A stretch of 64,000 nt of DNA from a virus (taxonomy: Duplodnaviria > Caudoviricetes), in the IMG/VR virus record IMGVR_UViG_3300025372_000001, one strand, 5' to 3'. Position numbers and translations under genes: made by a program. Below the pieces are notes generated by a model, which was given only the letters and a program-made list of their open reading frames with translations, did no database searches and was not told the DNA's origin. This document shows, one piece after another, positions 1-64,000 of this stretch (the stretch's first letter is position 1; the number at the start of each line of letters is the position of its first letter).

Positions 1-76
1 AAAAGGTAATGGTGATGCTGATTTCTCTAAACAGAAAACAGGTTTCGGTAAAAAAGAAGGTGAACGCCTCTTTTAA
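1..76 (+). CDS. 3' end of a gene entering from the previous window (…KGNGDADFSKQKTGFGKKEGERLF*), product unknown
   Basis: Frame +2 is open from position 2 to TAA at 74-76 and is followed by a terminator hairpin. Confidence 0.6.
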   Translation, partial: KGNGDADFSKQKTGFGKKEGERLF

Positions 77-96
77 TTGAAATAAAATAATTAAAC

Positions 97-133
97 GAAA
101 AAAGCGACAACACGAAAGTTGTCGCTTTTTTAT
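97..133 (+). terminator. Rho-independent terminator (possibly bidirectional)
   Basis: aaaaaagcgacaac-acgaaa-gttgtcgctttttt inverted repeat with a T tract. Confidence 0.85.
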
Positions 134-143
134 TTTGATAACA

Positions 144-149
144 TAAATA
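144..149 (+). promoter_or_regulatory. T4-like late promoter core TAAATA
   Basis: TAAATA 6 nt upstream of ATG 156; the same motif and spacing recur at about 20 genes. Confidence 0.65.
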
Positions 150-155
150 GTTTTT

Positions 156-806
156 ATGCTTTATTATGTTCCTGCTACTGTAGACAAATCCACTTGTATT
201 GGTAATAGTTTATCAACTATAAATATTGGATTTTCTTCTCTTGATACCAATCTAAAAGCATTATCTGCATGGACAGTTAGTAGCATCAATTTCTTAAGTG
301 CAACTATGATTTCTGTAAGTTCCACCTTACAAAACGAAATTCAGTTTCTTAGTTCCACCATGATTTCAGTTAGTTCCACACTTCAAACAGAAATCAATTA
401 CCTTAGTTCTAATATTGTTTCGGTTAGTGCCAACCTTCAAGGACAAATCAATTTAGTTAATACAGAAATCAACTATTTGAGTGCAAATATTGTTAATAGT
501 CCTTATACCATTTATCATGAACCTTCTGGAGGAATTACATGGGACATTTCTAAAACAGGAAGAAATGCTAATTTAACACTTTCTTCTAATTGTTATATGC
601 GAAATCCTTTGAATATGGTTGCAGGACAACAAGGAAATATTTCAATTGTATCTAGTGGAACTAGTGCATATTCTATTACTGCCTTTGGTAATAATTGGAT
701 TTTCTCTAATAATACTTCTGCAATGAAAGCCGTACCAAATGCAAGAAATCTTATTAGGTATTACTATAATGGAGCAGCTATTCTTAGTCAGATGATTCAG
801 TTTTAA
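156..806 (+). CDS. Short fibre-like virion protein: 18-aa coiled-coil repeats plus a C-terminal beta-rich fibre tip domain
   Basis: Repeats MISVSSTLQNEIQFLSST / MISVSSTLQTEINYLSSN; the C-terminal ITWD…ANLTLSSN…NPLNMVAGQ…YYYNG pattern resembles phage fibre tips; late promoter. Confidence 0.6.
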   Translation: MLYYVPATVDKSTCIGNSLSTINIGFSSLDTNLKALSAWTVSSINFLSATMISVSSTLQNEIQFLSSTMISVSSTLQTEINYLSSNIVSVSANLQGQINLVNTEINYLSANIVNSPYTIYHEPSGGITWDISKTGRNANLTLSSNCYMRNPLNMVAGQQGNISIVSSGTSAYSITAFGNNWIFSNNTSAMKAVPNARNLIRYYYNGAAILSQMIQF

Positions 807-1131
807 CTGATCTATAAGTTGCTATATACTTCTTTGCTGCATCATACGCAGAACCAATTAAACCATCTATACTAAGTTTCTTTGCAGCAATATCTCGATT
901 ATTGAGATGTAATCGAGTAATAATGATTGGAGTAGTAATCAGTCTATAATGTTCTTCTTTAAAATTAACTAGAACAAAACATTCTTCTGAAATTGGATGT
1001 TTATTTGGTCCAAGTGTTTGATATTGTTTATCAAAAATCTCCTTTTTCTTTTCATCATAAAAAGAGATAAACATGAATTTATCTTCATCTCTAAAAACTA
1101 AGCCATTGATTATAAGATCATTATTTTCCAT
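784..1131 (-). CDS. Hypothetical protein
   Basis: 115-aa ORF in a tightly packed - strand run. Confidence 0.6.
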   Translation of the reverse strand: MENNDLIINGLVFRDEDKFMFISFYDEKKKEIFDKQYQTLGPNKHPISEECFVLVNFKEEHYRLITTPIIITRLHLNNRDIAAKKLSIDGLIGSAYDAAKKYIATYRSVKTESSD

Positions 1132-1360
1132 TTTTATTCGGGGATAAAGTTTTAATTAGACGAAATGGATCAAGATATTTCTTAGCACATTTATTACAAA
1201 TGACATAATGTTTATGTGTGACATTGTAATATTGATAAAATCTGCCGTGACATTTTTTACAAGATGTATCAGGTTTTTCTATTAAAGGTAATTGATGAGG
1301 ATCGTCTAATTCCGTTAAGGAATCATAAATCTCGCCAGAAAATAATGAAAAATATAACAT
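1121..1360 (-). CDS. Small putative Zn-binding protein
   Basis: CKKCHG … CNKC pairs. Confidence 0.55.
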   Translation of the reverse strand: MLYFSLFSGEIYDSLTELDDPHQLPLIEKPDTSCKKCHGRFYQYYNVTHKHYVICNKCAKKYLDPFRLIKTLSPNKNGK

Positions 1361-1361
1361 G

Positions 1362-1727
1362 TTAAGTAAATTCGATTTCTAGAATGCGGTCAATAAATTT
1401 AGATGGTTTTTCAGGAATAGTTGTAGCACAAATCTGAAGCATCAAAGGTAACATATCTTTCTTGTTAGTCAAGGTCTTAAATCTATAATCTAAGTAAAGA
1501 ATGCCTTCATCAGGATATTCATCATATGCGAAAGGATACGGTAATTTAAATGATATAATTTTCTTGGTATTTTCAATGACTAATTCAAAGAAGAAATTAT
1601 TAGTAACTATATGGTTCTGAATAAGAAGGAATTTACCTGTTTTAATTTCTTCTTCTCCAATACGCAAAGTTATATTCTTCTGGAAGTACTTAGGAAATAT
1701 CTTTTCAAAACCATCGATTTGTAACAT
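1362..1727 (-). CDS. Hypothetical protein
   Basis: 121-aa ORF; TAAATA (1734-1739, - strand) 6 nt upstream. Confidence 0.65.
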   Translation of the reverse strand: MLQIDGFEKIFPKYFQKNITLRIGEEEIKTGKFLLIQNHIVTNNFFFELVIENTKKIISFKLPYPFAYDEYPDEGILYLDYRFKTLTNKKDMLPLMLQICATTIPEKPSKFIDRILEIEFT

Positions 1728-1767
1728 TTGAATTATTTAGAAAGAATAATAATCAATTCAATGTTGT

Positions 1768-2283
1768 TTATTTTCTTTTAAAGTATTTTTTGATACGATC
1801 AACAAAAGGTTTAAATTTATCTGCTGCTCTTTGAAAGATATTCTTTTTAACTTCGGGAGTTACATTAGGGGAATATGCTTTGGTTTCATCACCGACATAT
1901 CCCATAAATTTAAGTTTATCATCTTGAGACATTCCTATGATATATTCATAGAAATATTCTTTAAATGATTCTATTCCTTCTGGTGTTGAAACATCCCAAA
2001 TTTGTTTAATAGTTACTTGTTCTGCACCAAAGACCCGATAATCTTGGCGAAACATGTCCCAAACAACACAAAGATTATATTGTTTATAATTATATCCCAT
2101 TCCGATACCTTTTGGTGCTCGGAAATTTAATACTTGATGACCGAAATCACTATTCAGTAATTCATAATTCGTGGTTCCAAATAAACCACGAATATCAGAC
2201 CATCCCATTTTTTTATGACGGCGAACAAAACTTAACTCAACTACTTGTCTTCCTAATGTTACTTGTAATTGAGCGTTACTCAC
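1768..2283 (-). CDS. Hypothetical protein with an SH3/WYL_2-like N-terminal domain
   Basis: VELSFVRR…VVWDMFRQDYRVF resembles the phage WYL_2 (DUF2693) pattern; GTG start with TAAATA 5 nt upstream. Confidence 0.45.
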   Translation of the reverse strand: MSNAQLQVTLGRQVVELSFVRRHKKMGWSDIRGLFGTTNYELLNSDFGHQVLNFRAPKGIGMGYNYKQYNLCVVWDMFRQDYRVFGAEQVTIKQIWDVSTPEGIESFKEYFYEYIIGMSQDDKLKFMGYVGDETKAYSPNVTPEVKKNIFQRAADKFKPFVDRIKKYFKRK

Positions 2284-2291
2284 TTACATAT

Positions 2292-2735
2292 TTATTCACC
2301 TAAAAGAATTTGATCAGTAATGTCTTGTTTCATTTCTTCTTCGGTACCATCATATTCCATAACTGCCATAACTGCATCTTCTTTAACGAAATGAGTTTTA
2401 TAACCATCTACTGTTCGATGCGCAGGTTGTCCCACTTGTTTAACAAACAACACACGACTTCCTACTAATGCATATTTGGTTTCAGGTCCACACATGAGAA
2501 TTTCTCCCAGAGAATAAATTCCTTTTGCACTAGATGTAGGAAGAAATAAACCATTTTTCTTGACCTGATTAGTATCAGGTTCATCTAAAAGTTTAACCCA
2601 TAAAGTATCTTTATAAAGCTGAGTAATTTTCCAATCTTTTAGATCGATATTATGATTAATAATACGTTCTGTACGAGTTTGACTTTTTGCTACTACTGCT
2701 TCGATTAGACGTTCTTGGGCATTATTTTGTTCCAT
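2292..2735 (-). CDS. groES: GroES-like co-chaperonin (gp31 analogue)
   Basis: LYKDTLWVK…NGLFLP…GEILMCGP…VGSRVLF…FVKEDAVMAV matches the Cpn10 pattern. Confidence 0.8.
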   Translation of the reverse strand: MEQNNAQERLIEAVVAKSQTRTERIINHNIDLKDWKITQLYKDTLWVKLLDEPDTNQVKKNGLFLPTSSAKGIYSLGEILMCGPETKYALVGSRVLFVKQVGQPAHRTVDGYKTHFVKEDAVMAVMEYDGTEEEMKQDITDQILLGE

Positions 2736-2759
2736 ATGTGTTGCTTTTACTTAATACTC

Positions 2760-3179
2760 TTATTCTTTATTATCTAGTTTCTTGTAAATCTTTTCTTCGT
2801 CTTGATATGATTTTAAAACATCTGGAAATATTTCTATTGCTGCTTCTAATTCTCTTTTAGAGATTTCCATATTTTGACAAAGCTGATTAATAATGGGTGT
2901 TTCCAAATTAACTTTTACTTTATCCTTCTTAGACATTAACCATTCCAATCTTTTCCATTTGTTTTTAGGGAATACTAATCGAAGAAAATCAACGAATTGT
3001 TGAGGTTCTAAAACTGAATGATAAACATTAGTTGTCCCATTAATTAACTGACAAAAGGAGGGATTCTGATAAGAAATAATTTTATTAATTAAGAATGGAT
3101 TAGGGTCATCGCCAGGAAGAAGTCTTTCGTTCTTTTTGGTGAAGAGAATATCATTTACAATATCAAAGGGTGTTTTCAT
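2760..3179 (-). CDS. gp62: Clamp loader small subunit (gp62-like)
   Basis: MKTPFDIVNDIL…PFLINKIIS…KWKRLEWL pattern and ~140-aa size typical of gp62. Confidence 0.7.
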   Translation of the reverse strand: MKTPFDIVNDILFTKKNERLLPGDDPNPFLINKIISYQNPSFCQLINGTTNVYHSVLEPQQFVDFLRLVFPKNKWKRLEWLMSKKDKVKVNLETPIINQLCQNMEISKRELEAAIEIFPDVLKSYQDEEKIYKKLDNKE

Positions 3180-3254
3180 TATTATCTTTTCTAAACTGTT
3201 TAATTAATGTAAAATTTATTATTATCTTTTCTAAACTGTTTAATTAATGTAAAA
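3179..3254. repeat. Exact 36-bp direct repeat with 40-bp period
   Basis: ttattatcttttctaaactgtttaattaatgtaaaa at 3179-3214 and 3219-3254. Confidence 0.9.
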
Positions 3255-3694
3255 AATTCTTGCTCAATTAATTCTGCAAATTCTTTCTGTAAACTTTCAT
3301 CAGGAAAGAATACTCGGAAACTATATGTTCCATTATTAGCTGAACTATATTTAGGGAAACCGAATATGCAAGCATTTACTGTTTTCTGTTGAACGATTAA
3401 CGAATCGGGGGTTTCTCGATATGCCAAATAATAGCGAATAATATTATATTCGTGATTAAAATGATTCTTTCCTACCCAATTATCTAAAAAAAGTAAAAGT
3501 CTATCAAAAAACCATAATTTAAACAGATGTCCTGCATCCTTATTAATATACGGAATTTCAATATATAAATCTGTATTAGATTTTTGTAAATCAATTAATA
3601 TATTTCCTTGAAATGAATAATCCTTACCAAAATAAGAGGTAAGAGGAAACTGATAATTACTTTGAGAACCGTTATCTTTATTATCTACAATCAT
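3200..3694 (-). CDS. Hypothetical protein
   Basis: 164-aa ORF overlapping its upstream neighbour by ATGA. Confidence 0.65.
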   Translation of the reverse strand: MIVDNKDNGSQSNYQFPLTSYFGKDYSFQGNILIDLQKSNTDLYIEIPYINKDAGHLFKLWFFDRLLLFLDNWVGKNHFNHEYNIIRYYLAYRETPDSLIVQQKTVNACIFGFPKYSSANNGTYSFRVFFPDESLQKEFAELIEQEFFTLIKQFRKDNNKFYIN

Positions 3695-4425
3695 ATGCTT
3701 TTATTATAATCTCTATAATCAATTAGAAATTCTTTGGCTAATTTATACCAAAGGGGATCATTTTGAAATTCGCCTAATCCATGATGAATACCAAAGATAG
3801 GATAAACACCAATGGTTAAGCCTTTTTGGATTGCTTCTGCACATGCAGACATATCATAGTGATGAAAGGTATATTTCTCATTAAATTTAACTTCTTTTTC
3901 TCTAACGGATTTACCTTTAAAACTGATAAAAACACCATCCACAAAGACAGCAGGGGCAGGGGTTGGTCCAAAATAAGAAGAATTGATATATGGAAAAGGA
4001 AATCCGCCTATATCTTTAGGAATAAGATGGGAAAGGAACCCGCGTCCATCTTCTCTTTTGTTCATACATAAATGCCATGCAGGAGTTTTAGCATTAGTAT
4101 AATTCTGACTTGCTGCTCCTGCGATACCTACAATATCAAACCGTCTATGGGCATCCACAATTTTTGAAAAGAATAACAAATCATGGATTTCTAAATCATC
4201 ATGCATGAAAACAGTGTATTCGTCTTCTTTATCAGTAATATACTCATTATAAAGTTGACAGAATCCTTTTTTGTTTTCCGTCAAAATATGTATTTCATAT
4301 TGTGTTGATTTATGAACCGTGGAAAGTGGTTGTGTCGATAATATCAGACACTTATATGCATCACTTTTTTCGTATACATCACGGGTTTTTATTGTAGGAA
4401 CGATTATCTTAACAGAATAAGCCAT
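3691..4425 (-). CDS. GT-A fold glycosyltransferase (GT2-like); start probably the ATG at 4425 rather than the GTG at 4479
   Basis: VFMHDDL, DIVGIAGA, FVDGVFI, KFNEKYTFHHYDMSAC, HHGLG motifs. Confidence 0.8.
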   Translation of the reverse strand: MAYSVKIIVPTIKTRDVYEKSDAYKCLILSTQPLSTVHKSTQYEIHILTENKKGFCQLYNEYITDKEDEYTVFMHDDLEIHDLLFFSKIVDAHRRFDIVGIAGAASQNYTNAKTPAWHLCMNKREDGRGFLSHLIPKDIGGFPFPYINSSYFGPTPAPAVFVDGVFISFKGKSVREKEVKFNEKYTFHHYDMSACAEAIQKGLTIGVYPIFGIHHGLGEFQNDPLWYKLAKEFLIDYRDYNKSI

Positions 4426-4504
4426 AAACAAATATACTTCTTTCTTTTCTCTTTGCAACTTATCATTTTCAAATCTCACTCCATAAGAATAAATAATGTA
4501 ATAT

Positions 4505-5071
4505 ATGAATTATTCGAAATATTTCGCCCAAATCCTTCTTGAAGATACTGACATCGGAAATCCTACTCATGATAATGAAAGTGATAATCCTCTTGCTTCT
4601 TTCCTTGATGACGGCACAAATGAAGATGCCTTTGATACCGAAGGCATTGCTGACAGTCTAAAGAAAATTGAAGATAATTTTGATAAAAAAATGGCTCTTC
4701 TTGATAATATTGACGGAATGGATAAACATGAAATCAATTCTCGTCTTGACCAACTAGAAGAATATCTTACTACTCTTCGTGCTTTCGTTGATTCTAAAGA
4801 TGAAGTGGATATGAAAAATCCTTATTCAGTCATGGCGAATATCATTCGTCGGGATACTGTTAAGAAAACTAACTTTGATCAAGTCACTAAAGCTATTGAA
4901 AATTATAAGAATGCATCAAAAAAAGAAGAACAAGCAACTGAACAAGCTGCAAGAGAAGTTAAAGATTCTCTCGGAGATTTAGCAAAAGCCCGTAAATCAG
5001 TAACTTCTACTGGTGGTTCGGAAAGTCCTGAACAAACTTCCGGTCCTTATGACGATGATGACACTTTTTAA
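4505..5071 (+). CDS. Acidic hypothetical late protein (possible head-internal protein)
   Basis: TAAATA at 4490-4495; N-terminal YFAQILLE resembles a T4 protease-cleaved leader. Confidence 0.6.
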   Translation: MNYSKYFAQILLEDTDIGNPTHDNESDNPLASFLDDGTNEDAFDTEGIADSLKKIEDNFDKKMALLDNIDGMDKHEINSRLDQLEEYLTTLRAFVDSKDEVDMKNPYSVMANIIRRDTVKKTNFDQVTKAIENYKNASKKEEQATEQAAREVKDSLGDLAKARKSVTSTGGSESPEQTSGPYDDDDTF

Positions 5072-5075
5072 AAAT

Positions 5076-5288
5076 ATGGACGATAAATTAACACAATTAG
5101 TACAAGAACAATATCAGATTATATCTGAAGAAGGTGATCCCTCACAACATTTAGACGAAATTTATAATTTACGGATGCGTCGTATTTTTGAAATTTGTTT
5201 ATCCCTTAAACAGAATGGTGTTTCTGTTGAACGAATTATAGCAGGACTAAATAAAACTATAAATTTTCTATCCAAACAAAATAATTAA
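5076..5288 (+). CDS. Hypothetical protein (start revised to ATG 5076)
   Basis: MDDKLTQLVQEQYQIISEE…; this start follows the previous stop at 5071. Confidence 0.5.
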   Translation: MDDKLTQLVQEQYQIISEEGDPSQHLDEIYNLRMRRIFEICLSLKQNGVSVERIIAGLNKTINFLSKQNN

Positions 5289-6271
5289 AGTTGGAGAAGT
5301 CCCTTTTCTCCCGTAAAACAATATTGAATAATTAAAGCAGGATCAACAAAATCCTGCTTTTTTTCTACACAGAAATCGTTCAAATCCTTAAATTCTTCAA
5401 ACTCATTCTTAAACAAAAATAAAGTTTCTCCTGCTTTAAATTTACTGACAATTTTATTAACTACTTCTTTCTTTTCAAAGTTTACATTATCTAATACCCA
5501 AACTCTTTCATGTAATGGAAATGCAGATAATTCTTCCTCTTGTTGACTAGTCAAAGTCAATCCTGAAACAGCAACTCCGTTTTCCACAAACATTGAATCT
5601 ATTTGCCCTTCAAATAAAAATATATAAGGAATCTCTGGTTTAATCTTATCAATATTAAAAACCGTCTTAGGAGAATTGAATTTTAATAGATATTTTGCTG
5701 AATCATCATTAAGAATCTTTCGAGAAGTATAACAAACAATTCTACCGTTCTTGTAAAAAGGAATGATTAAACGATTCTTATGAAAATTGTCATTAAGACA
5801 AACATAAAAAGTCCGAGGAGCATTTATAGCAGAAAACAATCTTCTCGATTTACAATATTCTAATGCTTTTAATACAATTTTATTATTTTTATAAAATTTT
5901 AATTGAATTTCATCAGTTAAGTTAACACATTCTCCTGGTAAATCAGGCAGAACATAATCATTGGTTTTAGTTTCTCCGTCCCATTGAAGAATAAAATTAT
6001 CACCAGTATATTCATTTATATCTGCAACAAGTTCTTTATGAGACATTCCTGTTACTTCTCTGATCCACCAATAGGGATTCCAAGAACGGGCACAATTATA
6101 ACAATATAAAAAATCTTCTTTTAAATAATAAAAAAGCCGTTGTTTAATGTTCCAACTTTCCCCTTCATGACAGATAGGACAACCCCCATTCATATAATTA
6201 GAATATGTTTTACTTTTATTAGTAAACAGATTAAATTTTGATATAGTATAGACGGTTGGAACAGTTATCAT
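5285..6271 (-). CDS. gp61: DNA primase, T4 gp61-like
   Basis: Zn finger CPICHEG…CYNC, NRLIIPF, TOPRIM LFEGQIDSMF…AVSG, WVLDN, KDLND. Confidence 0.92.
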   Translation of the reverse strand: MITVPTVYTISKFNLFTNKSKTYSNYMNGGCPICHEGESWNIKQRLFYYLKEDFLYCYNCARSWNPYWWIREVTGMSHKELVADINEYTGDNFILQWDGETKTNDYVLPDLPGECVNLTDEIQLKFYKNNKIVLKALEYCKSRRLFSAINAPRTFYVCLNDNFHKNRLIIPFYKNGRIVCYTSRKILNDDSAKYLLKFNSPKTVFNIDKIKPEIPYIFLFEGQIDSMFVENGVAVSGLTLTSQQEEELSAFPLHERVWVLDNVNFEKKEVVNKIVSKFKAGETLFLFKNEFEEFKDLNDFCVEKKQDFVDPALIIQYCFTGEKGLLQL

Positions 6272-6339
6272 TTTTGCAACACTAGGTTTAAAGGTAACAC
6301 ACTAACAATGAGCTTTCAAATAATTCGGTAAATAATAAC

Positions 6340-6810
6340 ATGACTGAAAAATTTGATGCTTATGTGAATAAACTGATAACAGAATTGCTTACGCCTAAGA
6401 ATAAGCGTAAAGAGCATAAATCAAGATATTGGGATACGGGAATGTATTATAAGGCACAACCTCGTAAAGTTCGTTCCATGAATACTAAGACGGCTTCTCA
6501 AAGAACCAAGTTAGGCAATCAACAATATATTGGTAATATTTGGACAAAAGAGGGACCAAGAGGTAAAAATAAAAGTGAGAAAGACCCCCATGAAATCACC
6601 ATTGCAAAAGGAATTGGTTCTCATATTAAAAGAGATGGAATAAATCCTAAGAAAGTTGGTTCATCTATTAACTCTAAACAAGGTGATATGGAAATCAAAT
6701 ATAATCTTGCTAATGGAGATAGTATGGTTGGTAAGAAAGTTGAAAAGGATTATTTTCAAGGCGGCGTGCAAAGAAACCACATGAAACGTTCATTAAATAA
6801 TAAAAAATAA
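6340..6810 (+). CDS. Basic hypothetical late protein
   Basis: TAAATA 6329-6334; K/R-rich; N-terminus MTEKFDAYVNKLITE. Confidence 0.65.
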   Translation: MTEKFDAYVNKLITELLTPKNKRKEHKSRYWDTGMYYKAQPRKVRSMNTKTASQRTKLGNQQYIGNIWTKEGPRGKNKSEKDPHEITIAKGIGSHIKRDGINPKKVGSSINSKQGDMEIKYNLANGDSMVGKKVEKDYFQGGVQRNHMKRSLNNKK

Positions 6811-7568
6811 TGTTACCTATTTCTAATGTTTATTTGCCGACTAATTGTGGAAACATAACTCCGCAATTTTTCAATATTTGTCAGATGCAAACGCCTCCTG
6901 ACATAACCAAAGGGCATGTTTCATATTTTCATAGCTTATTATGTAATTGGGCATTAAATGTTCCACTTAATTTTCAATGGGTAGCAGTTATTCATGCTAA
7001 AAACAAGGGTTATCTATTCAATCAAATTCAACAGATAATGCCTTCCCTTGAACCGGCAGGATGGAATATCGGAACAACTGTAAACGACACTTGGACGGCA
7101 GCAACACAAGACGTTATTGGATGTATTTTTGCTCAAGGGGTTAATCTTCCCGGTGAAGTAATTAATACTAAACATGTAGGTATTGAATCAGGTAGTAATA
7201 GAGGGTTTATTAATTCTCCTATTATTATGGGAAGAAGTGAGTTCCCCAATCTTGATATGGGGTTCCTAGAAACGAACAGATCGTTCGTAGACGGCGTTTT
7301 ACGTCCTTGGAGTATCCTAGTAGCTCACAAGGGTTTGATTGCGTCACAGCAGTCTATAAAGGCAAATATAGACGTGTATGAATTAGCCAAAAATGGGGAT
7401 TGTGCTCCTACTGCTATTAGAAAAATGTGGCATTTCGAGGATTGTGCCCCAATCTACATTTCTCCTGAAGAAAAGAATTATACTTCCACTACTGATTATC
7501 CAAAAAGACAAGCAAACTTTGTTTACAATAGCTATTATGTCACAGATTATGGTAATGGTATGCCTTAA
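6810..7568 (+). CDS. Baseplate tail-tube initiator / tube-fold protein (gp54/gp19 family)
   Basis: AQGVNLPGE…LDMGFLET…W…IDVYEL…WHFEDCAP…FVY pattern of the gp19/gp54 fold; baseplate context. Confidence 0.7.
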   Translation: MLPISNVYLPTNCGNITPQFFNICQMQTPPDITKGHVSYFHSLLCNWALNVPLNFQWVAVIHAKNKGYLFNQIQQIMPSLEPAGWNIGTTVNDTWTAATQDVIGCIFAQGVNLPGEVINTKHVGIESGSNRGFINSPIIMGRSEFPNLDMGFLETNRSFVDGVLRPWSILVAHKGLIASQQSIKANIDVYELAKNGDCAPTAIRKMWHFEDCAPIYISPEEKNYTSTTDYPKRQANFVYNSYYVTDYGNGMP

Positions 7569-7576
7569 ATAAGTTA

Positions 7577-8521
7577 ATGCAAAACACTTATTTGATTTGG
7601 ATTCCTTCAATTCAAAAAAATATTCGATTTAAAGAGCTTACCAATAGTCAATATCGAATAATTCTCAAGAATTTAGACGATGATACTGATTTAGACTTTC
7701 TTTACAACCTAAACAATATCATAAAAAATAATATTGTGGATGATTTTGACTATAAGTTATTCACTATTATTGATAGATTTGTCATTTTTCTTTATTTTAA
7801 GATTCTTAGTTGTAGTCCTTTACTTGATTTGGTTAAAAAATGTGAAAAATGTGAAAAAGAAGATAAAATAAGAATTAATTTAAATGATTTATTGGATGTA
7901 TTAGGTCCAGTTATTGATAAATCATTCATTCATCATGTAGAATACGATAATTATCCTATTTCTGTTATATGTGATGTTCCTACTATTGATTACGAATACC
8001 AAAATCTTCTGTTTTGTGCTGATTATAACATCAAAACTGATACCTTAGAGAATAATATCGAGAAATATTTGTTCGGATACATTAAACAATTGGTTCATAA
8101 TGGAACAATCATTGAATTGAATAAATTATCGATGCAAGAGAAGAAAATAGCAATTAATAAAATACCTGCTAATATCATATTGAAGATTAAACAAGAATAT
8201 TTGGAACCGATTTTTCAAGAATTTAGAAATGTGGTTTTTTTAGATATGAAATGTAAAGATTGTGGAACCAATTTTGAACTAAAATTAGAAACCAATAATA
8301 TTAATCCATTATTGAAGATGTTTTTTCGGGATAATACCTTGAATGGATTATTAGGAGAATATTTTAATGTTGCATCAACAGCGCATATATCTAATGAATT
8401 TTTTAATGATTCGTCTCCAAGAGAACTAAACATTTTACATGATTTTGCTAAGTCAACACACACTTCTAATGATAAACCCCAAAACAATCCCAATGAGATT
8501 GACTTGTTTGCTCAAAATTAA
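7577..8521 (+). CDS. gp26: Baseplate hub assembly protein, gp26-like, with a gp51-like C-terminal segment
   Basis: IRFKELT…, CEKCEK and CKDCG Zn pairs, C-terminal LLKMFF…SPRELNIL. Confidence 0.7.
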   Translation: MQNTYLIWIPSIQKNIRFKELTNSQYRIILKNLDDDTDLDFLYNLNNIIKNNIVDDFDYKLFTIIDRFVIFLYFKILSCSPLLDLVKKCEKCEKEDKIRINLNDLLDVLGPVIDKSFIHHVEYDNYPISVICDVPTIDYEYQNLLFCADYNIKTDTLENNIEKYLFGYIKQLVHNGTIIELNKLSMQEKKIAINKIPANIILKIKQEYLEPIFQEFRNVVFLDMKCKDCGTNFELKLETNNINPLLKMFFRDNTLNGLLGEYFNVASTAHISNEFFNDSSPRELNILHDFAKSTHTSNDKPQNNPNEIDLFAQN

Positions 8522-8538
8522 TAATTAAATATTTCCAT

Positions 8539-9369
8539 ATGTCTGATCCAGTTCAATTTAACGATATTCTTGCCCTTCTTGATAGTGCCAACAAAACATT
8601 AGAAACAGAAATCTACGTTCCGTCTCTAAACACTTCCTTTACCGCAAAGGCATTGAATGCTAATCATACTAAGAATATAGTTAAGACTACAGTAGAAGGA
8701 CCATTTGCAGATAATCAATTCACTATTATCATGTATACCATTCTTTCAGACATTTTTGCTAATAAACTTGATTTAAAAACTCTTAATTTATATGATAAAT
8801 TATTAATTCTTCTTCAACTAAGAGCAAAGAATATTAAAGATGAAGTAAAGCTAACCTTTGTATCAGAAGAAGGTAAACAAGCGGAAAAGAGTATATCTTT
8901 AGCTAAACATGTGGAAAAACTTAAGAAGAATTCTCCTACATTTGTCAATCAAACAATTCATATTGGTATTGATGAAAATAACAAATATGATTTTATATTA
9001 AATCTTCCTTCTGTGTCAGAAGAGTTTACTTTTGAGAATCAATTATATCAGAATAAGTTATCAAAGATTGTAGAAGATGATGTAAAGCAAATGAAGGAAT
9101 TGATTGCTCCTATTTTTCTTAGTAGGACTGCTCCTTTTATTAAATCCATTATTATTAATGACAAAACAATTGATTTAGTTTCATTAAGTGTAACAGAGCG
9201 TATTGCTATTGTAGAAAGATTGCCTTCCAAAGCAATTCTAACTATCTTAGAAAAAGTAGATGAAGTGTACGGTAAAGTTCTTCAAGACGCTACCAAGATA
9301 ACTAAGACAATTGATGGTGTCAGTTATGTTGCTAATATCAAAATTGATGCCTCCTTCTTTATTGGATAG
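8539..9369 (+). CDS. Second gp26-like baseplate hub assembly protein
   Basis: EIYVPSLN…YDKLLILLQLRAKNI…; TAAATA 8526-8531. Confidence 0.65.
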   Translation: MSDPVQFNDILALLDSANKTLETEIYVPSLNTSFTAKALNANHTKNIVKTTVEGPFADNQFTIIMYTILSDIFANKLDLKTLNLYDKLLILLQLRAKNIKDEVKLTFVSEEGKQAEKSISLAKHVEKLKKNSPTFVNQTIHIGIDENNKYDFILNLPSVSEEFTFENQLYQNKLSKIVEDDVKQMKELIAPIFLSRTAPFIKSIIINDKTIDLVSLSVTERIAIVERLPSKAILTILEKVDEVYGKVLQDATKITKTIDGVSYVANIKIDASFFIG

Positions 9370-9868
9370 AAGTTGGGTTATTTTGTTGTTGCTGCTGATA
9401 TTGGCCTTGTTGCGGAGGAGAAGGTTGCTTAACCGTAGGCGGATTGATATGAGCATTTAACTGTGTCAAAGCTTGAATAATATATTGAGTAATATCAGTA
9501 AGATACTTGTCATTGGCCTTCATTGATCCTATTTTTTGTAAGGCCGGAACCAATTTAGCTTGTTTGATAATACCAACTAAATTCTTCCATTCTTGTTTTA
9601 ATTGAGCATTGGGATCATTACCTGGTTTTGGTTTATATTGATTAGCATTCGGTGTTGGAGCAGTAGGTTGATTACCTTGAGGTTGTTGCGCAGGGGCTTG
9701 CTGTTGAATATTCGGAGCTAATTCATGCAAAATGGCTAATTGATAAGAATTAAGCTCATTCTTTTCCAACATGGTTCGCAGTTGATCATCGGATAATTCT
9801 CCATTTAAAATACTTTTTCTAAAAGAGTCAGCATAGAGTGCATGTTCATAAAGAGAGGTTGAGGTCAT
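9359..9868 (-). CDS. Gln/Pro-rich hypothetical late protein
   Basis: Has its own TAAATA (9874-9879, - strand); low-complexity Q/P segments. Confidence 0.6.
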   Translation of the reverse strand: MTSTSLYEHALYADSFRKSILNGELSDDQLRTMLEKNELNSYQLAILHELAPNIQQQAPAQQPQGNQPTAPTPNANQYKPKPGNDPNAQLKQEWKNLVGIIKQAKLVPALQKIGSMKANDKYLTDITQYIIQALTQLNAHINPPTVKQPSPPQQGQYQQQQQNNPTSIQ

Positions 9869-9873
9869 GGTAG

Positions 9874-9890
9874 TATTTATTCAGTAAATA
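9874..9890. promoter_or_regulatory. Back-to-back divergent late promoters (TAAATA on both strands)
   Basis: tattta-ttcag-taaata, 5 and 6 nt from the starts at 9868 (-) and 9897 (+). Confidence 0.65.
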
Positions 9891-9896
9891 ATTTTA

Positions 9897-11843
9897 ATGG
9901 CAACGAACACCACTACCAATGATTTATTATCTGCAATTGATTCATACATGAAATCAAATGGTAAAGGTGTTCATTATATTGCCTCAAAAATGGCAGATAT
10001 TTTTGATAATAAGGATGCTCCGTTAAATCCTAAATCGGGACCATTAAGTTTAATTCAGGAAATATTCGAAGATTTACAGATTGCAATGGAAACATTGTAT
10101 AAAACCCCGACTTCTGTAATTCCCTCTTTTAAGAAAGAGTTGGGATCAGTTAATAAAGCAGTTAAGAAGTTCAATACTAAACTTAGAGATATATTCACGA
10201 GTATGGATACTTTTGATAACTATATCCTGAATTTAGTAACAGTTGGGAAAAATAAAAAACCGGTAACTGCCCCATATCAAACTTCTCAAGCAGGTTTTCT
10301 AAAAGTGTCCTTGTGGGGATATAGTTCTTTTTGGAGTCCCTATAATGGAATTCCTGTGTCTATTAGAAGCATTCATCCTGATATAATTAAACAAATTCAG
10401 AATAGTATGCCGGAAAAAGTCTTGCGTTCTGCTCCTACTGTTGCTGCTCCAATTCCAATTGTAACAAAATCCGTTCTTCCTCCCAATAACAATAATAGTC
10501 ATAACGAACCTGTTCAAAAGAAAAGTGGTATTTGGTCTACATTATTTGGCATAATGGGATTGGGCGCAACTGTTGTGGGTATAGGTCATCTTGCTAATGA
10601 ATTAGAAAAAACTCCTGAAGGCATAAAAATGAAGGAGCAAATTAAGCAAATATTAGGAGATGGAGTTTCCAAATTATTCACAAAGATTGGTAAATTTATT
10701 ACTTCTCCTGAAACTCAAGCAGCAACAGTATCTGGTTTAAAAATTGTATGGAGTGCTTTTAAATGGGTAGGTAGAGACATTTATACCAAAATTACTAATG
10801 GAAATTATACGGCTGGAATAGTCGAAGCATTGACTTCTTGGTTAATATTAAGAAATACTCCTTTGATCAAATGGATCATTAGACCTTTAGAAGGCGTATT
10901 AAAGAAAACCTTTGGTTCTCTTTTCGGAGGATTATCAAAAGGACTGTCTTCTATAAAATGGACAGGAGTAAAATCCTTAGCAGGAGGATTAGCTAAATTT
11001 GCTGGTAGAGCCTTAGTAATTTATGGTATCTATGAAGGTATCATGAGCATATATGATAGCGGTTCTAAGATTGCTAAAATTGTATCTGATATGATGACTT
11101 CTTCTGAGAAAGCATTGGAAGTCAATAATAATATGAAGAAGGGATGGGATGCAAAGAATGCTGCCCGTAATAGTAAATTACAAATCGAAATAAATGAATT
11201 AGAAGAAAAGAAAATGAGGGGAACCATTACTATGTTAGAGGAATCTTCTTTAAACCAGAAGAGAATACTTCAATATATTAATGATAAAGATGCTCAATTG
11301 GAAGCTATTGCCAAGAAACAAGGAGATAGACAAGCAGGATTCTTTGGTTGGTTTAATGGTGCTGCTAAGAAATACGAAATCGAACAAGAAAATGCTATTC
11401 GTAAAGAAAAAGAAGAACTTAATAGAATTCTTCAAGGATATAAGTCTAAAGAAAAATCTTTAAAAAATAAGGATTTAACAAGGGATCAAGTTTCTACCAA
11501 TGATGCACAAAGAGATGCAGATCAAATTAGAGGAATTAAAGCTGTTGCAGTACAAGATGCAACAGTGATTCAACCTAATTCAAAAGATCAAATTCTTATG
11601 GCGAAAACCGGAGGACCATTTGATCTTGCCATGAAACAAATGAATCGAATGATGAATGAGAAATTGGATGAATTGATTAATGTTGCCATGGCAAACGTTC
11701 AAGCTACTATGAGCGGAAGTAAAACAGTTGCTCAAACTATTGCAGCAACGGCAGGAAATAAGTCTTCTCCTGCTATGCCTTCGTTTAATGGACCTGATCC
11801 AATTAGAGCAATGCGAAATCAAGTTAATAGCTTCGTTCATTAA
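9897..11843 (+). CDS. Tape measure / baseplate hub gp29-like protein
   Basis: Long helical protein with Gly-rich hydrophobic segments and coiled coil; C-terminal AVAVQDATVIQP…ILMAKTGGP; lies before the gp48-like gene. Confidence 0.6.
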   Translation: MATNTTTNDLLSAIDSYMKSNGKGVHYIASKMADIFDNKDAPLNPKSGPLSLIQEIFEDLQIAMETLYKTPTSVIPSFKKELGSVNKAVKKFNTKLRDIFTSMDTFDNYILNLVTVGKNKKPVTAPYQTSQAGFLKVSLWGYSSFWSPYNGIPVSIRSIHPDIIKQIQNSMPEKVLRSAPTVAAPIPIVTKSVLPPNNNNSHNEPVQKKSGIWSTLFGIMGLGATVVGIGHLANELEKTPEGIKMKEQIKQILGDGVSKLFTKIGKFITSPETQAATVSGLKIVWSAFKWVGRDIYTKITNGNYTAGIVEALTSWLILRNTPLIKWIIRPLEGVLKKTFGSLFGGLSKGLSSIKWTGVKSLAGGLAKFAGRALVIYGIYEGIMSIYDSGSKIAKIVSDMMTSSEKALEVNNNMKKGWDAKNAARNSKLQIEINELEEKKMRGTITMLEESSLNQKRILQYINDKDAQLEAIAKKQGDRQAGFFGWFNGAAKKYEIEQENAIRKEKEELNRILQGYKSKEKSLKNKDLTRDQVSTNDAQRDADQIRGIKAVAVQDATVIQPNSKDQILMAKTGGPFDLAMKQMNRMMNEKLDELINVAMANVQATMSGSKTVAQTIAATAGNKSSPAMPSFNGPDPIRAMRNQVNSFVH

Positions 11844-11863
11844 TTGAGCAATAAATAATTTCA

Positions 11864-12892
11864 ATGGCATCATTGAACTATGAATATTCTGATAGCGACA
11901 GTAGATTTCTAAAACCTATTGGTTCTGGGGATGTGGATGTTGTCAATGATTTTGCATGGACCAAATCGCCAAAATCTGCCAGAACAGACGTTCCATTTGT
12001 TAAATTAATAGAATATCAACAAACCACCGGACAACTTGGAGCAGCAATGTTATATTATTCAAGAGTAATCGGCACAGCATTGGCAGGAGGAAGTATCTTT
12101 AAAAATAAAAATCCTGGCGATGTGTATCAATACAAATATATAGCAGAACCAACGGGATTTCGCTACTCTTTTCCTTATTTTTCTACCCAGAAACATACAA
12201 GAAAAACTGACTTCTCTGGAGAAAATCAAAACCCTTTTAAAAGTAGTATTGACTTAGGTAAGCATATTGTTGAATATGGCAGTAATAAGGGGCATGGATT
12301 ATTCAGCAAAGATTTCGGATTAATGGCAGAAGCATCTACTCTTGTAGGATTAGGGGTGAATGTCGCAAATACATATTTCCCAGGTAATATTAATTTTGAA
12401 CTTCCGCAAAAATGGCAATCTACCACAGAAGGTTCGGTATCAGTAAATTTTACCTTATCCAATACAGGAACATTGGATGATATAGATAATAATCGTAATC
12501 TCGCATATGTTTTAACGTATCAAAATTCTGCCAATCGTCGTAATTTTGCCTTAAATGATCCAGTTGTAATCTATTCCTTGGAAATTCCTGATGTAGTTAA
12601 TTTTCCTGCATGTTATATGTCAGAGTTAAACATTCAAAATTTAGGAAATACTAGAATCATAAAAGGACGGGGAATAGATAAGGTTGTTCCAGAAGCATAT
12701 CAGTTTGATATGACTTTTACTTCTCTGATTCTTCCTACTAGAAATATTATGGAAGGAATGGATGGGGGTTCTCCTGTTCAAGCAATTAATAATGTCAACA
12801 ACTTATCTCAAGCTACTTTAAATGCGCTTTCGACTATCAAATCAACCTTACCTTCCGCAGGTAAAGAACTAACACCTACTAATCCTGATTAA
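11864..12892 (+). CDS. Baseplate tail-tube cap, gp48-like
   Basis: VPFVKLIEY…PQKWQSTTEGSVSVNFTL…YSLEIP…FPACYMSELNI…PEAYQFDMTFTSL. Confidence 0.65.
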   Translation: MASLNYEYSDSDSRFLKPIGSGDVDVVNDFAWTKSPKSARTDVPFVKLIEYQQTTGQLGAAMLYYSRVIGTALAGGSIFKNKNPGDVYQYKYIAEPTGFRYSFPYFSTQKHTRKTDFSGENQNPFKSSIDLGKHIVEYGSNKGHGLFSKDFGLMAEASTLVGLGVNVANTYFPGNINFELPQKWQSTTEGSVSVNFTLSNTGTLDDIDNNRNLAYVLTYQNSANRRNFALNDPVVIYSLEIPDVVNFPACYMSELNIQNLGNTRIIKGRGIDKVVPEAYQFDMTFTSLILPTRNIMEGMDGGSPVQAINNVNNLSQATLNALSTIKSTLPSAGKELTPTNPD

Positions 12893-12896
12893 TATT

Positions 12897-13226
12897 ATGT
12901 CTCAATTAAACCTGTACGATTATGCCAATATCTTCTCTACCTATGTAGATGCAGATGGTTATTCCTATTATGATTTAATTAATAATCTTGTCATTGAAGG
13001 AGATATTGATAGTACATTGTATGATGAAATTTTTTATAATGAGAATGTTTCATGGTATGACTTGTCTCAGATTTATTATGGAACTACTCGTCTTTGGTGG
13101 GTAATTCTTATTGCTAATAATGTAATAAATCCATTTGAAGACGTTAAAACCGGAAACAAAATTAAGATATTAAAAAGTACCGTCGTTTCTGAAATTTTAT
13201 CGAATATAAATAATCAGAGTGCCTAA
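12897..13226 (+). CDS. gp53: Baseplate wedge protein gp53-like (LysM-type)
   Basis: SWYDLSQIYYGTTRLWWVILIANNVINPF. Confidence 0.85.
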   Translation: MSQLNLYDYANIFSTYVDADGYSYYDLINNLVIEGDIDSTLYDEIFYNENVSWYDLSQIYYGTTRLWWVILIANNVINPFEDVKTGNKIKILKSTVVSEILSNINNQSA

Positions 13227-14844
13227 TAGCGATCCTAACACTTATTCTTTTAATAACCAAGATTATTCTTTTGAAATAAAATTGTGGAATGGGGTATCTA
13301 GCGTTCAATTGACTAATACTGCATGGGATGATCTTGTTCTAGAAGATAACCTATTTGATATTTTCGTCAAAGGTAGCATTACTGTCAACACTCCGTACAA
13401 CATTCTAGAACGTTCTACTAATGAAGCTAATGAGAACGTTGGACAAAAACTTAATTTAGAATATAAATTTAGAAACGATGGGCGAGATACTTTATACCTT
13501 TCCATTAAACCTAATTCGGACAATCAATTGGATCAAGCGGGAATTACTTTAGAAGATTCTCGATGGTTAATTGAGTTAGAAATGGTTATCTATGATGTTC
13601 AAGATTTACCTTCAGATGATACTTCTGCCAAGAAAAAGAAATTATATTTCTGGGAGAAAACATATCAAATGATGAAGGAAAAAGACTCAGAATTTTCAAC
13701 AGCAACAACCGGACCTAATGCTAATAAACAAGGACAAGATCAAGCCAATGATGATGATAGAAGTCTTAGCACTGGTGATGCATTAATTGCCTTATTACAA
13801 AACGATCCTTTATTTTATCAATATATAGGTGATACTTCCGCTGCTAATTGGAACAAGGGGGATGCCACTAATTTATTATTTTATACTTCTCCTGTTGGTA
13901 GTAAATTCATTAATGATTTGATGTATATCTATGATGCACATGTTGCATCTGCTGCCGAAGGTAATCAACCATGTATTCTTAAATTAGAAAGAGCACAAAA
14001 TAAAGGACAAGTTAAAACTTTCAGTTTAAAGACTATTGAACAGTATTTCAAACAAGCCGGAACAAGTAATCCAGGAAAGTATCAATTGGAACATTTTTTC
14101 ATCAGGGAATCGGATGAACAAAATAATTCTCCAATTATTAAGAAAGCCCCTTTATCGACTAGTCAAACTACTGAAATCAAAGCAGACGAATTTAATATAG
14201 TTAGAGGATACAGATTAGTTGATTTAGCAGGCGGAGATTATGCTAATAACCTAGCTAATAGAAGAATTGTTTCATATAATTCTTCTGATAAACAAATCAA
14301 TGTGGAAGCCAAGTTACACTCTTCAACCGAATGGAAAACCTTCTTTAATGAAAGAATTAAACCAAATGTATTAGTTTCTTCGGGAATATCAAGTGACCGT
14401 TTACCAGTTACACCTTATATTGAAAATGGTCTTAATACCATAACTGAGTTTAGTACTAGACCTACTGATGCAGGAAGATTGATAGAAGGAAGAAATAAAA
14501 TAATAAAATATTATTTGTTTTCTAATCTATGTATATCTATTACAACAAGGGGGTTAACCCATAGACAACCGGGAAGATTCTTTGGTCTTTCTAAACAGTC
14601 ATTAAATGATAAAGAATATGACCATAAGTTAGAAGGTCAATATTTTATAACTAATGTGAAACATCATTTTTCTAATACAGAACGAGGATATTATACAGAG
14701 ATATTAGGAGTAAAACCACAAGTATATCGGGAAGATACTCCTTTACCTAAAGGGGACGTAATTCTAATTGGACAAAACGGAGATGAGCTTACTCCTTTAC
14801 CTGCCTCGCAAACTAATTCTTCCTCTTCTCAGCTCTTAGCCTAG
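13219..14844 (+). CDS. Baseplate hub protein, gp27/gpD-like
   Basis: N-terminal LVLEDNLFDIFVKGSITV; C-terminal RQPGRFF…LEGQYFITNVKHHFS…YYTEILGVK. Confidence 0.75.
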   Translation: MPNSDPNTYSFNNQDYSFEIKLWNGVSSVQLTNTAWDDLVLEDNLFDIFVKGSITVNTPYNILERSTNEANENVGQKLNLEYKFRNDGRDTLYLSIKPNSDNQLDQAGITLEDSRWLIELEMVIYDVQDLPSDDTSAKKKKLYFWEKTYQMMKEKDSEFSTATTGPNANKQGQDQANDDDRSLSTGDALIALLQNDPLFYQYIGDTSAANWNKGDATNLLFYTSPVGSKFINDLMYIYDAHVASAAEGNQPCILKLERAQNKGQVKTFSLKTIEQYFKQAGTSNPGKYQLEHFFIRESDEQNNSPIIKKAPLSTSQTTEIKADEFNIVRGYRLVDLAGGDYANNLANRRIVSYNSSDKQINVEAKLHSSTEWKTFFNERIKPNVLVSSGISSDRLPVTPYIENGLNTITEFSTRPTDAGRLIEGRNKIIKYYLFSNLCISITTRGLTHRQPGRFFGLSKQSLNDKEYDHKLEGQYFITNVKHHFSNTERGYYTEILGVKPQVYREDTPLPKGDVILIGQNGDELTPLPASQTNSSSSQLLA

Positions 14845-14860
14845 TTATAAATATAATTAA

Positions 14861-15901
14861 ATGGCAGCAGTAGCAACAGAACAATTTTATCAGAGTTTAC
14901 GGGCAAGTCCTTCGGGACAACAGCAAACCGGAACAGTTATCGATGAAATCAAGGGAGCAATGCAAACCTCTCAAAATCCTTTAGATCGTACAGTTCAAAT
15001 GGTAGCAGAAACCCACGGTCCTTATTCGGGAGGGTCTGCATCATTATTCAGTTTCACCACTTTAATTGCATCATTACTTAATATTCCTATATTAACAACT
15101 CTTTCTAATCAAATTGGTCAAGCGGCATGTGATGTTCAACAGGCATTGTCTCTTCTTCCTCCTTCTTTTGTTGGAAGGGGAAATACCTTAACGGGAGCAA
15201 CGATGAATACTGCAATGTTAAGAGAGTTTGTTACAACTGTGCAAAACATGCATCCTGCCATTAATGAATATATTAGTATGCATCAAGATACCTTTCCATA
15301 TTTTGCGCCTACTAGTGAAGAAGTTGGTTCTTTTGCATATATTACTATTAGAGAAACTGAAACTGATCCGGCAAAATGGGGAAATAAAAATAACTCTGCT
15401 TGTTTAACTAATAATTATAGAATTCATAAAAATCAAACCTTAAAAATGACTCCTTCAATTTATCAAGGAATGGATACTAGTAATAGATTGGTTAATACTT
15501 TATTTGTAAGAAATCTTCAAGGAGATAATAACATGGCCGTTTTGCATCCTAATTATTCTACGGAACATGTATTGGTTCATGGACATAATTTCACCATGGA
15601 TGTACAAATGGCAAAAAGAAGAAAAGGAGCAATGCCTGGTAGTCTTGCTGCCGTCATCCAATTAGCAGGTGATCTTATTCGTTTAATTAATAAATTCTTT
15701 TGCTTATTATCATTGGGCAGGTATGAAGTAGAGACATTTAATATTTCTTTTGCAGAAGGCCCAAACAATAAACCTATCACTGTCACAGTTGATAATAAAG
15801 GTAGATTAATTAATACATCTACGAAGGCAAGTAATAGTAATGATCCGACAAATACACGGATGATCAATGCTGATAAGGCATATAAGAAGGAGAAAACTTA
15901 A
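14861..15901 (+). CDS. Hypothetical baseplate-module protein
   Basis: Perfect TATAAATA at 14846-14853; lies between the hub gene and gp5. Confidence 0.6.
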   Translation: MAAVATEQFYQSLRASPSGQQQTGTVIDEIKGAMQTSQNPLDRTVQMVAETHGPYSGGSASLFSFTTLIASLLNIPILTTLSNQIGQAACDVQQALSLLPPSFVGRGNTLTGATMNTAMLREFVTTVQNMHPAINEYISMHQDTFPYFAPTSEEVGSFAYITIRETETDPAKWGNKNNSACLTNNYRIHKNQTLKMTPSIYQGMDTSNRLVNTLFVRNLQGDNNMAVLHPNYSTEHVLVHGHNFTMDVQMAKRRKGAMPGSLAAVIQLAGDLIRLINKFFCLLSLGRYEVETFNISFAEGPNNKPITVTVDNKGRLINTSTKASNSNDPTNTRMINADKAYKKEKT

Positions 15902-15903
15902 TT

Positions 15904-17403
15904 ATGATTAGATATGATAGAGAATATAGAGGAATTGTTATTCAAGATAATGATCCTAATCATGCAGGCCGCGTAAAAGTATATGTTCCAGAAGTCAATG
16001 TAACTTTATTAAAGAATTGGAATCAAAATAAGACAGAAGACAAGATGATTACTCATATGGGTGATAATACTGGAACTGCTCTTACTCCTGAAATTCAAGA
16101 CAGACTGAGAAAAATGTTACCTTGGGCAGAAGTTATGCTTCCTACTTTTGGTATGTCAACTAATGCTTTTTATCATGCTAACTCCAATAAATCATTTGGT
16201 GGTAATGATGGCGGATTAACTAGTCAAGATAGCAATAAAACTACTCAAGCCTTTCAACAAGATCAAACCGACGAAAACAATCGAAAGAATACTACATATA
16301 CACCTGATCCGTTAGGTAAGCCGCCTAGACAATCCACTGACCAATCCAATCTTAATATTGGTAAACCGACTTGTTTGCCTATGGATTGTGAAAGCAGTTC
16401 TAATCAAAATAATAAGTTTACTTTTCCGTCCATCTATCTTTCTTATAATAAGAATTCATGTGTTGCTAATTTAGCCCAAAGTTTGCCGAAGTCATATTCC
16501 TTATGTGAAAATAATATTATTCCTCCTTCTCCTACTAAACCGTTGAATGATTTAGTTACCCCTAATAATACAACTATATCTAATATAGAATTATCTGTGG
16601 AGAATCCCATTATAATGATTAATGGTAAAAAGGTGGATGTTAATGCAACTATATTCGGTATTAAATGTTTCGTTCCAACTAGTAATAACACCTTAAATTA
16701 TAATCCGCCCATATTATTTGCCCCATCTGTCACCAATGTAATTCCTCCTAATTATACAGATATTCCTATAAAAATGAATATCAACGGAAGCAATAAAATC
16801 AACACTGATTTCTTTTTTAATGGAACAAGTGGATCATTATATTCTTACAAAAGTGGAAATATTACGCTTAATATTGCTGCTAATAATATAGTGAATACCA
16901 CATTATATACAAATGGAGGGGCAACTTCAATGTCAAAGATTCAAAAGATTCTTCCATTAATTATCACAGGATTAGGACTATTAGCAAGTTTAAGTAATAT
17001 TATTATGCCAAGAAGTCCGGCTCGTTCTCCAATGATTTCCAGAGGAGGTGGAGGAAGTAATTTATATAGTAATGTCAATTCTAATCTTTTACCTGATAAA
17101 ATTAGAAGAAATTCTTTCTTAGGAGGAAGTAATAATGCATCTAGAGAAACACAGAATCAAGGCAGACAATCATTGACTAGTTATCCTTCTGATACACAAT
17201 CGAATTTACAAGGAAAACCTGATGTGGGTGGGCCATACAGACCCTCTGATCAAGGGAATAACTTTAAGGGAATTGTTTCTATTCCTTCTCCTGGTGCTCA
17301 TGTTTATGTGAGATTTGAAAACGGAGATGCAAATCGACCTATCATTACCGGAACATATGCAGGTAGAAATGATTATGAAAACATCTACGGGATTCCTAAA
17401 TAA
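15904..17403 (+). CDS. gp5: gp5/VgrG-type N-terminal OB-fold protein with a large internal insertion
   Basis: YRGIVIQDNDPNHAGRVKVYVP…LPWAEVMLP at the N-terminus; IPSPGAHVYVRFENGDANRPIITG at the C-terminus. Confidence 0.85.
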   Translation: MIRYDREYRGIVIQDNDPNHAGRVKVYVPEVNVTLLKNWNQNKTEDKMITHMGDNTGTALTPEIQDRLRKMLPWAEVMLPTFGMSTNAFYHANSNKSFGGNDGGLTSQDSNKTTQAFQQDQTDENNRKNTTYTPDPLGKPPRQSTDQSNLNIGKPTCLPMDCESSSNQNNKFTFPSIYLSYNKNSCVANLAQSLPKSYSLCENNIIPPSPTKPLNDLVTPNNTTISNIELSVENPIIMINGKKVDVNATIFGIKCFVPTSNNTLNYNPPILFAPSVTNVIPPNYTDIPIKMNINGSNKINTDFFFNGTSGSLYSYKSGNITLNIAANNIVNTTLYTNGGATSMSKIQKILPLIITGLGLLASLSNIIMPRSPARSPMISRGGGGSNLYSNVNSNLLPDKIRRNSFLGGSNNASRETQNQGRQSLTSYPSDTQSNLQGKPDVGGPYRPSDQGNNFKGIVSIPSPGAHVYVRFENGDANRPIITGTYAGRNDYENIYGIPK

Positions 17404-17408
17404 TTTTC

Positions 17409-19397
17409 ATGCATTATCCTTCCAAATATAGTAGTGATCCCGCTAATTCTGCCGACAAGCTTAGAAATTTATCTTTGATAAATCAACCGGCTGGTTACTT
17501 AGAATTCATCAACACTAAAGACGAAGAAGTTGTCACTCTTGGACATAAAATCGGTTCTTATGATCGTTTCTACAAAGACGGCAAAGAATCCTTAGTAGTT
17601 GGAAAGAAACGTCAAAAAGTCTTAGAAGACGAATGGCATACAGTTGGGGGAAATTATACTCATTGTGTTGATCAAAATATAGAAACTATTACTCTTGGAG
17701 ACGTTAATGATAAAATTGGTGATATTGTTAAATGGCAACAATATGTTGAACAATATAAAAAACTCCTAACAGAATATCATAATGATGTTAGAAAATTTGA
17801 AGTACAAAGAACAAGTTATGAAAATGTAATTGATCAATCACCAGGACAATCTAAATCAGGAACACATGCCAGGTGTCCTATTCATGGAACGCAATCTAAG
17901 ACCCTTTTAACAAGTTCTGCATCATCTTTAGGGTCAGGTTCCCTGAGTAGTGCTACGTGTCGCCAAATACAGCAAATAACGCAAACAAAGGACCAATACC
18001 AAAATGTTGCCGGTGGCGGAAAGGATTGTTTCATTTGTGGCGGTTCTTTATTAAGTCCATCTTCCCAAGATGGTATCTTTGTTCCTGATCCTGCCAAAGC
18101 TCAACTAATTACAAAACGAGTCGAATTACAAAAACAATTATATGAAATTGAAAGACATTTGGGACAAAATAAAAATCCTCAAGGAGGTTCTAAGTTTTTA
18201 ACTATTGCAAAAGATTATTTCTTATCTGTTGGGTTAGTGATGAACGATTTAGAATCATTTAGAAGAGATTCGATTGGTAAGTTAGTTCCTTGTGGGGTCA
18301 AAATTGATCCGGCAGGAACTAACTTGTACATCCAGTACAAGGAAAGTCCATTGGTGGAAGTGGTTGATGTGGAGAAGATTCCAGGAGGAACATTTGAGAT
18401 TCAAGCCAATCATAATTTTAACTTAGTTGCAGGTTCAGGAGGAATAATGATGAAAACATCAGGACAAATGCAATTAGGAGGAACCTTGTTTACGGCTGCA
18501 ATGGAAAATATTCTAATGAGTTCCCGAAGTGAGATTACTCTTGCGGCTAAACGTATTGATCTTAATGCAGATATTATTTCTCTTAGACCTAATGAAATTG
18601 ACGGTAAGTTAGGGAAAGAGCAACAATTATTAATTGATAGTAATTTAAATGTGGGAATTAATGCCGTTGTTAAAGGAGGATTACATGTAGAAGGGAATGT
18701 ATCTCTTCATCATGTGGATGCACCTTTAGAATGGCATACGACTGAAGCAGATTTTGAATTAGCTGTTCAGCAAGAACCTACTCCTACTATGTGTATTCCC
18801 GAAGGAAGAATACCATTGCCAGGAGTAATACAAAGTCCTCCCGATATGTCGGGAAATACTAAAGGTACTACTTACGGTAATCTATTACCAGGAGCATTAA
18901 TTGGATGGGCAGAAGGGGTAGATTCTAAAGGAGATACGCATTGTTTAAATGTATATAGTCTTGCTGCTGCCAATGTAGTTTGTATGCATCCTCACTATCA
19001 TAATTTTCCTACATTACCTTTAACATTACATACTCAAGGAGATATGCATGGAGAGGTGAGAAAAGTTGGAGCAAACAATAATAGTAATATTCCTTTTGTT
19101 GCTACACAGATTAAGGATAAATTTGTTCCATTATCTACCTCAGAAGGTAAGAAAGTTGCAAATGTTGAAAAGGGTCAAAAGGATACACTTCCAACAGGAG
19201 AAGGTGTTCGGACTTCTAATTATACTCGACAACAAATTGTCCAGAAAATGCAACAACTGGCTTCTCAAATGGAATCCCAATATTCTGATCTAAAAAATCA
19301 ATTAAGTAATCTATCGCAATTTAATCTGAATATAGATGTCGATCATTCAGGAGAAAATACTACTTTTATTGGAAATAGTCCTGATACTTGTATATAG
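17409..19397 (+). CDS. gp5 C-terminal beta-helix spike protein
   Basis: GYLEFINTKDEEVVTLGHKIGSYDRFYKDG…VVG…TVGGN…IETITLGD beta-helix repeats; distal HPHYH motif. Confidence 0.7.
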   Translation: MHYPSKYSSDPANSADKLRNLSLINQPAGYLEFINTKDEEVVTLGHKIGSYDRFYKDGKESLVVGKKRQKVLEDEWHTVGGNYTHCVDQNIETITLGDVNDKIGDIVKWQQYVEQYKKLLTEYHNDVRKFEVQRTSYENVIDQSPGQSKSGTHARCPIHGTQSKTLLTSSASSLGSGSLSSATCRQIQQITQTKDQYQNVAGGGKDCFICGGSLLSPSSQDGIFVPDPAKAQLITKRVELQKQLYEIERHLGQNKNPQGGSKFLTIAKDYFLSVGLVMNDLESFRRDSIGKLVPCGVKIDPAGTNLYIQYKESPLVEVVDVEKIPGGTFEIQANHNFNLVAGSGGIMMKTSGQMQLGGTLFTAAMENILMSSRSEITLAAKRIDLNADIISLRPNEIDGKLGKEQQLLIDSNLNVGINAVVKGGLHVEGNVSLHHVDAPLEWHTTEADFELAVQQEPTPTMCIPEGRIPLPGVIQSPPDMSGNTKGTTYGNLLPGALIGWAEGVDSKGDTHCLNVYSLAAANVVCMHPHYHNFPTLPLTLHTQGDMHGEVRKVGANNNSNIPFVATQIKDKFVPLSTSEGKKVANVEKGQKDTLPTGEGVRTSNYTRQQIVQKMQQLASQMESQYSDLKNQLSNLSQFNLNIDVDHSGENTTFIGNSPDTCI

Positions 19398-19413
19398 AAT
19401 AAATATCATTATT

Positions 19414-19908
19414 ATGACTGATAGATTTAATACTTTTTTTAACTGGTTAGTGTCTTGGGAAGGTTCCACCTTTGAAGATGATAAAAATGACAAAGGTGGC
19501 CAGACCAAATACGGCCTGGATGCTGCTAGTCATCCCGGTTTAGATATTAAAAATCTAACTAGGGAACAAGCTGCTCAAATCTACTGGAAAGAATCTTGGA
19601 CGGATTTACATATTGAAGAATTACCTGCCGGAATTGGAGAAATTGTCAGTAATATTGCTATCAATTGTGGAACAGGTAAAATAAAATGGTTACAAGAAAT
19701 TGCAGGCGTTACACCAGATGGTAAAATCGGACCTGCTACTATTGCTGCCGTTAATAAATTAGACAGACAAGAAGTGATTGATAAATTATTAACTAAATTA
19801 ACTTCTTTCTATCGAGCTATTGGGGTAGGCACTAACCAAAGATTTGTTAAGGGATGGCTTAACAGGACTGCTGATCTTAAAGATTTTGTGGCTAAATTAA
19901 AGCCTTAA
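19414..19908 (+). CDS. Lysozyme, GH108 family with a PG-binding domain (start revised to ATG 19414)
   Basis: WEGSTFEDDKNDKGGQTKYGL (EGG…DxGGxTxYGI motif); VTPDGKIGPAT; FVKGWLNR. Confidence 0.9.
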   Translation: MTDRFNTFFNWLVSWEGSTFEDDKNDKGGQTKYGLDAASHPGLDIKNLTREQAAQIYWKESWTDLHIEELPAGIGEIVSNIAINCGTGKIKWLQEIAGVTPDGKIGPATIAAVNKLDRQEVIDKLLTKLTSFYRAIGVGTNQRFVKGWLNRTADLKDFVAKLKP

Positions 19909-20279
19909 AAATCTTCGTCGTCATCTTCGTCAAAGTCTTCCATCATTCGGTGTCCAATACTATCAGAGAAGTAGATGTTGAAGAATTCAAAAGCAAGATC
20001 ATTTAAACCCCTTGTTTCCAAAGGGGTTCCATGATTTTCAACAATAATTGTTTCTAATCCATCCGCAGAGAAACCTACAAGCATATAACTATCCATGAAC
20101 TCATGTAAAAGATGTTTAAGCATCTTAACAAATTGTTCTTTCTTTTCAAGAGAAAGATTTTTATATCCTTTGGGTAAGCGTGGATTGGTTGGCAACGAAT
20201 TAATTACATCATCTACCTTTTGATAATGATGAAGCGATTCTGCTATCTTATCCTTTTTGGTAGGTTTTTTTCTTGCCAT
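19905..20279 (-). CDS. Hypothetical late protein (start revised to 20279)
   Basis: TATAAATA at 20285-20292 lies 5 nt before MARKKPTKK. Confidence 0.65.
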   Translation of the reverse strand: MARKKPTKKDKIAESLHHYQKVDDVINSLPTNPRLPKGYKNLSLEKKEQFVKMLKHLLHEFMDSYMLVGFSADGLETIIVENHGTPLETRGLNDLAFEFFNIYFSDSIGHRMMEDFDEDDDEDF

Positions 20280-20287
20280 GTAATTAT

Positions 20288-20623
20288 TTATAAAATTTCT
20301 GTTCGTGCTTTTCCGTAGTGCCAATGTTTGTTTACAATACCTCGTTCGTTGAAATAGTCAATCAATACTTCCACAGAATCCGTATCAATCCTTAGATTAG
20401 GATTGAAGAATCTTCCGCCATCATATAATTGAATGGTAGAATCTTTGAAACAGGTAAGAATAATAGAAGAAACTCCATTATCTACAATGATAGACCATTT
20501 ACGTTTGTCTTCTTCTGTGTAAGAAAGACTATCAATTCGGTCTACAATATATCCGCTATCTCGTAGACGTTTGATAGCATATGATTGGGTGGTGATACGA
20601 TTATTACTGCTCATTTGATTCAA
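20288..20623 (-). CDS. Hypothetical protein, paralogue of the upstream ORF
   Basis: Similarity pattern shared with 20604-20915. Confidence 0.6.
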   Translation of the reverse strand: MNQMSSNNRITTQSYAIKRLRDSGYIVDRIDSLSYTEEDKRKWSIIVDNGVSSIILTCFKDSTIQLYDGGRFFNPNLRIDTDSVEVLIDYFNERGIVNKHWHYGKARTEIL

Positions 20624-20915
20624 AATATGTGGTTACAATTCCTTTACCTAATAGGGTTTCTAACATAGGATAAACATCTTCCTGATAAACATCAGTATGA
20701 ACCTTATCAGAAGTTACCACATCAAAATACCTCGTTCCAGGACCGTATTTGTTAATACCGTACGTTACAATAATATTTTCCTTTCCAGGATTAATAACTG
20801 CACTCCAACATCTATGGTCGGATTGATGATAAACTAAATCAAGCTTAAGTACTTGACATTCATAATGTCGTACCTTGCCTAAAAATGTGGGATAATCTAG
20901 ATATGTGTCTCTCAT
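20604..20915 (-). CDS. Hypothetical protein, paralogue of the downstream ORF
   Basis: Y.QSDHRCWSAVINPG versus YTEEDKRKWSIIVDNG. Confidence 0.6.
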   Translation of the reverse strand: MRDTYLDYPTFLGKVRHYECQVLKLDLVYHQSDHRCWSAVINPGKENIIVTYGINKYGPGTRYFDVVTSDKVHTDVYQEDVYPMLETLLGKGIVTTYFESNEQ

Positions 20916-20919
20916 GGGT

Positions 20920-21654
20920 TTATTTCTTTAATGAAGTTGTAAGATATTGATAGTTACTGTTCTCTCTTTGAAATTGGGCAATTAATGCATTTCGACCTAA
21001 CTTAAATATAACATCCGTATTTGCTCTTTCTAGCAATTTTAGAATATTAATGTTAAAAATATTTGAAGGAATCTCGCCTCTAAAATTATCTGAAATTAAA
21101 ATCTTAATGTCATCATGTACATTAGCCGATTCTGCACTCTTATCACCAAACAAAAAGTATAATTTATTTCCTTCCAATTCAATATAAAACTTTTCAGTCT
21201 CGGAACTGAAATCCAGAACCCTTTTAAGCTCAGACATAATGCTTGCTTCTACTTTAATTTCAGTAGTAAAAGGAAATCTATCAATTGCTTCTGGATTAAT
21301 CTTGGGATCAATTAATAAATTTTGATCAAGAAGTTTAAGATTGAATTTAAGCAAATCGTCTTGATAAGATAGATTGTTATTTTGAATATTAAAAGTGGAA
21401 ACACTTTCTGCCTTCTTTAAACAAGTTAATGCTTTAGTCAATCTAGTTAGATTTACATTAAATCTTGGTAAAGGGTCTTCAATATTAAAAGGAGAGTAGG
21501 TGTTATAGAGACTTACACGATTATCAGACGTTTGGGAAATGCTATATAAGAGGTTATCTTTTACGAAGATGGCGGCTTTACCGTCTTTATTAATCTCCAG
21601 AATCGGAGCTACAAATTCTTTCTGAAAGGATCGAAGATTGATCGTTAACTTCAT
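20920..21654 (-). CDS. gp45: DNA polymerase sliding clamp (gp45/PCNA-like)
   Basis: 244 aa with a two-domain clamp-like pattern (FNVNLTRLTKAL…NNNLSY…FNINILKLL…VIFKLG…YQYLTTSL); near gp32. Confidence 0.7.
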   Translation of the reverse strand: MKLTINLRSFQKEFVAPILEINKDGKAAIFVKDNLLYSISQTSDNRVSLYNTYSPFNIEDPLPRFNVNLTRLTKALTCLKKAESVSTFNIQNNNLSYQDDLLKFNLKLLDQNLLIDPKINPEAIDRFPFTTEIKVEASIMSELKRVLDFSSETEKFYIELEGNKLYFLFGDKSAESANVHDDIKILISDNFRGEIPSNIFNINILKLLERANTDVIFKLGRNALIAQFQRENSNYQYLTTSLKK

Positions 21655-22237
21655 TATTGTCGATTATAGGATTGGTTGATTTAACTACAGGTAATTTACT
21701 TTGTTCAGTGACTCTTATCAACTTATTAACTGCTTTTTTTAAAGTTTTAATTTCTCTTAGAATTATATCTAATGTTGATTCAGGAGGACTTCCTTTTTCT
21801 TGTTGAACATTATTATATTTGGAATAATCTGGCATTTGAAACCCTTGCACATTTTGCATCCCATGAGTAATAGGAGAAGGGTATGGTTGCGGTTGAATTT
21901 GTCCTGCAACAGAAGGAGCTTGCATCAAATCAACGGGATTACCATCTTTATCTCTCATGATAAGAGGCAATTGAACATTGTTAGCAGGGATGCTTTCAGG
22001 TAAACCATATTCACTAACTCCTCCTGAATTAAAATTTTGTTGAGGAGGATAATACGGTTGAGGGGGTTGTTGATAAGGATTAGGAGGATAGTATGGCTGT
22101 TGTTGAGGATATTGGGGTTGATTCGGATTTAAAAATCTTCGGGGATCAATTCTACCATCTCTAATCTGTTTATGATTTAGCCATAAATTAGATTGGTGAG
22201 CTAAGGCAGCAATATCAATGTTATCATTCGGTTCCAT
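21590..22237 (-). CDS. Hypothetical protein with a Q/P/Y-rich low-complexity region and a C-terminal coiled coil
   Basis: PQYPQQQPYYPPNPYQQPPQPYYPPQQ; LDIILREIKTLKKAVNKL. Confidence 0.65.
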   Translation of the reverse strand: MEPNDNIDIAALAHQSNLWLNHKQIRDGRIDPRRFLNPNQPQYPQQQPYYPPNPYQQPPQPYYPPQQNFNSGGVSEYGLPESIPANNVQLPLIMRDKDGNPVDLMQAPSVAGQIQPQPYPSPITHGMQNVQGFQMPDYSKYNNVQQEKGSPPESTLDIILREIKTLKKAVNKLIRVTEQSKLPVVKSTNPIIDNNEVNDQSSILSERICSSDSGD

Positions 22238-22291
22238 TTATAATGCTACTTAGCTCACCAATTAATTATTATCAATATCTACTTTAAACTA

Positions 22292-23236
22292 TTAATCGGC
22301 TAATAGTTCATCAATCTCTGCATCATAACTAGCTTTACTTGACTTAGCAGAAGTTAAATGCGGAATTTCATCATCTTCATCATTGGTATCAACCTCTTGC
22401 GTATCAGCAGCATCAGCCAATTCATCTTCTACAGAGGCAGAAGTACCGAACCAATGAAGGTCAAGTAGTTCTTTCAGTTCTGCTTGGGATTTAAGGGCAG
22501 GAACCAACTCATTTAGATCATGAGCAGATTGAAGAATTTCCATGACTTGATCTTTGGTATAATCCAGTTCAATTTCATATTCTTCCATTAGATCAAATTT
22601 GGATTGATCATAGTTAGGGAATCCGCCTTTTTCAATTACATCAAAAACAAATTTTACATTGTCTTTAACGGTATTTGGATAGAGGAAACCTTTCTTGCCG
22701 ATTTTCTTTTGTCCTGCTCCCATAAGTCCATCAAAGATAGCCTTATATACAGCAGATTTCGGATTCTTTTCTTTATCAAGTTGAGCAGGATAACGAGGAA
22801 CAACCACTTTACCAATGCTTTCTTTTGCAGCCGGATCGTCTCCGATTACTTTTAGAAGTAAGAAATTTACCAGTTGTTTCCGTTGAGAAAAGAGCTTATA
22901 AGTTTCTTTCATTGCTGCTTCATCGCCTGCTTCTTTGGCTTTCTTATATTCATCCCATTGTGTTTTGTTTACAATGTTTTCGCCTTTATACTTAAGGGCA
23001 GGATCATTATAAGACCTACCTAGATAGACGTAAGAGCCATCTACACGGCTAGTAAAACCGTTTTCTTCAAATGATACTAATGTATCTTTTGCAGTAGGAA
23101 CAAATAGACCAATGTATTTGCAACCTTTTTTGAAGCGTAGAATTCGGGGATCAACCGAACTGTTTACTGTCTTGTTATTCTTTTCTTCTGTTTCTTTTAG
23201 CGTATTAATATTATTAATAATGTCTTCAATGTTCAT
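22292..23236 (-). CDS. gp32: Single-stranded DNA-binding protein gp32-like
   Basis: DPRILRF…FVP…, KGGFPNYDQSKF, SQAELKELLDLHW, acidic tail ending in DELLAD. Confidence 0.85.
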   Translation of the reverse strand: MNIEDIINNINTLKETEEKNNKTVNSSVDPRILRFKKGCKYIGLFVPTAKDTLVSFEENGFTSRVDGSYVYLGRSYNDPALKYKGENIVNKTQWDEYKKAKEAGDEAAMKETYKLFSQRKQLVNFLLLKVIGDDPAAKESIGKVVVPRYPAQLDKEKNPKSAVYKAIFDGLMGAGQKKIGKKGFLYPNTVKDNVKFVFDVIEKGGFPNYDQSKFDLMEEYEIELDYTKDQVMEILQSAHDLNELVPALKSQAELKELLDLHWFGTSASVEDELADAADTQEVDTNDEDDEIPHLTSAKSSKASYDAEIDELLAD

Positions 23237-23298
23237 ATTTTTTGTTTGTTATTTTATTGTTTTTGTCAAGGAAAAGTTGTCTTCCCCTTTGAAATTAT

Positions 23299-23976
23299 TT
23301 ACTTCGTAATTCTGTTGTTTTCCAGATTTTTCTGAATGAGAAATTGCTCGATTTCTTTCACTTTCTTCTCTAAGAATTGTCTGGTTATCTTACTACTTGC
23401 CCATGCCGTAATCAAGTTATTAAGATCGATTTCTTCTCCGAAATACAACGAAAATTCATCAACTGGCATTGTTTGAATCAAAGATAAAAATCCTGGTAAT
23501 ACTAATACCAAATACCAAGAAATCTGATGATTCTTTAAATGCTTCAAACAATCATTTTGGGCAACTGATTTATATTGAACATACTGATATAGAAACAATT
23601 TATGTTCAAAACAGAAATTAGTTACAAACCTCAATGATTCCTTAATATATTCTAATTGTTCATCTGGTTTTTGTTGATCCAGAAGTTTGAAATAAGCAAT
23701 GCAAGTCATTAATGCTTTTTGCGTTGCGTATGATTCAAGGGAATAATATTGATCTTTTTCTTTAGTATGAACTTGGAAAGGAGCATCGAAGAATTCTTGT
23801 CTCCTCAAGTGTGGATATTTCTCAAAAGTCTTCTCGATTTTAATTAAAGAAGGAAGATATTTTTCTTCATTGAATTTAGAGAAGTCTCTCCTATAACGAA
23901 AAGGTTTATCATTATTCCTTCTTTGAGCAGATATATACCAATTATAAATCTGCTTTTGTGTCTCGTTTAACATCAA
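23299..23976 (-). CDS. Probable helicase loader gp59-like
   Basis: Size ~220 aa, adjacent to gp32 as in T4; C-terminal half (ESLRFVTNFC…LKHLKNHQISWYLVLVLPGF) parallels gp59. Confidence 0.5.
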   Translation of the reverse strand: MMLNETQKQIYNWYISAQRRNNDKPFRYRRDFSKFNEEKYLPSLIKIEKTFEKYPHLRRQEFFDAPFQVHTKEKDQYYSLESYATQKALMTCIAYFKLLDQQKPDEQLEYIKESLRFVTNFCFEHKLFLYQYVQYKSVAQNDCLKHLKNHQISWYLVLVLPGFLSLIQTMPVDEFSLYFGEEIDLNNLITAWASSKITRQFLEKKVKEIEQFLIQKNLENNRITK

Positions 23977-24416
23977 TGAATTGGAATTTGAAGGTCTTGA
24001 ATAAACTGCTTAATCCTTTGAACAATCTTATAATGAATCAACACATCATTGCCTTTGTAAGAGAAATTATAAGATTTTTTAGAAAGTAAAACTTTGGCAA
24101 TGGCTCTTTGATTGGATAAAAATGGATATTTTAAATAAAGAATAATGAAAACAATGTCTTCTAAAGTATTATTTTGAGAAGAGATATATTTCATGAATTG
24201 ATTTAAGCGAGTTATATCATAAAGATATTCGTCACAGAAATCAATTTCATATTCGTCAAAGTTTTTGTGATTTTGTTCAAAAAAATTGATTTTACAAAAT
24301 TCCAAAATCTTTTCTTCTTCTTTAACTTGTTTAGGAGAAGTGTCGAATGAGGACAATAATCCAACTAAGGATTTGAGCCATTTATCGAAGTCAAAGGAAG
24401 GGAAAATATTATTCAT
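23973..24416 (-). CDS. Hypothetical protein
   Basis: 147-aa ORF with ATGA overlaps. Confidence 0.6.
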   Translation of the reverse strand: MNNIFPSFDFDKWLKSLVGLLSSFDTSPKQVKEEEKILEFCKINFFEQNHKNFDEYEIDFCDEYLYDITRLNQFMKYISSQNNTLEDIVFIILYLKYPFLSNQRAIAKVLLSKKSYNFSYKGNDVLIHYKIVQRIKQFIQDLQIPIH

Positions 24417-24676
24417 TTTATTTTCTTAGATTTATTTAGAACGGGCCATCTGTGGCTCATATAGGACACAATAACATACCAAGATTGATCAGTCAAGTCC
24501 AAAAGAAACGTTCTCAACTGTTCATCTTTTCTTAACATTGAAAATAAAGTTACACAAGAAATAGGTTTATTGACAACGATGGATAACCATGATCCAAATT
24601 TATTAATTGTTTCTTCTAATTCAATAGTATTTAAAATTTCACTTGGAGCAGGAATAGTATGATCGTACGGTAACAT
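24413..24676 (-). CDS. Hypothetical protein (start probably 24676)
   Basis: TAAATA 24682-24687 lies 5 nt before the second ATG. Confidence 0.55.
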   Translation of the reverse strand: MLPYDHTIPAPSEILNTIELEETINKFGSWLSIVVNKPISCVTLFSMLRKDEQLRTFLLDLTDQSWYVIVSYMSHRWPVLNKSKKIK

Positions 24677-24696
24677 GACCATATTTATTCCTTAAA

Positions 24697-26034
24697 TTAT
24701 AAGATTTCATCCAAGGAGAATGCTGCATTTACTTGGGCAGTATCATTAGCAGGACTATTATCTTGATCTGGTTCAGATAGTTTTAAAGTGTCATAGTCAA
24801 TATTCCAGAAAGAGGAATGTCCTTTTGCTCCATCTCTGGCTTTTTCTCCAATATAACGAAGAATATTACATTCTCTGTCAATATCAGTTTGCCAAATGTT
24901 GACGTGCCAATCTTCATCGGAAATCATATCCCAAGAACCTGATACTGAATCCAGTTTTGGAGATTCTTGTCCGTGCGAACTTCTATTTAATTGAGCAACA
25001 CTAATTCCAGGGGCATTTAACATGTAAGTCAATCCACGGCATTCCTGTGTAATAAACTGCATTTCTGTATGTTTAGATGCTTGTCTTACGGAGGGAATCA
25101 ATAAACCATGATAATCAAATGCAACAAAACGTGGTTCAAATGACTTTCTTTTCTTTAATATTCCTGCATGAGCAAGCAAAGTTTTAGCAGATACACTCTT
25201 AGTCGGAAACTCTTTAATAATTAGTCTCGACATATGTTCTCTGATAAAAGTTTGAACATATTCTTTAAAATTATCAATATTATTAGGGAGATTGGCAAGA
25301 GCAATACCAGTTAGAATTGCGGCAATACGTTTTGCATATCGCATTTCAGACATTTCTAAAGTATAAAGTAATACGTTCTTATTTTGTAAAAGAACGTTTA
25401 CAATGATATTTGCTAAACATATGCTTTTACCTGTGTTAGTTGAGCCACCAATGACACCGAATTGTTTTCCTTCGTCGTGAAATCCTCCACCAATTGCTTG
25501 ATCAAAATTGGGGAAGCCAGAAGAAAATATTTTGTCGGTTTGACTGAAATAATCTGCAACTCTATCAACTTCTGCAAAGAATTCCAATCCTAAATTATCA
25601 ATCAATGATATTGCCTGAATCTTTTCTGACTCTTGTTGAAATGTATCTAAATTAAAAACCTTATCAGCTATCTTCTGATCAATTGTTGCATTTAAAAGAA
25701 TTTCTGTCTTCCTTTGTTTTAGAAAGTGTTCAGTGTTCTTGATTAATTCTGCTTCATTGTATTCATAATCCAATCCTTTAATAGTTTTAATGGATGCTTC
25801 TAAATGAGTTCGAGCTTGAGCAGAAAGAACTCTTGCTTTTAGTTCTGTTAAAGTTGGAACAGTGGAATTTTCTAAATAAAAAGATTTAATTAGATCAACG
25901 ATGATTCCAATATCTTTATCTTTGAAGAGGTCTTTTTCTAGATGTTCGATGCAAGAGGCAAGGAACGGACTTTCTTTTTTGAGAATATTTTGGAAGATAA
26001 TTTTTTCATAAAAGTCTAGATCGATTTTAATCAT
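24697..26034 (-). CDS. gp41: Replicative DNA helicase gp41 (DnaB-like); start revised to 26034
   Basis: Walker A GGSTNTGKS, LYTLEM, LIIKEFPT, FDYHGL, SVAQLNR, EKARDG. Confidence 0.93.
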   Translation of the reverse strand: MIKIDLDFYEKIIFQNILKKESPFLASCIEHLEKDLFKDKDIGIIVDLIKSFYLENSTVPTLTELKARVLSAQARTHLEASIKTIKGLDYEYNEAELIKNTEHFLKQRKTEILLNATIDQKIADKVFNLDTFQQESEKIQAISLIDNLGLEFFAEVDRVADYFSQTDKIFSSGFPNFDQAIGGGFHDEGKQFGVIGGSTNTGKSICLANIIVNVLLQNKNVLLYTLEMSEMRYAKRIAAILTGIALANLPNNIDNFKEYVQTFIREHMSRLIIKEFPTKSVSAKTLLAHAGILKKRKSFEPRFVAFDYHGLLIPSVRQASKHTEMQFITQECRGLTYMLNAPGISVAQLNRSSHGQESPKLDSVSGSWDMISDEDWHVNIWQTDIDRECNILRYIGEKARDGAKGHSSFWNIDYDTLKLSEPDQDNSPANDTAQVNAAFSLDEIL

Positions 26035-26341
26035 TAGTTTGGTGGAAGGTGAAGTTTGTAATACGGTCTTTAAAGGATTTGTTGGAGAGATGTTTAAATT
26101 TGAACCATTCTTCAAAAATGCGATGGTCTAATTTCTCTTCCGATTCGTCCGCTGTTGCTTTGGTATTATACTCGCTTCTCTTGGCAAAAGCATCATAAAT
26201 CTGTCCTACGGTCAATCTTTCAAACCTTCCGGTTGTCTCGTTCTTTCTTTCCATTGCCATATCTTTTTCGGAAAAGGAAATGGTGTAAGAATTCGGTTTA
26301 TTGACGAATGTTCCTGAATAGTAAACGGTTGCATGTATCAT
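26027..26341 (-). CDS. Hypothetical protein
   Basis: ATGA overlap with the methyltransferase stop codon. Confidence 0.55.
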   Translation of the reverse strand: MIHATVYYSGTFVNKPNSYTISFSEKDMAMERKNETTGRFERLTVGQIYDAFAKRSEYNTKATADESEEKLDHRIFEEWFKFKHLSNKSFKDRITNFTFHQTND

Positions 26342-27000
26342 TTTAGTCTTTCTAAGCAAATATTATAATAGTTTTCTTCTTTTTCGATACCTATGAATTG
26401 ACGATTAAGATTTTTAGCGGCAACGCAAGTTGTTCCGCTGCCCATGAATAAATCTAATACCAAATCTCCTTCATTGGAACTATTTTCTATGAGCTTCTGG
26501 ATCAATGATAGTGGTTTTTCAGTTGGGTGAACCTTACCAGATGCTAAGGTTGGCGTTTCCACGTTGAAATAATCTCTGGATGTAGGATCGTTAATTCTTT
26601 TTGCGGCACCTTTTCTAAAAAAGAGAATCTTTTCAGTATATTTTAAATACCATCTATTCGGCATTTTAGTATTTTTAATCATACTAAGAATATTATGTAA
26701 TTCAAAACCGACACTATCGGCAGCATTTAAATAGGAGCGAATATCATTGTTATTACAGAACGTGTAGAAGTGTGTTCGATTTTTTAAAACTCTAAAACAT
26801 TCACCCATCCAAAGTTTAGGATCAATAATTGCAGATGGAAACAAGCTCCCTGAATTACTTGCTGGCATATAATTTGGACGACAAGATTTGCCATTTTTTG
26901 TCATTTTAAATGGTGGGTCAGTGAGAACTAAGTCAATAGATTCATCTGAAATATTATACATTTCTTCTAAACAATCGCCAAGAATTAATTTTTGTATCAT
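26338..27000 (-). CDS. Orphan DNA methyltransferase, beta class N6A/N4C
   Basis: ILGDCLEEM, DLVLTDPPF, HPTEKP, VLDLFMGSGTTCVAA, FIGIE. Confidence 0.93.
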   Translation of the reverse strand: MIQKLILGDCLEEMYNISDESIDLVLTDPPFKMTKNGKSCRPNYMPASNSGSLFPSAIIDPKLWMGECFRVLKNRTHFYTFCNNNDIRSYLNAADSVGFELHNILSMIKNTKMPNRWYLKYTEKILFFRKGAAKRINDPTSRDYFNVETPTLASGKVHPTEKPLSLIQKLIENSSNEGDLVLDLFMGSGTTCVAAKNLNRQFIGIEKEENYYNICLERLK

Positions 27001-27038
27001 AATAATAAAAGGCACCGGTATAGAGATATACCGGTGCC
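27001..27038 (-). terminator. Rho-independent terminator
   Basis: ggcaccggtata-gaga-tataccggtgcc 12-bp stem with a T tract on the - strand. Confidence 0.8.
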
Positions 27039-27051
27039 GCCCAATCTTTCT

Positions 27052-27234
27052 TTACTCTGGTTTAATTAGACCTTTAAGCTTCTTTGCAATATATGCAAAA
27101 ATCTTACGTTCTCTAACTACTTGTTGATCTTGAGTTCCGATTTGGACAAGAGGAACGGTTTTAGTTCCTTTGCCTACTTGTTCCCATTCTTCGATCACGA
27201 TTTCCAATTCTTTATTATTATTATTATTATTCAT
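27052..27234 (-). CDS. Small hypothetical protein with an N-terminal poly-Asn run
   Basis: 60-aa ORF between uvsX and the terminator (the position of T4 gene 40). Confidence 0.5.
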   Translation of the reverse strand: MNNNNNNKELEIVIEEWEQVGKGTKTVPLVQIGTQDQQVVRERKIFAYIAKKLKGLIKPE

Positions 27235-27238
27235 ATTG

Positions 27239-28249
27239 TTACAGTTTATATAGATTTTCTACTTCGGTAGTGAACGCTTTATTGGCAAGAAGTTCATTCA
27301 TTAGTTCTTCTGAATCTTCAATATCAATTCGACGCATTGATTTATGTTCTTCCGGCCAATTCTTCATTTTATACCATCCTTGTTTAGGAGCAACAATGTA
27401 ACCCAATTCAAGGGCAATGTCAAACAGTCCTGAGAACTTTGCAATACCTTTCTCATACGAGACAGTAATCGGGAATTCAGATTTTTCTCGAATGTATCGA
27501 GAGAATTTAATTCTAATTACAAAATCAAAACCGGTAATTTCTCCTCCTTCTTTATTAGTTCTTTTGCCAATATTCCAAAGAGTATGTCCTGCATATTGTG
27601 CTCCTCTACCACCAGATGCAACCTCTTCTGGAAACATGTCCATTGTTTGATAGGTATGATTGATAACAATCATTGGAATCTGTTTAAGATTAATCTGGGG
27701 ATTAATAATCCGAAACATTGATTTAATCTGTTTTGCTCTAGTCATATCTGCCACTGCTTTATCACTAATAGCATCATCAATTTCCTTTTTAGAAGGAAGC
27801 ATACCTAATGAATCTACACAAATCATTACCTTATCATCAAACCCTACATCATTAAGAAGATTAGCAATATCGCTACGTAAACCTTCTACATTAGTGATGG
27901 GGCGACGATCAAATTTCTCTTGACTACAATCAACTCCTGCTGTAATGAAGTATTCATCAGGTGTTCCGAATTCACTATCATAGAAGATAATAAGATGATC
28001 AGTGCCTTCGTGCTTCTGTTGAAAGGCTTTCATTGCCTGAATCATCAAACTGCTTTTAAAGTGCTTTGGTGGGGCAGCAATCATAGTAATACCAGGAGGG
28101 ATACCGCCATCAAATGATCCAGTTGCAGCCAGATTTAGAATGGGAATATCTAGATGAATATATTGCTGTGTATCAAAATACTTAGAGTTTTTAAGTAGGT
28201 CTTTACTAATTGTTGTGTTCTTGCGGAGTTTGCTAAAAAGTGATTCCAT
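27239..28249 (-). CDS. uvsX: RecA-like recombinase UvsX
   Basis: LNLAATGSFDGG, AAPPKHFKS, FYDSEFG, VDSLGML, DMTRAKQIKSMFR, VINHTY, SGGRG. Confidence 0.95.
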   Translation of the reverse strand: MESLFSKLRKNTTISKDLLKNSKYFDTQQYIHLDIPILNLAATGSFDGGIPPGITMIAAPPKHFKSSLMIQAMKAFQQKHEGTDHLIIFYDSEFGTPDEYFITAGVDCSQEKFDRRPITNVEGLRSDIANLLNDVGFDDKVMICVDSLGMLPSKKEIDDAISDKAVADMTRAKQIKSMFRIINPQINLKQIPMIVINHTYQTMDMFPEEVASGGRGAQYAGHTLWNIGKRTNKEGGEITGFDFVIRIKFSRYIREKSEFPITVSYEKGIAKFSGLFDIALELGYIVAPKQGWYKMKNWPEEHKSMRRIDIEDSEELMNELLANKAFTTEVENLYKL

Positions 28250-28286
28250 GGATTATAATATACCTTATTGAACTTTCTAAAACAAT

Positions 28287-28316
28287 AAAAAAAGGCGAGA
28301 ATTTCTCGCCTTTTTT
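28287..28316. terminator. Bidirectional Rho-independent terminator
   Basis: aaaaaaaggcgagaa-t-ttctcgccttttt. Confidence 0.75.
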
Positions 28317-28317
28317 C

Positions 28318-28701
28318 TTAGAATAGATTAATGATGTTATCTTCTGGTGGTTTAGTTCCAGGATTAACCACGGGAGGAGTCATACCCACAAAATTCTGAA
28401 TATAAATATTCTTCACTTGATCCACCAACTCTAACTTATTAGGATTAAGTAAATCTTCCTTCTTAAAAGAAGTCTCAAAATCAATACTTTGTTCCTTTAG
28501 AAATCCCATTACATGAAAAGGGGGATCAAGAGTAAGAAGTGTAAGAGGAAAGAAAGTAGGAACTACTCCATTACCTGCTTTATCTTTTTCAATACTACAA
28601 AGTAAGGCTCGTCGCAATACAATATGTGTATCTGTTTCATTAACTAAAATTCCAACAATAAATTGGCTGATGTCCCGGTAAATTCCTACGATTTGTTCCA
28701 T
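28318..28701 (-). CDS. Hypothetical protein (possible Sm-like fold)
   Basis: QFIVGILVNETDTHIVLRRA beta pattern. Confidence 0.55.
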   Translation of the reverse strand: MEQIVGIYRDISQFIVGILVNETDTHIVLRRALLCSIEKDKAGNGVVPTFFPLTLLTLDPPFHVMGFLKEQSIDFETSFKKEDLLNPNKLELVDQVKNIYIQNFVGMTPPVVNPGTKPPEDNIINLF

Positions 28702-28742
28702 GATTATATTAACAAATCAACAAGGTTTTATTCAAGTAAAAT

Positions 28743-29027
28743 CTAGTGCTTTTTTAGTTTTCCTTGGAATTTCTTTTCAAGAGCAGCATAACTGGAATAT
28801 GAATTCAAATTAAAACTTTCCAATAATCCTTTATATTCTAATTCTTTATCTTTGATAACTTTTAGTAATTGGAATTTCTCAAATTCGAGAAGAACTTGGA
28901 GTTCGGCTTTACTAATCCATTTATTTGCATGATAATCTTCCTGAATAACTTCGGGGTTTCTATCTTCAAAAAAGATATTATAATATCTTTTGATACTAGC
29001 CAAAGATTTCTTCCAAAGTTGCTTCAT
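28743..29027 (-). CDS. Hypothetical protein
   Basis: 94-aa ORF overlapping the 3' end of the polymerase gene. Confidence 0.45.
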   Translation of the reverse strand: MKQLWKKSLASIKRYYNIFFEDRNPEVIQEDYHANKWISKAELQVLLEFEKFQLLKVIKDKELEYKGLLESFNLNSYSSYAALEKKFQGKLKKH

Positions 29028-31584
29028 ATTGTAATTTAGGGTCGGGCATTTTCCATTTCAAGGCATCATACATAGGTTCCAAACTTTTAATAATATCATA
29101 AAAAAACATTTTTTCATAATCTGCTTCCAGTCCGAACTCTTTTGGTAATTGATCTTGATAGGCTATTCCAGGTAAATTGTATTTATTATCCTTAATATGT
29201 AACATCTTGATCTTTGAACCGTTTTCAATCTTCCTATAAACATTCTCTAAATTATTAGTCTTAATTAATTCATTGTGCCAAATACTTAACTTAGCTGCTC
29301 TTGTGGTTCCTTTGGCAGTATTCAATCCATTATTCTTGGTATCCCATTTACTAAGAACCTTGATTCCTCCTCGTTCTGCAATATCATTAACTGAAAAGGT
29401 TTTAAATTCTTCATAGGCATCAAAGATCATTTGATCTGCAATTTTTTGATCTTTTGTTCCCATGATAATTTCCACAATCTTCTTAGAAATATCTTTTGAA
29501 CGGGCAGATAAGGTTGATTTAGCGAGGCGAACACCTGAATACTTAAAAGTGTTCATTTTCTTACCTTCCTTGTTAAGGATGTACATTACATAGTGTTTCT
29601 TACCCATCCACATAGCTTTAGGGCAAACGCTTTCCCTTTTAAAGACAAATCGCGGATCAGCAGAATTCAATTTTTCGATGGCCCAAGTGTTGATTTCTTT
29701 ATTTAAATGGTCGGAAATCTTATTTTCTATTTCATTGAATCCATCAGTCAAATTCCTATTTTCATCAAAAATATCCACCCCTACTTTTTGCATAATATCC
29801 TTAAGAGAAACACCTAAGGAATCCGTGTCGGAGAATATGATTCTATCTTTCTTTTCCAATCCCCATTCAGAAACCAAATAATCGTTCACTATATTTGCAC
29901 TCTTCTTAATCATTGCTTGTCCAGAAGTAGTAATAGATGTTGCACAATCTAATTCATATAAAGCAAAATATCTATTAGCAAATGCCCCGTAAGTCGAATT
30001 TAGAAGAATCTTATAAAGATATTGTTCTACATCTTTTTGAGATGAAAGCGTTTTTAATTGATTATATTCCAATGAATCTTTATCTAAAAGTTCCATCTGT
30101 TTTTCAATTTGAAACATTTCATTTTTAACCTTCTTACGTTTTTGATAAAGAACATCACAGAAACTTGCTGCAATACCTTTAACATTTTGATCATACATGA
30201 CTCCATTAGCTGCAAGCGACCAATTCTTTTGTTTAAGAATATCATGTAATTTATCTTTAGCAATCTCAACGGTTTTATTCTTCCTAGTCAGCAGAATCGT
30301 ATGAATATCATTCTCAGTTTTAATGATCTTGGCAACCTTTGTTTCAGGAGAAATATTAAGCGTAATGATATTAGATGGATAAAGAGAATTAGCATCGAAA
30401 CTAACTACGTCTTCGTATAAACCTTCTTCGGGTTGTTTAACATAACCACCAGGAATCTTTTCTGCATCATCTGCTCCTTTTTGAGTAGAAATATATTTTC
30501 CATCTTCTAAAGATTGTTTTGCCAAAACTCCTGTAATAATTGCTGTTTTACCAAATGCTTTATCAAGGTTACAAAATCCACTGAATGCAGAAAACTTAGC
30601 AATCTCTAAGTATTTCTTTTTTGCATCCAACATAACTAATAACTTAACATCCCAAATATTATAATTGATAAATTTATCCCAATCTTCATTACAAAGTTCT
30701 TGGAGGGATTTATCACCATATTCTAATTTACCCTTTCCTAATTCAGAGAAGGTGACAAAATCAAGAGAATCACTTTCCCGTTCACCAGGAGTGAAATATT
30801 TATAAAGAACCATATAATCAATATGCGCAATTCCCCCTAGTTCATATTCGATATATTGTTGTCCAAAACGATTAGTTGTTTCCTTTCCGTAAATGCTATT
30901 AACAGGGGAAAGATTCTTACTATATCCTTCACCAAATAGGTGTTCTAATCTATTAACGATATAAGGCTGGTCAAAACTGAAGCTGTTATATCCACAAATA
31001 ATATCAGGAAAATTAGCTCTCCAAAATCTAACGAACTTCTTTAATAGAACGGTTTCATCTTGGCAATAATCATAAACAATTTCTTCTGGTTCTACATCAG
31101 TTAAATCGTCTTTACACGAATAATCATCGTATGGGTTAATTCCCCATGTGAAATATTTTTTCTTAAGCGTATCAAAAATTGTAATAGAAGTAATGGGATA
31201 TTTTGCTTCCATTGGATTAGGAAACTCATCTGCAATAACTTCAATATCGAAAAAGAATGTTCTTAAAGGATTTGCTGTTAGCTCATTAATATCTTTATTA
31301 TGATAAAGGTCTAAGAGATATTGTTGAGTAGGAGGGAGATTATAATAAATCTTGGTTTGACAAGTTTTAACAAATTTGGTTCTTTCGTAATTATTATTAA
31401 ATTCCCTTTTAAGAAGGGGAACACCATCGATACCAATACCGTCTTGTTTATCTTTGGAAGGGGAAGGAACAAGAAGATAAGGTTTATAGTTCTTGATTAT
31501 GCGTGAAGGAAGACCATCGGTAGTCCAAGTGAAATGGTGAATTTGGGATTTTTTATGATCATACCAACAATTTCTATAACTCAT
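28996..31584 (-). CDS. gp43: Family B DNA polymerase gp43
   Basis: Exo FFDIEV, GYNSFSFDQPY, YNIWDV; Pol SFDANSLYPS, KILLNSTYG, FSDTDS, KKHY. Confidence 0.97.
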   Translation of the reverse strand: MSYRNCWYDHKKSQIHHFTWTTDGLPSRIIKNYKPYLLVPSPSKDKQDGIGIDGVPLLKREFNNNYERTKFVKTCQTKIYYNLPPTQQYLLDLYHNKDINELTANPLRTFFFDIEVIADEFPNPMEAKYPITSITIFDTLKKKYFTWGINPYDDYSCKDDLTDVEPEEIVYDYCQDETVLLKKFVRFWRANFPDIICGYNSFSFDQPYIVNRLEHLFGEGYSKNLSPVNSIYGKETTNRFGQQYIEYELGGIAHIDYMVLYKYFTPGERESDSLDFVTFSELGKGKLEYGDKSLQELCNEDWDKFINYNIWDVKLLVMLDAKKKYLEIAKFSAFSGFCNLDKAFGKTAIITGVLAKQSLEDGKYISTQKGADDAEKIPGGYVKQPEEGLYEDVVSFDANSLYPSNIITLNISPETKVAKIIKTENDIHTILLTRKNKTVEIAKDKLHDILKQKNWSLAANGVMYDQNVKGIAASFCDVLYQKRKKVKNEMFQIEKQMELLDKDSLEYNQLKTLSSQKDVEQYLYKILLNSTYGAFANRYFALYELDCATSITTSGQAMIKKSANIVNDYLVSEWGLEKKDRIIFSDTDSLGVSLKDIMQKVGVDIFDENRNLTDGFNEIENKISDHLNKEINTWAIEKLNSADPRFVFKRESVCPKAMWMGKKHYVMYILNKEGKKMNTFKYSGVRLAKSTLSARSKDISKKIVEIIMGTKDQKIADQMIFDAYEEFKTFSVNDIAERGGIKVLSKWDTKNNGLNTAKGTTRAAKLSIWHNELIKTNNLENVYRKIENGSKIKMLHIKDNKYNLPGIAYQDQLPKEFGLEADYEKMFFYDIIKSLEPMYDALKWKMPDPKLQYEATLEEIFG

Positions 31585-31590
31585 TGATGA

Positions 31591-31619
31591 ACTATATCAC
31601 GGAATCAGTTTTCAAGCAA
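31591..31619 (-). promoter_or_regulatory. Sigma70-like promoter abutting the gp43 start
   Basis: TTGCTT-17-TATAGT (with TGn) then 6 nt to ATG 31584. Confidence 0.45.
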
Positions 31620-31940
31620 TTTATTTTCTCCACCTTCTTCGAGCCATCCATCTGTATCTTCCACCTTAAATTTAGGACGATCTGCTAACCATTCATCAGG
31701 AGCAGAACGAAAATTTGCTTCAAAGCCATGGAAAATAGAAGCAGCATAAATCATTCCATTAAGCATACCGTGCATATATGAATCGTAATTCCAATTACCA
31801 TTTGATCCTTGGACTGCAATCATACTTTGTAATCGTTCATAATCATATTGCCAATCAATAAGCTTTTTCTTCTTAAGCTCCTGAGCGATAATCTCTTCTT
31901 TTGATAAAGTTTCTCTTATTTCTGTTTGGGGTGTTTCCAT
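31605..31940 (-). CDS. Hypothetical protein
   Basis: 111-aa ORF (QGSNGNWNYDSYMHGMLNGM motif). Confidence 0.6.
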   Translation of the reverse strand: METPQTEIRETLSKEEIIAQELKKKKLIDWQYDYERLQSMIAVQGSNGNWNYDSYMHGMLNGMIYAASIFHGFEANFRSAPDEWLADRPKFKVEDTDGWLEEGGENKLLEN

Positions 31941-31941
31941 T

Positions 31942-32814
31942 TTATTGAAATTGTTCTTTATTCAATTCAGCAAACATCGGAAATGCTTTGCGTTTTTCAC
32001 TTCCATATTCAGTAGAATAAATTGTAACCAATTCATCCAAGTGATCTTTTAGAATATATTTCTTTGCATATTCTCTGCCAAATTCGATTGCCTCTTGATA
32101 ATTGGTTTTATTTTTTAATACTTCTTCAATCATCTGCATCATTTGTTCACCAGTATCAAACAGATATTTCCATCCATCAAAATTATAACATTCTAGATTT
32201 TGTGCAATCACAGGAATACCAAATGCTCCACCTTCTGTCAATTTAATATTGGATTTGGCTCGATTGAATTCATTTTTCTCTAAAGGAGCAAGCATGATTT
32301 GACAATTTAAATTCCTAATAAAATCAGGATATTCAGGAAGAGGAATCCATGGATGAAATTCTACTCCTCTTCCAATAAATTCTCTTAGTCTATAAGGTAA
32401 TGCTCCTCCGAGGAATACCCATTCATATTTCTTCTTATTAAGAAGATCATCAATAATGTAGGAATTGATATGTGAAAAATCGTCTTTTTGACCATTTTTA
32501 TTAACTACATCGAAATGTGTTGCACTTCCTGCATATAGAATTCTTGGTTTCTTGTTCTTACTTTTCTTATAATTGAAAAGAAGTTTGTCCATGTTGAAAC
32601 CAATATCTACTAGATGCTTTGGAGCATAGTTAGGAAGAACGGTAATCTTATGGAAATCTAGTCTTTCTTCATAAAGTTTCTTCATATATGGGGATACAAC
32701 TGTTACTTCATCGCAATTTTTAACTAAAATATTATTAGCATAAAAATTATGATTTTTTTCTACGGTTAAATCATAGACAGGTCTTTTCTTCGAAAGCTTT
32801 TTTATAGTTATCAT
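31942..32814 (-). CDS. Split intein C-fragment (33 aa) fused to the C-half of a GT-B (GT4-like) glycosyltransferase
   Basis: IntC block F/G VYDLTVEKNHNFYANNILVKN|C; extein CDEVTVVSP…RILYAGSATH…IMLAPLEKNEFNRAKSNIKLTEGGAFGIPVIA. Confidence 0.9.
   Translation of the reverse strand: MITIKKLSKKRPVYDLTVEKNHNFYANNILVKNCDEVTVVSPYMKKLYEERLDFHKITVLPNYAPKHLVDIGFNMDKLLFNYKKSKNKKPRILYAGSATHFDVVNKNGQKDDFSHINSYIIDDLLNKKKYEWVFLGGALPYRLREFIGRGVEFHPWIPLPEYPDFIRNLNCQIMLAPLEKNEFNRAKSNIKLTEGGAFGIPVIAQNLECYNFDGWKYLFDTGEQMMQMIEEVLKNKTNYQEAIEFGREYAKKYILKDHLDELVTIYSTEYGSEKRKAFPMFAELNKEQFQ
32716..32814 (-). mobile_element. IntC of a naturally split intein
   Basis: Terminal Asn followed by Cys+1; block F Asp and His present. 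Confidence 0.9.
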
Positions 32815-33067
32815 ATACGTTTAATAAATCAATATTTAATACTTTATTGGGATCAATACAAGTTAGTTGTGAAAGTTCAACTTTGATATTTTGTGCTAAA
32901 CATTTTTCCAAAACTTTTTCACACAATCCTACATGTTTTTTACCATTAAACATATAAGGAGAATATGTTTGAGGAAGTCCAACACTTTTTCGAAAATTGC
33001 GCCACTTTTTATAATGTAGATGTTTTTTATCAAGGAAATACTGAAATACAGTATCAATTAATCGTTG
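32771..33067 (-). pseudogene. Decayed second copy of the C-terminal domain of the adjacent GIY-YIG endonuclease
   Basis: Same frame as the endonuclease, after TAG-GAA-ATT-TAA; LIDTVFQYFL…W…VGLPQTYSPYMFNG…G…LEKC aligns with IIDKAIEYFL…W…MGYPQNY…FRFNG…G…LAEC. Confidence 0.65.
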
Positions 33068-33082
33068 TCTATATTAAATTTC

Positions 33083-33916
33083 CTAGTTTTTTTCCAGTTG
33101 TTCGGCAGTTTTCTCTTTTTTAGATGGCACCTGCTCCCATTTATTTTTATATTTGTCAGGCAAATCTTGTGGCGTAAAGGGAGTAGCATATTCCGCGTAT
33201 ATATTAAAAAGTTCTATGAAACTTCTTCCTCGCATTATATCACATACCATTTCATTGAAAAAAACAGGGATACTTCTTTTTTTGCATTCTGCTAAGAATG
33301 CTTTGTAGAATCCTCTGGTTCCTTCGCCATTAAATCTAAATTTACTTTTTTTATCATAGTTCTGAGGATAACCCATAGTTTTACAATATTTTAGCCAGGG
33401 AGTAGCGTATATATTTCGACGTATCAGAAAATATTCGATGGCTTTATCTATAATCATAACATCAGTTACACCCGTGTATCTACCATTTTTCTCTCCACTA
33501 ACTACTTCTGATCTGATTTTTCTATATTTTTCGTCTTTATAGAAATCTCGATTTCTTGCAAATGGATCGTATACTGCTCCATTTTTTAACATATTGTATC
33601 CTTTTTCACAATTAGTACTATCATATAATGCGATATATTTCTCTTCTATTTCTAATGCCTCATTATGATCGGTGGTGATAGCTAATACTTCGTATGTCAA
33701 ATTCTCTGCCCCATATTTTCGAATAGCATGTTTTAATCTTGTTAAATTTTCGATTTCGTGACTTTTCCCGACACAGTTAGCAACATATATATGCTGTTTA
33801 ATTCGATGTAAAGGTTCTCGCTTTGTATATCCGATATATACTTTATTATTTAAATTAATTTTATATATAGAATATGTGATGGGTTTCTTTTCAGTAGTAA
33901 CAATATCGTCGGACAT
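33083..33916 (-). CDS. Free-standing GIY-YIG homing endonuclease (Seg-like)
   Basis: SIYKI…VYIGYT…R…H, AIRKYG…F/L.YEVL, E..YI…GYN. Confidence 0.9.
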   Translation of the reverse strand: MSDDIVTTEKKPITYSIYKINLNNKVYIGYTKREPLHRIKQHIYVANCVGKSHEIENLTRLKHAIRKYGAENLTYEVLAITTDHNEALEIEEKYIALYDSTNCEKGYNMLKNGAVYDPFARNRDFYKDEKYRKIRSEVVSGEKNGRYTGVTDVMIIDKAIEYFLIRRNIYATPWLKYCKTMGYPQNYDKKSKFRFNGEGTRGFYKAFLAECKKRSIPVFFNEMVCDIMRGRSFIELFNIYAEYATPFTPQDLPDKYKNKWEQVPSKKEKTAEQLEKN

Positions 33917-33942
33917 TAAAACTATTTATACTACGACGATAT
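33903..33942 (-). promoter_or_regulatory. Late promoter TATAAATA and the endonuclease start codon enclosed by a 9-bp inverted repeat
   Basis: atatcgtcg (33903-33911) / cgacgatat (33934-33942); TATAAATA at 33923-33930. Confidence 0.6.
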
Positions 33943-33943
33943 A

Positions 33944-34822
33944 TTATACAATATCTAATATATCATTTGATAATAATTCTTCTGCAATAACCCATCCTCT
34001 ATTCTTAGTAAAGATTGGATGATCCGGTGTACAAATAATAGAATGTCCCGAAACACTATCAGTAATCTCTAAAACATCAGCACTATCATTCGTCATCTCG
34101 CATGCTAATAAAGATTTAAATTCTATAACATTGGTATCTAAATCTTTGGACAAAACTTTGATATTTTTGCCTTCATCAAAATATTCTTTAAGTTCTTTAA
34201 GATCAATGTCCATATAAATCCCATCAACTATGGTATTAATGATGGATGATTCATCTACGCATAAATGAACTATTTCTTTTACAATCTTTTCGATTTTATT
34301 ATCTAGGAAACCTTCGCGACAAGCATTATACATTGGCAAGGTGTCAATAAAAATACTATCGTCCACTTCCCACACGATTCTAAATCCCTTACCTGTTTGT
34401 CGCTTAAATTCATTAGAGACTTCTCGTAAAAATTTAACGAATTCTAATTGAGGTTCAGTACATTGTCTCTGAACACGAACGGCATCAATTGCTCCATAGA
34501 AATGAGGAACCATTACCATTTGATATAGGGTCATTACTACTGCTTTATTGTATGCAAGAAGGTCGTCGGCAGGCCAAATCATCCGCCAAAATCCACAACC
34601 AGATTGATCGGCACAATAATGAATGACTCTAGGAAGACCTTCACCAGGAACAGGAATTTTAAAAGGTTCAGGTTTAGGTAGAGGAGTCCAAGGTTTTTTA
34701 GAAATAGGATTATGTCCTATGTGCTTCTTAAAAGGTGTTAAAGGGTGATTATGAGAAGGAGGTTGAGTAGGAACTATACCGGGAACTTTAATATTTGTCT
34801 GGGGTGTAACGAAAGAAGCCAT
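33944..34822 (-). CDS. N-half of a GT-B glycosyltransferase (187 aa) fused to the split intein N-fragment (105 aa)
   Basis: Extein DQSGCGFWRMIWP…VQRQ…WEVDD; IntN CVDESSII…CTPDHPIFTKNRGWVIAEELLSNDIL*. Confidence 0.9.
   Translation of the reverse strand: MASFVTPQTNIKVPGIVPTQPPSHNHPLTPFKKHIGHNPISKKPWTPLPKPEPFKIPVPGEGLPRVIHYCADQSGCGFWRMIWPADDLLAYNKAVVMTLYQMVMVPHFYGAIDAVRVQRQCTEPQLEFVKFLREVSNEFKRQTGKGFRIVWEVDDSIFIDTLPMYNACREGFLDNKIEKIVKEIVHLCVDESSIINTIVDGIYMDIDLKELKEYFDEGKNIKVLSKDLDTNVIEFKSLLACEMTNDSADVLEITDSVSGHSIICTPDHPIFTKNRGWVIAEELLSNDILDIV
33947..34261 (-). mobile_element. IntN of a naturally split intein
   Basis: Cys1 at 34259-34261; block B TxxH with the RGW.AeeL..D tail, then a stop codon. 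Confidence 0.9.
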
Positions 34823-34849
34823 CTTAAACGTATTTAAGATGGCTTCTTT
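34812..34849 (-). promoter_or_regulatory. Perfect 17-bp hairpin sequestering the GT-N start codon, with a late promoter in the upstream arm and loop
   Basis: aaagaagccatcttaaa-cgta-tttaagatggcttcttt; ATG at 34822 in the stem; TAAATA at 34831-34836. Confidence 0.8.
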
Positions 34850-34870
34850 TTATAATCAATGCTAATTAAA

Positions 34871-35164
34871 TTAACTATTAAAGAATTGAATTAATTGATC
34901 TTTAGTTTTACCGCCAACTTGTCGTCCTACTTCTACCCCATTTTTATAATGGATAATAGTTGGAACGGCACGAATACCTTCTTGAGAAGCTAGATTACTC
35001 GCTTCATCAGTGTCCACTTTAATGATATTAATTTCTTCTGCTGCTTTCTCGATATTGGGGGCCATCATTTTACAAGGTGTGCAAAAACTTGCACTATATA
35101 CAATAATGAGGTTTTCGTCATTTGCGCGTTTAATTATAGCATCTTTTTCTGTTGTGTATTCCAT
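34871..35164 (-). CDS. trxA: Thioredoxin
   Basis: SASFCTPCKMMAP, IKVDTDE, GIRAVPTII…G. Confidence 0.9.
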   Translation of the reverse strand: MEYTTEKDAIIKRANDENLIIVYSASFCTPCKMMAPNIEKAAEEINIIKVDTDEASNLASQEGIRAVPTIIHYKNGVEVGRQVGGKTKDQLIQFFNS

Positions 35165-35973
35165 ACGTGGTTATTTAATCTTTCGTCTTTTCGTGTTAAA
35201 GTAATATGTGGATAATCGTTTATTCCTTTTATGAGAAGTTCCTGAACTGCATCTTTATTGAAATGTAAATCCCAATATTCCTTTTTTCTTTTACTTATTT
35301 TTCCTCCAAAAAAATATTGTAAGTCTTCTATGAATCCTTTACTGGCAGACACTATACTTATACGGTGTCCTGTTTTTGCTACCCAACCATCGCCATCTGT
35401 TACTCCACGTAAAAAACCTAATCTAAAGTTTTCAGTTGCGGTGGAAAAGGTTTCTATATTTATTCGAAGATCATAAGTCTTATTTGTAAATATCAGAAAT
35501 TGGTGAATGACGTTTTCAAATGCAGGCATCGTTGCAGTATATGCAATCTTATCAGTTTTTCCTAAAGTCGGGGGTTTTATACGGAAATCGGAAATATCTA
35601 TATCTTCTAATAAAGTATCAAAAAACTTAAATAAGCAATCCTTATCTTTTATTGCTAAAGTTATATCTATCCTACTAATCGTATTTTTAATCTTAAAATT
35701 GGTGTATAGGCAACCATCTGCGGCAAAAAATCCTAAACACCATCCCAAATCAAAATCGGATATATTTATTTTAGCTTTATGTTTTATTCTGCCACCTTTT
35801 TCAAAAAATGGACTTTTGATACCACTTTTCTTTCTTAACTCTGAAAGAGTTCGAGATTTTATCTCCAATAAATCACATAACTCTTTTCTATTTTTAGAAG
35901 AGTTATAAATTTTTAATAATTCGATTCGTTTTAAATTTATCTCATATTGTTGAGCGTTAGTATATTTTCGCAT
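35134..35973 (-). CDS. Free-standing double-motif LAGLIDADG homing endonuclease with an N-terminal HTH
   Basis: LGWCLGFFAADGCL and LGFLRGVTDGDGWV. Confidence 0.88.
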   Translation of the reverse strand: MRKYTNAQQYEINLKRIELLKIYNSSKNRKELCDLLEIKSRTLSELRKKSGIKSPFFEKGGRIKHKAKINISDFDLGWCLGFFAADGCLYTNFKIKNTISRIDITLAIKDKDCLFKFFDTLLEDIDISDFRIKPPTLGKTDKIAYTATMPAFENVIHQFLIFTNKTYDLRINIETFSTATENFRLGFLRGVTDGDGWVAKTGHRISIVSASKGFIEDLQYFFGGKISKRKKEYWDLHFNKDAVQELLIKGINDYPHITLTRKDERLNNHVWNTQQKKML

Positions 35974-36164
35974 TAAATAAAGTTTTGTTTCATAATTGCA
36001 AATTTTTCCAGAAATGGTCGTTCGGGTTCATTAAATCCTCCATTACCAGGAATAGCTAATCCTGTATATCCTTTATCATTTAAATATTTTACTTTAGAAA
36101 TATCCGTCAATAATGAACAATTTAAATAATTAATATCTTCTTCAGTTAATTGTATCTTTTCCAT
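35973..36164 (-). CDS. Small hypothetical protein
   Basis: 63-aa ORF; TAATG overlap with the next gene. Confidence 0.5.
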   Translation of the reverse strand: MEKIQLTEEDINYLNCSLLTDISKVKYLNDKGYTGLAIPGNGGFNEPERPFLEKFAIMKQNFI

Positions 36165-36175
36165 AGTCTTTTTAT

Positions 36176-36484
36176 TTATTCTATTGTTTTTGGTTGAGCT
36201 ACATTAAACCTGTTATTATCAACAATATCAATACCTAATTGTTCCCAGCATTGTACATCTACAATATCAGGCCCAAATATTGCATCAAATGATACTGAGA
36301 CAGCTTCCTCATGAAGGAATTTAAAATCATCTAATCCGTCAAATATCCTTAAATTTCCTTTATAAGGAATATCTCTTACAATTTCGATACAATATCTATC
36401 ATCTAGTATATTTCCGTCTATTACATTTTCTCCACGTTGTACCGGTCCTTTATCAGTTATATCAAATTTACAAATTGGTTTCAT
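36176..36484 (-). CDS. Hypothetical protein
   Basis: 102-aa ORF in the operon. Confidence 0.6.
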   Translation of the reverse strand: MKPICKFDITDKGPVQRGENVIDGNILDDRYCIEIVRDIPYKGNLRIFDGLDDFKFLHEEAVSVSFDAIFGPDIVDVQCWEQLGIDIVDNNRFNVAQPKTIE

Positions 36485-36488
36485 AATT

Positions 36489-38240
36489 TTATTCTACTAT
36501 TCTCGTAAGACCCCTTTCTTTCTCTAATCTAATTACATTCCCATCCGAAATCATAATATTATTCGGATTGTGTGTGATAATATAATATGCCTCATTGTTC
36601 TGTTCACTCATTATTTTCAACAATTCCATAATTTCTTCTGCTGCTTTTGAATCAATGGACGAATCAAACAATTCATCAAACACAGAAATATTAACTGTCA
36701 CATTACTTTGTAATCTTCTAATATCTCTAAAAGTAAACAACATGGAAAAACAAACTCGTCCCTTTTCTCCATCAGATAATCTATCATAAGATATAGTCTT
36801 TCCTTTCGGATTAACCACAGTTTCTTCGAAAAATTCATCAAAGGTAATACTACAAGGCGTATTCAATCTCTTCAAATAGAAATTCAATCTCTCATTAATT
36901 GTATCCAATATCTTACTAGTAATAAATGCCTTTACTCCTGTCGGAGAAAAAGTAATCTTAACTCCTTCCAATATTGCTACTTCTTTTTTTAACTCTTGGA
37001 ACACTGTTCGTCTTGCTTCCAAATAAGTCTTATCATTTGTAACCTTTTCCAAAAACGGATTAACTGATGATTCGATTCTTGCTCGTTCCTTAATAGTTGC
37101 TAAAATTCGATCTTGCGACTTATGATAAACATCTTGCTTTTCTTGTGTCCTTTTCTTCTTTTCTTCTAATGCCTTAAATTCCTTTTCAGTTAAATTATAA
37201 CGTTGTTGAAGAGTATCATAAACATTAACCAATTGAGTAATTTTATTATTTAATTCCTTGATAACTTCTTGAATTTGTTTCTTTTCATCATCGAAGGAAT
37301 GAGTATCATTGTTATCAAAAGAACGTTTACAAGTAGGACAAAAAGTAGGTTTATCTTCTAATTTCTTTAGCTTACTTGTTTCGTTTCTTAATTCGGTTGA
37401 TACTTCTGCTTTTCTGACAGATGCTCGTTGTTTCTTTTCAGTTATATTAGTTAATGATGCTTTCTTTAATTCTAAATCTCTATCCAGTTGTCTTAATTCT
37501 TCGGTTAAGTCAATAGGATGAACTTGTTTCAATTCATTCAATAATTTATCATAATCAAGAAGTGCCTGTTCTTTGCGTTTCTCATGGCTTTCTGCATATG
37601 CTTCATCTTTCTCGATGGACTTTACTAACTCTTGTATTCGAGCCTCTTCTTTGCCCATTTCTGTGCATTTAAGAGCATGTTCATCTTTTGCATCCTTGGC
37701 AAGTTTACTAAACACTTCTAATCCTAGAATACCTTCAATAAATTTAGTTTTTAAAGATTTCTCTTGAGAAAGGAATGCAGAAGATTCTTTACTAGTCATT
37801 ACTAAAGTATTAGTGAATACTTCTTTAGTAATTCCTAGATCATTGAGAATGTCTTTAGTTGTTTCAGGTTTAGTTTTGGTTTTATCTTCTCTAGTACCAT
37901 CAGGATGAACAACGAATCTGGTTAATTCATCGGGGGAAAGAGAACGCATGATTTCATAGTTGATCCCGTTAACTGAATACCAACATTCAACGATACATGC
38001 ATCTTTGGCATGATCATTTTTGATTTCTTTTTGATTGATATTTCGATAGGTTTTACCGAATAGAACGAAAGAGAGCGGTTCAACGATTAGAGAAGTTTTT
38101 CCGACTCCGTTAAAAGAATTATCGTCTTTGTTGAAACCGGTGATGAAGTTGATGCCTTCTTGAAAGATTAATTCAGTTGGTTCATTTCCATATGAGAGGA
38201 AATTTCTAATTCGTATTTTTTCAAATATTACTTTTTTCAT
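36489..38240 (-). CDS. gp46: Recombination endonuclease ATPase subunit gp46 (Rad50/SbcC-like)
   Basis: NFLSYGN, NGVGKTS, Zn hook CPTC, LSDGEKGR, FDELFDSSID, IITHN. Confidence 0.95.
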   Translation of the reverse strand: MKKVIFEKIRIRNFLSYGNEPTELIFQEGINFITGFNKDDNSFNGVGKTSLIVEPLSFVLFGKTYRNINQKEIKNDHAKDACIVECWYSVNGINYEIMRSLSPDELTRFVVHPDGTREDKTKTKPETTKDILNDLGITKEVFTNTLVMTSKESSAFLSQEKSLKTKFIEGILGLEVFSKLAKDAKDEHALKCTEMGKEEARIQELVKSIEKDEAYAESHEKRKEQALLDYDKLLNELKQVHPIDLTEELRQLDRDLELKKASLTNITEKKQRASVRKAEVSTELRNETSKLKKLEDKPTFCPTCKRSFDNNDTHSFDDEKKQIQEVIKELNNKITQLVNVYDTLQQRYNLTEKEFKALEEKKKRTQEKQDVYHKSQDRILATIKERARIESSVNPFLEKVTNDKTYLEARRTVFQELKKEVAILEGVKITFSPTGVKAFITSKILDTINERLNFYLKRLNTPCSITFDEFFEETVVNPKGKTISYDRLSDGEKGRVCFSMLFTFRDIRRLQSNVTVNISVFDELFDSSIDSKAAEEIMELLKIMSEQNNEAYYIITHNPNNIMISDGNVIRLEKERGLTRIVE

Positions 38241-38441
38241 TTAAATGTGCTTAAACATTGAACATTTTTCTTGTCCTAAATCTTCATTATCAATAACAAT
38301 GATATTCATTCCAACTTGGAAAGCATTATAATTGTAATAAAGGCATTTCCTGAAATCAGGAGAATCAAAGAACATACCTTTCTTTGTAGTAGGTAATTTA
38401 CTACATTTTCCTTCGTCTGACATAAAAATACATTTATTCAT
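38241..38441 (-). CDS. Small Cys-rich hypothetical protein
   Basis: 66 aa with four Cys. Confidence 0.45.
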   Translation of the reverse strand: MNKCIFMSDEGKCSKLPTTKKGMFFDSPDFRKCLYYNYNAFQVGMNIIVIDNEDLGQEKCSMFKHI

Positions 38442-38444
38442 AAT

Positions 38445-38744
38445 TTATTCTAATATATAGCAATCTTCATCACCTGTTGCATCTTTGGGACAAATTTCTG
38501 GTTTACAAGAAAGAAAAGTCCGAAGTTCTTCTTTAGTGGAGAATTTAAAAGTGTTCCAACCATCAAATCGAGATTGAATAGCTAATATTGCTTCCTCTGA
38601 ACAATAACCATTTAATAATGCAGCGGTGCAAGGGCCGCTATACTTATAGTGTTCCGAATCTACAGGAAATAAAATTAAAGAATGTAGTAAACACTGCTCA
38701 AAGTTTTCTTGATTTTCTAATATTTGATCTAAGGTATATTTCAT
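38445..38744 (-). CDS. Hypothetical protein
   Basis: 99-aa ORF. Confidence 0.55.
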   Translation of the reverse strand: MKYTLDQILENQENFEQCLLHSLILFPVDSEHYKYSGPCTAALLNGYCSEEAILAIQSRFDGWNTFKFSTKEELRTFLSCKPEICPKDATGDEDCYILE

Positions 38745-39751
38745 TGTTTAAAACTTAAAATTAATTCATTCACTTTCTCTTGTGACATATCCGCATATTC
38801 TTGTTTGGTATGAAGTTTACGTAATTCACCCATGACTCTTCCTACTTCTTTACCATCACTAATATTGATAAGTTCCATGACTTTATAACCATTAACCTTT
38901 TCTTTAAAGGCTTTATCAAAAAGATAGCGAACTTTATTCTTTTTGATAGATTCTTTTAAAATAGGAAAACGTTCCGCCCATTCACAAATATAATATTCGC
39001 GTCGTTGAAAAACGTGTCGATTATATTTCCATGAATTCTTTTCAAGCCATTCTACGAAACCCTTGTAAACGATTCTCTTAGAATTTCTCACGCGATTTAC
39101 GTGGTTAAGATTTTCAAATTTGAAGATTTCAGGATCAAAATATTTTGAACTAGCTACCCAATGATATACTTCTTCATTGGTATCAAATCCATTTTTCCAA
39201 TGTTCATAATCGAATCCTAATAAGGGAAGAATAACTGAAAAGTCCTTTGTAAGAATGACCTTTTCCATAATATTATCATTATCTAAGAAGTTTAATTTAC
39301 TTTCAAAGAAACTCTGACGAATCCAATAAGATAAACCCGTGTGTCCTAGATGAACATCCATCTTGTGAGCAATCCTACCTTGAAACATGCCAACGTCGCC
39401 CCAACTAGTATAATCAATAGAAGATTGATAATCCTTCATTGGAACAAAGGTTAAATCTACTTGAAATCCTGCAATAGGAAATGAAATAACATTGGAATTT
39501 ACATGAACCTCCATTTGAAGATATTCTTCTAGTGTACGTCGAGTATCCAGAGAACCATCCATTCCAACAATAATATCTAAGTCTCCGGGAGATTCTTTTA
39601 GTCGAATTGACGGAGCAACACCTAATTTCCAAGTAGAAGGAAATACTTCTTTCATATCACGAAGAATATTATCTTTAAAGATATGATATTCTTCGTTAGA
39701 AAGTCGCTTTTCTGGCAAATCCCAGATTGATTGAATTAGTTTTCCACCCAT
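38741..39751 (-). CDS. Pol-beta-superfamily nucleotidyltransferase (start revised to ATG 39751)
   Basis: MGGK…, SIRLKESPGDLDIIV, FQVDL, WGDVG; TTGCCT-17-TAGTAT promoter 8 nt upstream. Confidence 0.75.
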   Translation of the reverse strand: MGGKLIQSIWDLPEKRLSNEEYHIFKDNILRDMKEVFPSTWKLGVAPSIRLKESPGDLDIIVGMDGSLDTRRTLEEYLQMEVHVNSNVISFPIAGFQVDLTFVPMKDYQSSIDYTSWGDVGMFQGRIAHKMDVHLGHTGLSYWIRQSFFESKLNFLDNDNIMEKVILTKDFSVILPLLGFDYEHWKNGFDTNEEVYHWVASSKYFDPEIFKFENLNHVNRVRNSKRIVYKGFVEWLEKNSWKYNRHVFQRREYYICEWAERFPILKESIKKNKVRYLFDKAFKEKVNGYKVMELINISDGKEVGRVMGELRKLHTKQEYADMSQEKVNELILSFKQ

Positions 39752-39792
39752 GATTCCATATACTAACACATGGAATCTATATAGGCAAATTA

Positions 39793-39999
39793 TTAACTAA
39801 GAGTTGCCTTAATTACTTCCAATTGTTTAGCAGAAATTTCCCCCTTAATAAATTTTTCGATATTTTCTCGAAGAATATCTGCTTTAGTAATTTCTTTAGG
39901 AGCAGGGGGGGCAACAGGTTGAGGAGTAGGTCCGAAATTGCCGCGAATTGGATCAGGATAGTTGGATACACCAAAGGTGCTAGAGGTTGTCATGGACAT
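39793..39999 (-). CDS. Small hypothetical protein
   Basis: 68-aa ORF. Confidence 0.5.
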   Translation of the reverse strand: MSMTTSSTFGVSNYPDPIRGNFGPTPQPVAPPAPKEITKADILRENIEKFIKGEISAKQLEVIKATLS

Positions 40000-40020
40000 A
40001 GATGGAGGTATTTATTTCCA

Positions 40021-40749
40021 TCAGATATAACTATCAATTCCTCTGTGCCAAATTCCGTCGTCTCTTCTTTCAATTATTCCTTGCTCAATATGAACCAATT
40101 CTCCTACTCGTTCCCCATTAACCCTCAATAAACAAGTCTTTAAACAATCTAATGTTTCTACTTCTATTCCATGATAATTAACCAGAAACATTAGGAATCT
40201 TTCATAGAAAGAATTTCCGCCCATTCTAATATAATATGGCAATAGATCGTATCCATCAGCAATCAAATCCATATTCGTTGAATTAGTAATATAAAATCTA
40301 TCACATAGTCCGTGCCAATCATCATGGTTCAATGTCCATATTTTTTGGAAATCAAATTCTTCAATATTATCAGGTAAAGCAGTATCTTCTAAGAGAAGTA
40401 AATCGGGTCGAACACGAACAACAATATCATATTTAAAATTATGGGCTTCTTCGTATCTTTGTTTTATTTTATTACATTGTTGTAAGCAATACAATTGTCG
40501 AAACATTCCTTGAGTAGCATGTTCATTGACTAAATCAAGATTAAGGTCTTTTCTCGTTTCGGAATGAAATTTTATAACATGATCATTTACTCCTAAAAAG
40601 GTGTTCATTTTATCAATATGGGGGTCATCTTGCCAGAAAAAGATAAAAATATCATAATCCTTAAATTTAGAGAGTATATTCTTCTCTAATAGATGAAACG
40701 TTTTATCGAGGGAACGAAATTCACCGGAAAAACAAATAGCAGTTCTCAT
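40021..40749 (-). CDS. Putative glycosyltransferase (GT-A-like)
   Basis: AICFSGEFRS, YDIFIFFW, YDIVVRVRPDL, CDRFYI. Confidence 0.65.
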   Translation of the reverse strand: MRTAICFSGEFRSLDKTFHLLEKNILSKFKDYDIFIFFWQDDPHIDKMNTFLGVNDHVIKFHSETRKDLNLDLVNEHATQGMFRQLYCLQQCNKIKQRYEEAHNFKYDIVVRVRPDLLLLEDTALPDNIEEFDFQKIWTLNHDDWHGLCDRFYITNSTNMDLIADGYDLLPYYIRMGGNSFYERFLMFLVNYHGIEVETLDCLKTCLLRVNGERVGELVHIEQGIIERRDDGIWHRGIDSYI

Positions 40750-41717
40750 TATAAACTATCAAGGAATACTGATTTAAATTTCTTCATCACTTCATTAGGA
40801 GTAAATGCTTTATAGGCATTCCAATCTCTATAAGTCCATTCCTTATTAAATGAGGATAATATCTGATAAACTTCTTCTTTATTAGAATAATAAATTCCTT
40901 TATCTTTCAGGGTAAAGATATGATTTCTTTCAGGACTATTAGCATAAGTGATAACTGGTTTATTGCATAAAGAAAATTCTGCACATGCTGCTCCGAAACT
41001 TTCTCCTACATGTCTAGCATGAATCATTGCATCACAAGTATTAATGAACTTCCTTTTAACGGTTAAATCCGCAAAAGGATGGGTATGAATGATTCGAGGA
41101 TGATTGAAGAATTGAGGAGTTTGAGCAAAAAGAAAGTAAACATCATCTCGTTCAGATAAGATTTTAACTATTGCTTCATTTACGAAATGAATATCCCAGC
41201 CATAATGTCCGCCCATTCTACCAAACACAATTGCATCACGAGGAATACCAATTTGTTCTCTAAAGTCTTCTTGAGTGTCTGGTAAATGAACACAATAAGG
41301 AACAAAAGGATGCTCTCCTTTAGAGCAATGAATGCTTGACCATTCAGAAACATATGCATATACTTTTCCATGAGGTTCGTTGTTCATTCCTACTACATGA
41401 ACAAACATGGGAACATTATTGACCCATCTTCCTTCATTGATTTTACCGTTTTTTTGAAGATAACAAGCGGCAGCATTATGTTGAGTAATTGCATCCTCAA
41501 GAGCAGGCATATTTTGTGTTCCCGGTAATGCAACTAATTCAATATTATGTTGTTTGAATTTCTCAATTACTAAAGGACTGTTATAGGAATTAACTTCATC
41601 ATAAATCATCACAGATTTATTTCCAAGAATGGATTGATTGAAGTGACAATAATCGAAGTAGGAAACTCCTGTTCCTTGGAGGTCCATATGAGGTTGATAA
41701 AATGCTAAAGTGCTCAC
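40749..41717 (-). CDS. GT-B (GT4-like) glycosyltransferase
   Basis: QGTGVSYFDY, FGRMGG, FINTCDAMIHARHVGESFGAACAEFSLCNKPVIT. Confidence 0.8.
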   Translation of the reverse strand: MSTLAFYQPHMDLQGTGVSYFDYCHFNQSILGNKSVMIYDEVNSYNSPLVIEKFKQHNIELVALPGTQNMPALEDAITQHNAAACYLQKNGKINEGRWVNNVPMFVHVVGMNNEPHGKVYAYVSEWSSIHCSKGEHPFVPYCVHLPDTQEDFREQIGIPRDAIVFGRMGGHYGWDIHFVNEAIVKILSERDDVYFLFAQTPQFFNHPRIIHTHPFADLTVKRKFINTCDAMIHARHVGESFGAACAEFSLCNKPVITYANSPERNHIFTLKDKGIYYSNKEEVYQILSSFNKEWTYRDWNAYKAFTPNEVMKKFKSVFLDSL

Positions 41718-42532
41718 AATAAACTATATTCTTTTTGTTCTCTAATCTGTTCTTTGATACTTTTAGTAACCAACTTAGTAGTATCGTAAATAGAATCAAG
41801 CGTTCGGTAAATGCTCTTTGGCGCAAAAGATGGGATAATATCCACGGTCAAGCCATATAATTCATTGATTTTAGTAATCAAATCAAATTTGGAACAAACA
41901 TCGGGAGAATGAATATGTCGAACTCCTTCCCATATCATATTGTTTTCTATGATATGATGAATAAATTTGCTTAATTCTAAGCAAGTTACGCCATTCCATA
42001 AATGATTATCATAGCCATTTATAGTTTGACCTTTACTAGCTTTTACCCATTCTAATAGGGATTTTTTATGTCTAAGTTCTTCTCCGATAATAGACGTGCG
42101 AATGACACATGCTTTATCTGGTTCTCCTAAGCTTTTACTTTTACCATAAACACTTGTTTCATCGTGTTCATCTTTTTCATCATAACCGCCAGTTCTACCC
42201 GAAAAGACACAATCAGTGGTAATATGAATTAACTTAGCTCCGAGAGCACTACAAAGATATTGCAATTCATGTGGCAGAACAGAATTAATCAATATGCTAT
42301 CTAGAGGATTTGAGTCTTTTCGTTGAGGTACAATACCGATACAATTAATGACAATATCATTTTTAGACAAAACTAGATGTCTATTTAAACATGTAATACT
42401 TTCCCCATTTAGCGACAGGTTATTACGTGTGAAGTGTAATATCCTATAATCTTTAACGGGATTGCGTTTTAGATATGTATACACATATCTTCCTAACATC
42501 CCATTTGCTCCTAATACTAAAATATTATTCAT
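41714..42532 (-). CDS. rmlD: NDP-4-keto-6-deoxyhexose reductase (RmlD-like)
   Basis: GANGMLG, INCIG, HITTDCVFSG, YGKSK, IRTS. Confidence 0.88.
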   Translation of the reverse strand: MNNILVLGANGMLGRYVYTYLKRNPVKDYRILHFTRNNLSLNGESITCLNRHLVLSKNDIVINCIGIVPQRKDSNPLDSILINSVLPHELQYLCSALGAKLIHITTDCVFSGRTGGYDEKDEHDETSVYGKSKSLGEPDKACVIRTSIIGEELRHKKSLLEWVKASKGQTINGYDNHLWNGVTCLELSKFIHHIIENNMIWEGVRHIHSPDVCSKFDLITKINELYGLTVDIIPSFAPKSIYRTLDSIYDTTKLVTKSIKEQIREQKEYSLL

Positions 42533-43476
42533 GGTTTATAAAAATTATGCTCTTCTAAAAATTCATATAATTCTTTTTCATCGATTAAACAATTCCTAGA
42601 CGAATATTCATTATCAGTAAAAGAAAATGCATTGTTTTGTATGTTTTTATGAATATTGAAAACATCATATTGATCATTCCAAGTCGTTCTCGGCATCTCT
42701 TCTGGAGCAATCATCAATTCATGAATCTTTTCATTAGGCCGTGGAACGGTAATATCATACTTTAATTTAAAAATATCATGATATATATTAAACAAATCTT
42801 TAACTTTGAAGCTCATTGCAGCAGGAACAACATTGACATTATTAAATTGCAATGATTTATAAATCAAATCCATTGCTTCTTCAATAGTTAAAAGAAACCT
42901 TGTCATATCCTCCCCAAACAAGGACAAAGTTTTATCATTCTTAATATATTTCCAAATTAAAGGAATAATTGAACCGGTTGAATTAACTACATTGCCATAT
43001 ACAACAGAAACTAATCGAGTAGAAACGTCTTCATTATTAGAAATAAAACTTTCAGAAGCAGTAAATTTCATTGAACCGTAAATGGTACTTGCTGCTCTAC
43101 TTTTATCAGAAGAAATAAAACAAGCAGCTTTCAACTTGTTATCAATTGCTGCCTTCTTTGAATTGAATGCGCCCTGAACAATGATTTGATTGGCTTCTTC
43201 GTAATTAGTTTCACATGCCTCGATTTGCTTCATACTTGCTGCAAAGATACCAATATCCATTCCTCTCATTGATCTATTCAAATGATCAAAATTACGAATA
43301 TCCCCGACAATAAATTTAACCTTGGGAAACTCTTTCTTTAAGAAATAATGTTTGGCTTCATCTCTGGAGAAAACGGTAATTTCATTATTTTGATATAAAT
43401 CCTTGATTAGATTTTTACCAAGATAACCTGCTCCTCCCGTGATAAAAACACGGGAATTTATGGGTCGATAACTCAT
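42529..43476 (-). CDS. UDP-GlcNAc 4,6-dehydratase (PseB/FnlA/CapD family)
   Basis: TGGAGYLG, FSRDEAK, GDIR, AASMKQI, SSDKS, YGSMK, YGNVVNSTGSIIP, MTRF, RPNEKIHE. Confidence 0.88.
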   Translation of the reverse strand: MSYRPINSRVFITGGAGYLGKNLIKDLYQNNEITVFSRDEAKHYFLKKEFPKVKFIVGDIRNFDHLNRSMRGMDIGIFAASMKQIEACETNYEEANQIIVQGAFNSKKAAIDNKLKAACFISSDKSRAASTIYGSMKFTASESFISNNEDVSTRLVSVVYGNVVNSTGSIIPLIWKYIKNDKTLSLFGEDMTRFLLTIEEAMDLIYKSLQFNNVNVVPAAMSFKVKDLFNIYHDIFKLKYDITVPRPNEKIHELMIAPEEMPRTTWNDQYDVFNIHKNIQNNAFSFTDNEYSSRNCLIDEKELYEFLEEHNFYKP

Positions 43477-44048
43477 GCTAGGGTCAATATATCATCAATA
43501 CTCTGTCCTTGCAAGATGATACTTTTATTATTAAAGTAATAATCAAAGTCTTTTCTTTCATAAACTAAAATATTCTTATTTGGTTGAACTTTAACAACAC
43601 CTAATACATCATTACTTGGAAAGATATAAGAAAAAGCATTAAAATTCGGATTGCCTCTGATTTCAATAAATGAAATATATGCGGTTCCACTAGCAGTTTG
43701 TTTAGTATTATCTAAATTCTCTGGTCCAACATCATGCATGAAAATAATTCCATCAGGATTTAATGCTTTTACTGCATTCTCAAAATCTTTATTAACTTGC
43801 GAGTATTCGTGGTATGCATCAATATAAATCACATCAAATGTTTGAGTATTCTGTTTAAAGAAATCATCGGTTGTTCCCAAGAAATCAGGTCTTGTCCGAG
43901 GATTAGTATCTATTCCTTTTTTATGTAAACATTTAATTCTATCAAATGTTTCTCTTGCTTCTCCTAATCCTAATTCAAGATAAGAAGAATATTGCTTATG
44001 TTCTATAACTCGGTTGATTAATTCAAATTTATCTTTCATATTGTTCAA
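43473..44048 (-). CDS. Class I SAM-dependent methyltransferase (Methyltransf_24-like, probably a glycan O-methyltransferase)
   Basis: YLELGLG, FDVIYIDAYHEY..V..D, LNPDGIIFMHD. Confidence 0.8.
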   Translation of the reverse strand: MNNMKDKFELINRVIEHKQYSSYLELGLGEARETFDRIKCLHKKGIDTNPRTRPDFLGTTDDFFKQNTQTFDVIYIDAYHEYSQVNKDFENAVKALNPDGIIFMHDVGPENLDNTKQTASGTAYISFIEIRGNPNFNAFSYIFPSNDVLGVVKVQPNKNILVYERKDFDYYFNNKSIILQGQSIDDILTLA

Positions 44049-44952
44049 TTTTATCCATTACGTATCTGGCTCTGGCAATAGTTGTTCCATTTTCTTTCAA
44101 CCATTTCTGTTGAGCCTCGTATAATTCTATATATTCCTTCGTTGGTTTATTATCAATTACCAATCTATTCATTATCTCATATAATTCTTGTTCAGTATGA
44201 TATGAAATAGTTGGAAGATTTCGAGGTTCCATTAAAGGATGTTTATCTTGGTAATTTTTAAACAATAAAACGGCTCCATTTGCCATTATTTCATAATGAC
44301 GAAGGCATTCCCATCCTCCTTTTACACAAGTCAAACCAAACCAACTTTCTTGAAGGTCTTTATAGTATTCTTCTTCTGCATTGAATTTTTGAGTAGAATT
44401 ATTCCGAAAACAAGCATCAGCAGGAGAAGTTTGTTGAAACAACTGTTTCTTTATTTCTAAATTTATATTTGATATTTTATGAGAAGGAATACCGAAACCA
44501 ATCGGCCAAACAGTATCAAAATCTTCCACTAATTCACGTTTAAAACATTTGGAAAGGAATTGTGTTCCAATAACTTCTTGCCCTTTATACGTTATTTTCC
44601 TTTCTGCATTACCATAAAGATCGTTTCCATCTGTATAGAATTGATTGGGATGATTTACGTTCCATCTGTCTCCGTAAATGAATCCTGAACCGTGAATAAC
44701 TACATCAAAATCAATTACTCTTAGATTATTTCTATCATATGATGCATCTTTGATGGGCGAAGTACAGAAAGTCATACCTTTTCCATGCAGTTTATTCATG
44801 GGAGATTCAGTAAAATCACCATAAAGTATTTTCTTTTTCGGAAATTCAACGAAGTCTTCTCCTAATAGTTCTCTTAATCCATGAACCAAGGTTAACTCAA
44901 GGTAATCGCCTTGAGCATTAGAATTTCTAGTACATAAAAATAAAACTTTCAT
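44029..44952 (-). CDS. Putative glycosyltransferase (GT-B-like)
   Basis: FKREL, PIGFGIP, KGGWECLRHYEIMANGAV. Confidence 0.65.
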   Translation of the reverse strand: MKVLFLCTRNSNAQGDYLELTLVHGLRELLGEDFVEFPKKKILYGDFTESPMNKLHGKGMTFCTSPIKDASYDRNNLRVIDFDVVIHGSGFIYGDRWNVNHPNQFYTDGNDLYGNAERKITYKGQEVIGTQFLSKCFKRELVEDFDTVWPIGFGIPSHKISNINLEIKKQLFQQTSPADACFRNNSTQKFNAEEEYYKDLQESWFGLTCVKGGWECLRHYEIMANGAVLLFKNYQDKHPLMEPRNLPTISYHTEQELYEIMNRLVIDNKPTKEYIELYEAQQKWLKENGTTIARARYVMDKIEQYER

Positions 44953-45713
44953 TATTGTTGAACCAATCTAATATCTGATAAATTATGAATAGGTCGATTT
45001 TGAATCATGCTACTGGCAGAAGGTCCACTATTAGGACGATTATATTCAATATTAAGTTGACTATCATTCCAATTTTTCCATGATTTTTTAATATCTTCTC
45101 GTTCTTTTCCTAAAAATAAATCCCACTGTTCGTATTTCTCTTCGGGAAGATTTTTAATGATAATGTTACTGTATCGCATATCGTATTTTGCATCCCAATG
45201 AGGTTGAGAATAACGACATTTACTGTTTATATCTTGTAAGGGACTTTTTGCTTCCCCATAATTATAATTTGACTCTTGTGATTCATATAATGCTAAATTA
45301 TGTTGTTTTAAACGGAAAACAAAATCTCTATCTTCCCATCCTCCTCCAATAAATCGTTCATCCCACCAACCAATCGTTCTAATTAATTGCTTGGAGAACA
45401 TCATGTACCCAACATTATACATAAAAGAAGCAGCATAACCTTCTTTCATATGATTAATCATTTTCAGTGCTTCTTCTAAAGTGATTATCGATCTATCATT
45501 GACAAAAATCATCCATTCATATTTGGAAGTAGCAATGGCATGATTCATCATTAAGCTATAAGACTTATAGGCATGGGGATAACGTTCCGAGCGTAAATTC
45601 CAATCAATCTCATAATTTCTTTCTAATTCTCCCAGAATATGTTTTTGTTCCTTCTCAATAGAAGATGAATGTCCTACATGTAAATTTATACTAATTTCTC
45701 CAATATCAATCAT
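44952..45713 (-). CDS. GT2/GT7-C-like glycosyltransferase
   Basis: MNHAIATS…IFVNDR, IGWWDERFIGGGWEDRDFVFR. Confidence 0.75.
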   Translation of the reverse strand: MIDIGEISINLHVGHSSSIEKEQKHILGELERNYEIDWNLRSERYPHAYKSYSLMMNHAIATSKYEWMIFVNDRSIITLEEALKMINHMKEGYAASFMYNVGYMMFSKQLIRTIGWWDERFIGGGWEDRDFVFRLKQHNLALYESQESNYNYGEAKSPLQDINSKCRYSQPHWDAKYDMRYSNIIIKNLPEEKYEQWDLFLGKEREDIKKSWKNWNDSQLNIEYNRPNSGPSASSMIQNRPIHNLSDIRLVQQ

Positions 45714-46627
45714 AATTTTTTAAAGTCGGTATATGCTAATTCTATTCCTTGTTCCAATTTAACCATTGGTTTCCATCCTAATGATTTAATAATATCCACA
45801 TTCATCAATTTAGAATAAGTTCCGTCTGGTTTAGTTGTATCCCAAATAATCTTTCCTTTATATCCAACTACTTTCTTAATAGTGTTTGCTAATTGGTTAA
45901 TAGATACATTTATTCCTGAACCAATATTGACTATATGAAATTCTGGTCTAGATTCAAGAACTTTATAACAACCTTTGGCAAGATCATCTGCCCAAAGAAA
46001 CTCTCTCAACGGTTTACCTGATCCCCACAAGGTAACAGTTGGTTTCTTTTCAATTTTTGCTTGATGAAATTTCTTAATTAAACCAGGAATAACATGAGAA
46101 TTTTGTTCATGATAATTATCACCAATTCCGTATAAGTTACAAGGCATCACTGATCTATAATTTAATCCATATTGTTGTGAATAATATTCACAAAGTTTAA
46201 TTCCGGCTATCTTGGCAATTGCATAAGGTTCATTAGTAGGTTCTAGTGAACTAGTTAATAATTGCTCTTCTTTAATGGGATTAGGAGTAACTTTGGGATA
46301 GATACAAGAGCTTCCTAAGTAGAGCAGGTCTTTGACTTGAGTTTTATATGCGGAATGAATGCAATTGGCAGCAATCATTAAGTTTTCATAAATGAAATCG
46401 GCAGGAAAGGTGGAATTGGCGAGTATGCCTCCTACTTTTCCTGCCGCAATGATTACCGAATCAATTTCTTCTGATTGAAAGAAATCTTCTACATCTTCTT
46501 GAGAGGTTAGATCAAGTTCTGAATGGGTTTTATAGACAGGTTCATATCTGGTTAAATCTAAGTTTTTTAGTAGGGAAGTTCCTACTAAACCTTTATGTCC
46601 TGCTATGAAAATCCTCTTACGCATCAA
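45710..46627 (-). CDS. fcl: GDP-L-fucose synthase
   Basis: AGHKGLVG, AAGKVGGILAN, LGSSCIYP, LEPTNEPYAIAKIAG, MPCNLYG, SHVIPGL, WGSGKPLREFL. Confidence 0.95.
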   Translation of the reverse strand: MMRKRIFIAGHKGLVGTSLLKNLDLTRYEPVYKTHSELDLTSQEDVEDFFQSEEIDSVIIAAGKVGGILANSTFPADFIYENLMIAANCIHSAYKTQVKDLLYLGSSCIYPKVTPNPIKEEQLLTSSLEPTNEPYAIAKIAGIKLCEYYSQQYGLNYRSVMPCNLYGIGDNYHEQNSHVIPGLIKKFHQAKIEKKPTVTLWGSGKPLREFLWADDLAKGCYKVLESRPEFHIVNIGSGINVSINQLANTIKKVVGYKGKIIWDTTKPDGTYSKLMNVDIIKSLGWKPMVKLEQGIELAYTDFKKL

Positions 46628-47589
46628 ATAATTATATAGTCACATGCTTTGAGACTATCAAGGTTCTTCCCGCCTGAATAACTTACACTAGATTTCAGAC
46701 TATCTTCAATTAATTTAATTTGCTCTTTTAAAGTTAATCCATTGGTATCAGTATGAATGATGGTTCCTTCGACATTAGAGGAATGACCTTTTGCTTTGGC
46801 GGTAGAATTACCGTAATAACCTTCACGAATGGCAGGAGAGTCGATACATTGAGAGAATAAGAATCCACTACAGACATAATTTGCTCCGAATCGAATAGCT
46901 TTGGCAATATCACCGATTGCAGGTTCTCTTGTTGCACATTTAGTAATACCTCCATCAGAGATGATTTTAATCTTATTTTTAGCTTGGGCCATTCGATAAA
47001 GATCACCAATAGAGGTCGAACCAAAACCGGTGAATTGACGGGTTCTACAACTTTGACTAATTCCAATATTAACCTTTGCAGCATCTACACCTAAATCTTC
47101 TAACCATCTGATCCAATCAGGATGATCCCCATTACCAACAATTAAATAAGCAGCAGGAAGATGTTCTTTAATATATTTGATCATTCTTTCTACTTGATCT
47201 TGCCAAGATAATGCAACATCAATAGTGATATAAAGATTATTTTTTTTATAATGGTCTTTAATCCATTGAACTAATTCATAATCAGAATCTTTAACTCCGA
47301 TAGAGACGGATGCAATATTCCAATTATCTTTTTCGACTCTGGTAAGGAAATCTTTAATTTGAGAATAGGGGCAAGTACGATGAAAGATATAGAACCACCC
47401 TGCTTTATCAAAGATTTCGCAAATATCTTCATTGATAATGGCTTTCATATTTGCAGGGAAAACCGGTGAATTGATTTTGATATGGCCTATAAGGGTAGAA
47501 ATATCACATTCTTTTCGTGAATTTATAATACATCTACCATGTTTAAGTAGAATATTTTCATAGGTTAGGTGTTGGGGTATGTTATTCAT
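46624..47589 (-). CDS. guaC: GMP reductase (GuaC, IMPDH/GMPR family)
   Basis: SPVFPANM, FYIFHR, ITIDVA, IVGN, KVNIGISQSCRTR..TGFG, IISDGGI, DIAKAI, YYGNST, SSVSYSG. Confidence 0.8.
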   Translation of the reverse strand: MNNIPQHLTYENILLKHGRCIINSRKECDISTLIGHIKINSPVFPANMKAIINEDICEIFDKAGWFYIFHRTCPYSQIKDFLTRVEKDNWNIASVSIGVKDSDYELVQWIKDHYKKNNLYITIDVALSWQDQVERMIKYIKEHLPAAYLIVGNGDHPDWIRWLEDLGVDAAKVNIGISQSCRTRQFTGFGSTSIGDLYRMAQAKNKIKIISDGGITKCATREPAIGDIAKAIRFGANYVCSGFLFSQCIDSPAIREGYYGNSTAKAKGHSSNVEGTIIHTDTNGLTLKEQIKLIEDSLKSSVSYSGGKNLDSLKACDYIII

Positions 47590-47590
47590 A

Positions 47591-48370
47591 TTAGTTAATC
47601 CAAGATTTTGCTACATTCCAATTACTTCCGGTAAAGTGCCGGAATTTTACTTTACTTCTATCATCAAACTTATTGATATAGAAAGTAGTATCAGATTCAC
47701 CGGGCCAAATAGTTAGGTTATATTCTACGGGAAGAATTTGCACATGTCTATTAAAATCTTCTACCGAATAAAATGTAGTAATCTTCTTGTCGGAATGAAC
47801 TCCATTATTAGGTAATTCTGTGAAGGGAATCCATGAATGACGCTTAATACCGAAAAGATCGTAGAAGACCGCCTGCTCACGGAATTCATTTAAAAATATT
47901 GATGGTGGTCTATTAGGAAATCCTTCATGAATAGTATATTCTCTTGACATTCGCTGAAAGCGATCTTCGTCAAGGATATTATCTACTAACTGTCGAGTCC
48001 AATCATTGATTCTCAATCCAAAAATACCGTGGCAGTACGAGTTTCCAGAGTCTATACAAATTGTCATAGACTTATCCTCGGCAGGTTCATAATCATCTAC
48101 CCAAGATTTTACCACAACATCCGCATCTTGTTGAATAATTATATCATTCTCTTTTAATGTTTCGCTTTTAATTAGTGATTGAATAATGCTCCATTTACAC
48201 CAAGTTAAGTTGCCGCGAAAAGGAACAGGATTATGTTCTTTCCGAATCTCTACATATTTAAATCCATGCAGTTCACAGTAATCTTTATTTCTAGGAGAAA
48301 TAATCTCGTCAAAAATCTTCTGGCGATAATCATTTTCTGGATAGGCACTGATAACAAATAGGTATTTCAT
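47591..48370 (-). CDS. GT34-like (GMA12/MNN10-type) glycosyltransferase
   Basis: NKDYCELHGFKY, WCKWSII, QDADVV, EQAVF. Confidence 0.7.
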   Translation of the reverse strand: MKYLFVISAYPENDYRQKIFDEIISPRNKDYCELHGFKYVEIRKEHNPVPFRGNLTWCKWSIIQSLIKSETLKENDIIIQQDADVVVKSWVDDYEPAEDKSMTICIDSGNSYCHGIFGLRINDWTRQLVDNILDEDRFQRMSREYTIHEGFPNRPPSIFLNEFREQAVFYDLFGIKRHSWIPFTELPNNGVHSDKKITTFYSVEDFNRHVQILPVEYNLTIWPGESDTTFYINKFDDRSKVKFRHFTGSNWNVAKSWIN

Positions 48371-48537
48371 TCAAATATATAATTCTTTAGATTGTTGAGA
48401 GCTTCTTTATATTCAGCTAATAATTTCTGGAAATGTGCATCATCTATTTCTTCCCAATACGAATACTCGTCCATGGCATAATGAAAGCCTTCAAAACTTA
48501 TAATTTCTTTAATATAATCTTTAGCGTTTTTGTCCAT
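48367..48537 (-). CDS. Small hypothetical protein (56 aa, missed by the ORF track)
   Basis: MDKNAKDYIKEIISFEGFHYAMDEYSYWEE…; ATGA overlap with the next gene. Confidence 0.55.
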   Translation of the reverse strand: MDKNAKDYIKEIISFEGFHYAMDEYSYWEEIDDAHFQKLLAEYKEALNNLKNYIFE

Positions 48538-48567
48538 CTTATTTTCTCAAATAAATTAATAGGTATT

Positions 48568-48786
48568 TCATCGATCTAGTAGATATGCTTGATAATATAT
48601 ATCAGCCAAATTCATTATCAATTCTTGAGCACGACTTTCATCCCAATGTTCGGATTTAGACATATTATATGCTATTTTTAAATATTCTCTAATATCAAAT
48701 ATTTTTTCTAATTTCATATTTCTATATTCAATTTGAAACTTTTCATGCTCATACATGGGAGCAGGTACAATTATATCTTCTATCAT
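48568..48786 (-). CDS. Small hypothetical protein
   Basis: 72-aa ORF. Confidence 0.5.
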   Translation of the reverse strand: MIEDIIVPAPMYEHEKFQIEYRNMKLEKIFDIREYLKIAYNMSKSEHWDESRAQELIMNLADIYYQAYLLDR

Positions 48787-49646
48787 AATCTCTTCAAAAT
48801 CTGATTACAAGTGCCCTCAAGCGTGAACCAATCATCGTATAATTCTTTCGCTTTTCTCAGCATACCATTATATCTTTCTTTATCATTATAAATTTCCATT
48901 AAAATATCATGCATGTGGTAAATTTGATCGGGTTTAATGATAACACAAAAATCTTGCCACTTCAATTGTTCTTCCCAAGGAAGCCAATGTTTATCTGAAA
49001 CATAAACAGGAACAGAATTTAATTGCATTGCCTCATATAATCTAAAACTGGCGGGCGCGTTCCCTCTTATCGCTAAAGTGAAAGCAGATTGTGAAGTTAT
49101 TGTAATAAATTCATCTAATTTTTCTGATGGTAATGTTTGTTGCCAATTTTCCATAGGAGGAAAATAACAATCTTTATATTTTCGTAATACTTCATAAGTG
49201 TATTGTCTTAAAGGGTGTGTCATCCTACCCACAAACGAACAAAGGTATTTTTTGTTGTCGGTGATTATTAGCTTTTCTTGGGGTATTTTAGACACTACTA
49301 ATGGAATAGGCACTTTATATGTTCCCGATCCTCTGTCGCTTGCAGCAGCAAATACAGTGGTATTACGGGGCAATGTATGTAATACCCCATCATCAAACTG
49401 AACAATTGTAAAATATTCTTCATTTTGTGGAAGAGCATTTAAATATTCCTGAACAGGGATAGGATTCTGTTGAACATATATAGGGGTCCACCAAACGGCT
49501 AGATATTTTTTATTAGTTTTAACTTTATCTTTGTTAGCATGAAATGCATTAAAGAAACTTTCCTCCAAATAAGTTTCAGGATTCGCATATGGTGGCATGG
49601 GAGGATACTCGGATTTTATCCTAAGTTTTGAAAAATCGTAAATCAT
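48783..49646 (-). CDS. Exostosin-like GT47 glycosyltransferase
   Basis: LCSFVG, SAFTLAIRGNAPASFRLYEAMQLNSVPVYVSD.HWLPWE..LKWQDFCV. Confidence 0.85.
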   Translation of the reverse strand: MIYDFSKLRIKSEYPPMPPYANPETYLEESFFNAFHANKDKVKTNKKYLAVWWTPIYVQQNPIPVQEYLNALPQNEEYFTIVQFDDGVLHTLPRNTTVFAAASDRGSGTYKVPIPLVVSKIPQEKLIITDNKKYLCSFVGRMTHPLRQYTYEVLRKYKDCYFPPMENWQQTLPSEKLDEFITITSQSAFTLAIRGNAPASFRLYEAMQLNSVPVYVSDKHWLPWEEQLKWQDFCVIIKPDQIYHMHDILMEIYNDKERYNGMLRKAKELYDDWFTLEGTCNQILKRL

Positions 49647-49647
49647 A

Positions 49648-50358
49648 TTATTTTAATTTCTCCTTAAAAAGTTCTAACAATTGCTCTTTATGCTCATAAT
49701 GACAATAATTACCATGAAGAAATAATAACTTCTCTTTAAAGGGAATTTCAAAGGTGTTATCTGTTCCATCCCATACTTTACCTGCAATAGACCCATACGT
49801 AAATGCAACATCGAACGGAAGAACATTAAACTTAATGTCTTTTAATTCAAAAAATCTATGTTTATTCACTAAAAGCCAGGTGAATACTTCCTGTTCATTA
49901 GCAAATGTTGGTTGCCCTGGAACAAGAGTTGTGCCATGCATAATAACATTAACTGCCTTCATTAAATTCCTAGTATTTTCCGTGGATTTGATACATATTA
50001 TTCCAGTACAATAATTGGGAAAATGAGGAAAAGGAGAATCAGATTGACATAGAACATCATAATCCTTCATTGCTTTTTGAACATAATCAAAGAAGTTCTG
50101 AACAATGATAATATCAGTATCCACAAAAAGATAATATTCTCCATCAGGAGTAGTCATTAACTCATTGTATAACAGTTCTGATTTTATTTGCATGAAGTTC
50201 TTCCATTCGGAAGAATTAAATTTTGGTTTCTCTCCTGCTAATTGTGGAGCTTCTACTGCTTTTAATTCCAAACGATCATCTTTAGGAAAAGATGGAAGAA
50301 AATATTCTTCATACATTTTTTTATGGCTTGGACTATATAATGTTACGATTTTCATCAA
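49648..50358 (-). CDS. Nucleotide-diphospho-sugar transferase (GT77-like)
   Basis: LFVDTDII, DVLCQSD, CTGIICIKSTENT, NEQ, LHGNY. Confidence 0.75.
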   Translation of the reverse strand: MMKIVTLYSPSHKKMYEEYFLPSFPKDDRLELKAVEAPQLAGEKPKFNSSEWKNFMQIKSELLYNELMTTPDGEYYLFVDTDIIIVQNFFDYVQKAMKDYDVLCQSDSPFPHFPNYCTGIICIKSTENTRNLMKAVNVIMHGTTLVPGQPTFANEQEVFTWLLVNKHRFFELKDIKFNVLPFDVAFTYGSIAGKVWDGTDNTFEIPFKEKLLFLHGNYCHYEHKEQLLELFKEKLK

Positions 50359-51225
50359 CTACTCAATATAACGTATTTGCTTTTCCGTATCAAGTCGCAT
50401 CGCTTCAAAAAAGTTTTCAGTAAATTCTTTTTCCCCTTCTGGAACAACTGTAAACTTTCCCCAAGGGCGTCTTTTGCACAGGTTATGTTGCAGGTGAAAA
50501 AACATCAAATTAACCACTAATTGATTAAAAGGACTGTTCTTGATTTTATTTTCATTATATCTCTTCTCTACAGAATCTTTATGAGAAACATTGTCATGAA
50601 ATATATGACAAATAATAGGCTTTTGGGGATCATTTAATAATTTCCCGCCATATAACATAATTAATCCAGCATACAATACATCAAATAAAGGTTGTCCAAT
50701 TAACATCTCGGGGTGCAAGTGGGCATATTTGTTCCACCATTCTTTTTTATAGCAAAAAAAATCGAAGCCAGCCGGTTCACTTCGGATAACATTAATTCCT
50801 TTCTGTTTAATTTCATTAAAACTATCAACTGGTTCAATGTCTAACCGAGATGCAGCAAAAGCAGGAACATCGTTTTGTTGCATATAATCAATAAAATTCT
50901 TAGTTAAGATACAATCACTATTAACATATGCAATATGAGTGATGGTCTTATCTTCTTGAGCTTTTTTATAAAGAATATCCAATATATCTTTAATAGATGG
51001 AATATCTTTTTCTGAATCATCTAGATAAAATCTAGAATTGATGTATAAATCAAATAAGGCAGGAATACCAAATCGAGAAATTTTCCCTTCGTTTTCAAAA
51101 GGAAATTGTAAGGCAACTAATTCAATTAAATCTGGATATTGTTGTTGTAAATGTATCCAAGATTCCCTTGCAATATCTTGTCGAATATTATTTCCGTATA
51201 TGTTCGTGCCTATAAGGATTTTCAT
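50359..51225 (-). CDS. Putative GT-A glycosyltransferase
   Basis: YVNSDCIL DxD-like motif, SRLD, GFDFF, IGQPLFD, CHIFH. Confidence 0.6.
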   Translation of the reverse strand: MKILIGTNIYGNNIRQDIARESWIHLQQQYPDLIELVALQFPFENEGKISRFGIPALFDLYINSRFYLDDSEKDIPSIKDILDILYKKAQEDKTITHIAYVNSDCILTKNFIDYMQQNDVPAFAASRLDIEPVDSFNEIKQKGINVIRSEPAGFDFFCYKKEWWNKYAHLHPEMLIGQPLFDVLYAGLIMLYGGKLLNDPQKPIICHIFHDNVSHKDSVEKRYNENKIKNSPFNQLVVNLMFFHLQHNLCKRRPWGKFTVVPEGEKEFTENFFEAMRLDTEKQIRYIE

Positions 51226-52025
51226 AAATTTCCGTAACCTCCTTTATTACATGCTAAACTTCTCAAATTACTAATTAATTCTTCCTGGGATGGTGCAAGA
51301 ATATTAGGCACATGAACATAATGCTCTGCCATGAATATCTTATAATCATTTTGTAAGGTATCCCATCTGTTTCCATTAGGATCAATCCTACTAATTGCAT
51401 CTGGATTATTCTTTATAAGAGAATCACTTAAACTTAAATCCCCAAAATTCCAAAACCCAAAACCGTATCGAGAAGTAGAGAACCTATATGCCCATTCCGC
51501 ATCAAAAAGACTCTTCATTTGCTCATTATATAATCCAATATCTTCTAATACTCTTAATGACCTATAAGTAAACTCATTGGTCATATTCTTATAGAAATAA
51601 ATGATTAAATCATCATTATATCGAATTTTATGTCTAGGTGTTCTTGCTCCAACTGGTCCACTTTCCCATCCATAACTGGCAAATGAAAAATATTCTATTC
51701 CCGTTATTTTTGCAGCATTAATATATTTCTCAAAAATAGTTTCATCTAGACAAACCATGTCATCTTCGCATAAAAAAATATGCACATTACCTAATTGTTG
51801 GGCAATCTTTAATCCATCATTTCTAGCAGATGCAATATTCTTAACCTTCTCATGTTGAATCCAAATCAATTTATTATCTGGTAGATTATAAGATTTGGTG
51901 TAAGGATTGCCTCCATTTACTACAATAACTTTATCTACTTTATGAAACGGCATACTATTCCATAAGGTATCGAAATAGTTTTCCGAATTAAAAGTAGTAA
52001 TAATTAAGGTAATTTTGTCATTCAT
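51222..52025 (-). CDS. GT2 glycosyltransferase
   Basis: LIITTFN, VIVVNGG, NIASARNDGL, FLCEDD, IGLYNE. Confidence 0.85.
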   Translation of the reverse strand: MNDKITLIITTFNSENYFDTLWNSMPFHKVDKVIVVNGGNPYTKSYNLPDNKLIWIQHEKVKNIASARNDGLKIAQQLGNVHIFLCEDDMVCLDETIFEKYINAAKITGIEYFSFASYGWESGPVGARTPRHKIRYNDDLIIYFYKNMTNEFTYRSLRVLEDIGLYNEQMKSLFDAEWAYRFSTSRYGFGFWNFGDLSLSDSLIKNNPDAISRIDPNGNRWDTLQNDYKIFMAEHYVHVPNILAPSQEELISNLRSLACNKGGYGNL

Positions 52026-52027
52026 CT

Positions 52028-53233
52028 CTAATGCCCAAATCCTACCTTTCTTACCGGTTTAACTATATTACCATTATCTTCTGCATTATAAATATCAGCA
52101 AGGACCATTCGTTCTTGGGGTGGATCAATACCATATAACTTCTGATACAAGGCTTCTGTCTTTTCTCTAGATAACTTCTCAAAGAAGTGTTTAATGAACA
52201 TTCTTCCTCTGCGTTTTAATGCAGAATCAATTTTATCTTCGGAAGTATTGAATGTTGCAATTATTTTGAAATTTAACACTGATCCCATAATACCATCTGA
52301 TAAATTCAGAATAATGCTCATGGCAGAATTGGTTTCATCTTGTTCCCTTGAAATCAAAACTTTCTCTGCATCTTCAATCAACAACAAGCTGTTGGAATAT
52401 TGTTTAATGAATCCAAGAAAAGCAGGATCACTCAATGCTTCTACATAACAAGGCGGAATATAAATCTTCCGAACAGAAGGAAGTTGATTAAGAAGATACT
52501 TAATATAATTGGTCTTACCTGAACCAGGTTCTCCGTGAAGAAGAGCAATTCTATTATTTTGTAAAGAGAAATCTTGTGCCCAATCTATAATCTTTTCATG
52601 AACCCCTTTAAATTTATCATCATAATTTTCATCAATATCAAGATCAAATCCAGTGATTGTATAAGGGCGAAGAACCATTTCTCCGTATTCATTCTTCTCA
52701 AATAAGTGAATATTATGATTGGTATCTTTTTTGACTTCGAAAAGGTTGCGAAATTCTACAACATTATTCTTATAATCTGTATTGATATTATAATAAACAT
52801 TTACAGTGAAGGTTTTATTATCATCTGCATCATAAGAACGTTCAGTAGAAACGCTTAATTGAATAGTTGCTTCATTAGCAAGATTAACAAATGTGATATT
52901 TTCATTAGAATTATAACGAGAATCACTTGTACAAGTAAAGATTACATAATTCTGTTTTAGAATATATTCTAATACTTTATCTAAGTTTTTCTTAGAGACT
53001 TTGAAACAAACTGTGGATGCAACTTGTTCAAAGAGCATAAAGTAAATACCTTCAGCACTATAAAATAAATCTCTATGAATGAGAAGTTCCTGGGGAAACT
53101 TGTAATCTTCAAATCGAGAAAACTTATTAATGATTTCTGAATTTAAAAAAGAATAATTTTCTAATTCGAATGCTTCTCCTGAAGGAATTGCAGAGGAGGA
53201 AAATCCAGGAACAGTTACATGTGCTCGACTCAT
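52028..53233 (-). CDS. AAA+ ATPase (BCS1-like clade)
   Basis: LLHGEPGSGKT, LLLIEDAE, LNLSDG, TFN, DSALKRRGR. Confidence 0.88.
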   Translation of the reverse strand: MSRAHVTVPGFSSSAIPSGEAFELENYSFLNSEIINKFSRFEDYKFPQELLIHRDLFYSAEGIYFMLFEQVASTVCFKVSKKNLDKVLEYILKQNYVIFTCTSDSRYNSNENITFVNLANEATIQLSVSTERSYDADDNKTFTVNVYYNINTDYKNNVVEFRNLFEVKKDTNHNIHLFEKNEYGEMVLRPYTITGFDLDIDENYDDKFKGVHEKIIDWAQDFSLQNNRIALLHGEPGSGKTNYIKYLLNQLPSVRKIYIPPCYVEALSDPAFLGFIKQYSNSLLLIEDAEKVLISREQDETNSAMSIILNLSDGIMGSVLNFKIIATFNTSEDKIDSALKRRGRMFIKHFFEKLSREKTEALYQKLYGIDPPQERMVLADIYNAEDNGNIVKPVRKVGFGH

Positions 53234-54069
53234 TAGGATAATAGTTGTTTGTTGGCAAAACGTTTTTCAATATCAATTAAAGCAGCAAGAACATCGTCTT
53301 GAGAAAATCTTGGGGCATCTTGAGGAAAGTAACCGAAAGTTTCTTTAAAGAGTTGCCAAGAATAACTAAAATTAGATTTGAATTCAGGATCATTTCTAAT
53401 GACAGATTTTTCATGGTTCGCATCTTGATCAGAGATATATAGGAATGAGTTTAACACATCAGCATGATAAAGTAAAGGGGTTCCTCGTTCATTAAGGAAA
53501 ATCTTTTGATGTTGGGCTAAATGTTCTGCGGCATTTAAATATCTTTCATCAAAATATCCGCCATCTTCAATCATATCTGCTCGAATTAAGGTAAATGCTT
53601 GAAAGGAATGTAGATAAATATCTACTTCTTTATTGGTATATTTAACTGTTGCCCGTTTCTTGGGAGTTCCATCATCATTGACATTTCCGCCACTAATTCC
53701 GCCATGTAAACCGTACGATAGTTGTGCTGCCCATAGTCCGCTATCAGCAGCAGTAAGAATATATTCTTCAAATACTTTATTATCTTTGATAACGATGTCA
53801 TCTTCGGCAAGGAAGATATATTTGAAACCGTCTTGGGAGGCTTTGCGCATTCCCATATTCTTTGCAATTCCGACAGGAACTTTACGTCTGGCTTGAAGAA
53901 CCTCTACATCAGGAGGATAGTTGTCATAGGCTTGACCTGCATTGATGATATAGATTTTTGCAACAGCATCACGGTTAATGGAATTGACGAGGTTTTTACA
54001 AAAATCTGAACGATTGCATGTAATAATGACTACGGCAGTTTCTTCTTTAAATCGATTAATTTCTGACAT
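53233..54069 (-). CDS. GT2 glycosyltransferase
   Basis: VVIITCNR, VGIAKNMGM, FLAEDD, GYFDERY..AAEH; paralogue of 51222-52025. Confidence 0.85.
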   Translation of the reverse strand: MSEINRFKEETAVVIITCNRSDFCKNLVNSINRDAVAKIYIINAGQAYDNYPPDVEVLQARRKVPVGIAKNMGMRKASQDGFKYIFLAEDDIVIKDNKVFEEYILTAADSGLWAAQLSYGLHGGISGGNVNDDGTPKKRATVKYTNKEVDIYLHSFQAFTLIRADMIEDGGYFDERYLNAAEHLAQHQKIFLNERGTPLLYHADVLNSFLYISDQDANHEKSVIRNDPEFKSNFSYSWQLFKETFGYFPQDAPRFSQDDVLAALIDIEKRFANKQLLS

Positions 54070-54098
54070 TTTAATTATGATAATTTACCATAAATGAT

Positions 54099-54455
54099 TT
54101 AAGGTTTCAATAAATATGTCAGAGTATCAGCATTAATTTTTCTTAACAGTTTAGAATTAGAATTGTTCATTATAGATAAATCTATTGCCATCGTAATAAT
54201 CCGTTCCCATTCTAATTGGGTATCTTTTTCTAAATCTTTGAATCTTCTTCTATCAGGATAGATAATGTTCCATATGATTGAAGTAATTTCCCAGTCAGAT
54301 AATTTATCCGGTTTGGTTTTATCTATATCAAAAGCATTCCAAGATGATCCTGACTTTCCGTTACAAATACAACAAGTATCTTGATATTCTGTTCCAATGG
54401 AGAAGTCGCCCATCCATTGTAACCCTGTTCCGTTACATGCTTTACAGTTATTCAT
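54099..54455 (-). CDS. Small protein with a DnaJ-type CxxCxG Zn motif
   Basis: CKACNGTG…CCICNG; start probably MNNCKAC at 54455. Confidence 0.55.
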   Translation of the reverse strand: MNNCKACNGTGLQWMGDFSIGTEYQDTCCICNGKSGSSWNAFDIDKTKPDKLSDWEITSIIWNIIYPDRRRFKDLEKDTQLEWERIITMAIDLSIMNNSNSKLLRKINADTLTYLLKP

Positions 54456-54459
54456 AATA

Positions 54460-54591
54460 TTAAAATAAATCAGAATCGTCAACCGTTTTTGATTTTAAAA
54501 AATCTGTAAATTCTTCTAATGCGAGTATCAACCCTTCTGTGCTCCAATTTCTCATTTGCGGAACATCAAAAAATACTTCGTGTTCATTCAT
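54460..54591 (-). CDS. Small hypothetical protein (43 aa, missed by the ORF track)
   Basis: MNEHEVFFDVPQMRNWSTEGLILALEEF…; fills the intergenic gap. Confidence 0.4.
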   Translation of the reverse strand: MNEHEVFFDVPQMRNWSTEGLILALEEFTDFLKSKTVDDSDLF

Positions 54592-54608
54592 ATCAGTTAT
54601 TTTTATTC

Positions 54609-55613
54609 TCATGATAACTTATCATACATCAGTTGACACTTTTGTGCAACCTTTTTCTTCAAATCACCCGATAAATTCATCAAATTCTCCATCGGCCAAT
54701 TACCCAATGTCTCTTTAATATCAACAACCTTGAATTCCTTAATCTCACTGGTTTCACTATCTATCTGTTGCACTTTTTCCCTAATAGTATTAGTTCTTAA
54801 TTCCAACGGATTCATTGCTAATACTTTACTCTTCCATTTCTCTCCAACTTCTCCCATCACATAATCAATGGAAACGAAATTACCAGGAACTATGCCTAAT
54901 TGAGATTCATTATGAATATGATAAAATCTAGGAGAAACAGTATTTTCTATTTTTTCTACTTTTAATGTATCAGTATCCAAAATATGGATAAAATTATCAT
55001 TATTAGCTTCACCATAATTTAATTGCATAGGAGAACCTAAATAATGAAAGGTTCTTTCCCCATAAGAACGTTGTTGTGGTTTGTGGTAATGTCCTGAGAA
55101 GGTAATAAGGCATCTTTCCATGAGTTCTGCTGCTTTTAAACCATGAGTAGATAGTTTACCCTTGCTCATTTCAAATGATTGAACATCCCAATGTCCTATT
55201 ACTATTTTAGAATTAAAAGGAATCTGTTCTAGACTTGTTCCCCAAGGACAATATACAATATCATCAATAGTTGTAACTTCTTCATCAATAATTCTAACAT
55301 TCTTTCTTGTTTTAAAAATTGATAGAGAAGTAACTTCTGAATGTTCTAGATAAAAAGAACAATGGTTTCCGCTAGTGATAGTAACATTAAAATCTTTTAA
55401 AATATCTAGAAATAGATGACCAACATTTAAAGTGAGAAGGGAGATTGAACTTCTATTATGAAAGAAATCTCCGGCAATGATAATATCAGAAATATTTAAA
55501 CCTTTTAAGGTGTCTCTTAGCCATCTAGCGTAATCTAAATGGATGGTATGAAACAGAGCGGAATCTTTAAGATTTCCGATATGTAAATCTGATATAATTG
55601 CTTTTTTACTCAT
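54609..55613 (-). CDS. gp47: Recombination endonuclease nuclease subunit gp47 (Mre11/SbcD-like)
   Basis: ISDLHIG, AGDFFHNR, SGNH, GHWD, SGHYH, YLGSP. Confidence 0.93.
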   Translation of the reverse strand: MSKKAIISDLHIGNLKDSALFHTIHLDYARWLRDTLKGLNISDIIIAGDFFHNRSSISLLTLNVGHLFLDILKDFNVTITSGNHCSFYLEHSEVTSLSIFKTRKNVRIIDEEVTTIDDIVYCPWGTSLEQIPFNSKIVIGHWDVQSFEMSKGKLSTHGLKAAELMERCLITFSGHYHKPQQRSYGERTFHYLGSPMQLNYGEANNDNFIHILDTDTLKVEKIENTVSPRFYHIHNESQLGIVPGNFVSIDYVMGEVGEKWKSKVLAMNPLELRTNTIREKVQQIDSETSEIKEFKVVDIKETLGNWPMENLMNLSGDLKKKVAQKCQLMYDKLS

Positions 55614-55616
55614 TAG

Positions 55617-56381
55617 TTAATTCTCGTAAACAACCTCATCATGATCAGAATCAGAAAACACTTTGGGTCGGCGCACATTGGTATAATTTTCTGTGGATAA
55701 TGTTGCTTCCCATACTTCTTCTTGATAGGCATCAATGGTTTGTTTTGCTAAGTTTTCTTTCTTAATTCTATTAATGAATGAATTGGCACTAATTCCTGTG
55801 AAGTAATTAAATGCATCACTCTTATAGGTAATATACTCTCCATCTGCTCTCATTTCAAATACTGCTCCTTCTTGAATCTTCTTTTTACGAATCTTCTGCC
55901 GTCTATCGAAATGATAAAAATATTGAATCCCATTACTTTCATCTTTCTTAATAATCTTATCAGTAGAATATCCCTTAAACGAACAATCTCTTACTGCTTT
56001 AACCATTTTAAGAATAGCATCGCCAATCATCTCTGCTTTCCATGAATATCTTACAAAGTTAGGAAGATATGCCATTCTATCTGCAATATCATTAATCATT
56101 GTGGCAAGTTTATAAGGAAAAGCAGGATAATCTTTTGTTTTATCAACTATTTTTTGAATCTTCCAATCATAATTATCTCCTAATGCCAAATAATAGTTGC
56201 GAATTTCTTCCCACATCTCTTCTGGTTTAACATAAATGTCGGTTTCTTTCTTCTTTTCTCTTTTCTTCTTTACAATAGGAATATCATCGTCTTCAAGATA
56301 AGCAGCAACAACAGTTGCCTCAATATCTTCAATATTATCTAGTTCAATTTCATCTTCTAAGTCGAGGTTAATTTTTGCCAT
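55617..56381 (-). CDS. gp55: Late-transcription sigma factor gp55
   Basis: IYV…EMWEEI, IADRMAYLPNFVRYSWKAEMIGDAIL, AFNYFT..S.NSFINRIKKE. Confidence 0.9.
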   Translation of the reverse strand: MAKINLDLEDEIELDNIEDIEATVVAAYLEDDDIPIVKKKREKKKETDIYVKPEEMWEEIRNYYLALGDNYDWKIQKIVDKTKDYPAFPYKLATMINDIADRMAYLPNFVRYSWKAEMIGDAILKMVKAVRDCSFKGYSTDKIIKKDESNGIQYFYHFDRRQKIRKKKIQEGAVFEMRADGEYITYKSDAFNYFTGISANSFINRIKKENLAKQTIDAYQEEVWEATLSTENYTNVRRPKVFSDSDHDEVVYEN

Positions 56382-56386
56382 GGTTT

Positions 56387-57826
56387 TTAAATTGTTATCT
56401 TTGTTATTTTAAAAGGAAGCTTTTCCTTACTATAAATTTGTAATCTCTGTTTAAGATGATCTAGCGAATATTCAGTATTATCTGCAATATCATAGATAAT
56501 TGCTTTGGATTTATTCTCATGCAATCTCATTGATCTTCCAATAGATTGAGCAATCTGAACACCACTTTTTCCTATACATACAAAGATTACATAAGGAAGA
56601 TTCTTGATGGATATACCAGTGGAAAATATCTTGGACATACCTACAACAACTACATCATCAGTAGTTTCCATTAATTCAGTAATGGAGGTACGATCTTCTG
56701 TATCCATTGATCCTTGAATGAAATAAACTTTCTTCTTAGTATTTTCAGAAATGAGTTTAAGTAATCTTTCCCCATGATCAATTACATCAACAAGAATAAG
56801 AATATTACCTTGTAATTTATTTGCTAGTTTAAGAATAACGTCATTTCTTCCTGAATGAGAATAGATGAATTGTTGTTCTTTGATATATCTAGCAGTGGGA
56901 AGAAATAATTCGTCCTTGGTAGGTTTATCAGGAGAAGAAAGATGTTTACAGAGGACGACTTTAATTTCTACTTCGGATGCAACGCCTTTTTTACGAGCTT
57001 CATAAGAAGAAAACTCATAAACAATGGGTCCAATTTTACCAATAACATTCCAGATTGCTAGATAACCATTGGGTAATGTTCCGGTAAGACCAAAACGATG
57101 AGAAGTATTCATATTATGAACTACTTTGTTGATTTTATTTTTCTTTTCTCCTAAAGTGTGAACTTCATCGACAATAACCATATCAAAGTCTTTAACTTTA
57201 GAAACGGTGTAAGGAATGTCCGAGATTAGAATTTGACTGTTAGCAACAATGACAGGGGAATTCCAATCAGGTTCAAAACCATCTCCCCAACGAGAAATAA
57301 TAGGCATGTTAAACTCATTATGAAAAGAGTTAAAAAGTTGATTGACAAGACCTACATTTGGAACGATAATAAGACAACGAAAGGTTGGATTATATTTGAG
57401 AATAGTTTTAATTAGTCCTGCTGCCAGGAGGCTCTTTCCCGAAGATACACTAAGCAAACCAATACCTCTGCCGTTCTTTAAAAATTCTTTAATGGTGTCT
57501 TTCTGATGATCATAATAAGTAAATCCTTCAATATTTTCTAATTCATAATTGGAAAAAGCAGGCGAGAATACTTTTTTAAATTCATCGGAAACGTTTACCT
57601 GTACTGGAATTTGTAGAGATGAAATAAAATTATCCATTTCTTCCCAAAGACCGATAGGAAAAACTCCAGAAGGAGTTATAATATATTTCCTTGGCGAAAA
57701 CCTTCTTGCCATATAAGAAGGATTAACAACAGAGAATTTTTCTCGAATTAATTTAAAAATATGAGGAGAACATTTTAAAACTCCGCTATTGTTTTTAAAG
57801 GAAATATCAATAACTTCTTTTACCAT
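56387..57826 (-). CDS. uvsW: SF2 DNA helicase UvsW
   Basis: YYDHQ, SSGKS, IIVPN..LV.Q, VDEVH, GLTGT, QSIGRSMR, IYDIAD. Confidence 0.93.
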   Translation of the reverse strand: MVKEVIDISFKNNSGVLKCSPHIFKLIREKFSVVNPSYMARRFSPRKYIITPSGVFPIGLWEEMDNFISSLQIPVQVNVSDEFKKVFSPAFSNYELENIEGFTYYDHQKDTIKEFLKNGRGIGLLSVSSGKSLLAAGLIKTILKYNPTFRCLIIVPNVGLVNQLFNSFHNEFNMPIISRWGDGFEPDWNSPVIVANSQILISDIPYTVSKVKDFDMVIVDEVHTLGEKKNKINKVVHNMNTSHRFGLTGTLPNGYLAIWNVIGKIGPIVYEFSSYEARKKGVASEVEIKVVLCKHLSSPDKPTKDELFLPTARYIKEQQFIYSHSGRNDVILKLANKLQGNILILVDVIDHGERLLKLISENTKKKVYFIQGSMDTEDRTSITELMETTDDVVVVGMSKIFSTGISIKNLPYVIFVCIGKSGVQIAQSIGRSMRLHENKSKAIIYDIADNTEYSLDHLKQRLQIYSKEKLPFKITKITI

Positions 57827-57827
57827 T

Positions 57828-58220
57828 TTATAAAGATTCCATCTTCATCATCTCGACTAAATTTCTAAAGTCAAAACCTATCTGGTTAAGTTGTTTAACC
57901 GCATCATCCAAGTATTCTACAAGAATTTCTTGATCTTGAATTTGTCGATTGATTTGACGAATATCTACGTCTCCTTCTGCTTTTTTCTTTAAGGCAGGAA
58001 CACTAACAGGTAATACATTTCCTTGAATTTTTTGCTGTAATAGAGCCTCTTTAGCATCATATAAGCGTAACATGTGCTGCTTAGCTTGTGTGCGTCTGTA
58101 TAGCCATTTGTGACGCATATTAGGGGCACTGTATTGTTTTTCTAAGAGATTAGTTGCATCTACTTGAGTATCAATCTCAAGTTCCTTAGCATACTTCTCG
58201 GTCAATTCATTTGTTTCCAT
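57828..58220 (-). CDS. uvsY: Recombination mediator UvsY
   Basis: About 130 aa; RHKW, coiled coil, QLNQIGFDFRNLVEMMK; adjacent to uvsW. Confidence 0.8.
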   Translation of the reverse strand: METNELTEKYAKELEIDTQVDATNLLEKQYSAPNMRHKWLYRRTQAKQHMLRLYDAKEALLQQKIQGNVLPVSVPALKKKAEGDVDIRQINRQIQDQEILVEYLDDAVKQLNQIGFDFRNLVEMMKMESL

Positions 58221-58273
58221 TTCAAATACTATAAGGGATAGAATATCACATTTCTAGTAAATATTTGATAATC

Positions 58274-58453
58274 ATGAAAAAATTTAACGATTTCGTAAAG
58301 AAAATTCTGTCAGAGTGTGATGGCGGAATGGGAGTTGCATCAGTATTAGGTAACGATGGGCCTTATGACACATCTGATCCGAGAAATCCTACTGTTCTTG
58401 GTCCAATACAACGTCGGATTAAGTTCAAGAAGAAAAAGAAATCACGTAAATAA
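58274..58453 (+). CDS. Small basic late protein, possible head-internal protein
   Basis: MKKFNDFVKKILSE leader; poly-Lys tail; TAAATA 58258-58263. Confidence 0.6.
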   Translation: MKKFNDFVKKILSECDGGMGVASVLGNDGPYDTSDPRNPTVLGPIQRRIKFKKKKKSRK

Positions 58454-58457
58454 TTAT

Positions 58458-58781
58458 ATGACTTCTAAATTTGATTCCTTTTATAAACTATGTAAAGAAC
58501 ATTATGATAGAAGTAATTTATCAAATATGTTTCTCCAGGAATTACAAAAATATCCAAGATCGGAAATCAAGGCAGTTAATGAATGGATTGAAAAGGAATT
58601 AAAATATTTGGCAAATCAGGCAGAGACAGGTCATATTGATGTTTCTATGTGGAAAGTTCCGCATCCGCCCATTTATCGTCGTGATTATAAGAAACATCGG
58701 GAAATATATGATAATGCTGCACATTATATCCAGAGCACAGTTTTAGATTTTCTTGCAAGAAGTCCAAGAAAACGTTATTAA
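58458..58781 (+). CDS. Hypothetical late protein (start revised to 58458)
   Basis: TAAATA 58447-58452; MTSKFDSFYKLCKE. Confidence 0.6.
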   Translation: MTSKFDSFYKLCKEHYDRSNLSNMFLQELQKYPRSEIKAVNEWIEKELKYLANQAETGHIDVSMWKVPHPPIYRRDYKKHREIYDNAAHYIQSTVLDFLARSPRKRY

Positions 58782-58799
58782 CTTGCTTAAATATTTCTC

Positions 58800-59234
58800 A
58801 TGTCATGGGAAAATTTACCGCCAGAAGAAGAATTAGAGAATTGGTACGGGTTCGTGTACCGCATCACGAGGTTAAATGCCTTAGAAGGGGAACCCCGATT
58901 TTATCTAGGTTGCAAGAAACTTAAATCAAAAAGAAAACTTCCCCCTCTTAAAGGATCAAAACGTAAAAGAACAGTGATTAAGAAATCCGATTATGAAACT
59001 TATTATGGTTCTTCTAATGAACTTCTAAAAGATATTGAAAAGTATGGAAAAGAAAACTTTAAACGAGAGGTTTTAAAAATGTGTACTTGTCAATGGCAGT
59101 TGAAATATGAAGAGCTTTGGTTCCAAATTCAAGAAAATGCTATTCTTAAAGATACGTACTACAATGGAATATTAAATGCTCGCATCGGAAAGGTTCCCGT
59201 AAAATTAGTGGAAGAATATAAACATCTTTTGTGA
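58800..59234 (+). CDS. Short GIY-YIG endonuclease of the type conserved in T4-like phages
   Basis: GFVYRIT…FYLGCKK…YYGSS…YGKENFKREVL…E…YYNG. Confidence 0.85.
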   Translation: MSWENLPPEEELENWYGFVYRITRLNALEGEPRFYLGCKKLKSKRKLPPLKGSKRKRTVIKKSDYETYYGSSNELLKDIEKYGKENFKREVLKMCTCQWQLKYEELWFQIQENAILKDTYYNGILNARIGKVPVKLVEEYKHLL

Positions 59235-59246
59235 TATATTATCACC

Positions 59247-59729
59247 ATGCAATACCAATTCATGCTTCTTGAAGAATTCTTCAAATCATGGCAAATAGAA
59301 TATATCAATCTTCTTAATTCTTGCCAATTATTAGGCAAGTTCACTCCTGATTGTAAGAAAATCCTCATTTATCTCTATCTAACCAATATCAATAAACTCT
59401 TAGATAAGAAGGGTTTATTATTTTATCATACTGATGTTCTTTCTCCTAATTTAGAGATTTTTCAATATATTGATTATGAAAAGTTTAACACTTTCTTTAA
59501 TAAAATTTCTAAAAAAGTGAGAAGTTTAACTGGAAAGGTTTTCATTGTGAAAAATAATAAACTTTCCTATGTTCCATCTATGGATAATTACGATAAATTA
59601 GATGGATGTATTCAAGACGAAATCCTTTTACTTAATAATATTAAATCCGATATGAAAGAGTTTAAGAAATTTCTGTCAGAAGTTAATCTGAAACATATTT
59701 TCAATGATATGACAAGAAAGTGTTGCTAA
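59247..59729 (+). CDS. Hypothetical protein
   Basis: 160-aa ORF; TGnTATATT 6 nt upstream. Confidence 0.55.
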   Translation: MQYQFMLLEEFFKSWQIEYINLLNSCQLLGKFTPDCKKILIYLYLTNINKLLDKKGLLFYHTDVLSPNLEIFQYIDYEKFNTFFNKISKKVRSLTGKVFIVKNNKLSYVPSMDNYDKLDGCIQDEILLLNNIKSDMKEFKKFLSEVNLKHIFNDMTRKCC

Positions 59730-60253
59730 CCCATAAAATGTGAATCTTTAAAATCCTTATCACCTTCTGGTGTACTATCAGAATTATCTAAGTATTTTAC
59801 GGATAACACATTCCATTTCTTTTTGGCGAAAAATGCCATTAAATGTTGTTTAGTTATATTGCTTTTTGGTTGAGCTTCTTGCCAAATATAGACAGTTCTA
59901 TTGGAGAAATTATATCTCCATTGTATTTCAGTTGGATCATTTAGTAAACCTGCAAATGATCTGGGAACAACAGACCTATCTCCAAGTATATTAACTCTTC
60001 TATCAACTAATGCAGAATGTCCTATTTTTGGATCATATACATAAGCATAAGCAGTTCCTTCATTATTAGTAAATCCAATCAATCCGAGTGCTTCTGCTTC
60101 TAATAACATATCAACGTAAGAATCGAAACTTTCATGAACATTTGCATGTAATGCTTGAATATATTTCTTTGCTTTCTCGACGGAAGAAGAGCAACCTACT
60201 TTCTTTCCACTCTTCTTTAAATAAACGCAATTCCCTTTTCTTATATATGGCAT
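59726..60253 (-). CDS. Hypothetical late protein (start revised to 60253)
   Basis: TAAATA 60259-60264; MPYIRKGNCVY…KKVGCS. Confidence 0.6.
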   Translation of the reverse strand: MPYIRKGNCVYLKKSGKKVGCSSSVEKAKKYIQALHANVHESFDSYVDMLLEAEALGLIGFTNNEGTAYAYVYDPKIGHSALVDRRVNILGDRSVVPRSFAGLLNDPTEIQWRYNFSNRTVYIWQEAQPKSNITKQHLMAFFAKKKWNVLSVKYLDNSDSTPEGDKDFKDSHFMG

Positions 60254-60264
60254 TAAATTATTTA

Positions 60265-60855
60265 TCAATGACCAGACAAATAAATTTCATCATATTTAGG
60301 AATACGTTTTTGTACATTTTCAACAGTCAATAACTCGGCAGGAACAAGTTCCAATAACCTTGAATCATGGTAATCTACATGATCGTCATAATTCCTTTGT
60401 TCATACATTATGTTATAAGAGTAAATGTATGAATTAGCTTCTTTGATATATTTGGCAAGTTTTACGGGTAACTTATATTTCTGAATCTCTTGTAAAACTC
60501 TTTGTTCACAATCAATTTCCAATAATTGAATATTCAATAAATCCTTTAAAGAATAATCATTGGATTCAAAATTGATATATCTAGTGAATAAAGTATCACT
60601 GGCTACTCCATTCTTCCATATTTCTGTCTGTTCTTTCCATTGTTTGAAATGACAATATTCATGAATGAAATAATGAAAGAAATTCACAAAATCATCATTA
60701 AATGACCTTAAAATAAACTTAGGAAAATTACTAATAGAAGGATCAAAACAACTATAAGAATGTCTGCTTATATTGGTTCTCTTAATCAAAGAAATAGAAA
60801 CACCACTTAGAAACATTTCCTTGATAGCTTTACCAATATATGCTTCCTTTGTCAT
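60265..60855 (-). CDS. Putative zinc metallopeptidase-like protein
   Basis: FIHEYCHFKQW (HExxH) with a downstream EIDCE. Confidence 0.6.
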   Translation of the reverse strand: MTKEAYIGKAIKEMFLSGVSISLIKRTNISRHSYSCFDPSISNFPKFILRSFNDDFVNFFHYFIHEYCHFKQWKEQTEIWKNGVASDTLFTRYINFESNDYSLKDLLNIQLLEIDCEQRVLQEIQKYKLPVKLAKYIKEANSYIYSYNIMYEQRNYDDHVDYHDSRLLELVPAELLTVENVQKRIPKYDEIYLSGH

Positions 60856-60861
60856 AGATTA

Positions 60862-61659
60862 TTACTTCTTTTTCTTACCAATCACTTGATCATGAATTAG
60901 TTTACGACATAAGTTAGCATAACCGGGATTCATATCAATGATATTTGCTCCTTCAAAGAACAATACGAAAGGAGAATGAGTTGCAATAATAACTTGAAAA
61001 TGTTCAGATAAAGTTAACAACGTCTTAAATAATTCAAATTGTTTAGGAAGAGCAAGAGCTTTTTCCGGTTCATCAAATAGTAAGGTAATCTTTCCATTGC
61101 GAGGAAGACTTTGAATGTATTGAACTTCTGCAAGAGCGGCTTGTTTATCAGCAATATCTTGAGGAATAGCAGCAAGATTAGGTGGATTTTGAATCACTTG
61201 CATAATCTTGTTGATTTTATGAATACGATATTGTCCGCTAGATGGTTTTGCTGCCATTACATCTAGTTGTTCTGCTCCTGTGGTAATACCATCTTCTGAT
61301 AGTACAGAATTATCAAAGAACCATGTAAAATTGTTCTTGTTGAGCATTTCCGAATCATTATAGAATGTTGGTGTTCCATCCCATACTACTTGGGCATCAA
61401 TGTTAGCAGGAGTATATGCCTTATATACATAAGGAAAATGATTGACATATCTTGATGCTAATTTCATTGGATCAGAAATAGCGGACCATCCCCCTTTTTG
61501 AATACCGCAGTATGCAGCCATAGTTTTTAATGTAGTACTTTTGTTACATCCGTTCTCACCAAAAAGTACGTTCAATGCAGACCCAAACGTAAAAGTTTTA
61601 TCTTTAATATGAGGAAAATTGGTCGGAAAGCCGTTTAGAAATTTAATACTTTTAATCAT
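60862..61659 (-). CDS. ABC/SMC-type ATPase
   Basis: LFGENGCNKSTTL, signature SSGQ, LLFDEPE, IIATHS. Confidence 0.82.
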   Translation of the reverse strand: MIKSIKFLNGFPTNFPHIKDKTFTFGSALNVLFGENGCNKSTTLKTMAAYCGIQKGGWSAISDPMKLASRYVNHFPYVYKAYTPANIDAQVVWDGTPTFYNDSEMLNKNNFTWFFDNSVLSEDGITTGAEQLDVMAAKPSSGQYRIHKINKIMQVIQNPPNLAAIPQDIADKQAALAEVQYIQSLPRNGKITLLFDEPEKALALPKQFELFKTLLTLSEHFQVIIATHSPFVLFFEGANIIDMNPGYANLCRKLIHDQVIGKKKK

Positions 61660-61663
61660 TTAT

Positions 61664-62320
61664 TTAAAAACCAAATTGTTTCTTAATTGAATCAAGGTCT
61701 TCTGTACCTTCAAAGATCATTGACATTTTATCTGCAATCATACCAGATACATCTTCAATAGAAGGAGGATTAGGATTAACTAAATTACTCACTAAATTAA
61801 CATATTGATAATAAGAGATAATAGTTTCAATTCCTAATAGAAGGAATCTACTTTTCTCTTTAATAAAGGTGAAATGACTTTTAATTTGATTACTTTGATC
61901 TACGAATTGTTGAACAGAACTAGGATCATTAGGATTGTAACTTAAAGCAACAGTATAATTCTTTGTTTCATTTTCTTGAGTTTGTTGATTGAAACTTTGA
62001 AAAGAAATATCGAAGTATTTGATATTATCTAATGTTAGATTAGATGAAGCAGTATCACCAACAATGAAGTTTTCCGTAGAAGTGGTTATTTCTGGGATGT
62101 CGGTATTAGCTAGATCGAAGTCTAATTGTTCATAGGCTTCTCTGGTGATGCGGACTTCGGTATCAATATAATCTTTAACCGAGAGGGATAATTCGGTGCA
62201 TCCTCCTGTTGGAGAGTTTAGAATAATTTGATGATTTTGAAGTTCATCATCATCAGGAACGGTTTCAAATCCAAGGGATTTCTTTAAGTCGGTTCGTAGT
62301 TTTTGTTCGTTGAATTGCAT
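61664..62320 (-). CDS. Hypothetical protein
   Basis: 218-aa ORF. Confidence 0.6.
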   Translation of the reverse strand: MQFNEQKLRTDLKKSLGFETVPDDDELQNHQIILNSPTGGCTELSLSVKDYIDTEVRITREAYEQLDFDLANTDIPEITTSTENFIVGDTASSNLTLDNIKYFDISFQSFNQQTQENETKNYTVALSYNPNDPSSVQQFVDQSNQIKSHFTFIKEKSRFLLLGIETIISYYQYVNLVSNLVNPNPPSIEDVSGMIADKMSMIFEGTEDLDSIKKQFGF

Positions 62321-62327
62321 ATATATT

Positions 62328-63167
62328 TTATTGAAAAGGTTTTGCTGGTAACATAAGAGTATTAGCTAAATGTTCATAGCCTTCATTCTTATCGATATTA
62401 GGTACTTCAGTTGTAACATTCTGTTCTTCTGATAGAAGTTTTGACGGTTGTTCAAAATGTGCAAGCAACACTGCCACCTCCTCGGCTATTTTCTTTTCTT
62501 TGGCTATTTTTTCGTCACGTTCTTTTGACCATTGATCGAAATAACTTTCTTTTTTAGCTAAAGGAGTATTGTTTTTAATATACTCTTTGCACATATTTTC
62601 ATATATACTAGCTAGTTGAAAGGGTTTTTCTGGTAAAGACTTAATTGATTTAAATTTCTCTTCAATTTCTTCATTAGTAGGAGTATGAGAATAATTGACT
62701 AGTCGAGTAGGCGTTAAATGTTCTTTAATTTGATCTACATCAGAATCTTTCGCAAAAATTCCTTCATAAAAATTCTTACGATTTTCTTCTTTAGAAAAAT
62801 CTGTTGATGCAGCACTACACTGGAAAACGTTCAAATCGTTTTTAAAGCTATTACATAATTTAAAAAACTCTTCGGTATTCCATGGATCAATATCGACTAA
62901 CTCACAAGAATTCTCTTTCTCAGGAACTACTTCATCTTTATATCCCTTATACTCTTCGCCGGTATATCCCCAAGTATCAACATCTTCTTCCTTCTCTGGA
63001 TGAGAACATTTCTTTTCCTCAAATTTACCATGCTGAATATAATCAAAAAGTAAATCCGTATCATCAATCAATTCTGTGACAGAATGATGCTCAATTGAGC
63101 TATATTTTAGGGTCTTAAGTAATTCTAATCGAATATTACTTGCCTCATTTAAACTATTATATTTCAT
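62328..63167 (-). CDS. Acidic hypothetical protein
   Basis: 279-aa ORF. Confidence 0.6.
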   Translation of the reverse strand: MKYNSLNEASNIRLELLKTLKYSSIEHHSVTELIDDTDLLFDYIQHGKFEEKKCSHPEKEEDVDTWGYTGEEYKGYKDEVVPEKENSCELVDIDPWNTEEFFKLCNSFKNDLNVFQCSAASTDFSKEENRKNFYEGIFAKDSDVDQIKEHLTPTRLVNYSHTPTNEEIEEKFKSIKSLPEKPFQLASIYENMCKEYIKNNTPLAKKESYFDQWSKERDEKIAKEKKIAEEVAVLLAHFEQPSKLLSEEQNVTTEVPNIDKNEGYEHLANTLMLPAKPFQ

Positions 63168-63343
63168 ACTTTTTCTGGTAACTCTATTTCCTTAATATTA
63201 ATCGAAGCCTTATTGATATATTCTAAATTATACAAATACTTCTCCAATTCTTCTTTATCTTCATTTAAACGGGTAATGTTCCACGTCTTCGTATCATCAT
63301 ATTGGTAAAATCCAATGTAATATGTTTTAAAATTCTTTGACAT
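63164..63343 (-). CDS. Small hypothetical protein (59 aa, missed by the ORF track)
   Basis: MSKNFKTYYIGFYQYDD…; ATGA overlap; TTGAAT-17-TAATAT promoter 6 nt upstream. Confidence 0.6.
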   Translation of the reverse strand: MSKNFKTYYIGFYQYDDTKTWNITRLNEDKEELEKYLYNLEYINKASINIKEIELPEKV

Positions 63344-63349
63344 TCCTAT

Positions 63350-63378
63350 ATATTAACATTAATACAGTTGAGATTCAA
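63350..63378 (-). promoter_or_regulatory. Sigma70-like promoter
   Basis: TTGAAT-17-TAATAT with an extended TG, 6 nt before ATG 63343. Confidence 0.55.
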
Positions 63379-63601
63379 GGATTTCCGTATTATCAACTGA
63401 AATTTCTTGAATTGCTTCAGGAGAATAATTCTTTAAATGTTCCGTGTAAGGAATAAACAAATAACCGTGACATTCAGGACATAATTGTTCATCTTCAAAA
63501 CAAATTAAATCGCATCCTTGACATTTTTTATTGGATTTGAAAAGAACATAACGAATAAATTCGCTTAAAGATTCATTGGGAAGAGTGGTTGAGATATTCA
63601 T
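63359..63601 (-). CDS. Small Zn-ribbon protein
   Basis: CQGC…CPECHG. Confidence 0.55.
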   Translation of the reverse strand: MNISTTLPNESLSEFIRYVLFKSNKKCQGCDLICFEDEQLCPECHGYLFIPYTEHLKNYSPEAIQEISVDNTEILESQLY

Positions 63602-64000
63602 AAAATATAAAGAAGTTTCTTGGGTCGAGTTACAGCAGTATAAAGGATTCTTTTACGTTCATCAGGTCTATTATTCCTCATAATATCATTATAAACAATA
63701 AAAGAATTTTCATATGTACTGCCTTGCCCGCAATGGGCAGTTATTGCGTAGTTAAAATTCACCGCAGAAAACTGCTCAATGAATCTGTAATACACTTTCC
63801 ATTTATTGATTTTTTTCTTTATATCAACCTCTTTTATTGCATTATTCGATAATCCTTGTAAAGTAATATTATATAATCTCTCTGACTTCTCATGTAAAAT
63901 ATGAATCCAGAATTCTTGATCTTCGTCTCCTCTTACTAAACAATTATAATATTGAAAAGTTCCTTCTGGTAATACTTTAGTCTGCTCATTAATCTCCAAT
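63598..64000 (-). CDS. dda: C-terminal part of an SF1 helicase (Dda/RecD-like), truncated by the window edge
   Basis: YAITAHCGQGSTYE…YTAVTRPKK (UvrD_C_2 motifs). Confidence 0.85.
   Translation of the reverse strand, partial: LEINEQTKVLPEGTFQYYNCLVRGDEDQEFWIHILHEKSERLYNITLQGLSNNAIKEVDIKKKINKWKVYYRFIEQFSAVNFNYAITAHCGQGSTYENSFIVYNDIMRNNRPDERKRILYTAVTRPKKLLYIL

Follow-up and report, generated by a model that had tools for sequence, protein, structure and literature searches.

The window analysed here, a 64,000-nt stretch of DNA from an uncultured freshwater T4-like phage, carries a glycosyltransferase (GT) gene broken by the two halves of a split intein and a homing-endonuclease gene. All parts lie on the (-) strand: first N-extein (187 aa)-IntN (105 aa), then a spacer of 27 nt, next the gene for a GIY-YIG endonuclease and finally IntC (33 aa)-C-extein (257 aa). 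The N-half ORF (34822-33944, 292 aa, stop TAA at 33946-33944) begins with the N-extein (34262..34822), the first 187 aa of the GT, which has a Pro-rich N-terminus, takes in the greater part of the N-terminal Rossmann domain and closes with ...KEIVHL. It continues into IntN (33947..34261), the 105-aa N-terminal split-intein half with Cys1 (codon 34261-34259), the block B motif TPDH, a net charge of -14 and the tail NRGW. The spacer (33917..33943), with the T4-type late-promoter motif TATAAATA at 33930-33923, precedes the endonuclease ORF (33083..33916), which stops at 277 aa through a TAG (33085-33083), and a detached endonuclease tail (32771..33082) follows in the same frame, with a TAA at 33076-33074 and then ~100 codons with homology to the second DNA-binding module that intact relatives possess. 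The C-half ORF (32814-31942, 290 aa) opens with the 33-aa IntC (MITIKKLSKKRPVYDLTVEKNHNFYANNILVKN; 32716..32814), of net charge +5, which ends in ...LVKN with its terminal Asn and penultimate Lys; from Cys+1 (CDEVTVVS...) it runs on as the C-extein (31942..32715), containing the last two N-domain strands and the entire C-terminal Rossmann domain. An earlier note on this DNA had delimited both halves in the same way, and its coordinates for the N-half (33944-34822, with IntN, Cys1 at 34261, TPDH, RGW and TAA) and its description of the C-half (a 33-aa IntC ending in Asn, then Cys and the GT C-domain) all hold. The halves also lie in different frames, as it had claimed, because the start of IntC is offset by 2008 nt (3n+1) from that of the N-half.

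The exteins sum to 444 aa (187 + 257), the exact length of the closest uninterrupted homologue (P0002), which is 81% identical to the N-extein and 88% identical to the C-extein, and whose gene is syntenic with the window (slot gp46-like/thioredoxin/GT/DNA polymerase). The note's view that the joined exteins read as one continuous GT of 444 aa is supported by syntenic homologues reading across the junction. The break is spanned by P0002 and more than 90 other uninterrupted homologues; homologues of 441-464 aa align across it and read ...IVHL-[C/T/V]-DEMTVVS... at this point, many with a native Cys at +1. Profile searches, which the note had proposed for both the Hint domain and the GT, matched PF14890 and the glycosyltransferase profile phrog_7162 in register across the halves, the latter with profile positions 6-96 in the N-extein and 90-299 in the C-extein; Pfam GT matches (Glycos_transf_1, Glyco_trans_1_4) were below their cut-offs (20.6 vs 25 and 19.6 vs 27). 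The AF2 model of P0002 (pLDDT 91.8) has a GT-B fold with two Rossmann domains, and its Foldseek matches were BshA, MshA, WaaG and PimA (E 1e-8 to 1e-10, TM about 0.55). The split enzyme, about 444 aa long, is predicted to be a glycosyltransferase of the GT-B (GT4-like) kind. Its junction lies within the N-domain, where the P0002 model has helix 176-187 on one side and strand 190-193 on the other, and therefore neither half corresponds to a complete domain set. Among cultured phages, blastn with the DNA gave no match, and protein searches found only distant glycosyltransferases (26-28% identity) in phi92-like and Streptomyces phages.

In the intein, PF14890 (Intein_splicing) aligned with the N-half over profile positions 11-92 and with the C-half over positions 125-155, giving half-matches of 24.6 and 26.2 bits, both below the whole-domain gathering score of 35.8. 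TIGR01445 aligned from Cys188 over positions 1-83 of 83 (22.4 bits, just below the cut-off of 24.5), and TIGR01443 (intein C-terminal region) matched IntC with 35.3 bits, above its cut-off of 15.6. Cys1, TxxH, the block-F Asp/His, the terminal Asn and the +1 Cys are kept in at least eight diverged split alleles with a common insertion site. Cys1 is Cys188 of the N-half, directly after ...IVHL, and is invariant in eight alleles, as are T98 and H101 of block B TPDH (alignment A3) and RGW; at the other end, IntC terminates in ...VYDLTVEKNHNFYANNILVKN immediately before C, and the terminal Asn, the +1 Cys and the block F Asp/His are conserved in eight IntC alleles. The usual penultimate His is replaced by Lys (LVKN) in seven of the eight GT-type IntC, and is present in P0022 and in the nrdA relatives. 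Some active inteins, DnaE among them, tolerate a residue other than His at this position.

Between the window and L002, omega was 0.067 for IntN, 0.04 for IntC and 0.07-0.10 for the exteins, values that are approximate with synonymous sites near saturation; by these estimates, purifying selection on both intein halves is as strong as on the exteins. The modelled IntN-IntC complex scored 0.80 and the best of three controls 0.01. Of 78 solved complexes 51 attained that mark, as did 2 of 108 mismatched pairs; the score may, however, stem from solved split inteins that the model had memorised. The complex model supports the prediction that IntN and IntC bind each other. No obvious Shine-Dalgarno sequence precedes the IntC start.

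A GIY-YIG gene does lie between the halves, as the earlier note had stated, but it is not intact. ORF 33916-33083 matched PF01541 (GIY-YIG) with 28.1 bits, above the Pfam cut-off of 22.6, and phrog_314 with E = 4e-17; two in-frame stops (TAG, TAA) leave an endonuclease of 277 aa vs 366-386 aa in relatives. The frame continues beyond both stops into a conserved tail ending at 32771 (omega 0.43), which overlaps the IntC start by 44 nt. The endonuclease is 67% identical to the 386-aa enzyme of L002 and 46% identical to the 373-aa enzyme of L001, and a near-identical contig (P0105) has an intact endonuclease ORF of 382 aa with the same 44-nt overlap with the IntC start. As one stop is TAG and the other TAA, stop-codon recoding was discarded as an explanation. 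The nonsense-mutated gene is compatible with a homing cycle at an early point of decay, the intein itself being still under selection.

The start codon of the endonuclease gene is enclosed in a 9-bp hairpin (arms 33942-33934 and 33911-33903, about -10.8 kcal/mol), and L001 has the same hairpin with another, compensatory stem sequence (-12.3 kcal/mol). A second in-frame TAA within the spacer led us to reject translation running on from IntN into the endonuclease. Group I introns and other RNA families were rejected as well, the only hits being two chance matches below threshold, at the hairpin near the GT start. In a scan for sigma-70 promoters and terminators, sites were no more numerous than in shuffled sequences.

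L001, L002, L011 and the P0105 contig share the fractured architecture. When IMG/VR was scanned with the alignment of IntN, only one additional GT-type split locus (L011) emerged, the other matches being related inteins in RNR and helicase genes, and an unrelated viral glycosyltransferase (L018) carries a contiguous intein; in the window's own 82-kb record, no inteins were found besides the GT split intein. In a tree from a quick search with SH-aLRT support only, in which the RNR rows P0098 and P0102-P0104 served solely as outgroup, each of the eight split alleles was sister to an unsplit allele and the label "split" needed eight changes; SH-aLRT for these pairings was at least 97 in five of the eight and 89 in one, P0003 and P0022 having no well-supported sister. 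With split alleles sister to unsplit ones, the element therefore behaves as a presence/absence polymorphism. Contigs of four runs at the locus contained no joint marking a coexisting intein-free allele, and since contigs drop rare variants, the missing joint is not evidence of absence.

The closest sequence relatives of the GT intein are nrdA-type split inteins from metagenomes (P0096-P0104, P0159), and the cassette as a whole is homologous to that of an nrdA locus (L007), the endonucleases sharing 31-37% identity (E from about 1e-22 to 1e-27) and the inteins about 50-78%. By its sequence, the GT intein is thus classed as a relative of the NrdA/NrdJ-1 split inteins and not as a new intein type. 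Because the cassette is homologous to nrdA cassettes and its IntN resembles that of NrdJ-1, the host gene has probably been switched; the cassette probably moved once from nrdA-type hosts into the GT gene, a direction that we infer. Comparison of the junctions suggests that the nrdA and GT DNA target sites look alike. Somewhat short of an even chance, in our view, is the more specific scenario in which an RNR-resident split-intein homing cassette jumped into a sugar-transfer enzyme, at a junction (HL-CDE) resembling the nrdA thiyl-radical site (NL-C.E), and continues its homing cycle in T4-like phages of freshwater and the sea.

We consider it highly probable that the locus is a genuine fractured gene, with the GT made as two polypeptides (N-extein-IntN and IntC-C-extein) that are joined by trans-splicing, and with a selfish, nrdA-related homing cassette between them. 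Both enzyme halves would be co-transcribed; the acidic IntN and basic IntC would associate, and the pair would form a class-1 Hint fold and ligate the exteins in trans, through an acyl shift at Cys1, transesterification to Cys+1 and cyclisation of the terminal Asn. Splicing would yield an enzyme whose junction, ...IVHL-CDEVTVVS..., is native-like. The IntN-GIY-YIG-IntC cassette would be a selfish homing element that persists as a presence/absence polymorphism; the hairpin and late-promoter motif ahead of the endonuclease gene probably limit endonuclease translation to late transcripts, and the two nonsense codons would remove the second DNA-binding module of the endonuclease in this genome.

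The intein halves might instead no longer splice and act as a dimerisation module only, the enzyme then being a non-covalent two-chain complex (or the product of cleavage without ligation). We regard this as unlikely. The penultimate Lys in place of His in most GT-type alleles would suit such a loss, and the strong charge complementarity and confident predicted interface would be enough for association alone, yet Cys1, Cys+1, Asn33, the block B T/H and the block F D/H are present in eight of eight alleles despite IntN identities of 41-84% among the alleles compared. These catalytic residues count against it because association alone would not require them; moreover, the NrdJ-1 intein, which has been put to experimental use, is of the same family as the close nrdA relatives. 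It is very improbable that endonuclease/intein invasion destroyed the GT and left its two pieces to decay together with the endonuclease: the extein ORFs are full length and stop-free, with 81-88% identity to the intact homologue and omega of 0.07-0.10, and the same split arrangement is maintained across many diverged phages, even if the two in-frame stops in the endonuclease gene and a possibly dispensable GT would be in keeping with such decay.

The viral record to which the window belongs was assembled from a metagenome, with an estimated completeness of 31%, which might raise the suspicion of an assembly artefact or chimera in which an intein-bearing nrdA fragment was joined to a GT gene. 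However, independent contigs (L001, L002, L011 and the P0105 contig, from JGI, ENA, Logan and IMG/VR) have the same architecture, intein and exteins share one frame at each of the two junctions, and contigs of two sequencing runs match the exact locus, stops included, without differences, although these runs may be the source samples and therefore do not provide independent support. An artefact is hence scarcely credible.

The fractured-gene arrangement itself is already known, but a GT as its host is apparently unreported: searches of the accessible literature found no published glycosyltransferase host of a split intein or fractured gene. The idea that such a host would be unusual and possibly undescribed is accordingly upheld for the published record, but tempered by the unrelated viral GT L018, which also bears an intein, and the GT host class is therefore less exceptional in nature than in print. 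The host range of split inteins and fractured genes would be widened from DNA and nucleotide metabolism to a glycosyltransferase, and the whole-cassette homology between two unrelated host genes (nrdA and GT) points to host switching. The close relatives form a natural series (an empty site, a cassette with an intact endonuclease and one with a nonsense-mutated endonuclease) that is usable for studying the homing cycle in phage populations, and an NrdJ-1 relative with a penultimate Lys and a Cys+1/CDE extein context could serve as an extra split intein for protein ligation. To our knowledge, phage inteins as a rule target nucleic-acid enzymes. If the GT, which lies in the replication gene block beside DNA polymerase, acts on DNA, the case would fit this rule; otherwise, no earlier exception being documented among fractured genes, it would be the first.

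Fractured genes were described for the NrdA-1 to NrdA-7, NrdJ-1 and NrdJ-2, gp41-1 to gp41-9 and IMPDH loci (Dassa, London, Stoddard, Schueler-Furman and Pietrokovski, 2009; PMC2677866), whose eight host types are all enzymes of DNA synthesis, repair or packaging. The earlier note's recognition of this architecture is supported by both Hint halves, by the conserved catalytic residues and by the spacer, hairpin, late-promoter motif and overlap, the last four of which match those in Dassa et al. (2009). Like the loci in PMC2677866, the GT locus belongs to a T4-like phage and has on one strand N-extein-IntN, a spacer (27-51 nt there, 27 here), a free-standing GIY-YIG endonuclease and IntC-C-extein; the endonuclease start lies within a hairpin with the TATAAATA motif, and its 3' end overlaps IntC (6-69 bp there, 44 bp here). 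The lengths of IntN (105 aa) and IntC (33 aa) are inside the published ranges, and the pairing of an acidic IntN with a basic IntC is shared with NrdA-2, NrdJ-1 and IMPDH-1 (PMC2677866). Unlike those loci, it has a GT as host enzyme, Lys as penultimate intein residue and an endonuclease with a duplicated C-terminal module (366-386 aa), nonsense-truncated in the window genome. NrdJ-1, of which structures have been solved (8UBS, 9OMB), has an IntN of equal length that shares the ...CTPDHP.YTKNRG... block B region, the IntN match to 8UBS having E = 4e-17 over residues 12-102; it differs in host protein and insertion site, and the IntC match is weak (E = 0.3). A further parallel, as far as PMC2677866 recounts it, is the nrdA gene of phage Aeh1, which the endonuclease mobE splits (Gibb and Edgell, cited there): it too is a T4-like phage gene broken by a free-standing homing endonuclease whose translation is under a hairpin containing a late promoter. 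In that account the halves of Aeh1 NrdA have no intein and assemble non-covalently, whereas in the GT locus Hint halves flank the endonuclease.

On the minus strand of the window, a glycosyltransferase (GT) gene is divided between two ORFs. The N-half (34822-33944; 292 aa) comprises a 187-aa N-extein ending in ...KEIVHL and a 105-aa Hint N-fragment (IntN); IntN has Cys (34261-34259) as its first residue, includes TPDH and NRGW and runs up to a TAA stop. The C-half (32814-31942; 290 aa) comprises a 33-aa IntC ending in ...NILVKN and, directly after it, a 257-aa C-extein beginning CDEVTVVS.... Between them, on the same strand, lies a GIY-YIG endonuclease ORF (33916-33083) that exceeds the Pfam cut-off. 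All features listed in the earlier note (ORFs, Hint halves, junction residues) were thus found, and profile searches bore out its assignment of both ORFs, which match complementary regions of the same profiles: Pfam Intein_splicing at positions 11-92 (N-half) and 125-155 (C-half), and the phage glycosyltransferase profile phrog_7162 at positions 6-96 and 90-299, respectively, the latter run indicating consecutive parts of one family. NCBIfam intein_Cterm scored 35.3 bits on the C-half (cut-off 15.6), and intein_Nterm scored 22.4 bits on the N-half, below its cut-off of 24.5, in an alignment running end to end from Cys188. The starts of the N-half and of IntC are 2008 nt (3n+1) apart, and hence the two halves are in different frames, as the note had claimed.

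Querying a large protein collection with each half yielded more than 90 proteins spanning both, with lengths of about 400-470 aa. The closest uninterrupted homologue, P0002, has exactly the 444 aa that had been predicted for the spliced GT, with 81% identity to the N-extein and 88% to the C-extein, and its gene occupies the same slot as in the window (gp46-like, 583 aa; thioredoxin, 97 aa; GT; DNA polymerase, 862 aa). Its alignment across the junction is seamless (...KQIVHL-T-DEMTVVSPYMKKLY...). Elsewhere among the aligned homologues the junction position is occupied by C, V, I or M and, since many uninterrupted ones carry Cys, the spliced GT would look native; Asp-Glu, the two residues past +1, are nearly invariant (79 homologues).

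The AlphaFold model of P0002 (pLDDT 91.8) has a GT-B fold, with GT4 enzymes such as BshA, MshA, WaaG and PimA as its best structural matches. In this model the insertion site (187|188) falls inside the N-terminal domain, between helix 176-187 and strand 190-193, so that two strands of the N-domain belong to the C-half and neither half is self-contained, an argument that the GT needs ligation or, at a minimum, tight reassembly. When N-half residues 176-292 were modelled as a complex with C-half residues 1-48, the score was 0.80, compared to 0.01 for the best of three controls; solved complexes attained this 0.80 in 51 of 78 cases and mismatched pairs in 2 of 108. Because split-intein complexes have already been solved, this score denotes likeness, not proof. 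The nearest solved structure to the window intein is the NrdJ-1 intein.

At least eight further N-half clusters and seven further C-half clusters (90% identity) have the intein at the identical site, and the order N-half, endonuclease, C-half recurs in the loci with DNA or gene tables, namely the related split-GT loci L001, L002 and L011 and the near-identical P0105 contig. Cys1, block B Thr/His, block F Asp/His, the terminal Asn and Cys+1 are kept in all split alleles compared, with IntN identity dropping to 41%; the penultimate intein residue departs from the consensus, 7 of the 8 GT-type inteins having Lys there and the nrdA relatives His. IntN is acidic (104-105 aa, net charge -9 to -14) and IntC basic (33-35 aa, +1 to +5) across split alleles, the polarity described for NrdA-2, NrdJ-1 and IMPDH-1 (Dassa et al., 2009; PMC2677866). 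A comparison of the window with L002 showed nearly saturated synonymous sites (pS 0.42-0.73) but little nonsynonymous change. At this near-saturation, omega came to 0.067 (IntN), 0.04 (IntC outside the overlap), 0.07-0.10 (exteins) and 0.17 (endonuclease), so the constraint on the intein is as strong as that on the enzyme.

All 8 split alleles are placed next to an unsplit one in a tree of C-exteins (119 rows): five of these pairings have SH-aLRT support of 97-100 and one has 89, while for P0003 and P0022 no sister is well supported. Accounting for the split label takes 8 changes on this tree, and one 90%-identity cluster mixes a split member with a 446-aa unsplit member; similarity among the inteins broadly tracks extein clades. 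These sequence comparisons indicate an old resident element maintained as a presence/absence polymorphism by homing among close relatives, loss, or both. As to its origin, the inteins most closely related to it are split ones of the ribonucleotide reductase alpha subunit (IntC identity up to 78%, IntN about 51%), inserted at the thiyl-radical site ...SNL|C.E[IV]...; on inspection, the GT and nrdA junctions look alike (HL|CDE and NL|C.E). In the nrdA locus L007 the related intein is accompanied by a GIY-YIG endonuclease that is homologous too (31-37% identity), and hence the whole cassette is common to both host genes. A quick IntN tree places the GT inteins together (SH-aLRT 84) beside an nrdA intein, consistent with one change of host gene, in either direction.

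The GIY-YIG gene proposed in the earlier note is present, yet not intact: its frame meets TAG after 277 codons and TAA three codons later, both reproduced in contigs from two sequencing runs, which may be source samples. The roughly 100 codons past both stops share homology with the C-terminal module found in the 386-aa enzyme of L002, and the frame overlaps the start of the IntC ORF by 44 nt. In the P0105 contig (N-half 98% identical) the endonuclease ORF is intact (382 aa), with the same overlap. The part lost by truncation is a second copy of a DNA-binding module (self-match, 23% identity); the nrdA-locus relative (251 aa) has one such module only, so the truncated enzyme need not be inactive. 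The 27-nt spacer from the IntN stop to the endonuclease ATG holds TATAAATA, and a 9-bp inverted repeat (about -10.8 kcal/mol) surrounds the start codon; L001 has an equivalent hairpin with a different stem sequence. By analogy with Aeh1 mobE, the case cited for hairpin translation control in Dassa et al. (PMC2677866), the hairpin would block endonuclease translation from read-through transcripts, and only late transcripts would be translated.

The record is an 82-kb IMG/VR contig from freshwater metagenomes, estimated 31% complete, and homologues are present in Tara Oceans data too; its DNA polymerase shares only about 30% identity with cyanophage gp43. Between the gp46-like and gp47-like recombination genes lies a ~12-kb sugar-nucleotide and glycosyltransferase cluster (40021-52025, minus strand) with DUF7796, Glycos_transf_1, RmlD-like, Polysacc_synt_2, epimerase, IMPDH/GMP-reductase-like, GT47, Nucleotid_trans and GT2 genes. 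A free-standing LAGLIDADG endonuclease gene (35134-35973, minus strand) overlaps the thioredoxin gene start; L002 has it too, but the syntenic contigs of P0002 and P0105 lack it. Across the GT N-half start codon (34805-34850, minus strand), a perfect 15-bp inverted repeat (AGAAGCCATCTTAAA / TTTAAGATGGCTTCT), followed by TTTCGTT, could be the thioredoxin terminator or a hairpin masking that codon. A 111-aa ORF (31605-31940, minus strand) separates the C-half from the DNA polymerase gene; the contigs of P0002 and P0105 lack a counterpart and have a gap of about 38 nt there.

In L002 (5001-9012) the DNA polymerase B gene is fractured as well: a 667-aa ORF has a Hint N-fragment at its end (residues 567-665), next comes a 344-aa ORF without clear family, and a 320-aa ORF starting with a Hint C-fragment follows. 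In the P0105 contig (ENA), the DNA polymerase gene lying downstream of the split GT, called at 552 aa compared to 862 aa in the window, may be fractured too. In L015 (3329-4351), an SNF2/DEAD-like helicase has a related split-type IntN inserted directly after its ...VDEVHK motif. A 690-aa viral Glycos_transf_1 protein unrelated to the window GT (L018:3050-5119) has a contiguous intein after ...FGIPTVEAMS (Intein_splicing, 42.5 bits, above the Pfam cut-off), and GT intein hosts are therefore not unique in nature.

The suggestion that a GT host was undescribed held up as far as the literature could be searched: no such host turned up in full-text searches on inteins and glycosyltransferases, in a 2015 intein-host survey or in a 2025 actinobacteriophage survey. 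The GT split intein is relevant to intein biology and a possible new split intein for ligating proteins. Its spacer, start-codon hairpin, late-promoter motif and IntC overlap are features reported by Dassa et al. (PMC2677866), whose loci have spacers of 27-51 nt, endonuclease/IntC overlaps of 6-69 bp and, in 15 of 16 cases, a hairpin where the endonuclease begins (10 of these 15 with a late-promoter motif). The window locus has the architecture of their fractured genes, but while the eight host types described there are all enzymes of DNA synthesis, repair or packaging (PMC2677866), the host here is a glycosyltransferase.

Follow-up and report, generated by a model that had tools for sequence, protein, structure and literature searches.

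In a 64,000-nt stretch of DNA from an uncultured T4-like phage (hereafter the window), a perfect 17-bp hairpin covers the start codon of a split glycosyltransferase gene, and a late-promoter-like TAAATA box lies in its upstream arm and loop. We regard this hairpin as a probable cis-acting translational lock of the T4 e/I-TevI type on the glycosyltransferase AUG, adapted to leaderless mRNA and opened by an internal gp55-type late promoter; the probability that we assign to this reading is about 0.6. It is based on the hairpin structure and its covariation among relatives, the genome-wide TAAATA motif, a late sigma factor gene and the geometry of promoter and helix, from which we infer the start site of the late transcript, the timing of expression and the effect on translation.

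The window is a part of an 82-kb IMG/VR virus record, which was judged to be 31% complete; the material comes from freshwater metagenomes, and a search for sequencing runs yielded DNA runs of freshwater and pond metagenomes only. The genes around the hairpin are all encoded on the minus strand. In the direction of transcription they are as follows.

36489-38240, minus strand: Rad50/SbcC-like gene, followed by two small ORFs
35134-35973, minus strand: LAGLIDADG endonuclease gene, directly upstream of the thioredoxin gene
34871..35164, minus strand: thioredoxin, 97 aa; unstructured start, with a TTAAATA box of its own 7 nt ahead of the ATG
33944..34822, minus strand: glycosyltransferase N-half with the split-intein N-part, 292 aa (Intein_splicing at residues 207-289)
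33083..33916, minus strand: free-standing GIY-YIG homing endonuclease, between both gene halves
31942..32814, minus strand: split-intein C-part with the glycosyltransferase C-half, 290 aa
28996-31584, minus strand: family B DNA polymerase, preceded by a small ORF

The split glycosyltransferase named in the original prediction is real: the N-half with the intein N-part, the GIY-YIG gene and the intein C-part with the C-half were all found. Dassa et al. 2009 (PMC2677866) call such an arrangement a “fractured gene”. The N-terminus, M-A-S-F-V, fits the M-[AP]-x-[FI]-[VI] start of 80+ homologues, and the start codon is thus well supported. Unsplit homologues match the glycosyltransferase family phrog_7162, a generic phage family. 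A megablast search of the locus against cultured phages gave no match, and tblastn with the N-half found intein parts only, in Yersinia and Klebsiella phages. The PDB, searched by sequence with an unsplit homologue, returned nothing useful, i.e., no solved relative was detectable. The gene is part of the replication module, with Rad50 on one side and DNA polymerase on the other; T4 carries a-gt in this region, and the enzyme may therefore modify DNA. Virion glycosylation, which the original prediction favored over DNA modification, is speculative.

Several observations concern the mobile elements of this locus. The glycosyltransferase is split by an intein at about residue 190 in several lineages (L171 and L180; P0003, P0004, P0030, P0041, P0043, P0047, and P0066), which differ in N-terminal sequence and in the intervening ORF (either a GIY-YIG gene, with a length of 224 or 277 aa, or an ORF of 386 aa). 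Unsplit versions are found in many close relatives. This distribution suggests repeated invasion or spread of the split element. The LAGLIDADG gene overlaps the thioredoxin start by 31 nt, and the TAAATA box of thioredoxin lies inside the 3' end of the LAGLIDADG gene, which is present in L171 and absent in L003, L172, and L174.

The RNA read from 34849 to 34812 on the minus strand is AAAGAAGCCAUCUUAAA-UACG-UUUAAGAUGGCUUCUUU, whose two arms pair perfectly over 17 bp and enclose a 4-nt loop. The parts are given below.

34833..34849, minus strand: hairpin 5' arm AAAGAAGCCAUCUUAAA, located in the non-coding gap of 48 nt behind the thioredoxin stop codon
34829..34832, minus strand: hairpin loop UACG, the first two bases of which finish the TAAATA box
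34812..34828, minus strand: hairpin 3' arm UUUAAGAUGGCUUCUUU, which spans the last 6 nt ahead of the start codon, the first three codons and two bases of the fourth

The original prediction had described a perfect 17-bp inverted repeat at 34812-34849 with the ATG (34822) in the downstream arm and TAAATA in the upstream arm and loop, and every one of these coordinates is right. RNA folding, which had been proposed as a check, spoke for the hairpin: taken alone, it has a minimum free energy of -21.7 kcal/mol (z -9.5), and none of 200 dinucleotide shuffles was equally good; in a 101-nt context the values are -25.3 kcal/mol and z -6.3. The glycosyltransferase ATG (34822..34820) sits in the 3' arm, and the pairing probability of the AUG is 1.0. 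Among the perfect short-spacer inverted repeats of the window this one is the longest, and by our own estimate from a GC content of 32.6% about 3e-4 perfect 17-mer repeats of this kind are expected per window by chance. A chance palindrome was rejected as an account of the hairpin. The start region of the gene (from -50 to +30) folds at -23.2 kcal/mol, to be compared with a mean of -8.1 (sd 4.6) over the 110 gene starts of the 82-kb record; it ranks second in stability among all 110 and is the clear first among the 29 genes preceded by TAAATA. Scanning IMG/VR for the exact pattern of the hairpin core returned just three contigs, all already known.

The box overlapping the hairpin belongs to a motif that recurs throughout the genome. 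The elements relevant to late transcription are the following.

34831..34838, minus strand: late-promoter-like box CTTAAATA, core TAAATA at 34836..34831, 8 nt before the glycosyltransferase ATG
about 34825, minus strand: predicted late transcription start, from T4 geometry with the last A of the box at -6, giving a 3-nt leader AAG before the AUG
35172-35177 (minus), 33923-33930 (minus), 17397 (plus) and 14848 (plus): other examples of TAAATA ahead of start codons in the window
55617..56381, minus strand: gp55-family late sigma factor gene (phrog_234, E 4.5e-13), the presumed reader of TAAATA

Among the 110 ORFs called in the 82-kb record, 29 have a TAAATA that ends 1-10 nt before the start; all but one of these lie at 5-10 nt (the exception is at 1 nt), with a sharp peak at 5-8 nt. 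TAAATA is the top hexamer 5-9 nt before starts, where it occurs at 27 starts, and these account for 27 of its 106 copies in the 82 kb (both strands). Baseplate hub genes are among the genes led by TAAATA. A Shine-Dalgarno-like 4-mer precedes only 1 of the 29 TAAATA-led genes, as against 11 of the 81 others, and the 8 nt between the box and the glycosyltransferase AUG (CGUUUAAG) contain no Shine-Dalgarno sequence. In the hairpin, the core straddles the boundary between the 5' arm (four bases) and the loop (two bases). The glycosyltransferase box matches the T4 octamer at 6 of 8 positions, and the bases next to its core (CT on the 5' side, CG on the 3' side) are among the less common variants of this motif in the genome.

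The late sigma factor gene was reached from T4 gp55 via homologues in complete related genomes; T4 gp55 as a direct query had no match in the 82-kb record, and the homologue of a relative was needed for detection. The match to the gp55 family is divided into two segments, suggesting that the protein has an insertion when compared with shorter homologues. The interpretation of TAAATA as the gp55-type late-gene signal of this phage is supported by the sequence evidence, and at that level the claim of a late promoter inside the hairpin held: the box recurs ahead of starts genome-wide, a gp55-family gene is present, and the placement of the box leaves the 5' arm out of the predicted transcript.

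The T4 late promoter consensus TATAAATA occupies positions -13..-6 (PMC2988020). With the same geometry, a gap of 5-8 nt between TAAATA and the start codon gives leaders of 0-3 nt, i.e., leaderless late mRNAs, and the 8-nt gap of the glycosyltransferase puts its predicted start at about 34825. An RNA beginning at 34825 would be nearly unstructured (-2.5 kcal/mol over 60 nt, z +1.75). In the literature that we searched, the coverage of which is incomplete, there was no description of a T4-type late promoter yielding leaderless mRNAs. Early or middle genes may be near-leaderless too. The DNA polymerase gene has a sigma-70-like promoter (TTGCTT, 17 nt, TATAGT) at 31591-31619 on the minus strand, which ends 6 nt before the ATG at 31584; in relatives, TTGCnn and a -10 box are kept at the same place.

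The mechanism that we propose is as follows. RNA entering from upstream, either from thioredoxin's own promoter or as longer Rad50-to-thioredoxin transcripts, would contain both arms and fold into the 17-bp helix, with the AUG buried. RNA polymerase carrying the phage late sigma factor would read the TAAATA in the 5' arm and loop and start about 6 nt further on, near 34825. The resulting late RNA would be without the 5' arm, begin 3 nt before the AUG and be essentially unstructured, which would allow its translation as a leaderless message, as for the other late mRNAs of this phage. Expression of the glycosyltransferase would then be confined to the times and places at which its own late promoter is active. 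A broader proposal, which we advance tentatively and at somewhat less than even odds, is that this is a leaderless-mRNA version of the T4 lock in freshwater T4-like jumbo phages that have no late ribosome binding sites: the choice of promoter alone would set translatability, with a 5'-terminal AUG as the sole translatable form and longer RNAs hiding the AUG.

Relatives of the locus were obtained from IMG/VR, from JGI/ENA metagenomes, and through a protein search with subsequent look-up of the contigs. A start-codon hairpin with z <= -2.5 is found in 12 of 17 sequences, or 8 of 13 sequence types (proteins 50-88% identical), while the other 5 of these 17 close relatives have no significant hairpin. 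The forms observed are listed here.

Window type: 17-bp hairpin
L003/L083/L174 type: pair 6 changed from C-G to G-C; loop UAUU, which keeps UA; stem of about 22 bp with one bulge (L003 type)
L171: 3' arm codes for Ala-Val and not Ala-Ser, with three matching double changes in the non-coding 5' arm
L180/L181: 11-bp core with pair 10 inverted
L172: unrelated 16-bp arms, with a promoter-like box in the loop
L006/L175: 13-bp stem interrupted by an internal loop, TAAATA in the loop, and arm sequences unrelated to those of the window, although the arrangement is retained here and in L172
L179 and L182: 7-8-bp stems with the AUG in the loop

Changes in homologous phages that compensate each other, another check that had been suggested in advance, were observed. 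In the alignable subset, 94% of cells pair and 6 of the 17 pairs are changed on both sides, a result that none of 500 shuffles reached; controls with slid partners gave 38-53% of cells paired. The starts of two other genes in the same loci served as controls and are unstructured: z ranges from -2.95 to +1.6 over six thioredoxin and nine DNA polymerase loci. Among 59 distinct distant homologues (35-48% identity) the mean z is 0.07, and none has z <= -2.5. The spacing of 8 nt between TAAATA and ATG is kept in 9 of 13 box-carrying sequences (range 5-10). In all hairpin types the predicted late start falls downstream of the whole 5' arm or of most of it, and so a late transcript could not form the helix. 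Judging by these patterns of sequence change, the hairpin at the glycosyltransferase start is under selection.

One consequence for annotation was noticed in the L003 type, where the palindrome makes an in-frame ATG in the 5' arm (positions 2983-3000 in L003 and 1501-1518 in L174 and L171). Gene callers thus add six residues (MLNIFN...) to proteins of the L003 type, e.g., P0001 and P0004, and this N-terminal extension is probably an annotation artefact.

The same comparison bears on the level at which the element acts. A palindrome recognized in DNA, as a site for a dimeric regulator, a cruciform, or a target for recombination or an endonuclease, is suggested by the perfection of the repeat, by its overlap with a promoter-like box and by a locus crowded with homing endonucleases (LAGLIDADG, GIY-YIG). 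However, its sequence is not conserved between lineages, and the hairpin is found equally where no endonuclease or intein is near (L003, L174, and L172). Moreover, G-U pairs occur in four outer pairs; such pairs exist in the sense-strand RNA only and indicate RNA rather than DNA. We therefore consider a DNA-level function very improbable.

Other roles at the RNA level would be a processing site, e.g., for RNase III separating two messages, or an operator for a translational repressor. The long stem (17 bp in the window and the longer, bulged form in the L003 type) would suit either, and T4 has RNA operators at the starts of genes 32 and 43 and for RegA (PMC3014915), which we counted in favor of the operator. 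But several versions of the hairpin, at 8-11 bp, are shorter than RNase III requires. Arms and loop are wholly different in sequence between lineages, with just the pairing and TAAATA kept, which argues against a sequence-specific protein. A search of Rfam also counts against both roles: no family reached threshold for the hairpin, and there were only sub-threshold matches to generic hairpins. These roles thus seem improbable, if slightly less so than action in DNA.

The neighborhood of the hairpin differs among relatives. Thioredoxin is the upstream neighbor in the window, L003, L171, L172, and L174; otherwise, this place is taken by an ORF of 66-67 aa (L083 and the contig of P0005, the closest unsplit homologue sharing the N-terminus of the window), by an R2K-domain gene (L175) or by Rad50 (L006 and L180). 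The hairpin stays with the glycosyltransferase behind these varying genes, and hence it belongs to the glycosyltransferase and not to thioredoxin. In two relatives with divergent neighbors, L178 and L179, the hairpin is weak, which hints that strong hairpins may go with co-directional upstream genes. The hairpin stands before unsplit genes of 444-457 aa in L003, L083, L174, L172, L006, and L175 (448-457 aa if L003 and L083/L174 are counted from the upstream ATG of the gene caller) as well as before split ones in the window, L171, and L180. Since it is present on unsplit homologues, the hairpin is older than the invasion by the intein and the endonuclease. The idea that it times trans-splicing was rejected for the same reason, and a tie to the split in some other way is not supported.

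Termination of the upstream unit deserves more attention. The hairpin could be mainly an intrinsic terminator or a protective 3'-end hairpin of the unit upstream, its overlap with the start codon being incidental; such a role is compatible with the lock. Opening of the three outer A-U pairs leaves a 14-bp stem followed by UUUCGUU; the corresponding tail is UUUUGUU in the L004 type, and L171 has GUUUUCGUU after a G+C-rich stem. There is no other terminator-like site on the minus strand between 41311 and 28317, and the downstream DNA polymerase would not be starved by termination here, having its own sigma-70-like promoter beside its ATG. The U-rich tail, however, is encoded by the conserved Phe/Ile-Val codons 4-5 and hence is not independent evidence. 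It is missing after the hairpins of L180/L181, L172, and L006/L175, so that the role is not general, and in the L003 type it is itself paired in the longer stem.

Our terminator scan did not call the hairpin, whose tail after the full stem is CGUUACAC, i.e., interrupted. The clear terminators of this phage, in contrast, have G+C-rich stems and U runs, as in 28317..28287 and in a second one with a GGCACCGG... stem. Two textbook examples are given below.

28287-28317, minus strand: intrinsic terminator with a G+C-rich stem and a U run, flagged by the scan
about 27000-27040, minus strand: intrinsic terminator with a GGCACCGGUAUA...UAUACCGGUGCC stem plus UUUUAUUAUU

The marks of an intrinsic terminator, namely a G+C-rich stem, a direct U run and linkage to an upstream gene, are not seen in the hairpin. 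Its stem is A+U-rich, with G-C at 5 of 17 pairs, and the element keeps to the glycosyltransferase whether thioredoxin, the ORF of 66-67 aa, the R2K-domain gene or Rad50 lies upstream. Furthermore, the AUG is always inside the element, which termination would not need. We thus consider it unlikely that the hairpin is mainly a terminator, although termination could contribute in the window, L003, and L171 types, where a U-rich stretch follows the stem. A role restricted to terminating the thioredoxin transcript, named beforehand as one of the outcomes that would speak against a lock, is unlikely as well because the hairpin follows the glycosyltransferase whatever gene lies upstream.

The translational lock would act on RNA that reads through from upstream. 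The terminator scan found no canonical terminator on the minus strand between 41311 and the hairpin, and the upstream genes are co-directional. The original prediction placed the lock on early read-through transcripts. The co-directional upstream genes would allow read-through, but the picture of a purely early origin has to be modified: thioredoxin itself is led by TAAATA, and so a part of the read-through would be late rather than early. Translation of the glycosyltransferase only late in infection is plausible. It should be added that an internal AUG without a Shine-Dalgarno sequence might be poorly used on read-through RNA anyway, so that it is not evident why a lock should be needed.

The GIY-YIG endonuclease gene has a stem of its own.

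33903..33942, minus strand: second, weaker candidate lock, a 9-bp stem AUAUCGUCG / CGACGAUAU (33942..33934 with 33911..33903), -10.8 kcal/mol, z -2.7

This stem begins right after the stop codon of the N-half, and its 22-nt loop holds both a perfect TATAAATA (33930..33923) and the endonuclease AUG (33916).

If the proposed lock is correct, classic T4 post-transcriptional control also operates in uncultured T4-like phages of a very distant branch, and on a new class of gene. Late messages of this phage are apparently leaderless, and the lock would therefore have to act on the AUG itself. Of the cis-regulatory RNA structures recognizable from nothing but metagenomic phage sequence, the hairpin is one of the better supported owing to its covariation, and it marks the glycosyltransferase as a gene that is probably under tight expression control. 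A start-codon hairpin with an internal promoter might then be a general insulator that ties one protein to one promoter, and untimely expression of the glycosyltransferase would be costly, perhaps via modified DNA or an essential component of the host or phage. For gene calling in this phage group a practical rule follows, that the start is the first ATG 5-10 nt after TAAATA; this rule corrects the six-codon N-terminal extensions in database entries.

Among known systems, intrinsic terminators share with the hairpin a stem-loop directly after a gene and, in this phage, a partly U-rich stretch next to it. Unlike terminators, the hairpin has an A+U-rich stem, its tail is interrupted, coding and missing in several hairpin-bearing relatives, and its 3' arm always holds the start codon of the next gene.

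Dassa et al. 2009 (PMC2677866) described hairpins with TATAAATA upstream of endonuclease ORFs in fractured genes. The present locus resembles theirs in that a host gene is broken by a split intein, a free-standing GIY-YIG gene lies between the halves, and the source is T4-like environmental phages; the 9-bp stem at 33942..33903 fits the hairpins that they found before the endonucleases. The 17-bp hairpin differs from them in being located at the N-terminal half of the host gene and not at the endonuclease, and in occurring on unsplit homologues also, and is thus a part of the host gene rather than of the element that invaded it.

The closest parallel is provided by T4 genes e, soc, 49, and I-TevI and by Aeh1 mobE, which have hairpins at their start regions and are translated from late-promoter RNAs that lack the 5' strand (PMC3014915). 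As in these genes, the start codon is enclosed in a stable helix, a TATAAATA-type box is placed within the 5' strand or beside it and late transcripts are thereby predicted to be without that strand, the phage encodes a late sigma factor of the gp55 type, and co-directional upstream genes can supply longer transcripts. Unlike in the T4 set, there is no Shine-Dalgarno sequence to be sequestered, just the AUG and the first codons, and the released RNA is predicted to be leaderless (with a 3-nt leader), as for about a quarter of the genes of this phage. The box also departs from the T4 octamer at two of eight positions, and the lock is a prediction from sequence. The gene, too, is of another kind: a glycosyltransferase in the replication module and not a gene for lysis, decoration, a nuclease or a homing endonuclease. 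The principle is thus known from T4, and what is new is the leaderless form of the putative lock, the type of gene that it would regulate and its covarying conservation across an uncultured freshwater T4-like clade.

Follow-up and report, generated by a model that had tools for sequence, protein, structure and literature searches.

Organization of the gp47–gp46 slot

The two DNA-repair genes gp46 and gp47 are normally neighbours. In the window (the whole 64,000-nucleotide stretch analysed here, part of an 82-kb record from an uncultured freshwater relative of phage T4), they are 16,368 bp apart, with approximately 26 tightly packed genes between them on one strand. The upstream flank is gp47 (54609..55613, minus strand), an Mre11/SbcD-like nuclease matching Metallophos and Metallophos_2, and the downstream flank is gp46 (36489..38240, minus strand), a Rad50/SbcC-like protein identified by SMC_N (53.8 bits) and by tblastn against annotated cyanophage gp46 (26–27% identity over 99% of its length). 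With both flanks identified by Pfam, the 16.4-kb separation described in an earlier sequence-only reading of this DNA was confirmed. Transcription runs in the order uvsY, uvsW, gp55 (phrog_234), gp47, island and gp46, all on the minus strand, and the same gene order is found in Prochlorococcus phage P-SSM2, where one 93-aa ORF separates gp47 and gp46. Homologues of gp47 in relatives share 28–56% identity, and its N-terminal 630 bp are replaced relative to the contig L004, which is elsewhere 92–93% identical. The island is not an assembly artefact: the gp47 junction was bridged by contigs from other samples (L003 and L004), both edges were bridged by Logan contigs, and identical pieces spanning the whole island were present in a second sample. 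GC content did not differ between the island and its flanks.

The sequence-only reading had treated 38241–54608 as one glycan island. This applies to the block proper (40021–54069), in which the sugar genes follow one another without a break, their reading frames overlapping on a single strand, but not to 38241–39999. All genes in the window are intact, and all those described below lie on the minus strand. The non-glycan tail next to gp46 (38241..39999) comprises a 68-aa ORF, a 342-aa Pol-beta-like nucleotidyltransferase candidate (38741–39769), and ORFs of 99 and 66 aa; homologues with 59–67% identity occur for the first three in G003 and for the 68-aa and 342-aa ORFs in G002. The earlier call of a nucleotidyltransferase is plausible only, as the 342-aa protein has a GDLDIIV...VDL motif but no Pfam, NCBIfam or PDB match; it matches phrog_24943 'DNA polymerase' (1e-40) and showed no link to sugar activation. 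At the gp47 end, two small ORFs (54099..54612) had no family match in profile searches, namely a 50-aa ORF (54460–54612) and a CxxC-rich protein of approximately 118 aa (likely ATG at 54455) that is 45% identical in L003/L004.

Glycosyltransferase candidates

About ten glycosyltransferases had been proposed from sequence, and the count holds, but their strength is unequal: two are supported by Pfam, two by a phage protein family and two by a GT-A fold, while one is a lead and three are weak. The Pfam cut-off was passed by two of the ten, a GT47/exostosin-type (RXYLT1_C) enzyme at 48783..49646 (Exostosin_GT47 51 bits, RXYLT1_C 47.5 bits, both above cut-off) and a GT77-type nucleotide-diphospho-sugar transferase at 49648..50358 (Nucleotid_trans 46.2 bits against a cut-off of 22). 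Two more combine PHROG glycosyltransferase matches with sub-threshold GT2 matches. One is the conserved edge transferase adjoining gp47 (53233..54069), a GT-A/GT2-like protein with an EDD motif (phrog_2456, 9e-10; Pfam GT2 18 bits, below threshold), which has 74 homologous clusters and in which E89 and D91 are invariant; the other, at 51222..52025 (phrog_2456, 7e-12; Pfam GT2 21.9 bits; rhamnosyltransferase subfamily, 5e-5), is its paralogue with 30% identity.

Predicted structures placed two further proteins among the GT-A folds. The protein at 50359..51225, with an NSD motif and HxxH, lacks a Pfam model, and none of 57 homologues (133 representatives in all) matched a glycosyltransferase Pfam family; its AF2 model (pLDDT 96) matched RmlT (7e-8), GalNAc-T2 and TarP in Foldseek and GT2/xylosyltransferase entries in AFDB, so that it is, by its model, a GT-A-fold protein like these enzymes. 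Similarly, the DUF7796 protein at the gp46-side edge of the block (40021..40749; PF25072 33.3 bits; AF2 pLDDT 92) is predicted to have a GT6-like GT-A fold, with matches to GT6/BoGT6a in Foldseek (2e-7) and to WavE and TOD1/MUCI70 in AFDB (1e-16). A strong lead is the GT34-like candidate at 47591..48370 (Atlas feature search, 0.97), which has no direct Pfam match and shares 183 features with an Atlas cluster whose members carry PF05637 in 95% of cases. The remaining three are a weak GT-A candidate at 44952..45713 (Glyco_tranf_2_2/Glyco_transf_7C-like, 21.9 and 17.8 bits, both below cut-off; phrog_2456, 4e-4; 57% identical in G002), a weak GT4-like (GT-B) candidate at 40749..41717 (Glycos_transf_1 21.8 bits against a cut-off of 26.4; 70–87% identical in G003), and a 307-aa probable GT-B-type transferase at 44029..44952 from a widespread unannotated family (Atlas 0.95 to Glyco_trans_1_2 clusters). 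This last family has at least 137 homologous clusters, including a Pedobacter homologue named glycosyltransferase, and 4 of 33 homologues weakly match PF13524 (Glyco_trans_1_2); a PDB profile search and hhalign gave nothing significant. Sub-threshold or feature-based evidence underlies five of the ten transferase calls.

Sugar-nucleotide enzymes and missing machinery

The three nucleotide-sugar enzymes noticed earlier were all recovered, with leading scores of 446, 174 and 74 bits. They are a GDP-L-fucose synthase (Fcl/GMER, 45710..46627; NF047922 446 bits, slightly below the cut-off of 500; Epimerase 199 bits), a UDP-GlcNAc 4,6-dehydratase of the PseB/FnlA/CapE/Mg534 type (42529..43476; Polysacc_synt_2 156 bits, PseB 174 bits, FnlA 126 bits), and the dehydratase's partner, an RmlD-type 4-ketoreductase like Mg535 (41714..42532; RmlD_sub_bind 73.9 bits; PDB RmlD, 7e-13). 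The best PDB match of the dehydratase was 4tqg (8e-37), which is Megavirus Mg534; Mg534 and Mg535 make UDP-L-Rha2NAc (UDP-L-RhaNAc) for fibril glycans (PMC10117803). A likeness of the gene set to giant-virus glycosylation clusters is supported. The methyltransferase, GMP reductase and AAA ATPase were likewise found. The first (43473..44048; Methyltransf_24 43.1 bits) is a class I SAM enzyme that, judging from its gene context, probably O-methylates a sugar. The GMP reductase (46624..47589; NF003966 255 bits; PDB 1ypf, 4e-58) is a divergent GuaC type 2 enzyme that keeps the catalytic Cys in the alignment to 1ypf and adjoins Fcl in G003 and G002 too. The AAA+ ATPase (52028..53233; Pfam AAA 37.8 bits; PDB BCS1, 1e-7) is BCS1/AFG2-like, has an N-terminal half without assignment, and is 95% identical in L004 and 59% in G003. 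Two small ORFs of 72 and 56 aa (48367..48786) received no function call, the former being 41% identical in L010.

The reported absence of a flippase, polymerase and ligase extended from the island to the 82-kb record, in which Bac_transf, Wzx and Wzy_C had zero matches and no priming transferase was found. Furthermore, no island protein has a membrane segment (maximum 19-residue hydropathy 1.51). The locus is thus a dense glycan-building set with deoxy-sugar and methylation enzymes and without lipid-carrier or export machinery, as had been suggested. It did not prove to be 'self-contained': GDP-mannose 4,6-dehydratase (Gmd) was not found although the island encodes a GDP-L-fucose synthase, nor were sugar-1-phosphate nucleotidyltransferases or other sugar-activating enzymes, and a second deoxy-sugar pair (RmlD-like/RmlB-like) lies outside the island, approximately 9–10 kb upstream of gp47. 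One Gmd candidate outside the island was rejected, since it belongs to the RmlB-type NDP-glucose dehydratases.

Expression timing

The 68-aa ORF of the tail has a AATAAATA motif 16 nt ahead of its start codon, and the late-type ATAAATA motif precedes 11 genes in the window, but none of the sugar genes in 40021–54069. A split glycosyltransferase that the sequence-only reading had counted as a probable part of the pathway is preceded by a late-type motif and is not within the island, and since the sugar genes lack such a motif, common control is not supported. Given its place among consecutive recombination genes, the island is probably expressed earlier than the virion proteins, with early or middle timing. 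Early expression is compatible with virion glycosylation and equally fits the alternatives considered below.

Conservation of the slot and exchange of its contents

In relatives the slot is conserved and its contents are exchanged. The gap is approximately 0 in L018, L020, L022–24, L007 and P-SSM2, 3.9–5.1 kb in L017 and L021, 7.2 kb in L014, 8–10.7 kb in L011, L039 and G004, 18.3 kb in G003, and at least 21 kb in G002. The edge transferase stands beside gp47 in every island-bearing relative examined (G003, G004, L011, L014 and L039), and the DUF7796 gene beside gp46 is kept in most (G003, G004/L011 and L014); in G002 it is split. Edge transferases are retained even where identity has fallen to 26–32%. 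Between these edges, G003 has other ORFs in place of the five-gene block of GT2_2-like protein, 307-aa protein, methyltransferase, dehydratase and reductase. Islands of relatives also carry GT10 fucosyltransferases, FkbM methyltransferases, a sulfotransferase and a cytidylyltransferase, their gaps include ThyX-like and DNA-methylase genes, and G002 has GMP-reductase fragments. The gap is best explained as a long-resident, hypervariable 'glyco-island' in a lineage of freshwater T4-like jumbo phages.

Possible targets of the glycan

Since the island offers no means of priming, flipping, polymerising or ligating a glycan on a lipid carrier, we tentatively favour, with somewhat less than even confidence, a chain assembled directly on an acceptor in the cytoplasm, most likely on phage proteins destined for the virion surface. 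Fcl would convert a host-made 4-keto intermediate to GDP-L-fucose, the Mg534/Mg535-like dehydratase/reductase pair would turn UDP-GlcNAc into a 6-deoxy-L-HexNAc, probably L-RhaNAc, and the SAM methyltransferase would place an O-methyl group on a sugar. The approximately ten soluble cytoplasmic glycosyltransferases would then add sugars stepwise, the transferase adjoining gp47 providing a constant step and the swapped middle cassettes an outer glycan specific to the strain, much as fibrils and capsids of giant viruses are glycosylated. The choice of phage proteins as acceptor is based on a poly-threonine, mucin-like protein of this phage, the best candidate acceptor, which has 687 aa with 34 Ser/Thr among 40 consecutive residues. 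A 1919-aa protein is encoded before it, and a GT2 gene and a polysialyltransferase-like gene come after it. What links this protein to the island is the shared genome, in which the two are approximately 35 kb apart; the protein's neighbours include giant fibre-like proteins and additional transferases.

Alternatively, the phage transferases might remodel the host envelope. From the membrane's inner face they might modify the host's O-antigen or capsule intermediates carried on undecaprenyl and rely on host enzymes for priming, flipping, polymerisation and ligation, and the altered surface might, for example, block superinfection or re-adsorption of progeny. The 'LPS/cell-wall' clusters of pelagimyophages and cyanomyophages are usually interpreted in this way (PMC7029224; PMC12801897). 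On a bacterial contig, Wzx, Wzz, Wzy and GT2/GT4 genes surround the closest homologue that the edge transferase has in cells (31% identity), the swapping of cassettes is reminiscent of O-antigen and capsule loci in bacteria, many O-antigen transferases are likewise soluble, and the early or middle expression suggested by the missing late motif would suit a surface change while infection is under way. We nevertheless consider it rather unlikely: priming transferase, flippase, polymerase, ligase and ABC exporter are all absent from the island and the 82-kb record, host flippases and polymerases usually select their own repeat unit, and a typical unit needs fewer than ten transferases. Further, GT34-, GT47- and GT77-type enzymes and an Mg534-like pathway typify cytoplasmic virus-encoded protein glycosylation, and within a lytic cycle there is hardly time for a surface layer to be renewed.

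The island may also not be one pathway but a permissive insertion site for unrelated auxiliary genes with different targets or in partial decay, that is, independent small glyco-modules, a nucleotide-salvage enzyme, an ATPase and a nucleotidyltransferase. The GMP reductase, AAA ATPase, nucleotidyltransferase candidate and small ORFs do lack a sugar link, and the ThyX-like and DNA-methylase genes, the reductase fragments and split DUF7796 gene of G002, and the mosaic gp47 flank point the same way. Against this stand the unbroken, overlapping sugar genes, the intact reading frames, the persistence of the edge transferases, and the co-occurrence of donor makers with matching transferases (Fcl with GT10 fucosyltransferases in relatives), which make it improbable. 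Phage DNA itself is a known target, its bases being glycosylated by the alpha- and beta-glucosyltransferases of T4 and the arabinosyltransferases of RB69/DLP3, and some or all of the island's transferases might glycosylate a modified base as protection against host nucleases. At the island's position T4 has small ORFs, next to alpha-gt. Location within a replication/recombination run, the lack of late motifs before the sugar genes, a faint match of the edge transferase to a TET-associated glycosyltransferase (16.9 bits, E 0.006), PF20691 on one of its homologues, and the existence of short DNA glycans such as poly-arabinosylated DNA (PMC13326640) would agree with this. Such a role is very unlikely, however, as known clusters combine GT-B transferases with a thymidylate-synthase homologue, a dCTPase and a nucleotide kinase, partners that the island lacks (the 82-kb record has no thymidylate-synthase-family gene); most island candidates are GT-A, and no known DNA glycan comes close to requiring ten transferases together with fucose, HexNAc and methylation.

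Comparison with known systems

Glycosyltransferase-rich clusters in aquatic T4-like phages are already known. The 'LPS'/cell-wall clusters of P-SSM2, S-SCSM1 and S-SCSM2R and the pelagimyophage host-recognition cluster likewise belong to large T4-like phages and have many glycosyltransferases (13 in S-SCSM2R; PMC12801897) and nucleotide-sugar epimerases/dehydratases, located in hypervariable regions (PMC12801897; PMC7029224). Their place is between tail-fibre genes or towards the end of the genome, whereas the island occupies a fixed slot in a recombination run; its edge transferases are conserved, it includes GT34/47/77-type enzymes, and identity to cyanophage core genes is only approximately 27%. 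Bacterial Wzx/Wzy-dependent O-antigen and capsule loci share cassette exchange between conserved flanks and the same mix of GT2/GT4, deoxy-sugar and methylation genes; their priming phosphoglycosyltransferase, Wzx, Wzy, Wzz and ligase are all missing here. Phage DNA glycosylation systems (T4; the arabinosyl-5-hydroxycytosine of RB69/DLP3) share the replication/recombination position and genes that are probably not late, but the island differs in the number and kind of enzymes and has no base-hydroxylating thymidylate-synthase homologue, dCTPase or nucleotide kinase.

The clade-specific clusters of giant viruses (Mg534/Mg535/Mg536 of Megavirinae; chlorovirus capsid) likewise combine rare-sugar synthesis, soluble transferases and methylation, without ER/Golgi or lipid-carrier machinery, and the island's dehydratase is followed by a reductase of Mg535's size. 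Realm and host differ, and the island has no Mg536-type 2-epimerase. Mimivirus cluster genes have late promoters (PMC10117803), in contrast to the island sugar genes with no late-type motif, and the glycosylated product is proven in giant viruses and predicted for the island. A proven precedent for glycan building on phage proteins comes from virion glycosylation in mycobacteriophages. There, phage-encoded cytoplasmic glycosyltransferases reportedly modify capsid and tail-tube proteins. This work (Freeman et al. 2023, Cell Host Microbe) is cited in PMC12619734. Those systems have one to a few transferases by the structural genes and no sugar synthesis, whereas the island combines approximately ten with three sugar enzymes, far from structural genes.

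Position and extent of the insertion

The window corresponds to the reverse strand of an 82-kb IMG/VR virus record that is estimated to be 31% complete. From position 58220 down to 34871, all genes lie on the minus strand and most of them overlap by a few bases. In transcription order, the series begins with UvsY (57828-58220) and continues with the UvsW helicase (56387-57826), a late sigma factor of the gp55 type (55617-56381, phrog_234) and the Mre11-like gp47 (54609-55613). The Rad50-like gp46 (36489-38240) follows after a gap of 16.4 kb (38241-54608), hereafter the island. Prochlorococcus phage P-SSM2 has the same gene order with a single 93-aa ORF separating gp47 from gp46, so, measured against the usual T4-like gene arrangement, the extra sequence is a genuine insertion. 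The wide spacing of the two genes, noticed in the sequence-only reading, was thus confirmed, also by contigs that bridge the edges. Two independent IMG/VR contigs (L003 and L004) span gp47 and the first three island genes at 92-99% identity, both edges are spanned by Logan contigs, and identical pieces across the whole gap were present in a second freshwater sample. The island is not an assembly artefact. In a check of cover with contigs only, support was low at two joints, and cover was low or absent in runs X4 and X5. Furthermore, island proteins were also present on contigs of up to 262 kb, and the GC content is 31-35% across the window, with no step at the island. Nucleotide searches with the island and gp46 against 50,697 phage records returned no match; relatives exist at the protein level only. 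A related-locus search with the GT47-type island protein gave no confirmed locus.

Two further features were observed around the flanking genes. The first 630 bp of gp47 (54985-55610, its N-terminal two thirds) could not be aligned at the DNA level with L004, which is 92-93% identical elsewhere, and the gp47 proteins are only 56% identical. The DNA breakpoint lies exactly at the gp47 start codon, and parts of two small ORFs behind gp47 (54100-54600) likewise have no DNA alignment to L004. By its alignment pattern, this edge looks like a recent allelic replacement within a core recombination gene at the island border. Beyond gp46, a LAGLIDADG homing-endonuclease gene (279 aa) and a 63-aa ORF (together 35134-36164) separate a thioredoxin gene from the 102-aa gene that follows gp46, two genes that are direct neighbours in two compared contigs (L008 and L009). 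This segment resembles a free-standing endonuclease insertion.

Glycosyltransferase candidates and sugar enzymes

The glycan block proper is 40021-54069. About ten glycosyltransferases had been expected in the gap, and ten candidates, all encoded on the minus strand, were upheld at unequal strength by Pfam, PHROG, predicted folds, protein-atlas features or weak matches. An Exostosin_GT47 plus RXYLT1_C protein (48783-49646) and a GT77-type Nucleotid_trans protein (49648-50358) scored above Pfam cut-offs. Clear PHROG glycosyltransferase matches with sub-threshold GT2 matches were obtained for the GT2-like edge transferase (53233-54069) and a second GT2-like transferase (51222-52025), which are paralogues with 30% identity; a profile of the former against PDB gave just a non-significant match to GmaR (E 0.054). 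GT-A folds were predicted for the DUF7796 protein at the gp46 side (40021-40749, pLDDT 92), which resembles GT6 blood-group transferases in PDB and WavE and TOD1/MUCI70-type proteins in AlphaFold DB, and for a 288-aa protein (50359-51225, pLDDT 96), which resembles RmlT, GalNAc-T2, TarP and hyaluronan synthase. A GT34-like candidate (47591-48370) came from the protein-atlas feature search (0.97), and the products of 44952-45713, 40749-41717 and 44029-44952 (the last a 307-aa protein) are weak candidates.

The family of the 288-aa protein consists of 133 representative clusters, and none of the 57 members tested matched a glycosyltransferase Pfam model. That of the 307-aa protein has at least 137 clusters at 90% identity, Tara marine sequences among them. 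PDB sequence or profile searches with either family gave no match, and hhalign of the 307-aa family against the GT47-type and GT4-like island proteins was not significant, the resemblance being at motif level only (S-x-F-x-L...R-x-YE). Both families are large, mostly viral and aquatic, have no Pfam model, and are candidates for new glycosyltransferase family definitions.

Profile or PDB matches also bore out the earlier assignments of the other enzymes. GDP-L-fucose synthase (Fcl) matched NF047922 over its full length with 446 bits (cut-off 500). The 315-aa dehydratase belongs to the PseB/FnlA/CapE-type UDP-GlcNAc 4,6-dehydratase family (Polysacc_synt_2, 156 bits) and fell under every equivalog cut-off (PseB, 174/408 bits; FnlA, 126/730 bits). 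Its best solved relative is 4tqg (8e-37), namely Mg534 of Megavirus chilensis, which together with the 270-aa reductase Mg535 leads to UDP-L-Rha2NAc for fibril glycans (PMC10117803). A 272-aa RmlD-type reductase is encoded directly downstream of the phage dehydratase in an overlapping frame, and the order and sizes of this pair are like those of Mg534/Mg535. Both the pair and Fcl are open to direct in vitro testing. Further, the island encodes a Methyltransf_24 methyltransferase, a divergent GMP reductase that keeps the catalytic cysteine, and a BCS1/AFG2-like AAA ATPase. The GMP reductase gene (46624-47589) is directly upstream of the Fcl gene (45710-46627), as in the relative G003 (L029:1992-3880). 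Another relative, G002, has a full-length GMP reductase gene approximately 1 kb upstream of Fcl, a fragment abutting Fcl, and a second fragment approximately 0.9 kb downstream (L030:5301-9526). This neighbourhood may be functional, with guanine nucleotides recycled once GDP-sugars have been used, or it may be a scar of recombination.

No sugar link was seen in the 1.8 kb that border gp46 (38241-39999). A 342-aa protein is encoded there along with a 68-aa ORF and two other small ORFs. The 342-aa protein is a nucleotidyltransferase candidate with a GDLDIIV motif of the Pol-beta type; PHROG gave a 'DNA polymerase' match for it, and PDB sequence or profile searches gave none. The 68-aa ORF (39793-39999) is conserved (66% identity in two relatives); its N-terminus is rich in Ser, Thr and Pro, and its C-terminal helix (DILRENIEKFIKGEI) is strictly conserved. 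Among the genes within 38241-54608, this ORF alone lies behind a late-type motif (AATAAATA).

Missing steps and dependence on the host

The absence of an O-antigen flippase, polymerase or ligase, remarked on in the sequence-only reading, holds for the 82-kb record (approximately 31% of the genome): Wzx (PF01943) and Wzy/ligase (PF04932) had no match there, and neither did a priming phosphoglycosyltransferase (PF02397), while control genomes were matched in each case. No membrane segment was predicted in any island protein (maximum 19-residue hydropathy, 1.51). The idea of a self-contained pathway did not survive. GDP-mannose 4,6-dehydratase (Gmd), the partner of Fcl, was not found in the 82-kb record, and no sugar-1-phosphate nucleotidyltransferase was seen in the analysed phage sequence, so the pathway relies on host precursors. 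The Gmd step would have to be supplied by a host enzyme or by a part of the genome beyond the record. The only strong PF16363 match in the record (L033:451-1467) is of the RmlB type and was ruled out as the missing Gmd, as it scored 344 bits with TIGR01181 (dTDP-glucose dehydratase) versus 62 bits with gmd. This gene belongs to a further deoxy-sugar module outside the island, approximately 1-2 kb past the window end (L036:8242-10091, equivalent to G000:C1:~1-1467). There, an RmlD-like gene (287 aa) comes first and overlaps that for the RmlB-type NDP-glucose 4,6-dehydratase (338 aa, 344 bits), directly upstream of a Dda-like helicase gene.

Island content in relatives

Searches with gp46, gp47 and island proteins yielded relatives whose gap sizes form a graded series. 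The two genes are adjacent (gap of approximately 0) in L018, L020, L022-24 and L007, whose gp46 is approximately 31% identical. The gap measures 3.9-5.1 kb in L017 and L021, 7.2 kb in L014, 8-10.7 kb in L011/L013, L039 and G004, 18.3 kb in G003 and at least 21 kb in G002. A GT2-like gene follows gp47 directly in all island-bearing relatives examined (32-99% identity), and most of these relatives also have a DUF7796 gene close to gp46 (26-62%). Most window genes are retained in G003 at 30-88% identity; in place of the window's block of five genes (GT2_2-like, 307-aa protein, methyltransferase, dehydratase and reductase), however, G003 has other ORFs, one of them for an FkbM methyltransferase. 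The island of G002 is extended by more sugar enzymes, a sugar kinase and the GMP-reductase fragments, and that of L039 by a sulfotransferase and a cytidylyltransferase. A Pfam tally pooled over 78 island ORFs of relatives, with hits not assigned to single loci, counted GT10 fucosyltransferases (3), FkbM methyltransferases (4), SDR sugar enzymes (4), GT47 (2), GT77 (2), GT4 (2) and GMP reductase (3). The island is thus patterned as a serotype-like locus with constant edges and a variable interior.

Expression signals

The late-promoter-like heptamer ATAAATA starts 12-16 nt ahead of the start codon in 11 window genes, e.g., 156-806, 4505-5071, 11864-12892, 13219-14844 and 14861-15901 on the plus strand and 1768-2283, 9359-9868, 33083-33916, 35973-36164 and 39793-39999 on the minus strand. 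None of the 11 is a sugar gene of the island, and 33083-33916 is one piece of the split glycosyltransferase outside the island. The gene arrangement indicates that the island is probably expressed along with the recombination genes. Sigma-70 and terminator scans stayed at chance level. The 12-16 nt spacing provides almost no space for a leader or Shine-Dalgarno site, and a Shine-Dalgarno-like motif was seen in only 4 of the 39 genes checked. These signals suggest near-leaderless late mRNAs and a host with little reliance on Shine-Dalgarno sites, possibly a member of Bacteroidota. In bacteria, two island proteins have their nearest homologues in Pedobacter and on a DUF5723-bearing contig.

Candidate acceptors of the glycan

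From gene content, we favour a cytoplasmic, non-lipid acceptor, because all enzymes are soluble, no carrier or export machinery is present, and the enzyme families (GT34/47/77-type transferases, the Mg534-like pathway and methylation) are of the kinds used in giant-virus protein glycosylation. By walking overlapping public contigs with identical proteins, we reached a cassette of the same phage approximately 35 kb from the island (L046:1-8985). It encodes a 1919-aa protein and a 687-aa protein (L046:5096-7159); genes for a 282-aa GT2-family protein and a polysialyltransferase-like protein of 310 aa come directly after them. The 687-aa protein has poly-threonine runs (TTTIAPTTTTTTTTTTTT...), with 34 Ser/Thr in 40 residues, and is a plausible mucin-like acceptor candidate. 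By sequence, the transferase next to it resembles TarP only weakly (E 0.007), and no homologue of this transferase was found in two complete, distant island-less phages (G006 and G007) or in three fragments.

A tentative reading, which we consider rather unlikely as a whole, takes the island as the variable portion of a protein O-glycosylation system that is encoded by the phage and independent of lipid carriers. Methylated deoxy-sugar glycans like those of giant viruses would be built on mucin-like fibres of the virion, as a phage 'glycocalyx' whose cassette alleles would be exchangeable serotypes in a freshwater lineage. Chain initiation would fall to the edge transferase conserved next to gp47, perhaps aided by the BCS1-like ATPase, and the outer structure would be set by the middle cassettes that are swapped. 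Two observations count against a protein acceptor. The sugar genes lack the ATAAATA motif, and the closest cellular homologue of the edge transferase, with 31% identity, is one of the transferases of a complete bacterial Wzx-Wzz-Wzy polysaccharide locus (L040:4773-16477). The latter keeps alive the classical alternative, in which the island sugars are placed on the host envelope. As in O-antigen or capsule loci, several glycosyltransferase and nucleotide-sugar genes stand between conserved flanks and vary by cassette; nevertheless, the priming, flippase and polymerase or ligase functions of such loci are absent from the 82-kb record. Glycosylation of DNA by the island transferases is the weakest rival. 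Known systems of this kind combine GT-B transferases with a thymidylate-synthase homologue, a dCTPase and a kinase (PMC13326640), but the 82-kb record has no thymidylate-synthase homologue (PF00303), and no dCTPase or dNMP kinase was among the Pfam, NCBIfam and PHROG matches of the island. A Tet_JBP search carries no weight here, as it matched none of the control genomes.

Comparison with known systems

Glycosyltransferase-rich clusters of aquatic T4-like phages have been catalogued as 'LPS genes' for twenty years, with their target unknown. This lineage offers a tractable case for the target question, as it combines a fixed slot, conserved edge enzymes, an exchangeable middle and a candidate acceptor in the same genome; the main value of the island is that the acceptor question becomes experimentally approachable. 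If the glycan is on virions, tailed phages and giant viruses would share a self-encoded, strain-variable sugar coat, which would matter for adsorption, aggregation, grazing and host recognition. With the host envelope or DNA as the target instead, the island would be a device for excluding superinfection or countering restriction, and an unusually elaborate one.

In gene content, the island is like the protein-glycosylation clusters of giant viruses, with soluble virus-encoded transferases, rare-sugar genes and a clade-specific make-up. In the Mimivirus cluster, the genes have late promoters (PMC10117803), whereas the phage sugar genes have no ATAAATA motif. Glycosyltransferase-rich 'LPS/cell-wall' clusters with unknown targets have been described in pelagimyophages (PMC7029224) and in cyanomyophages, including P-SSM2 and S-SCSM2R, the latter with 13 transferases (PMC12801897). 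Unlike these clusters, the island has a fixed slot between gp47 and gp46, conserved edge transferases and clear cassette exchange, together with a giant-virus-like enzyme set and two widespread transferase-like families without Pfam models.
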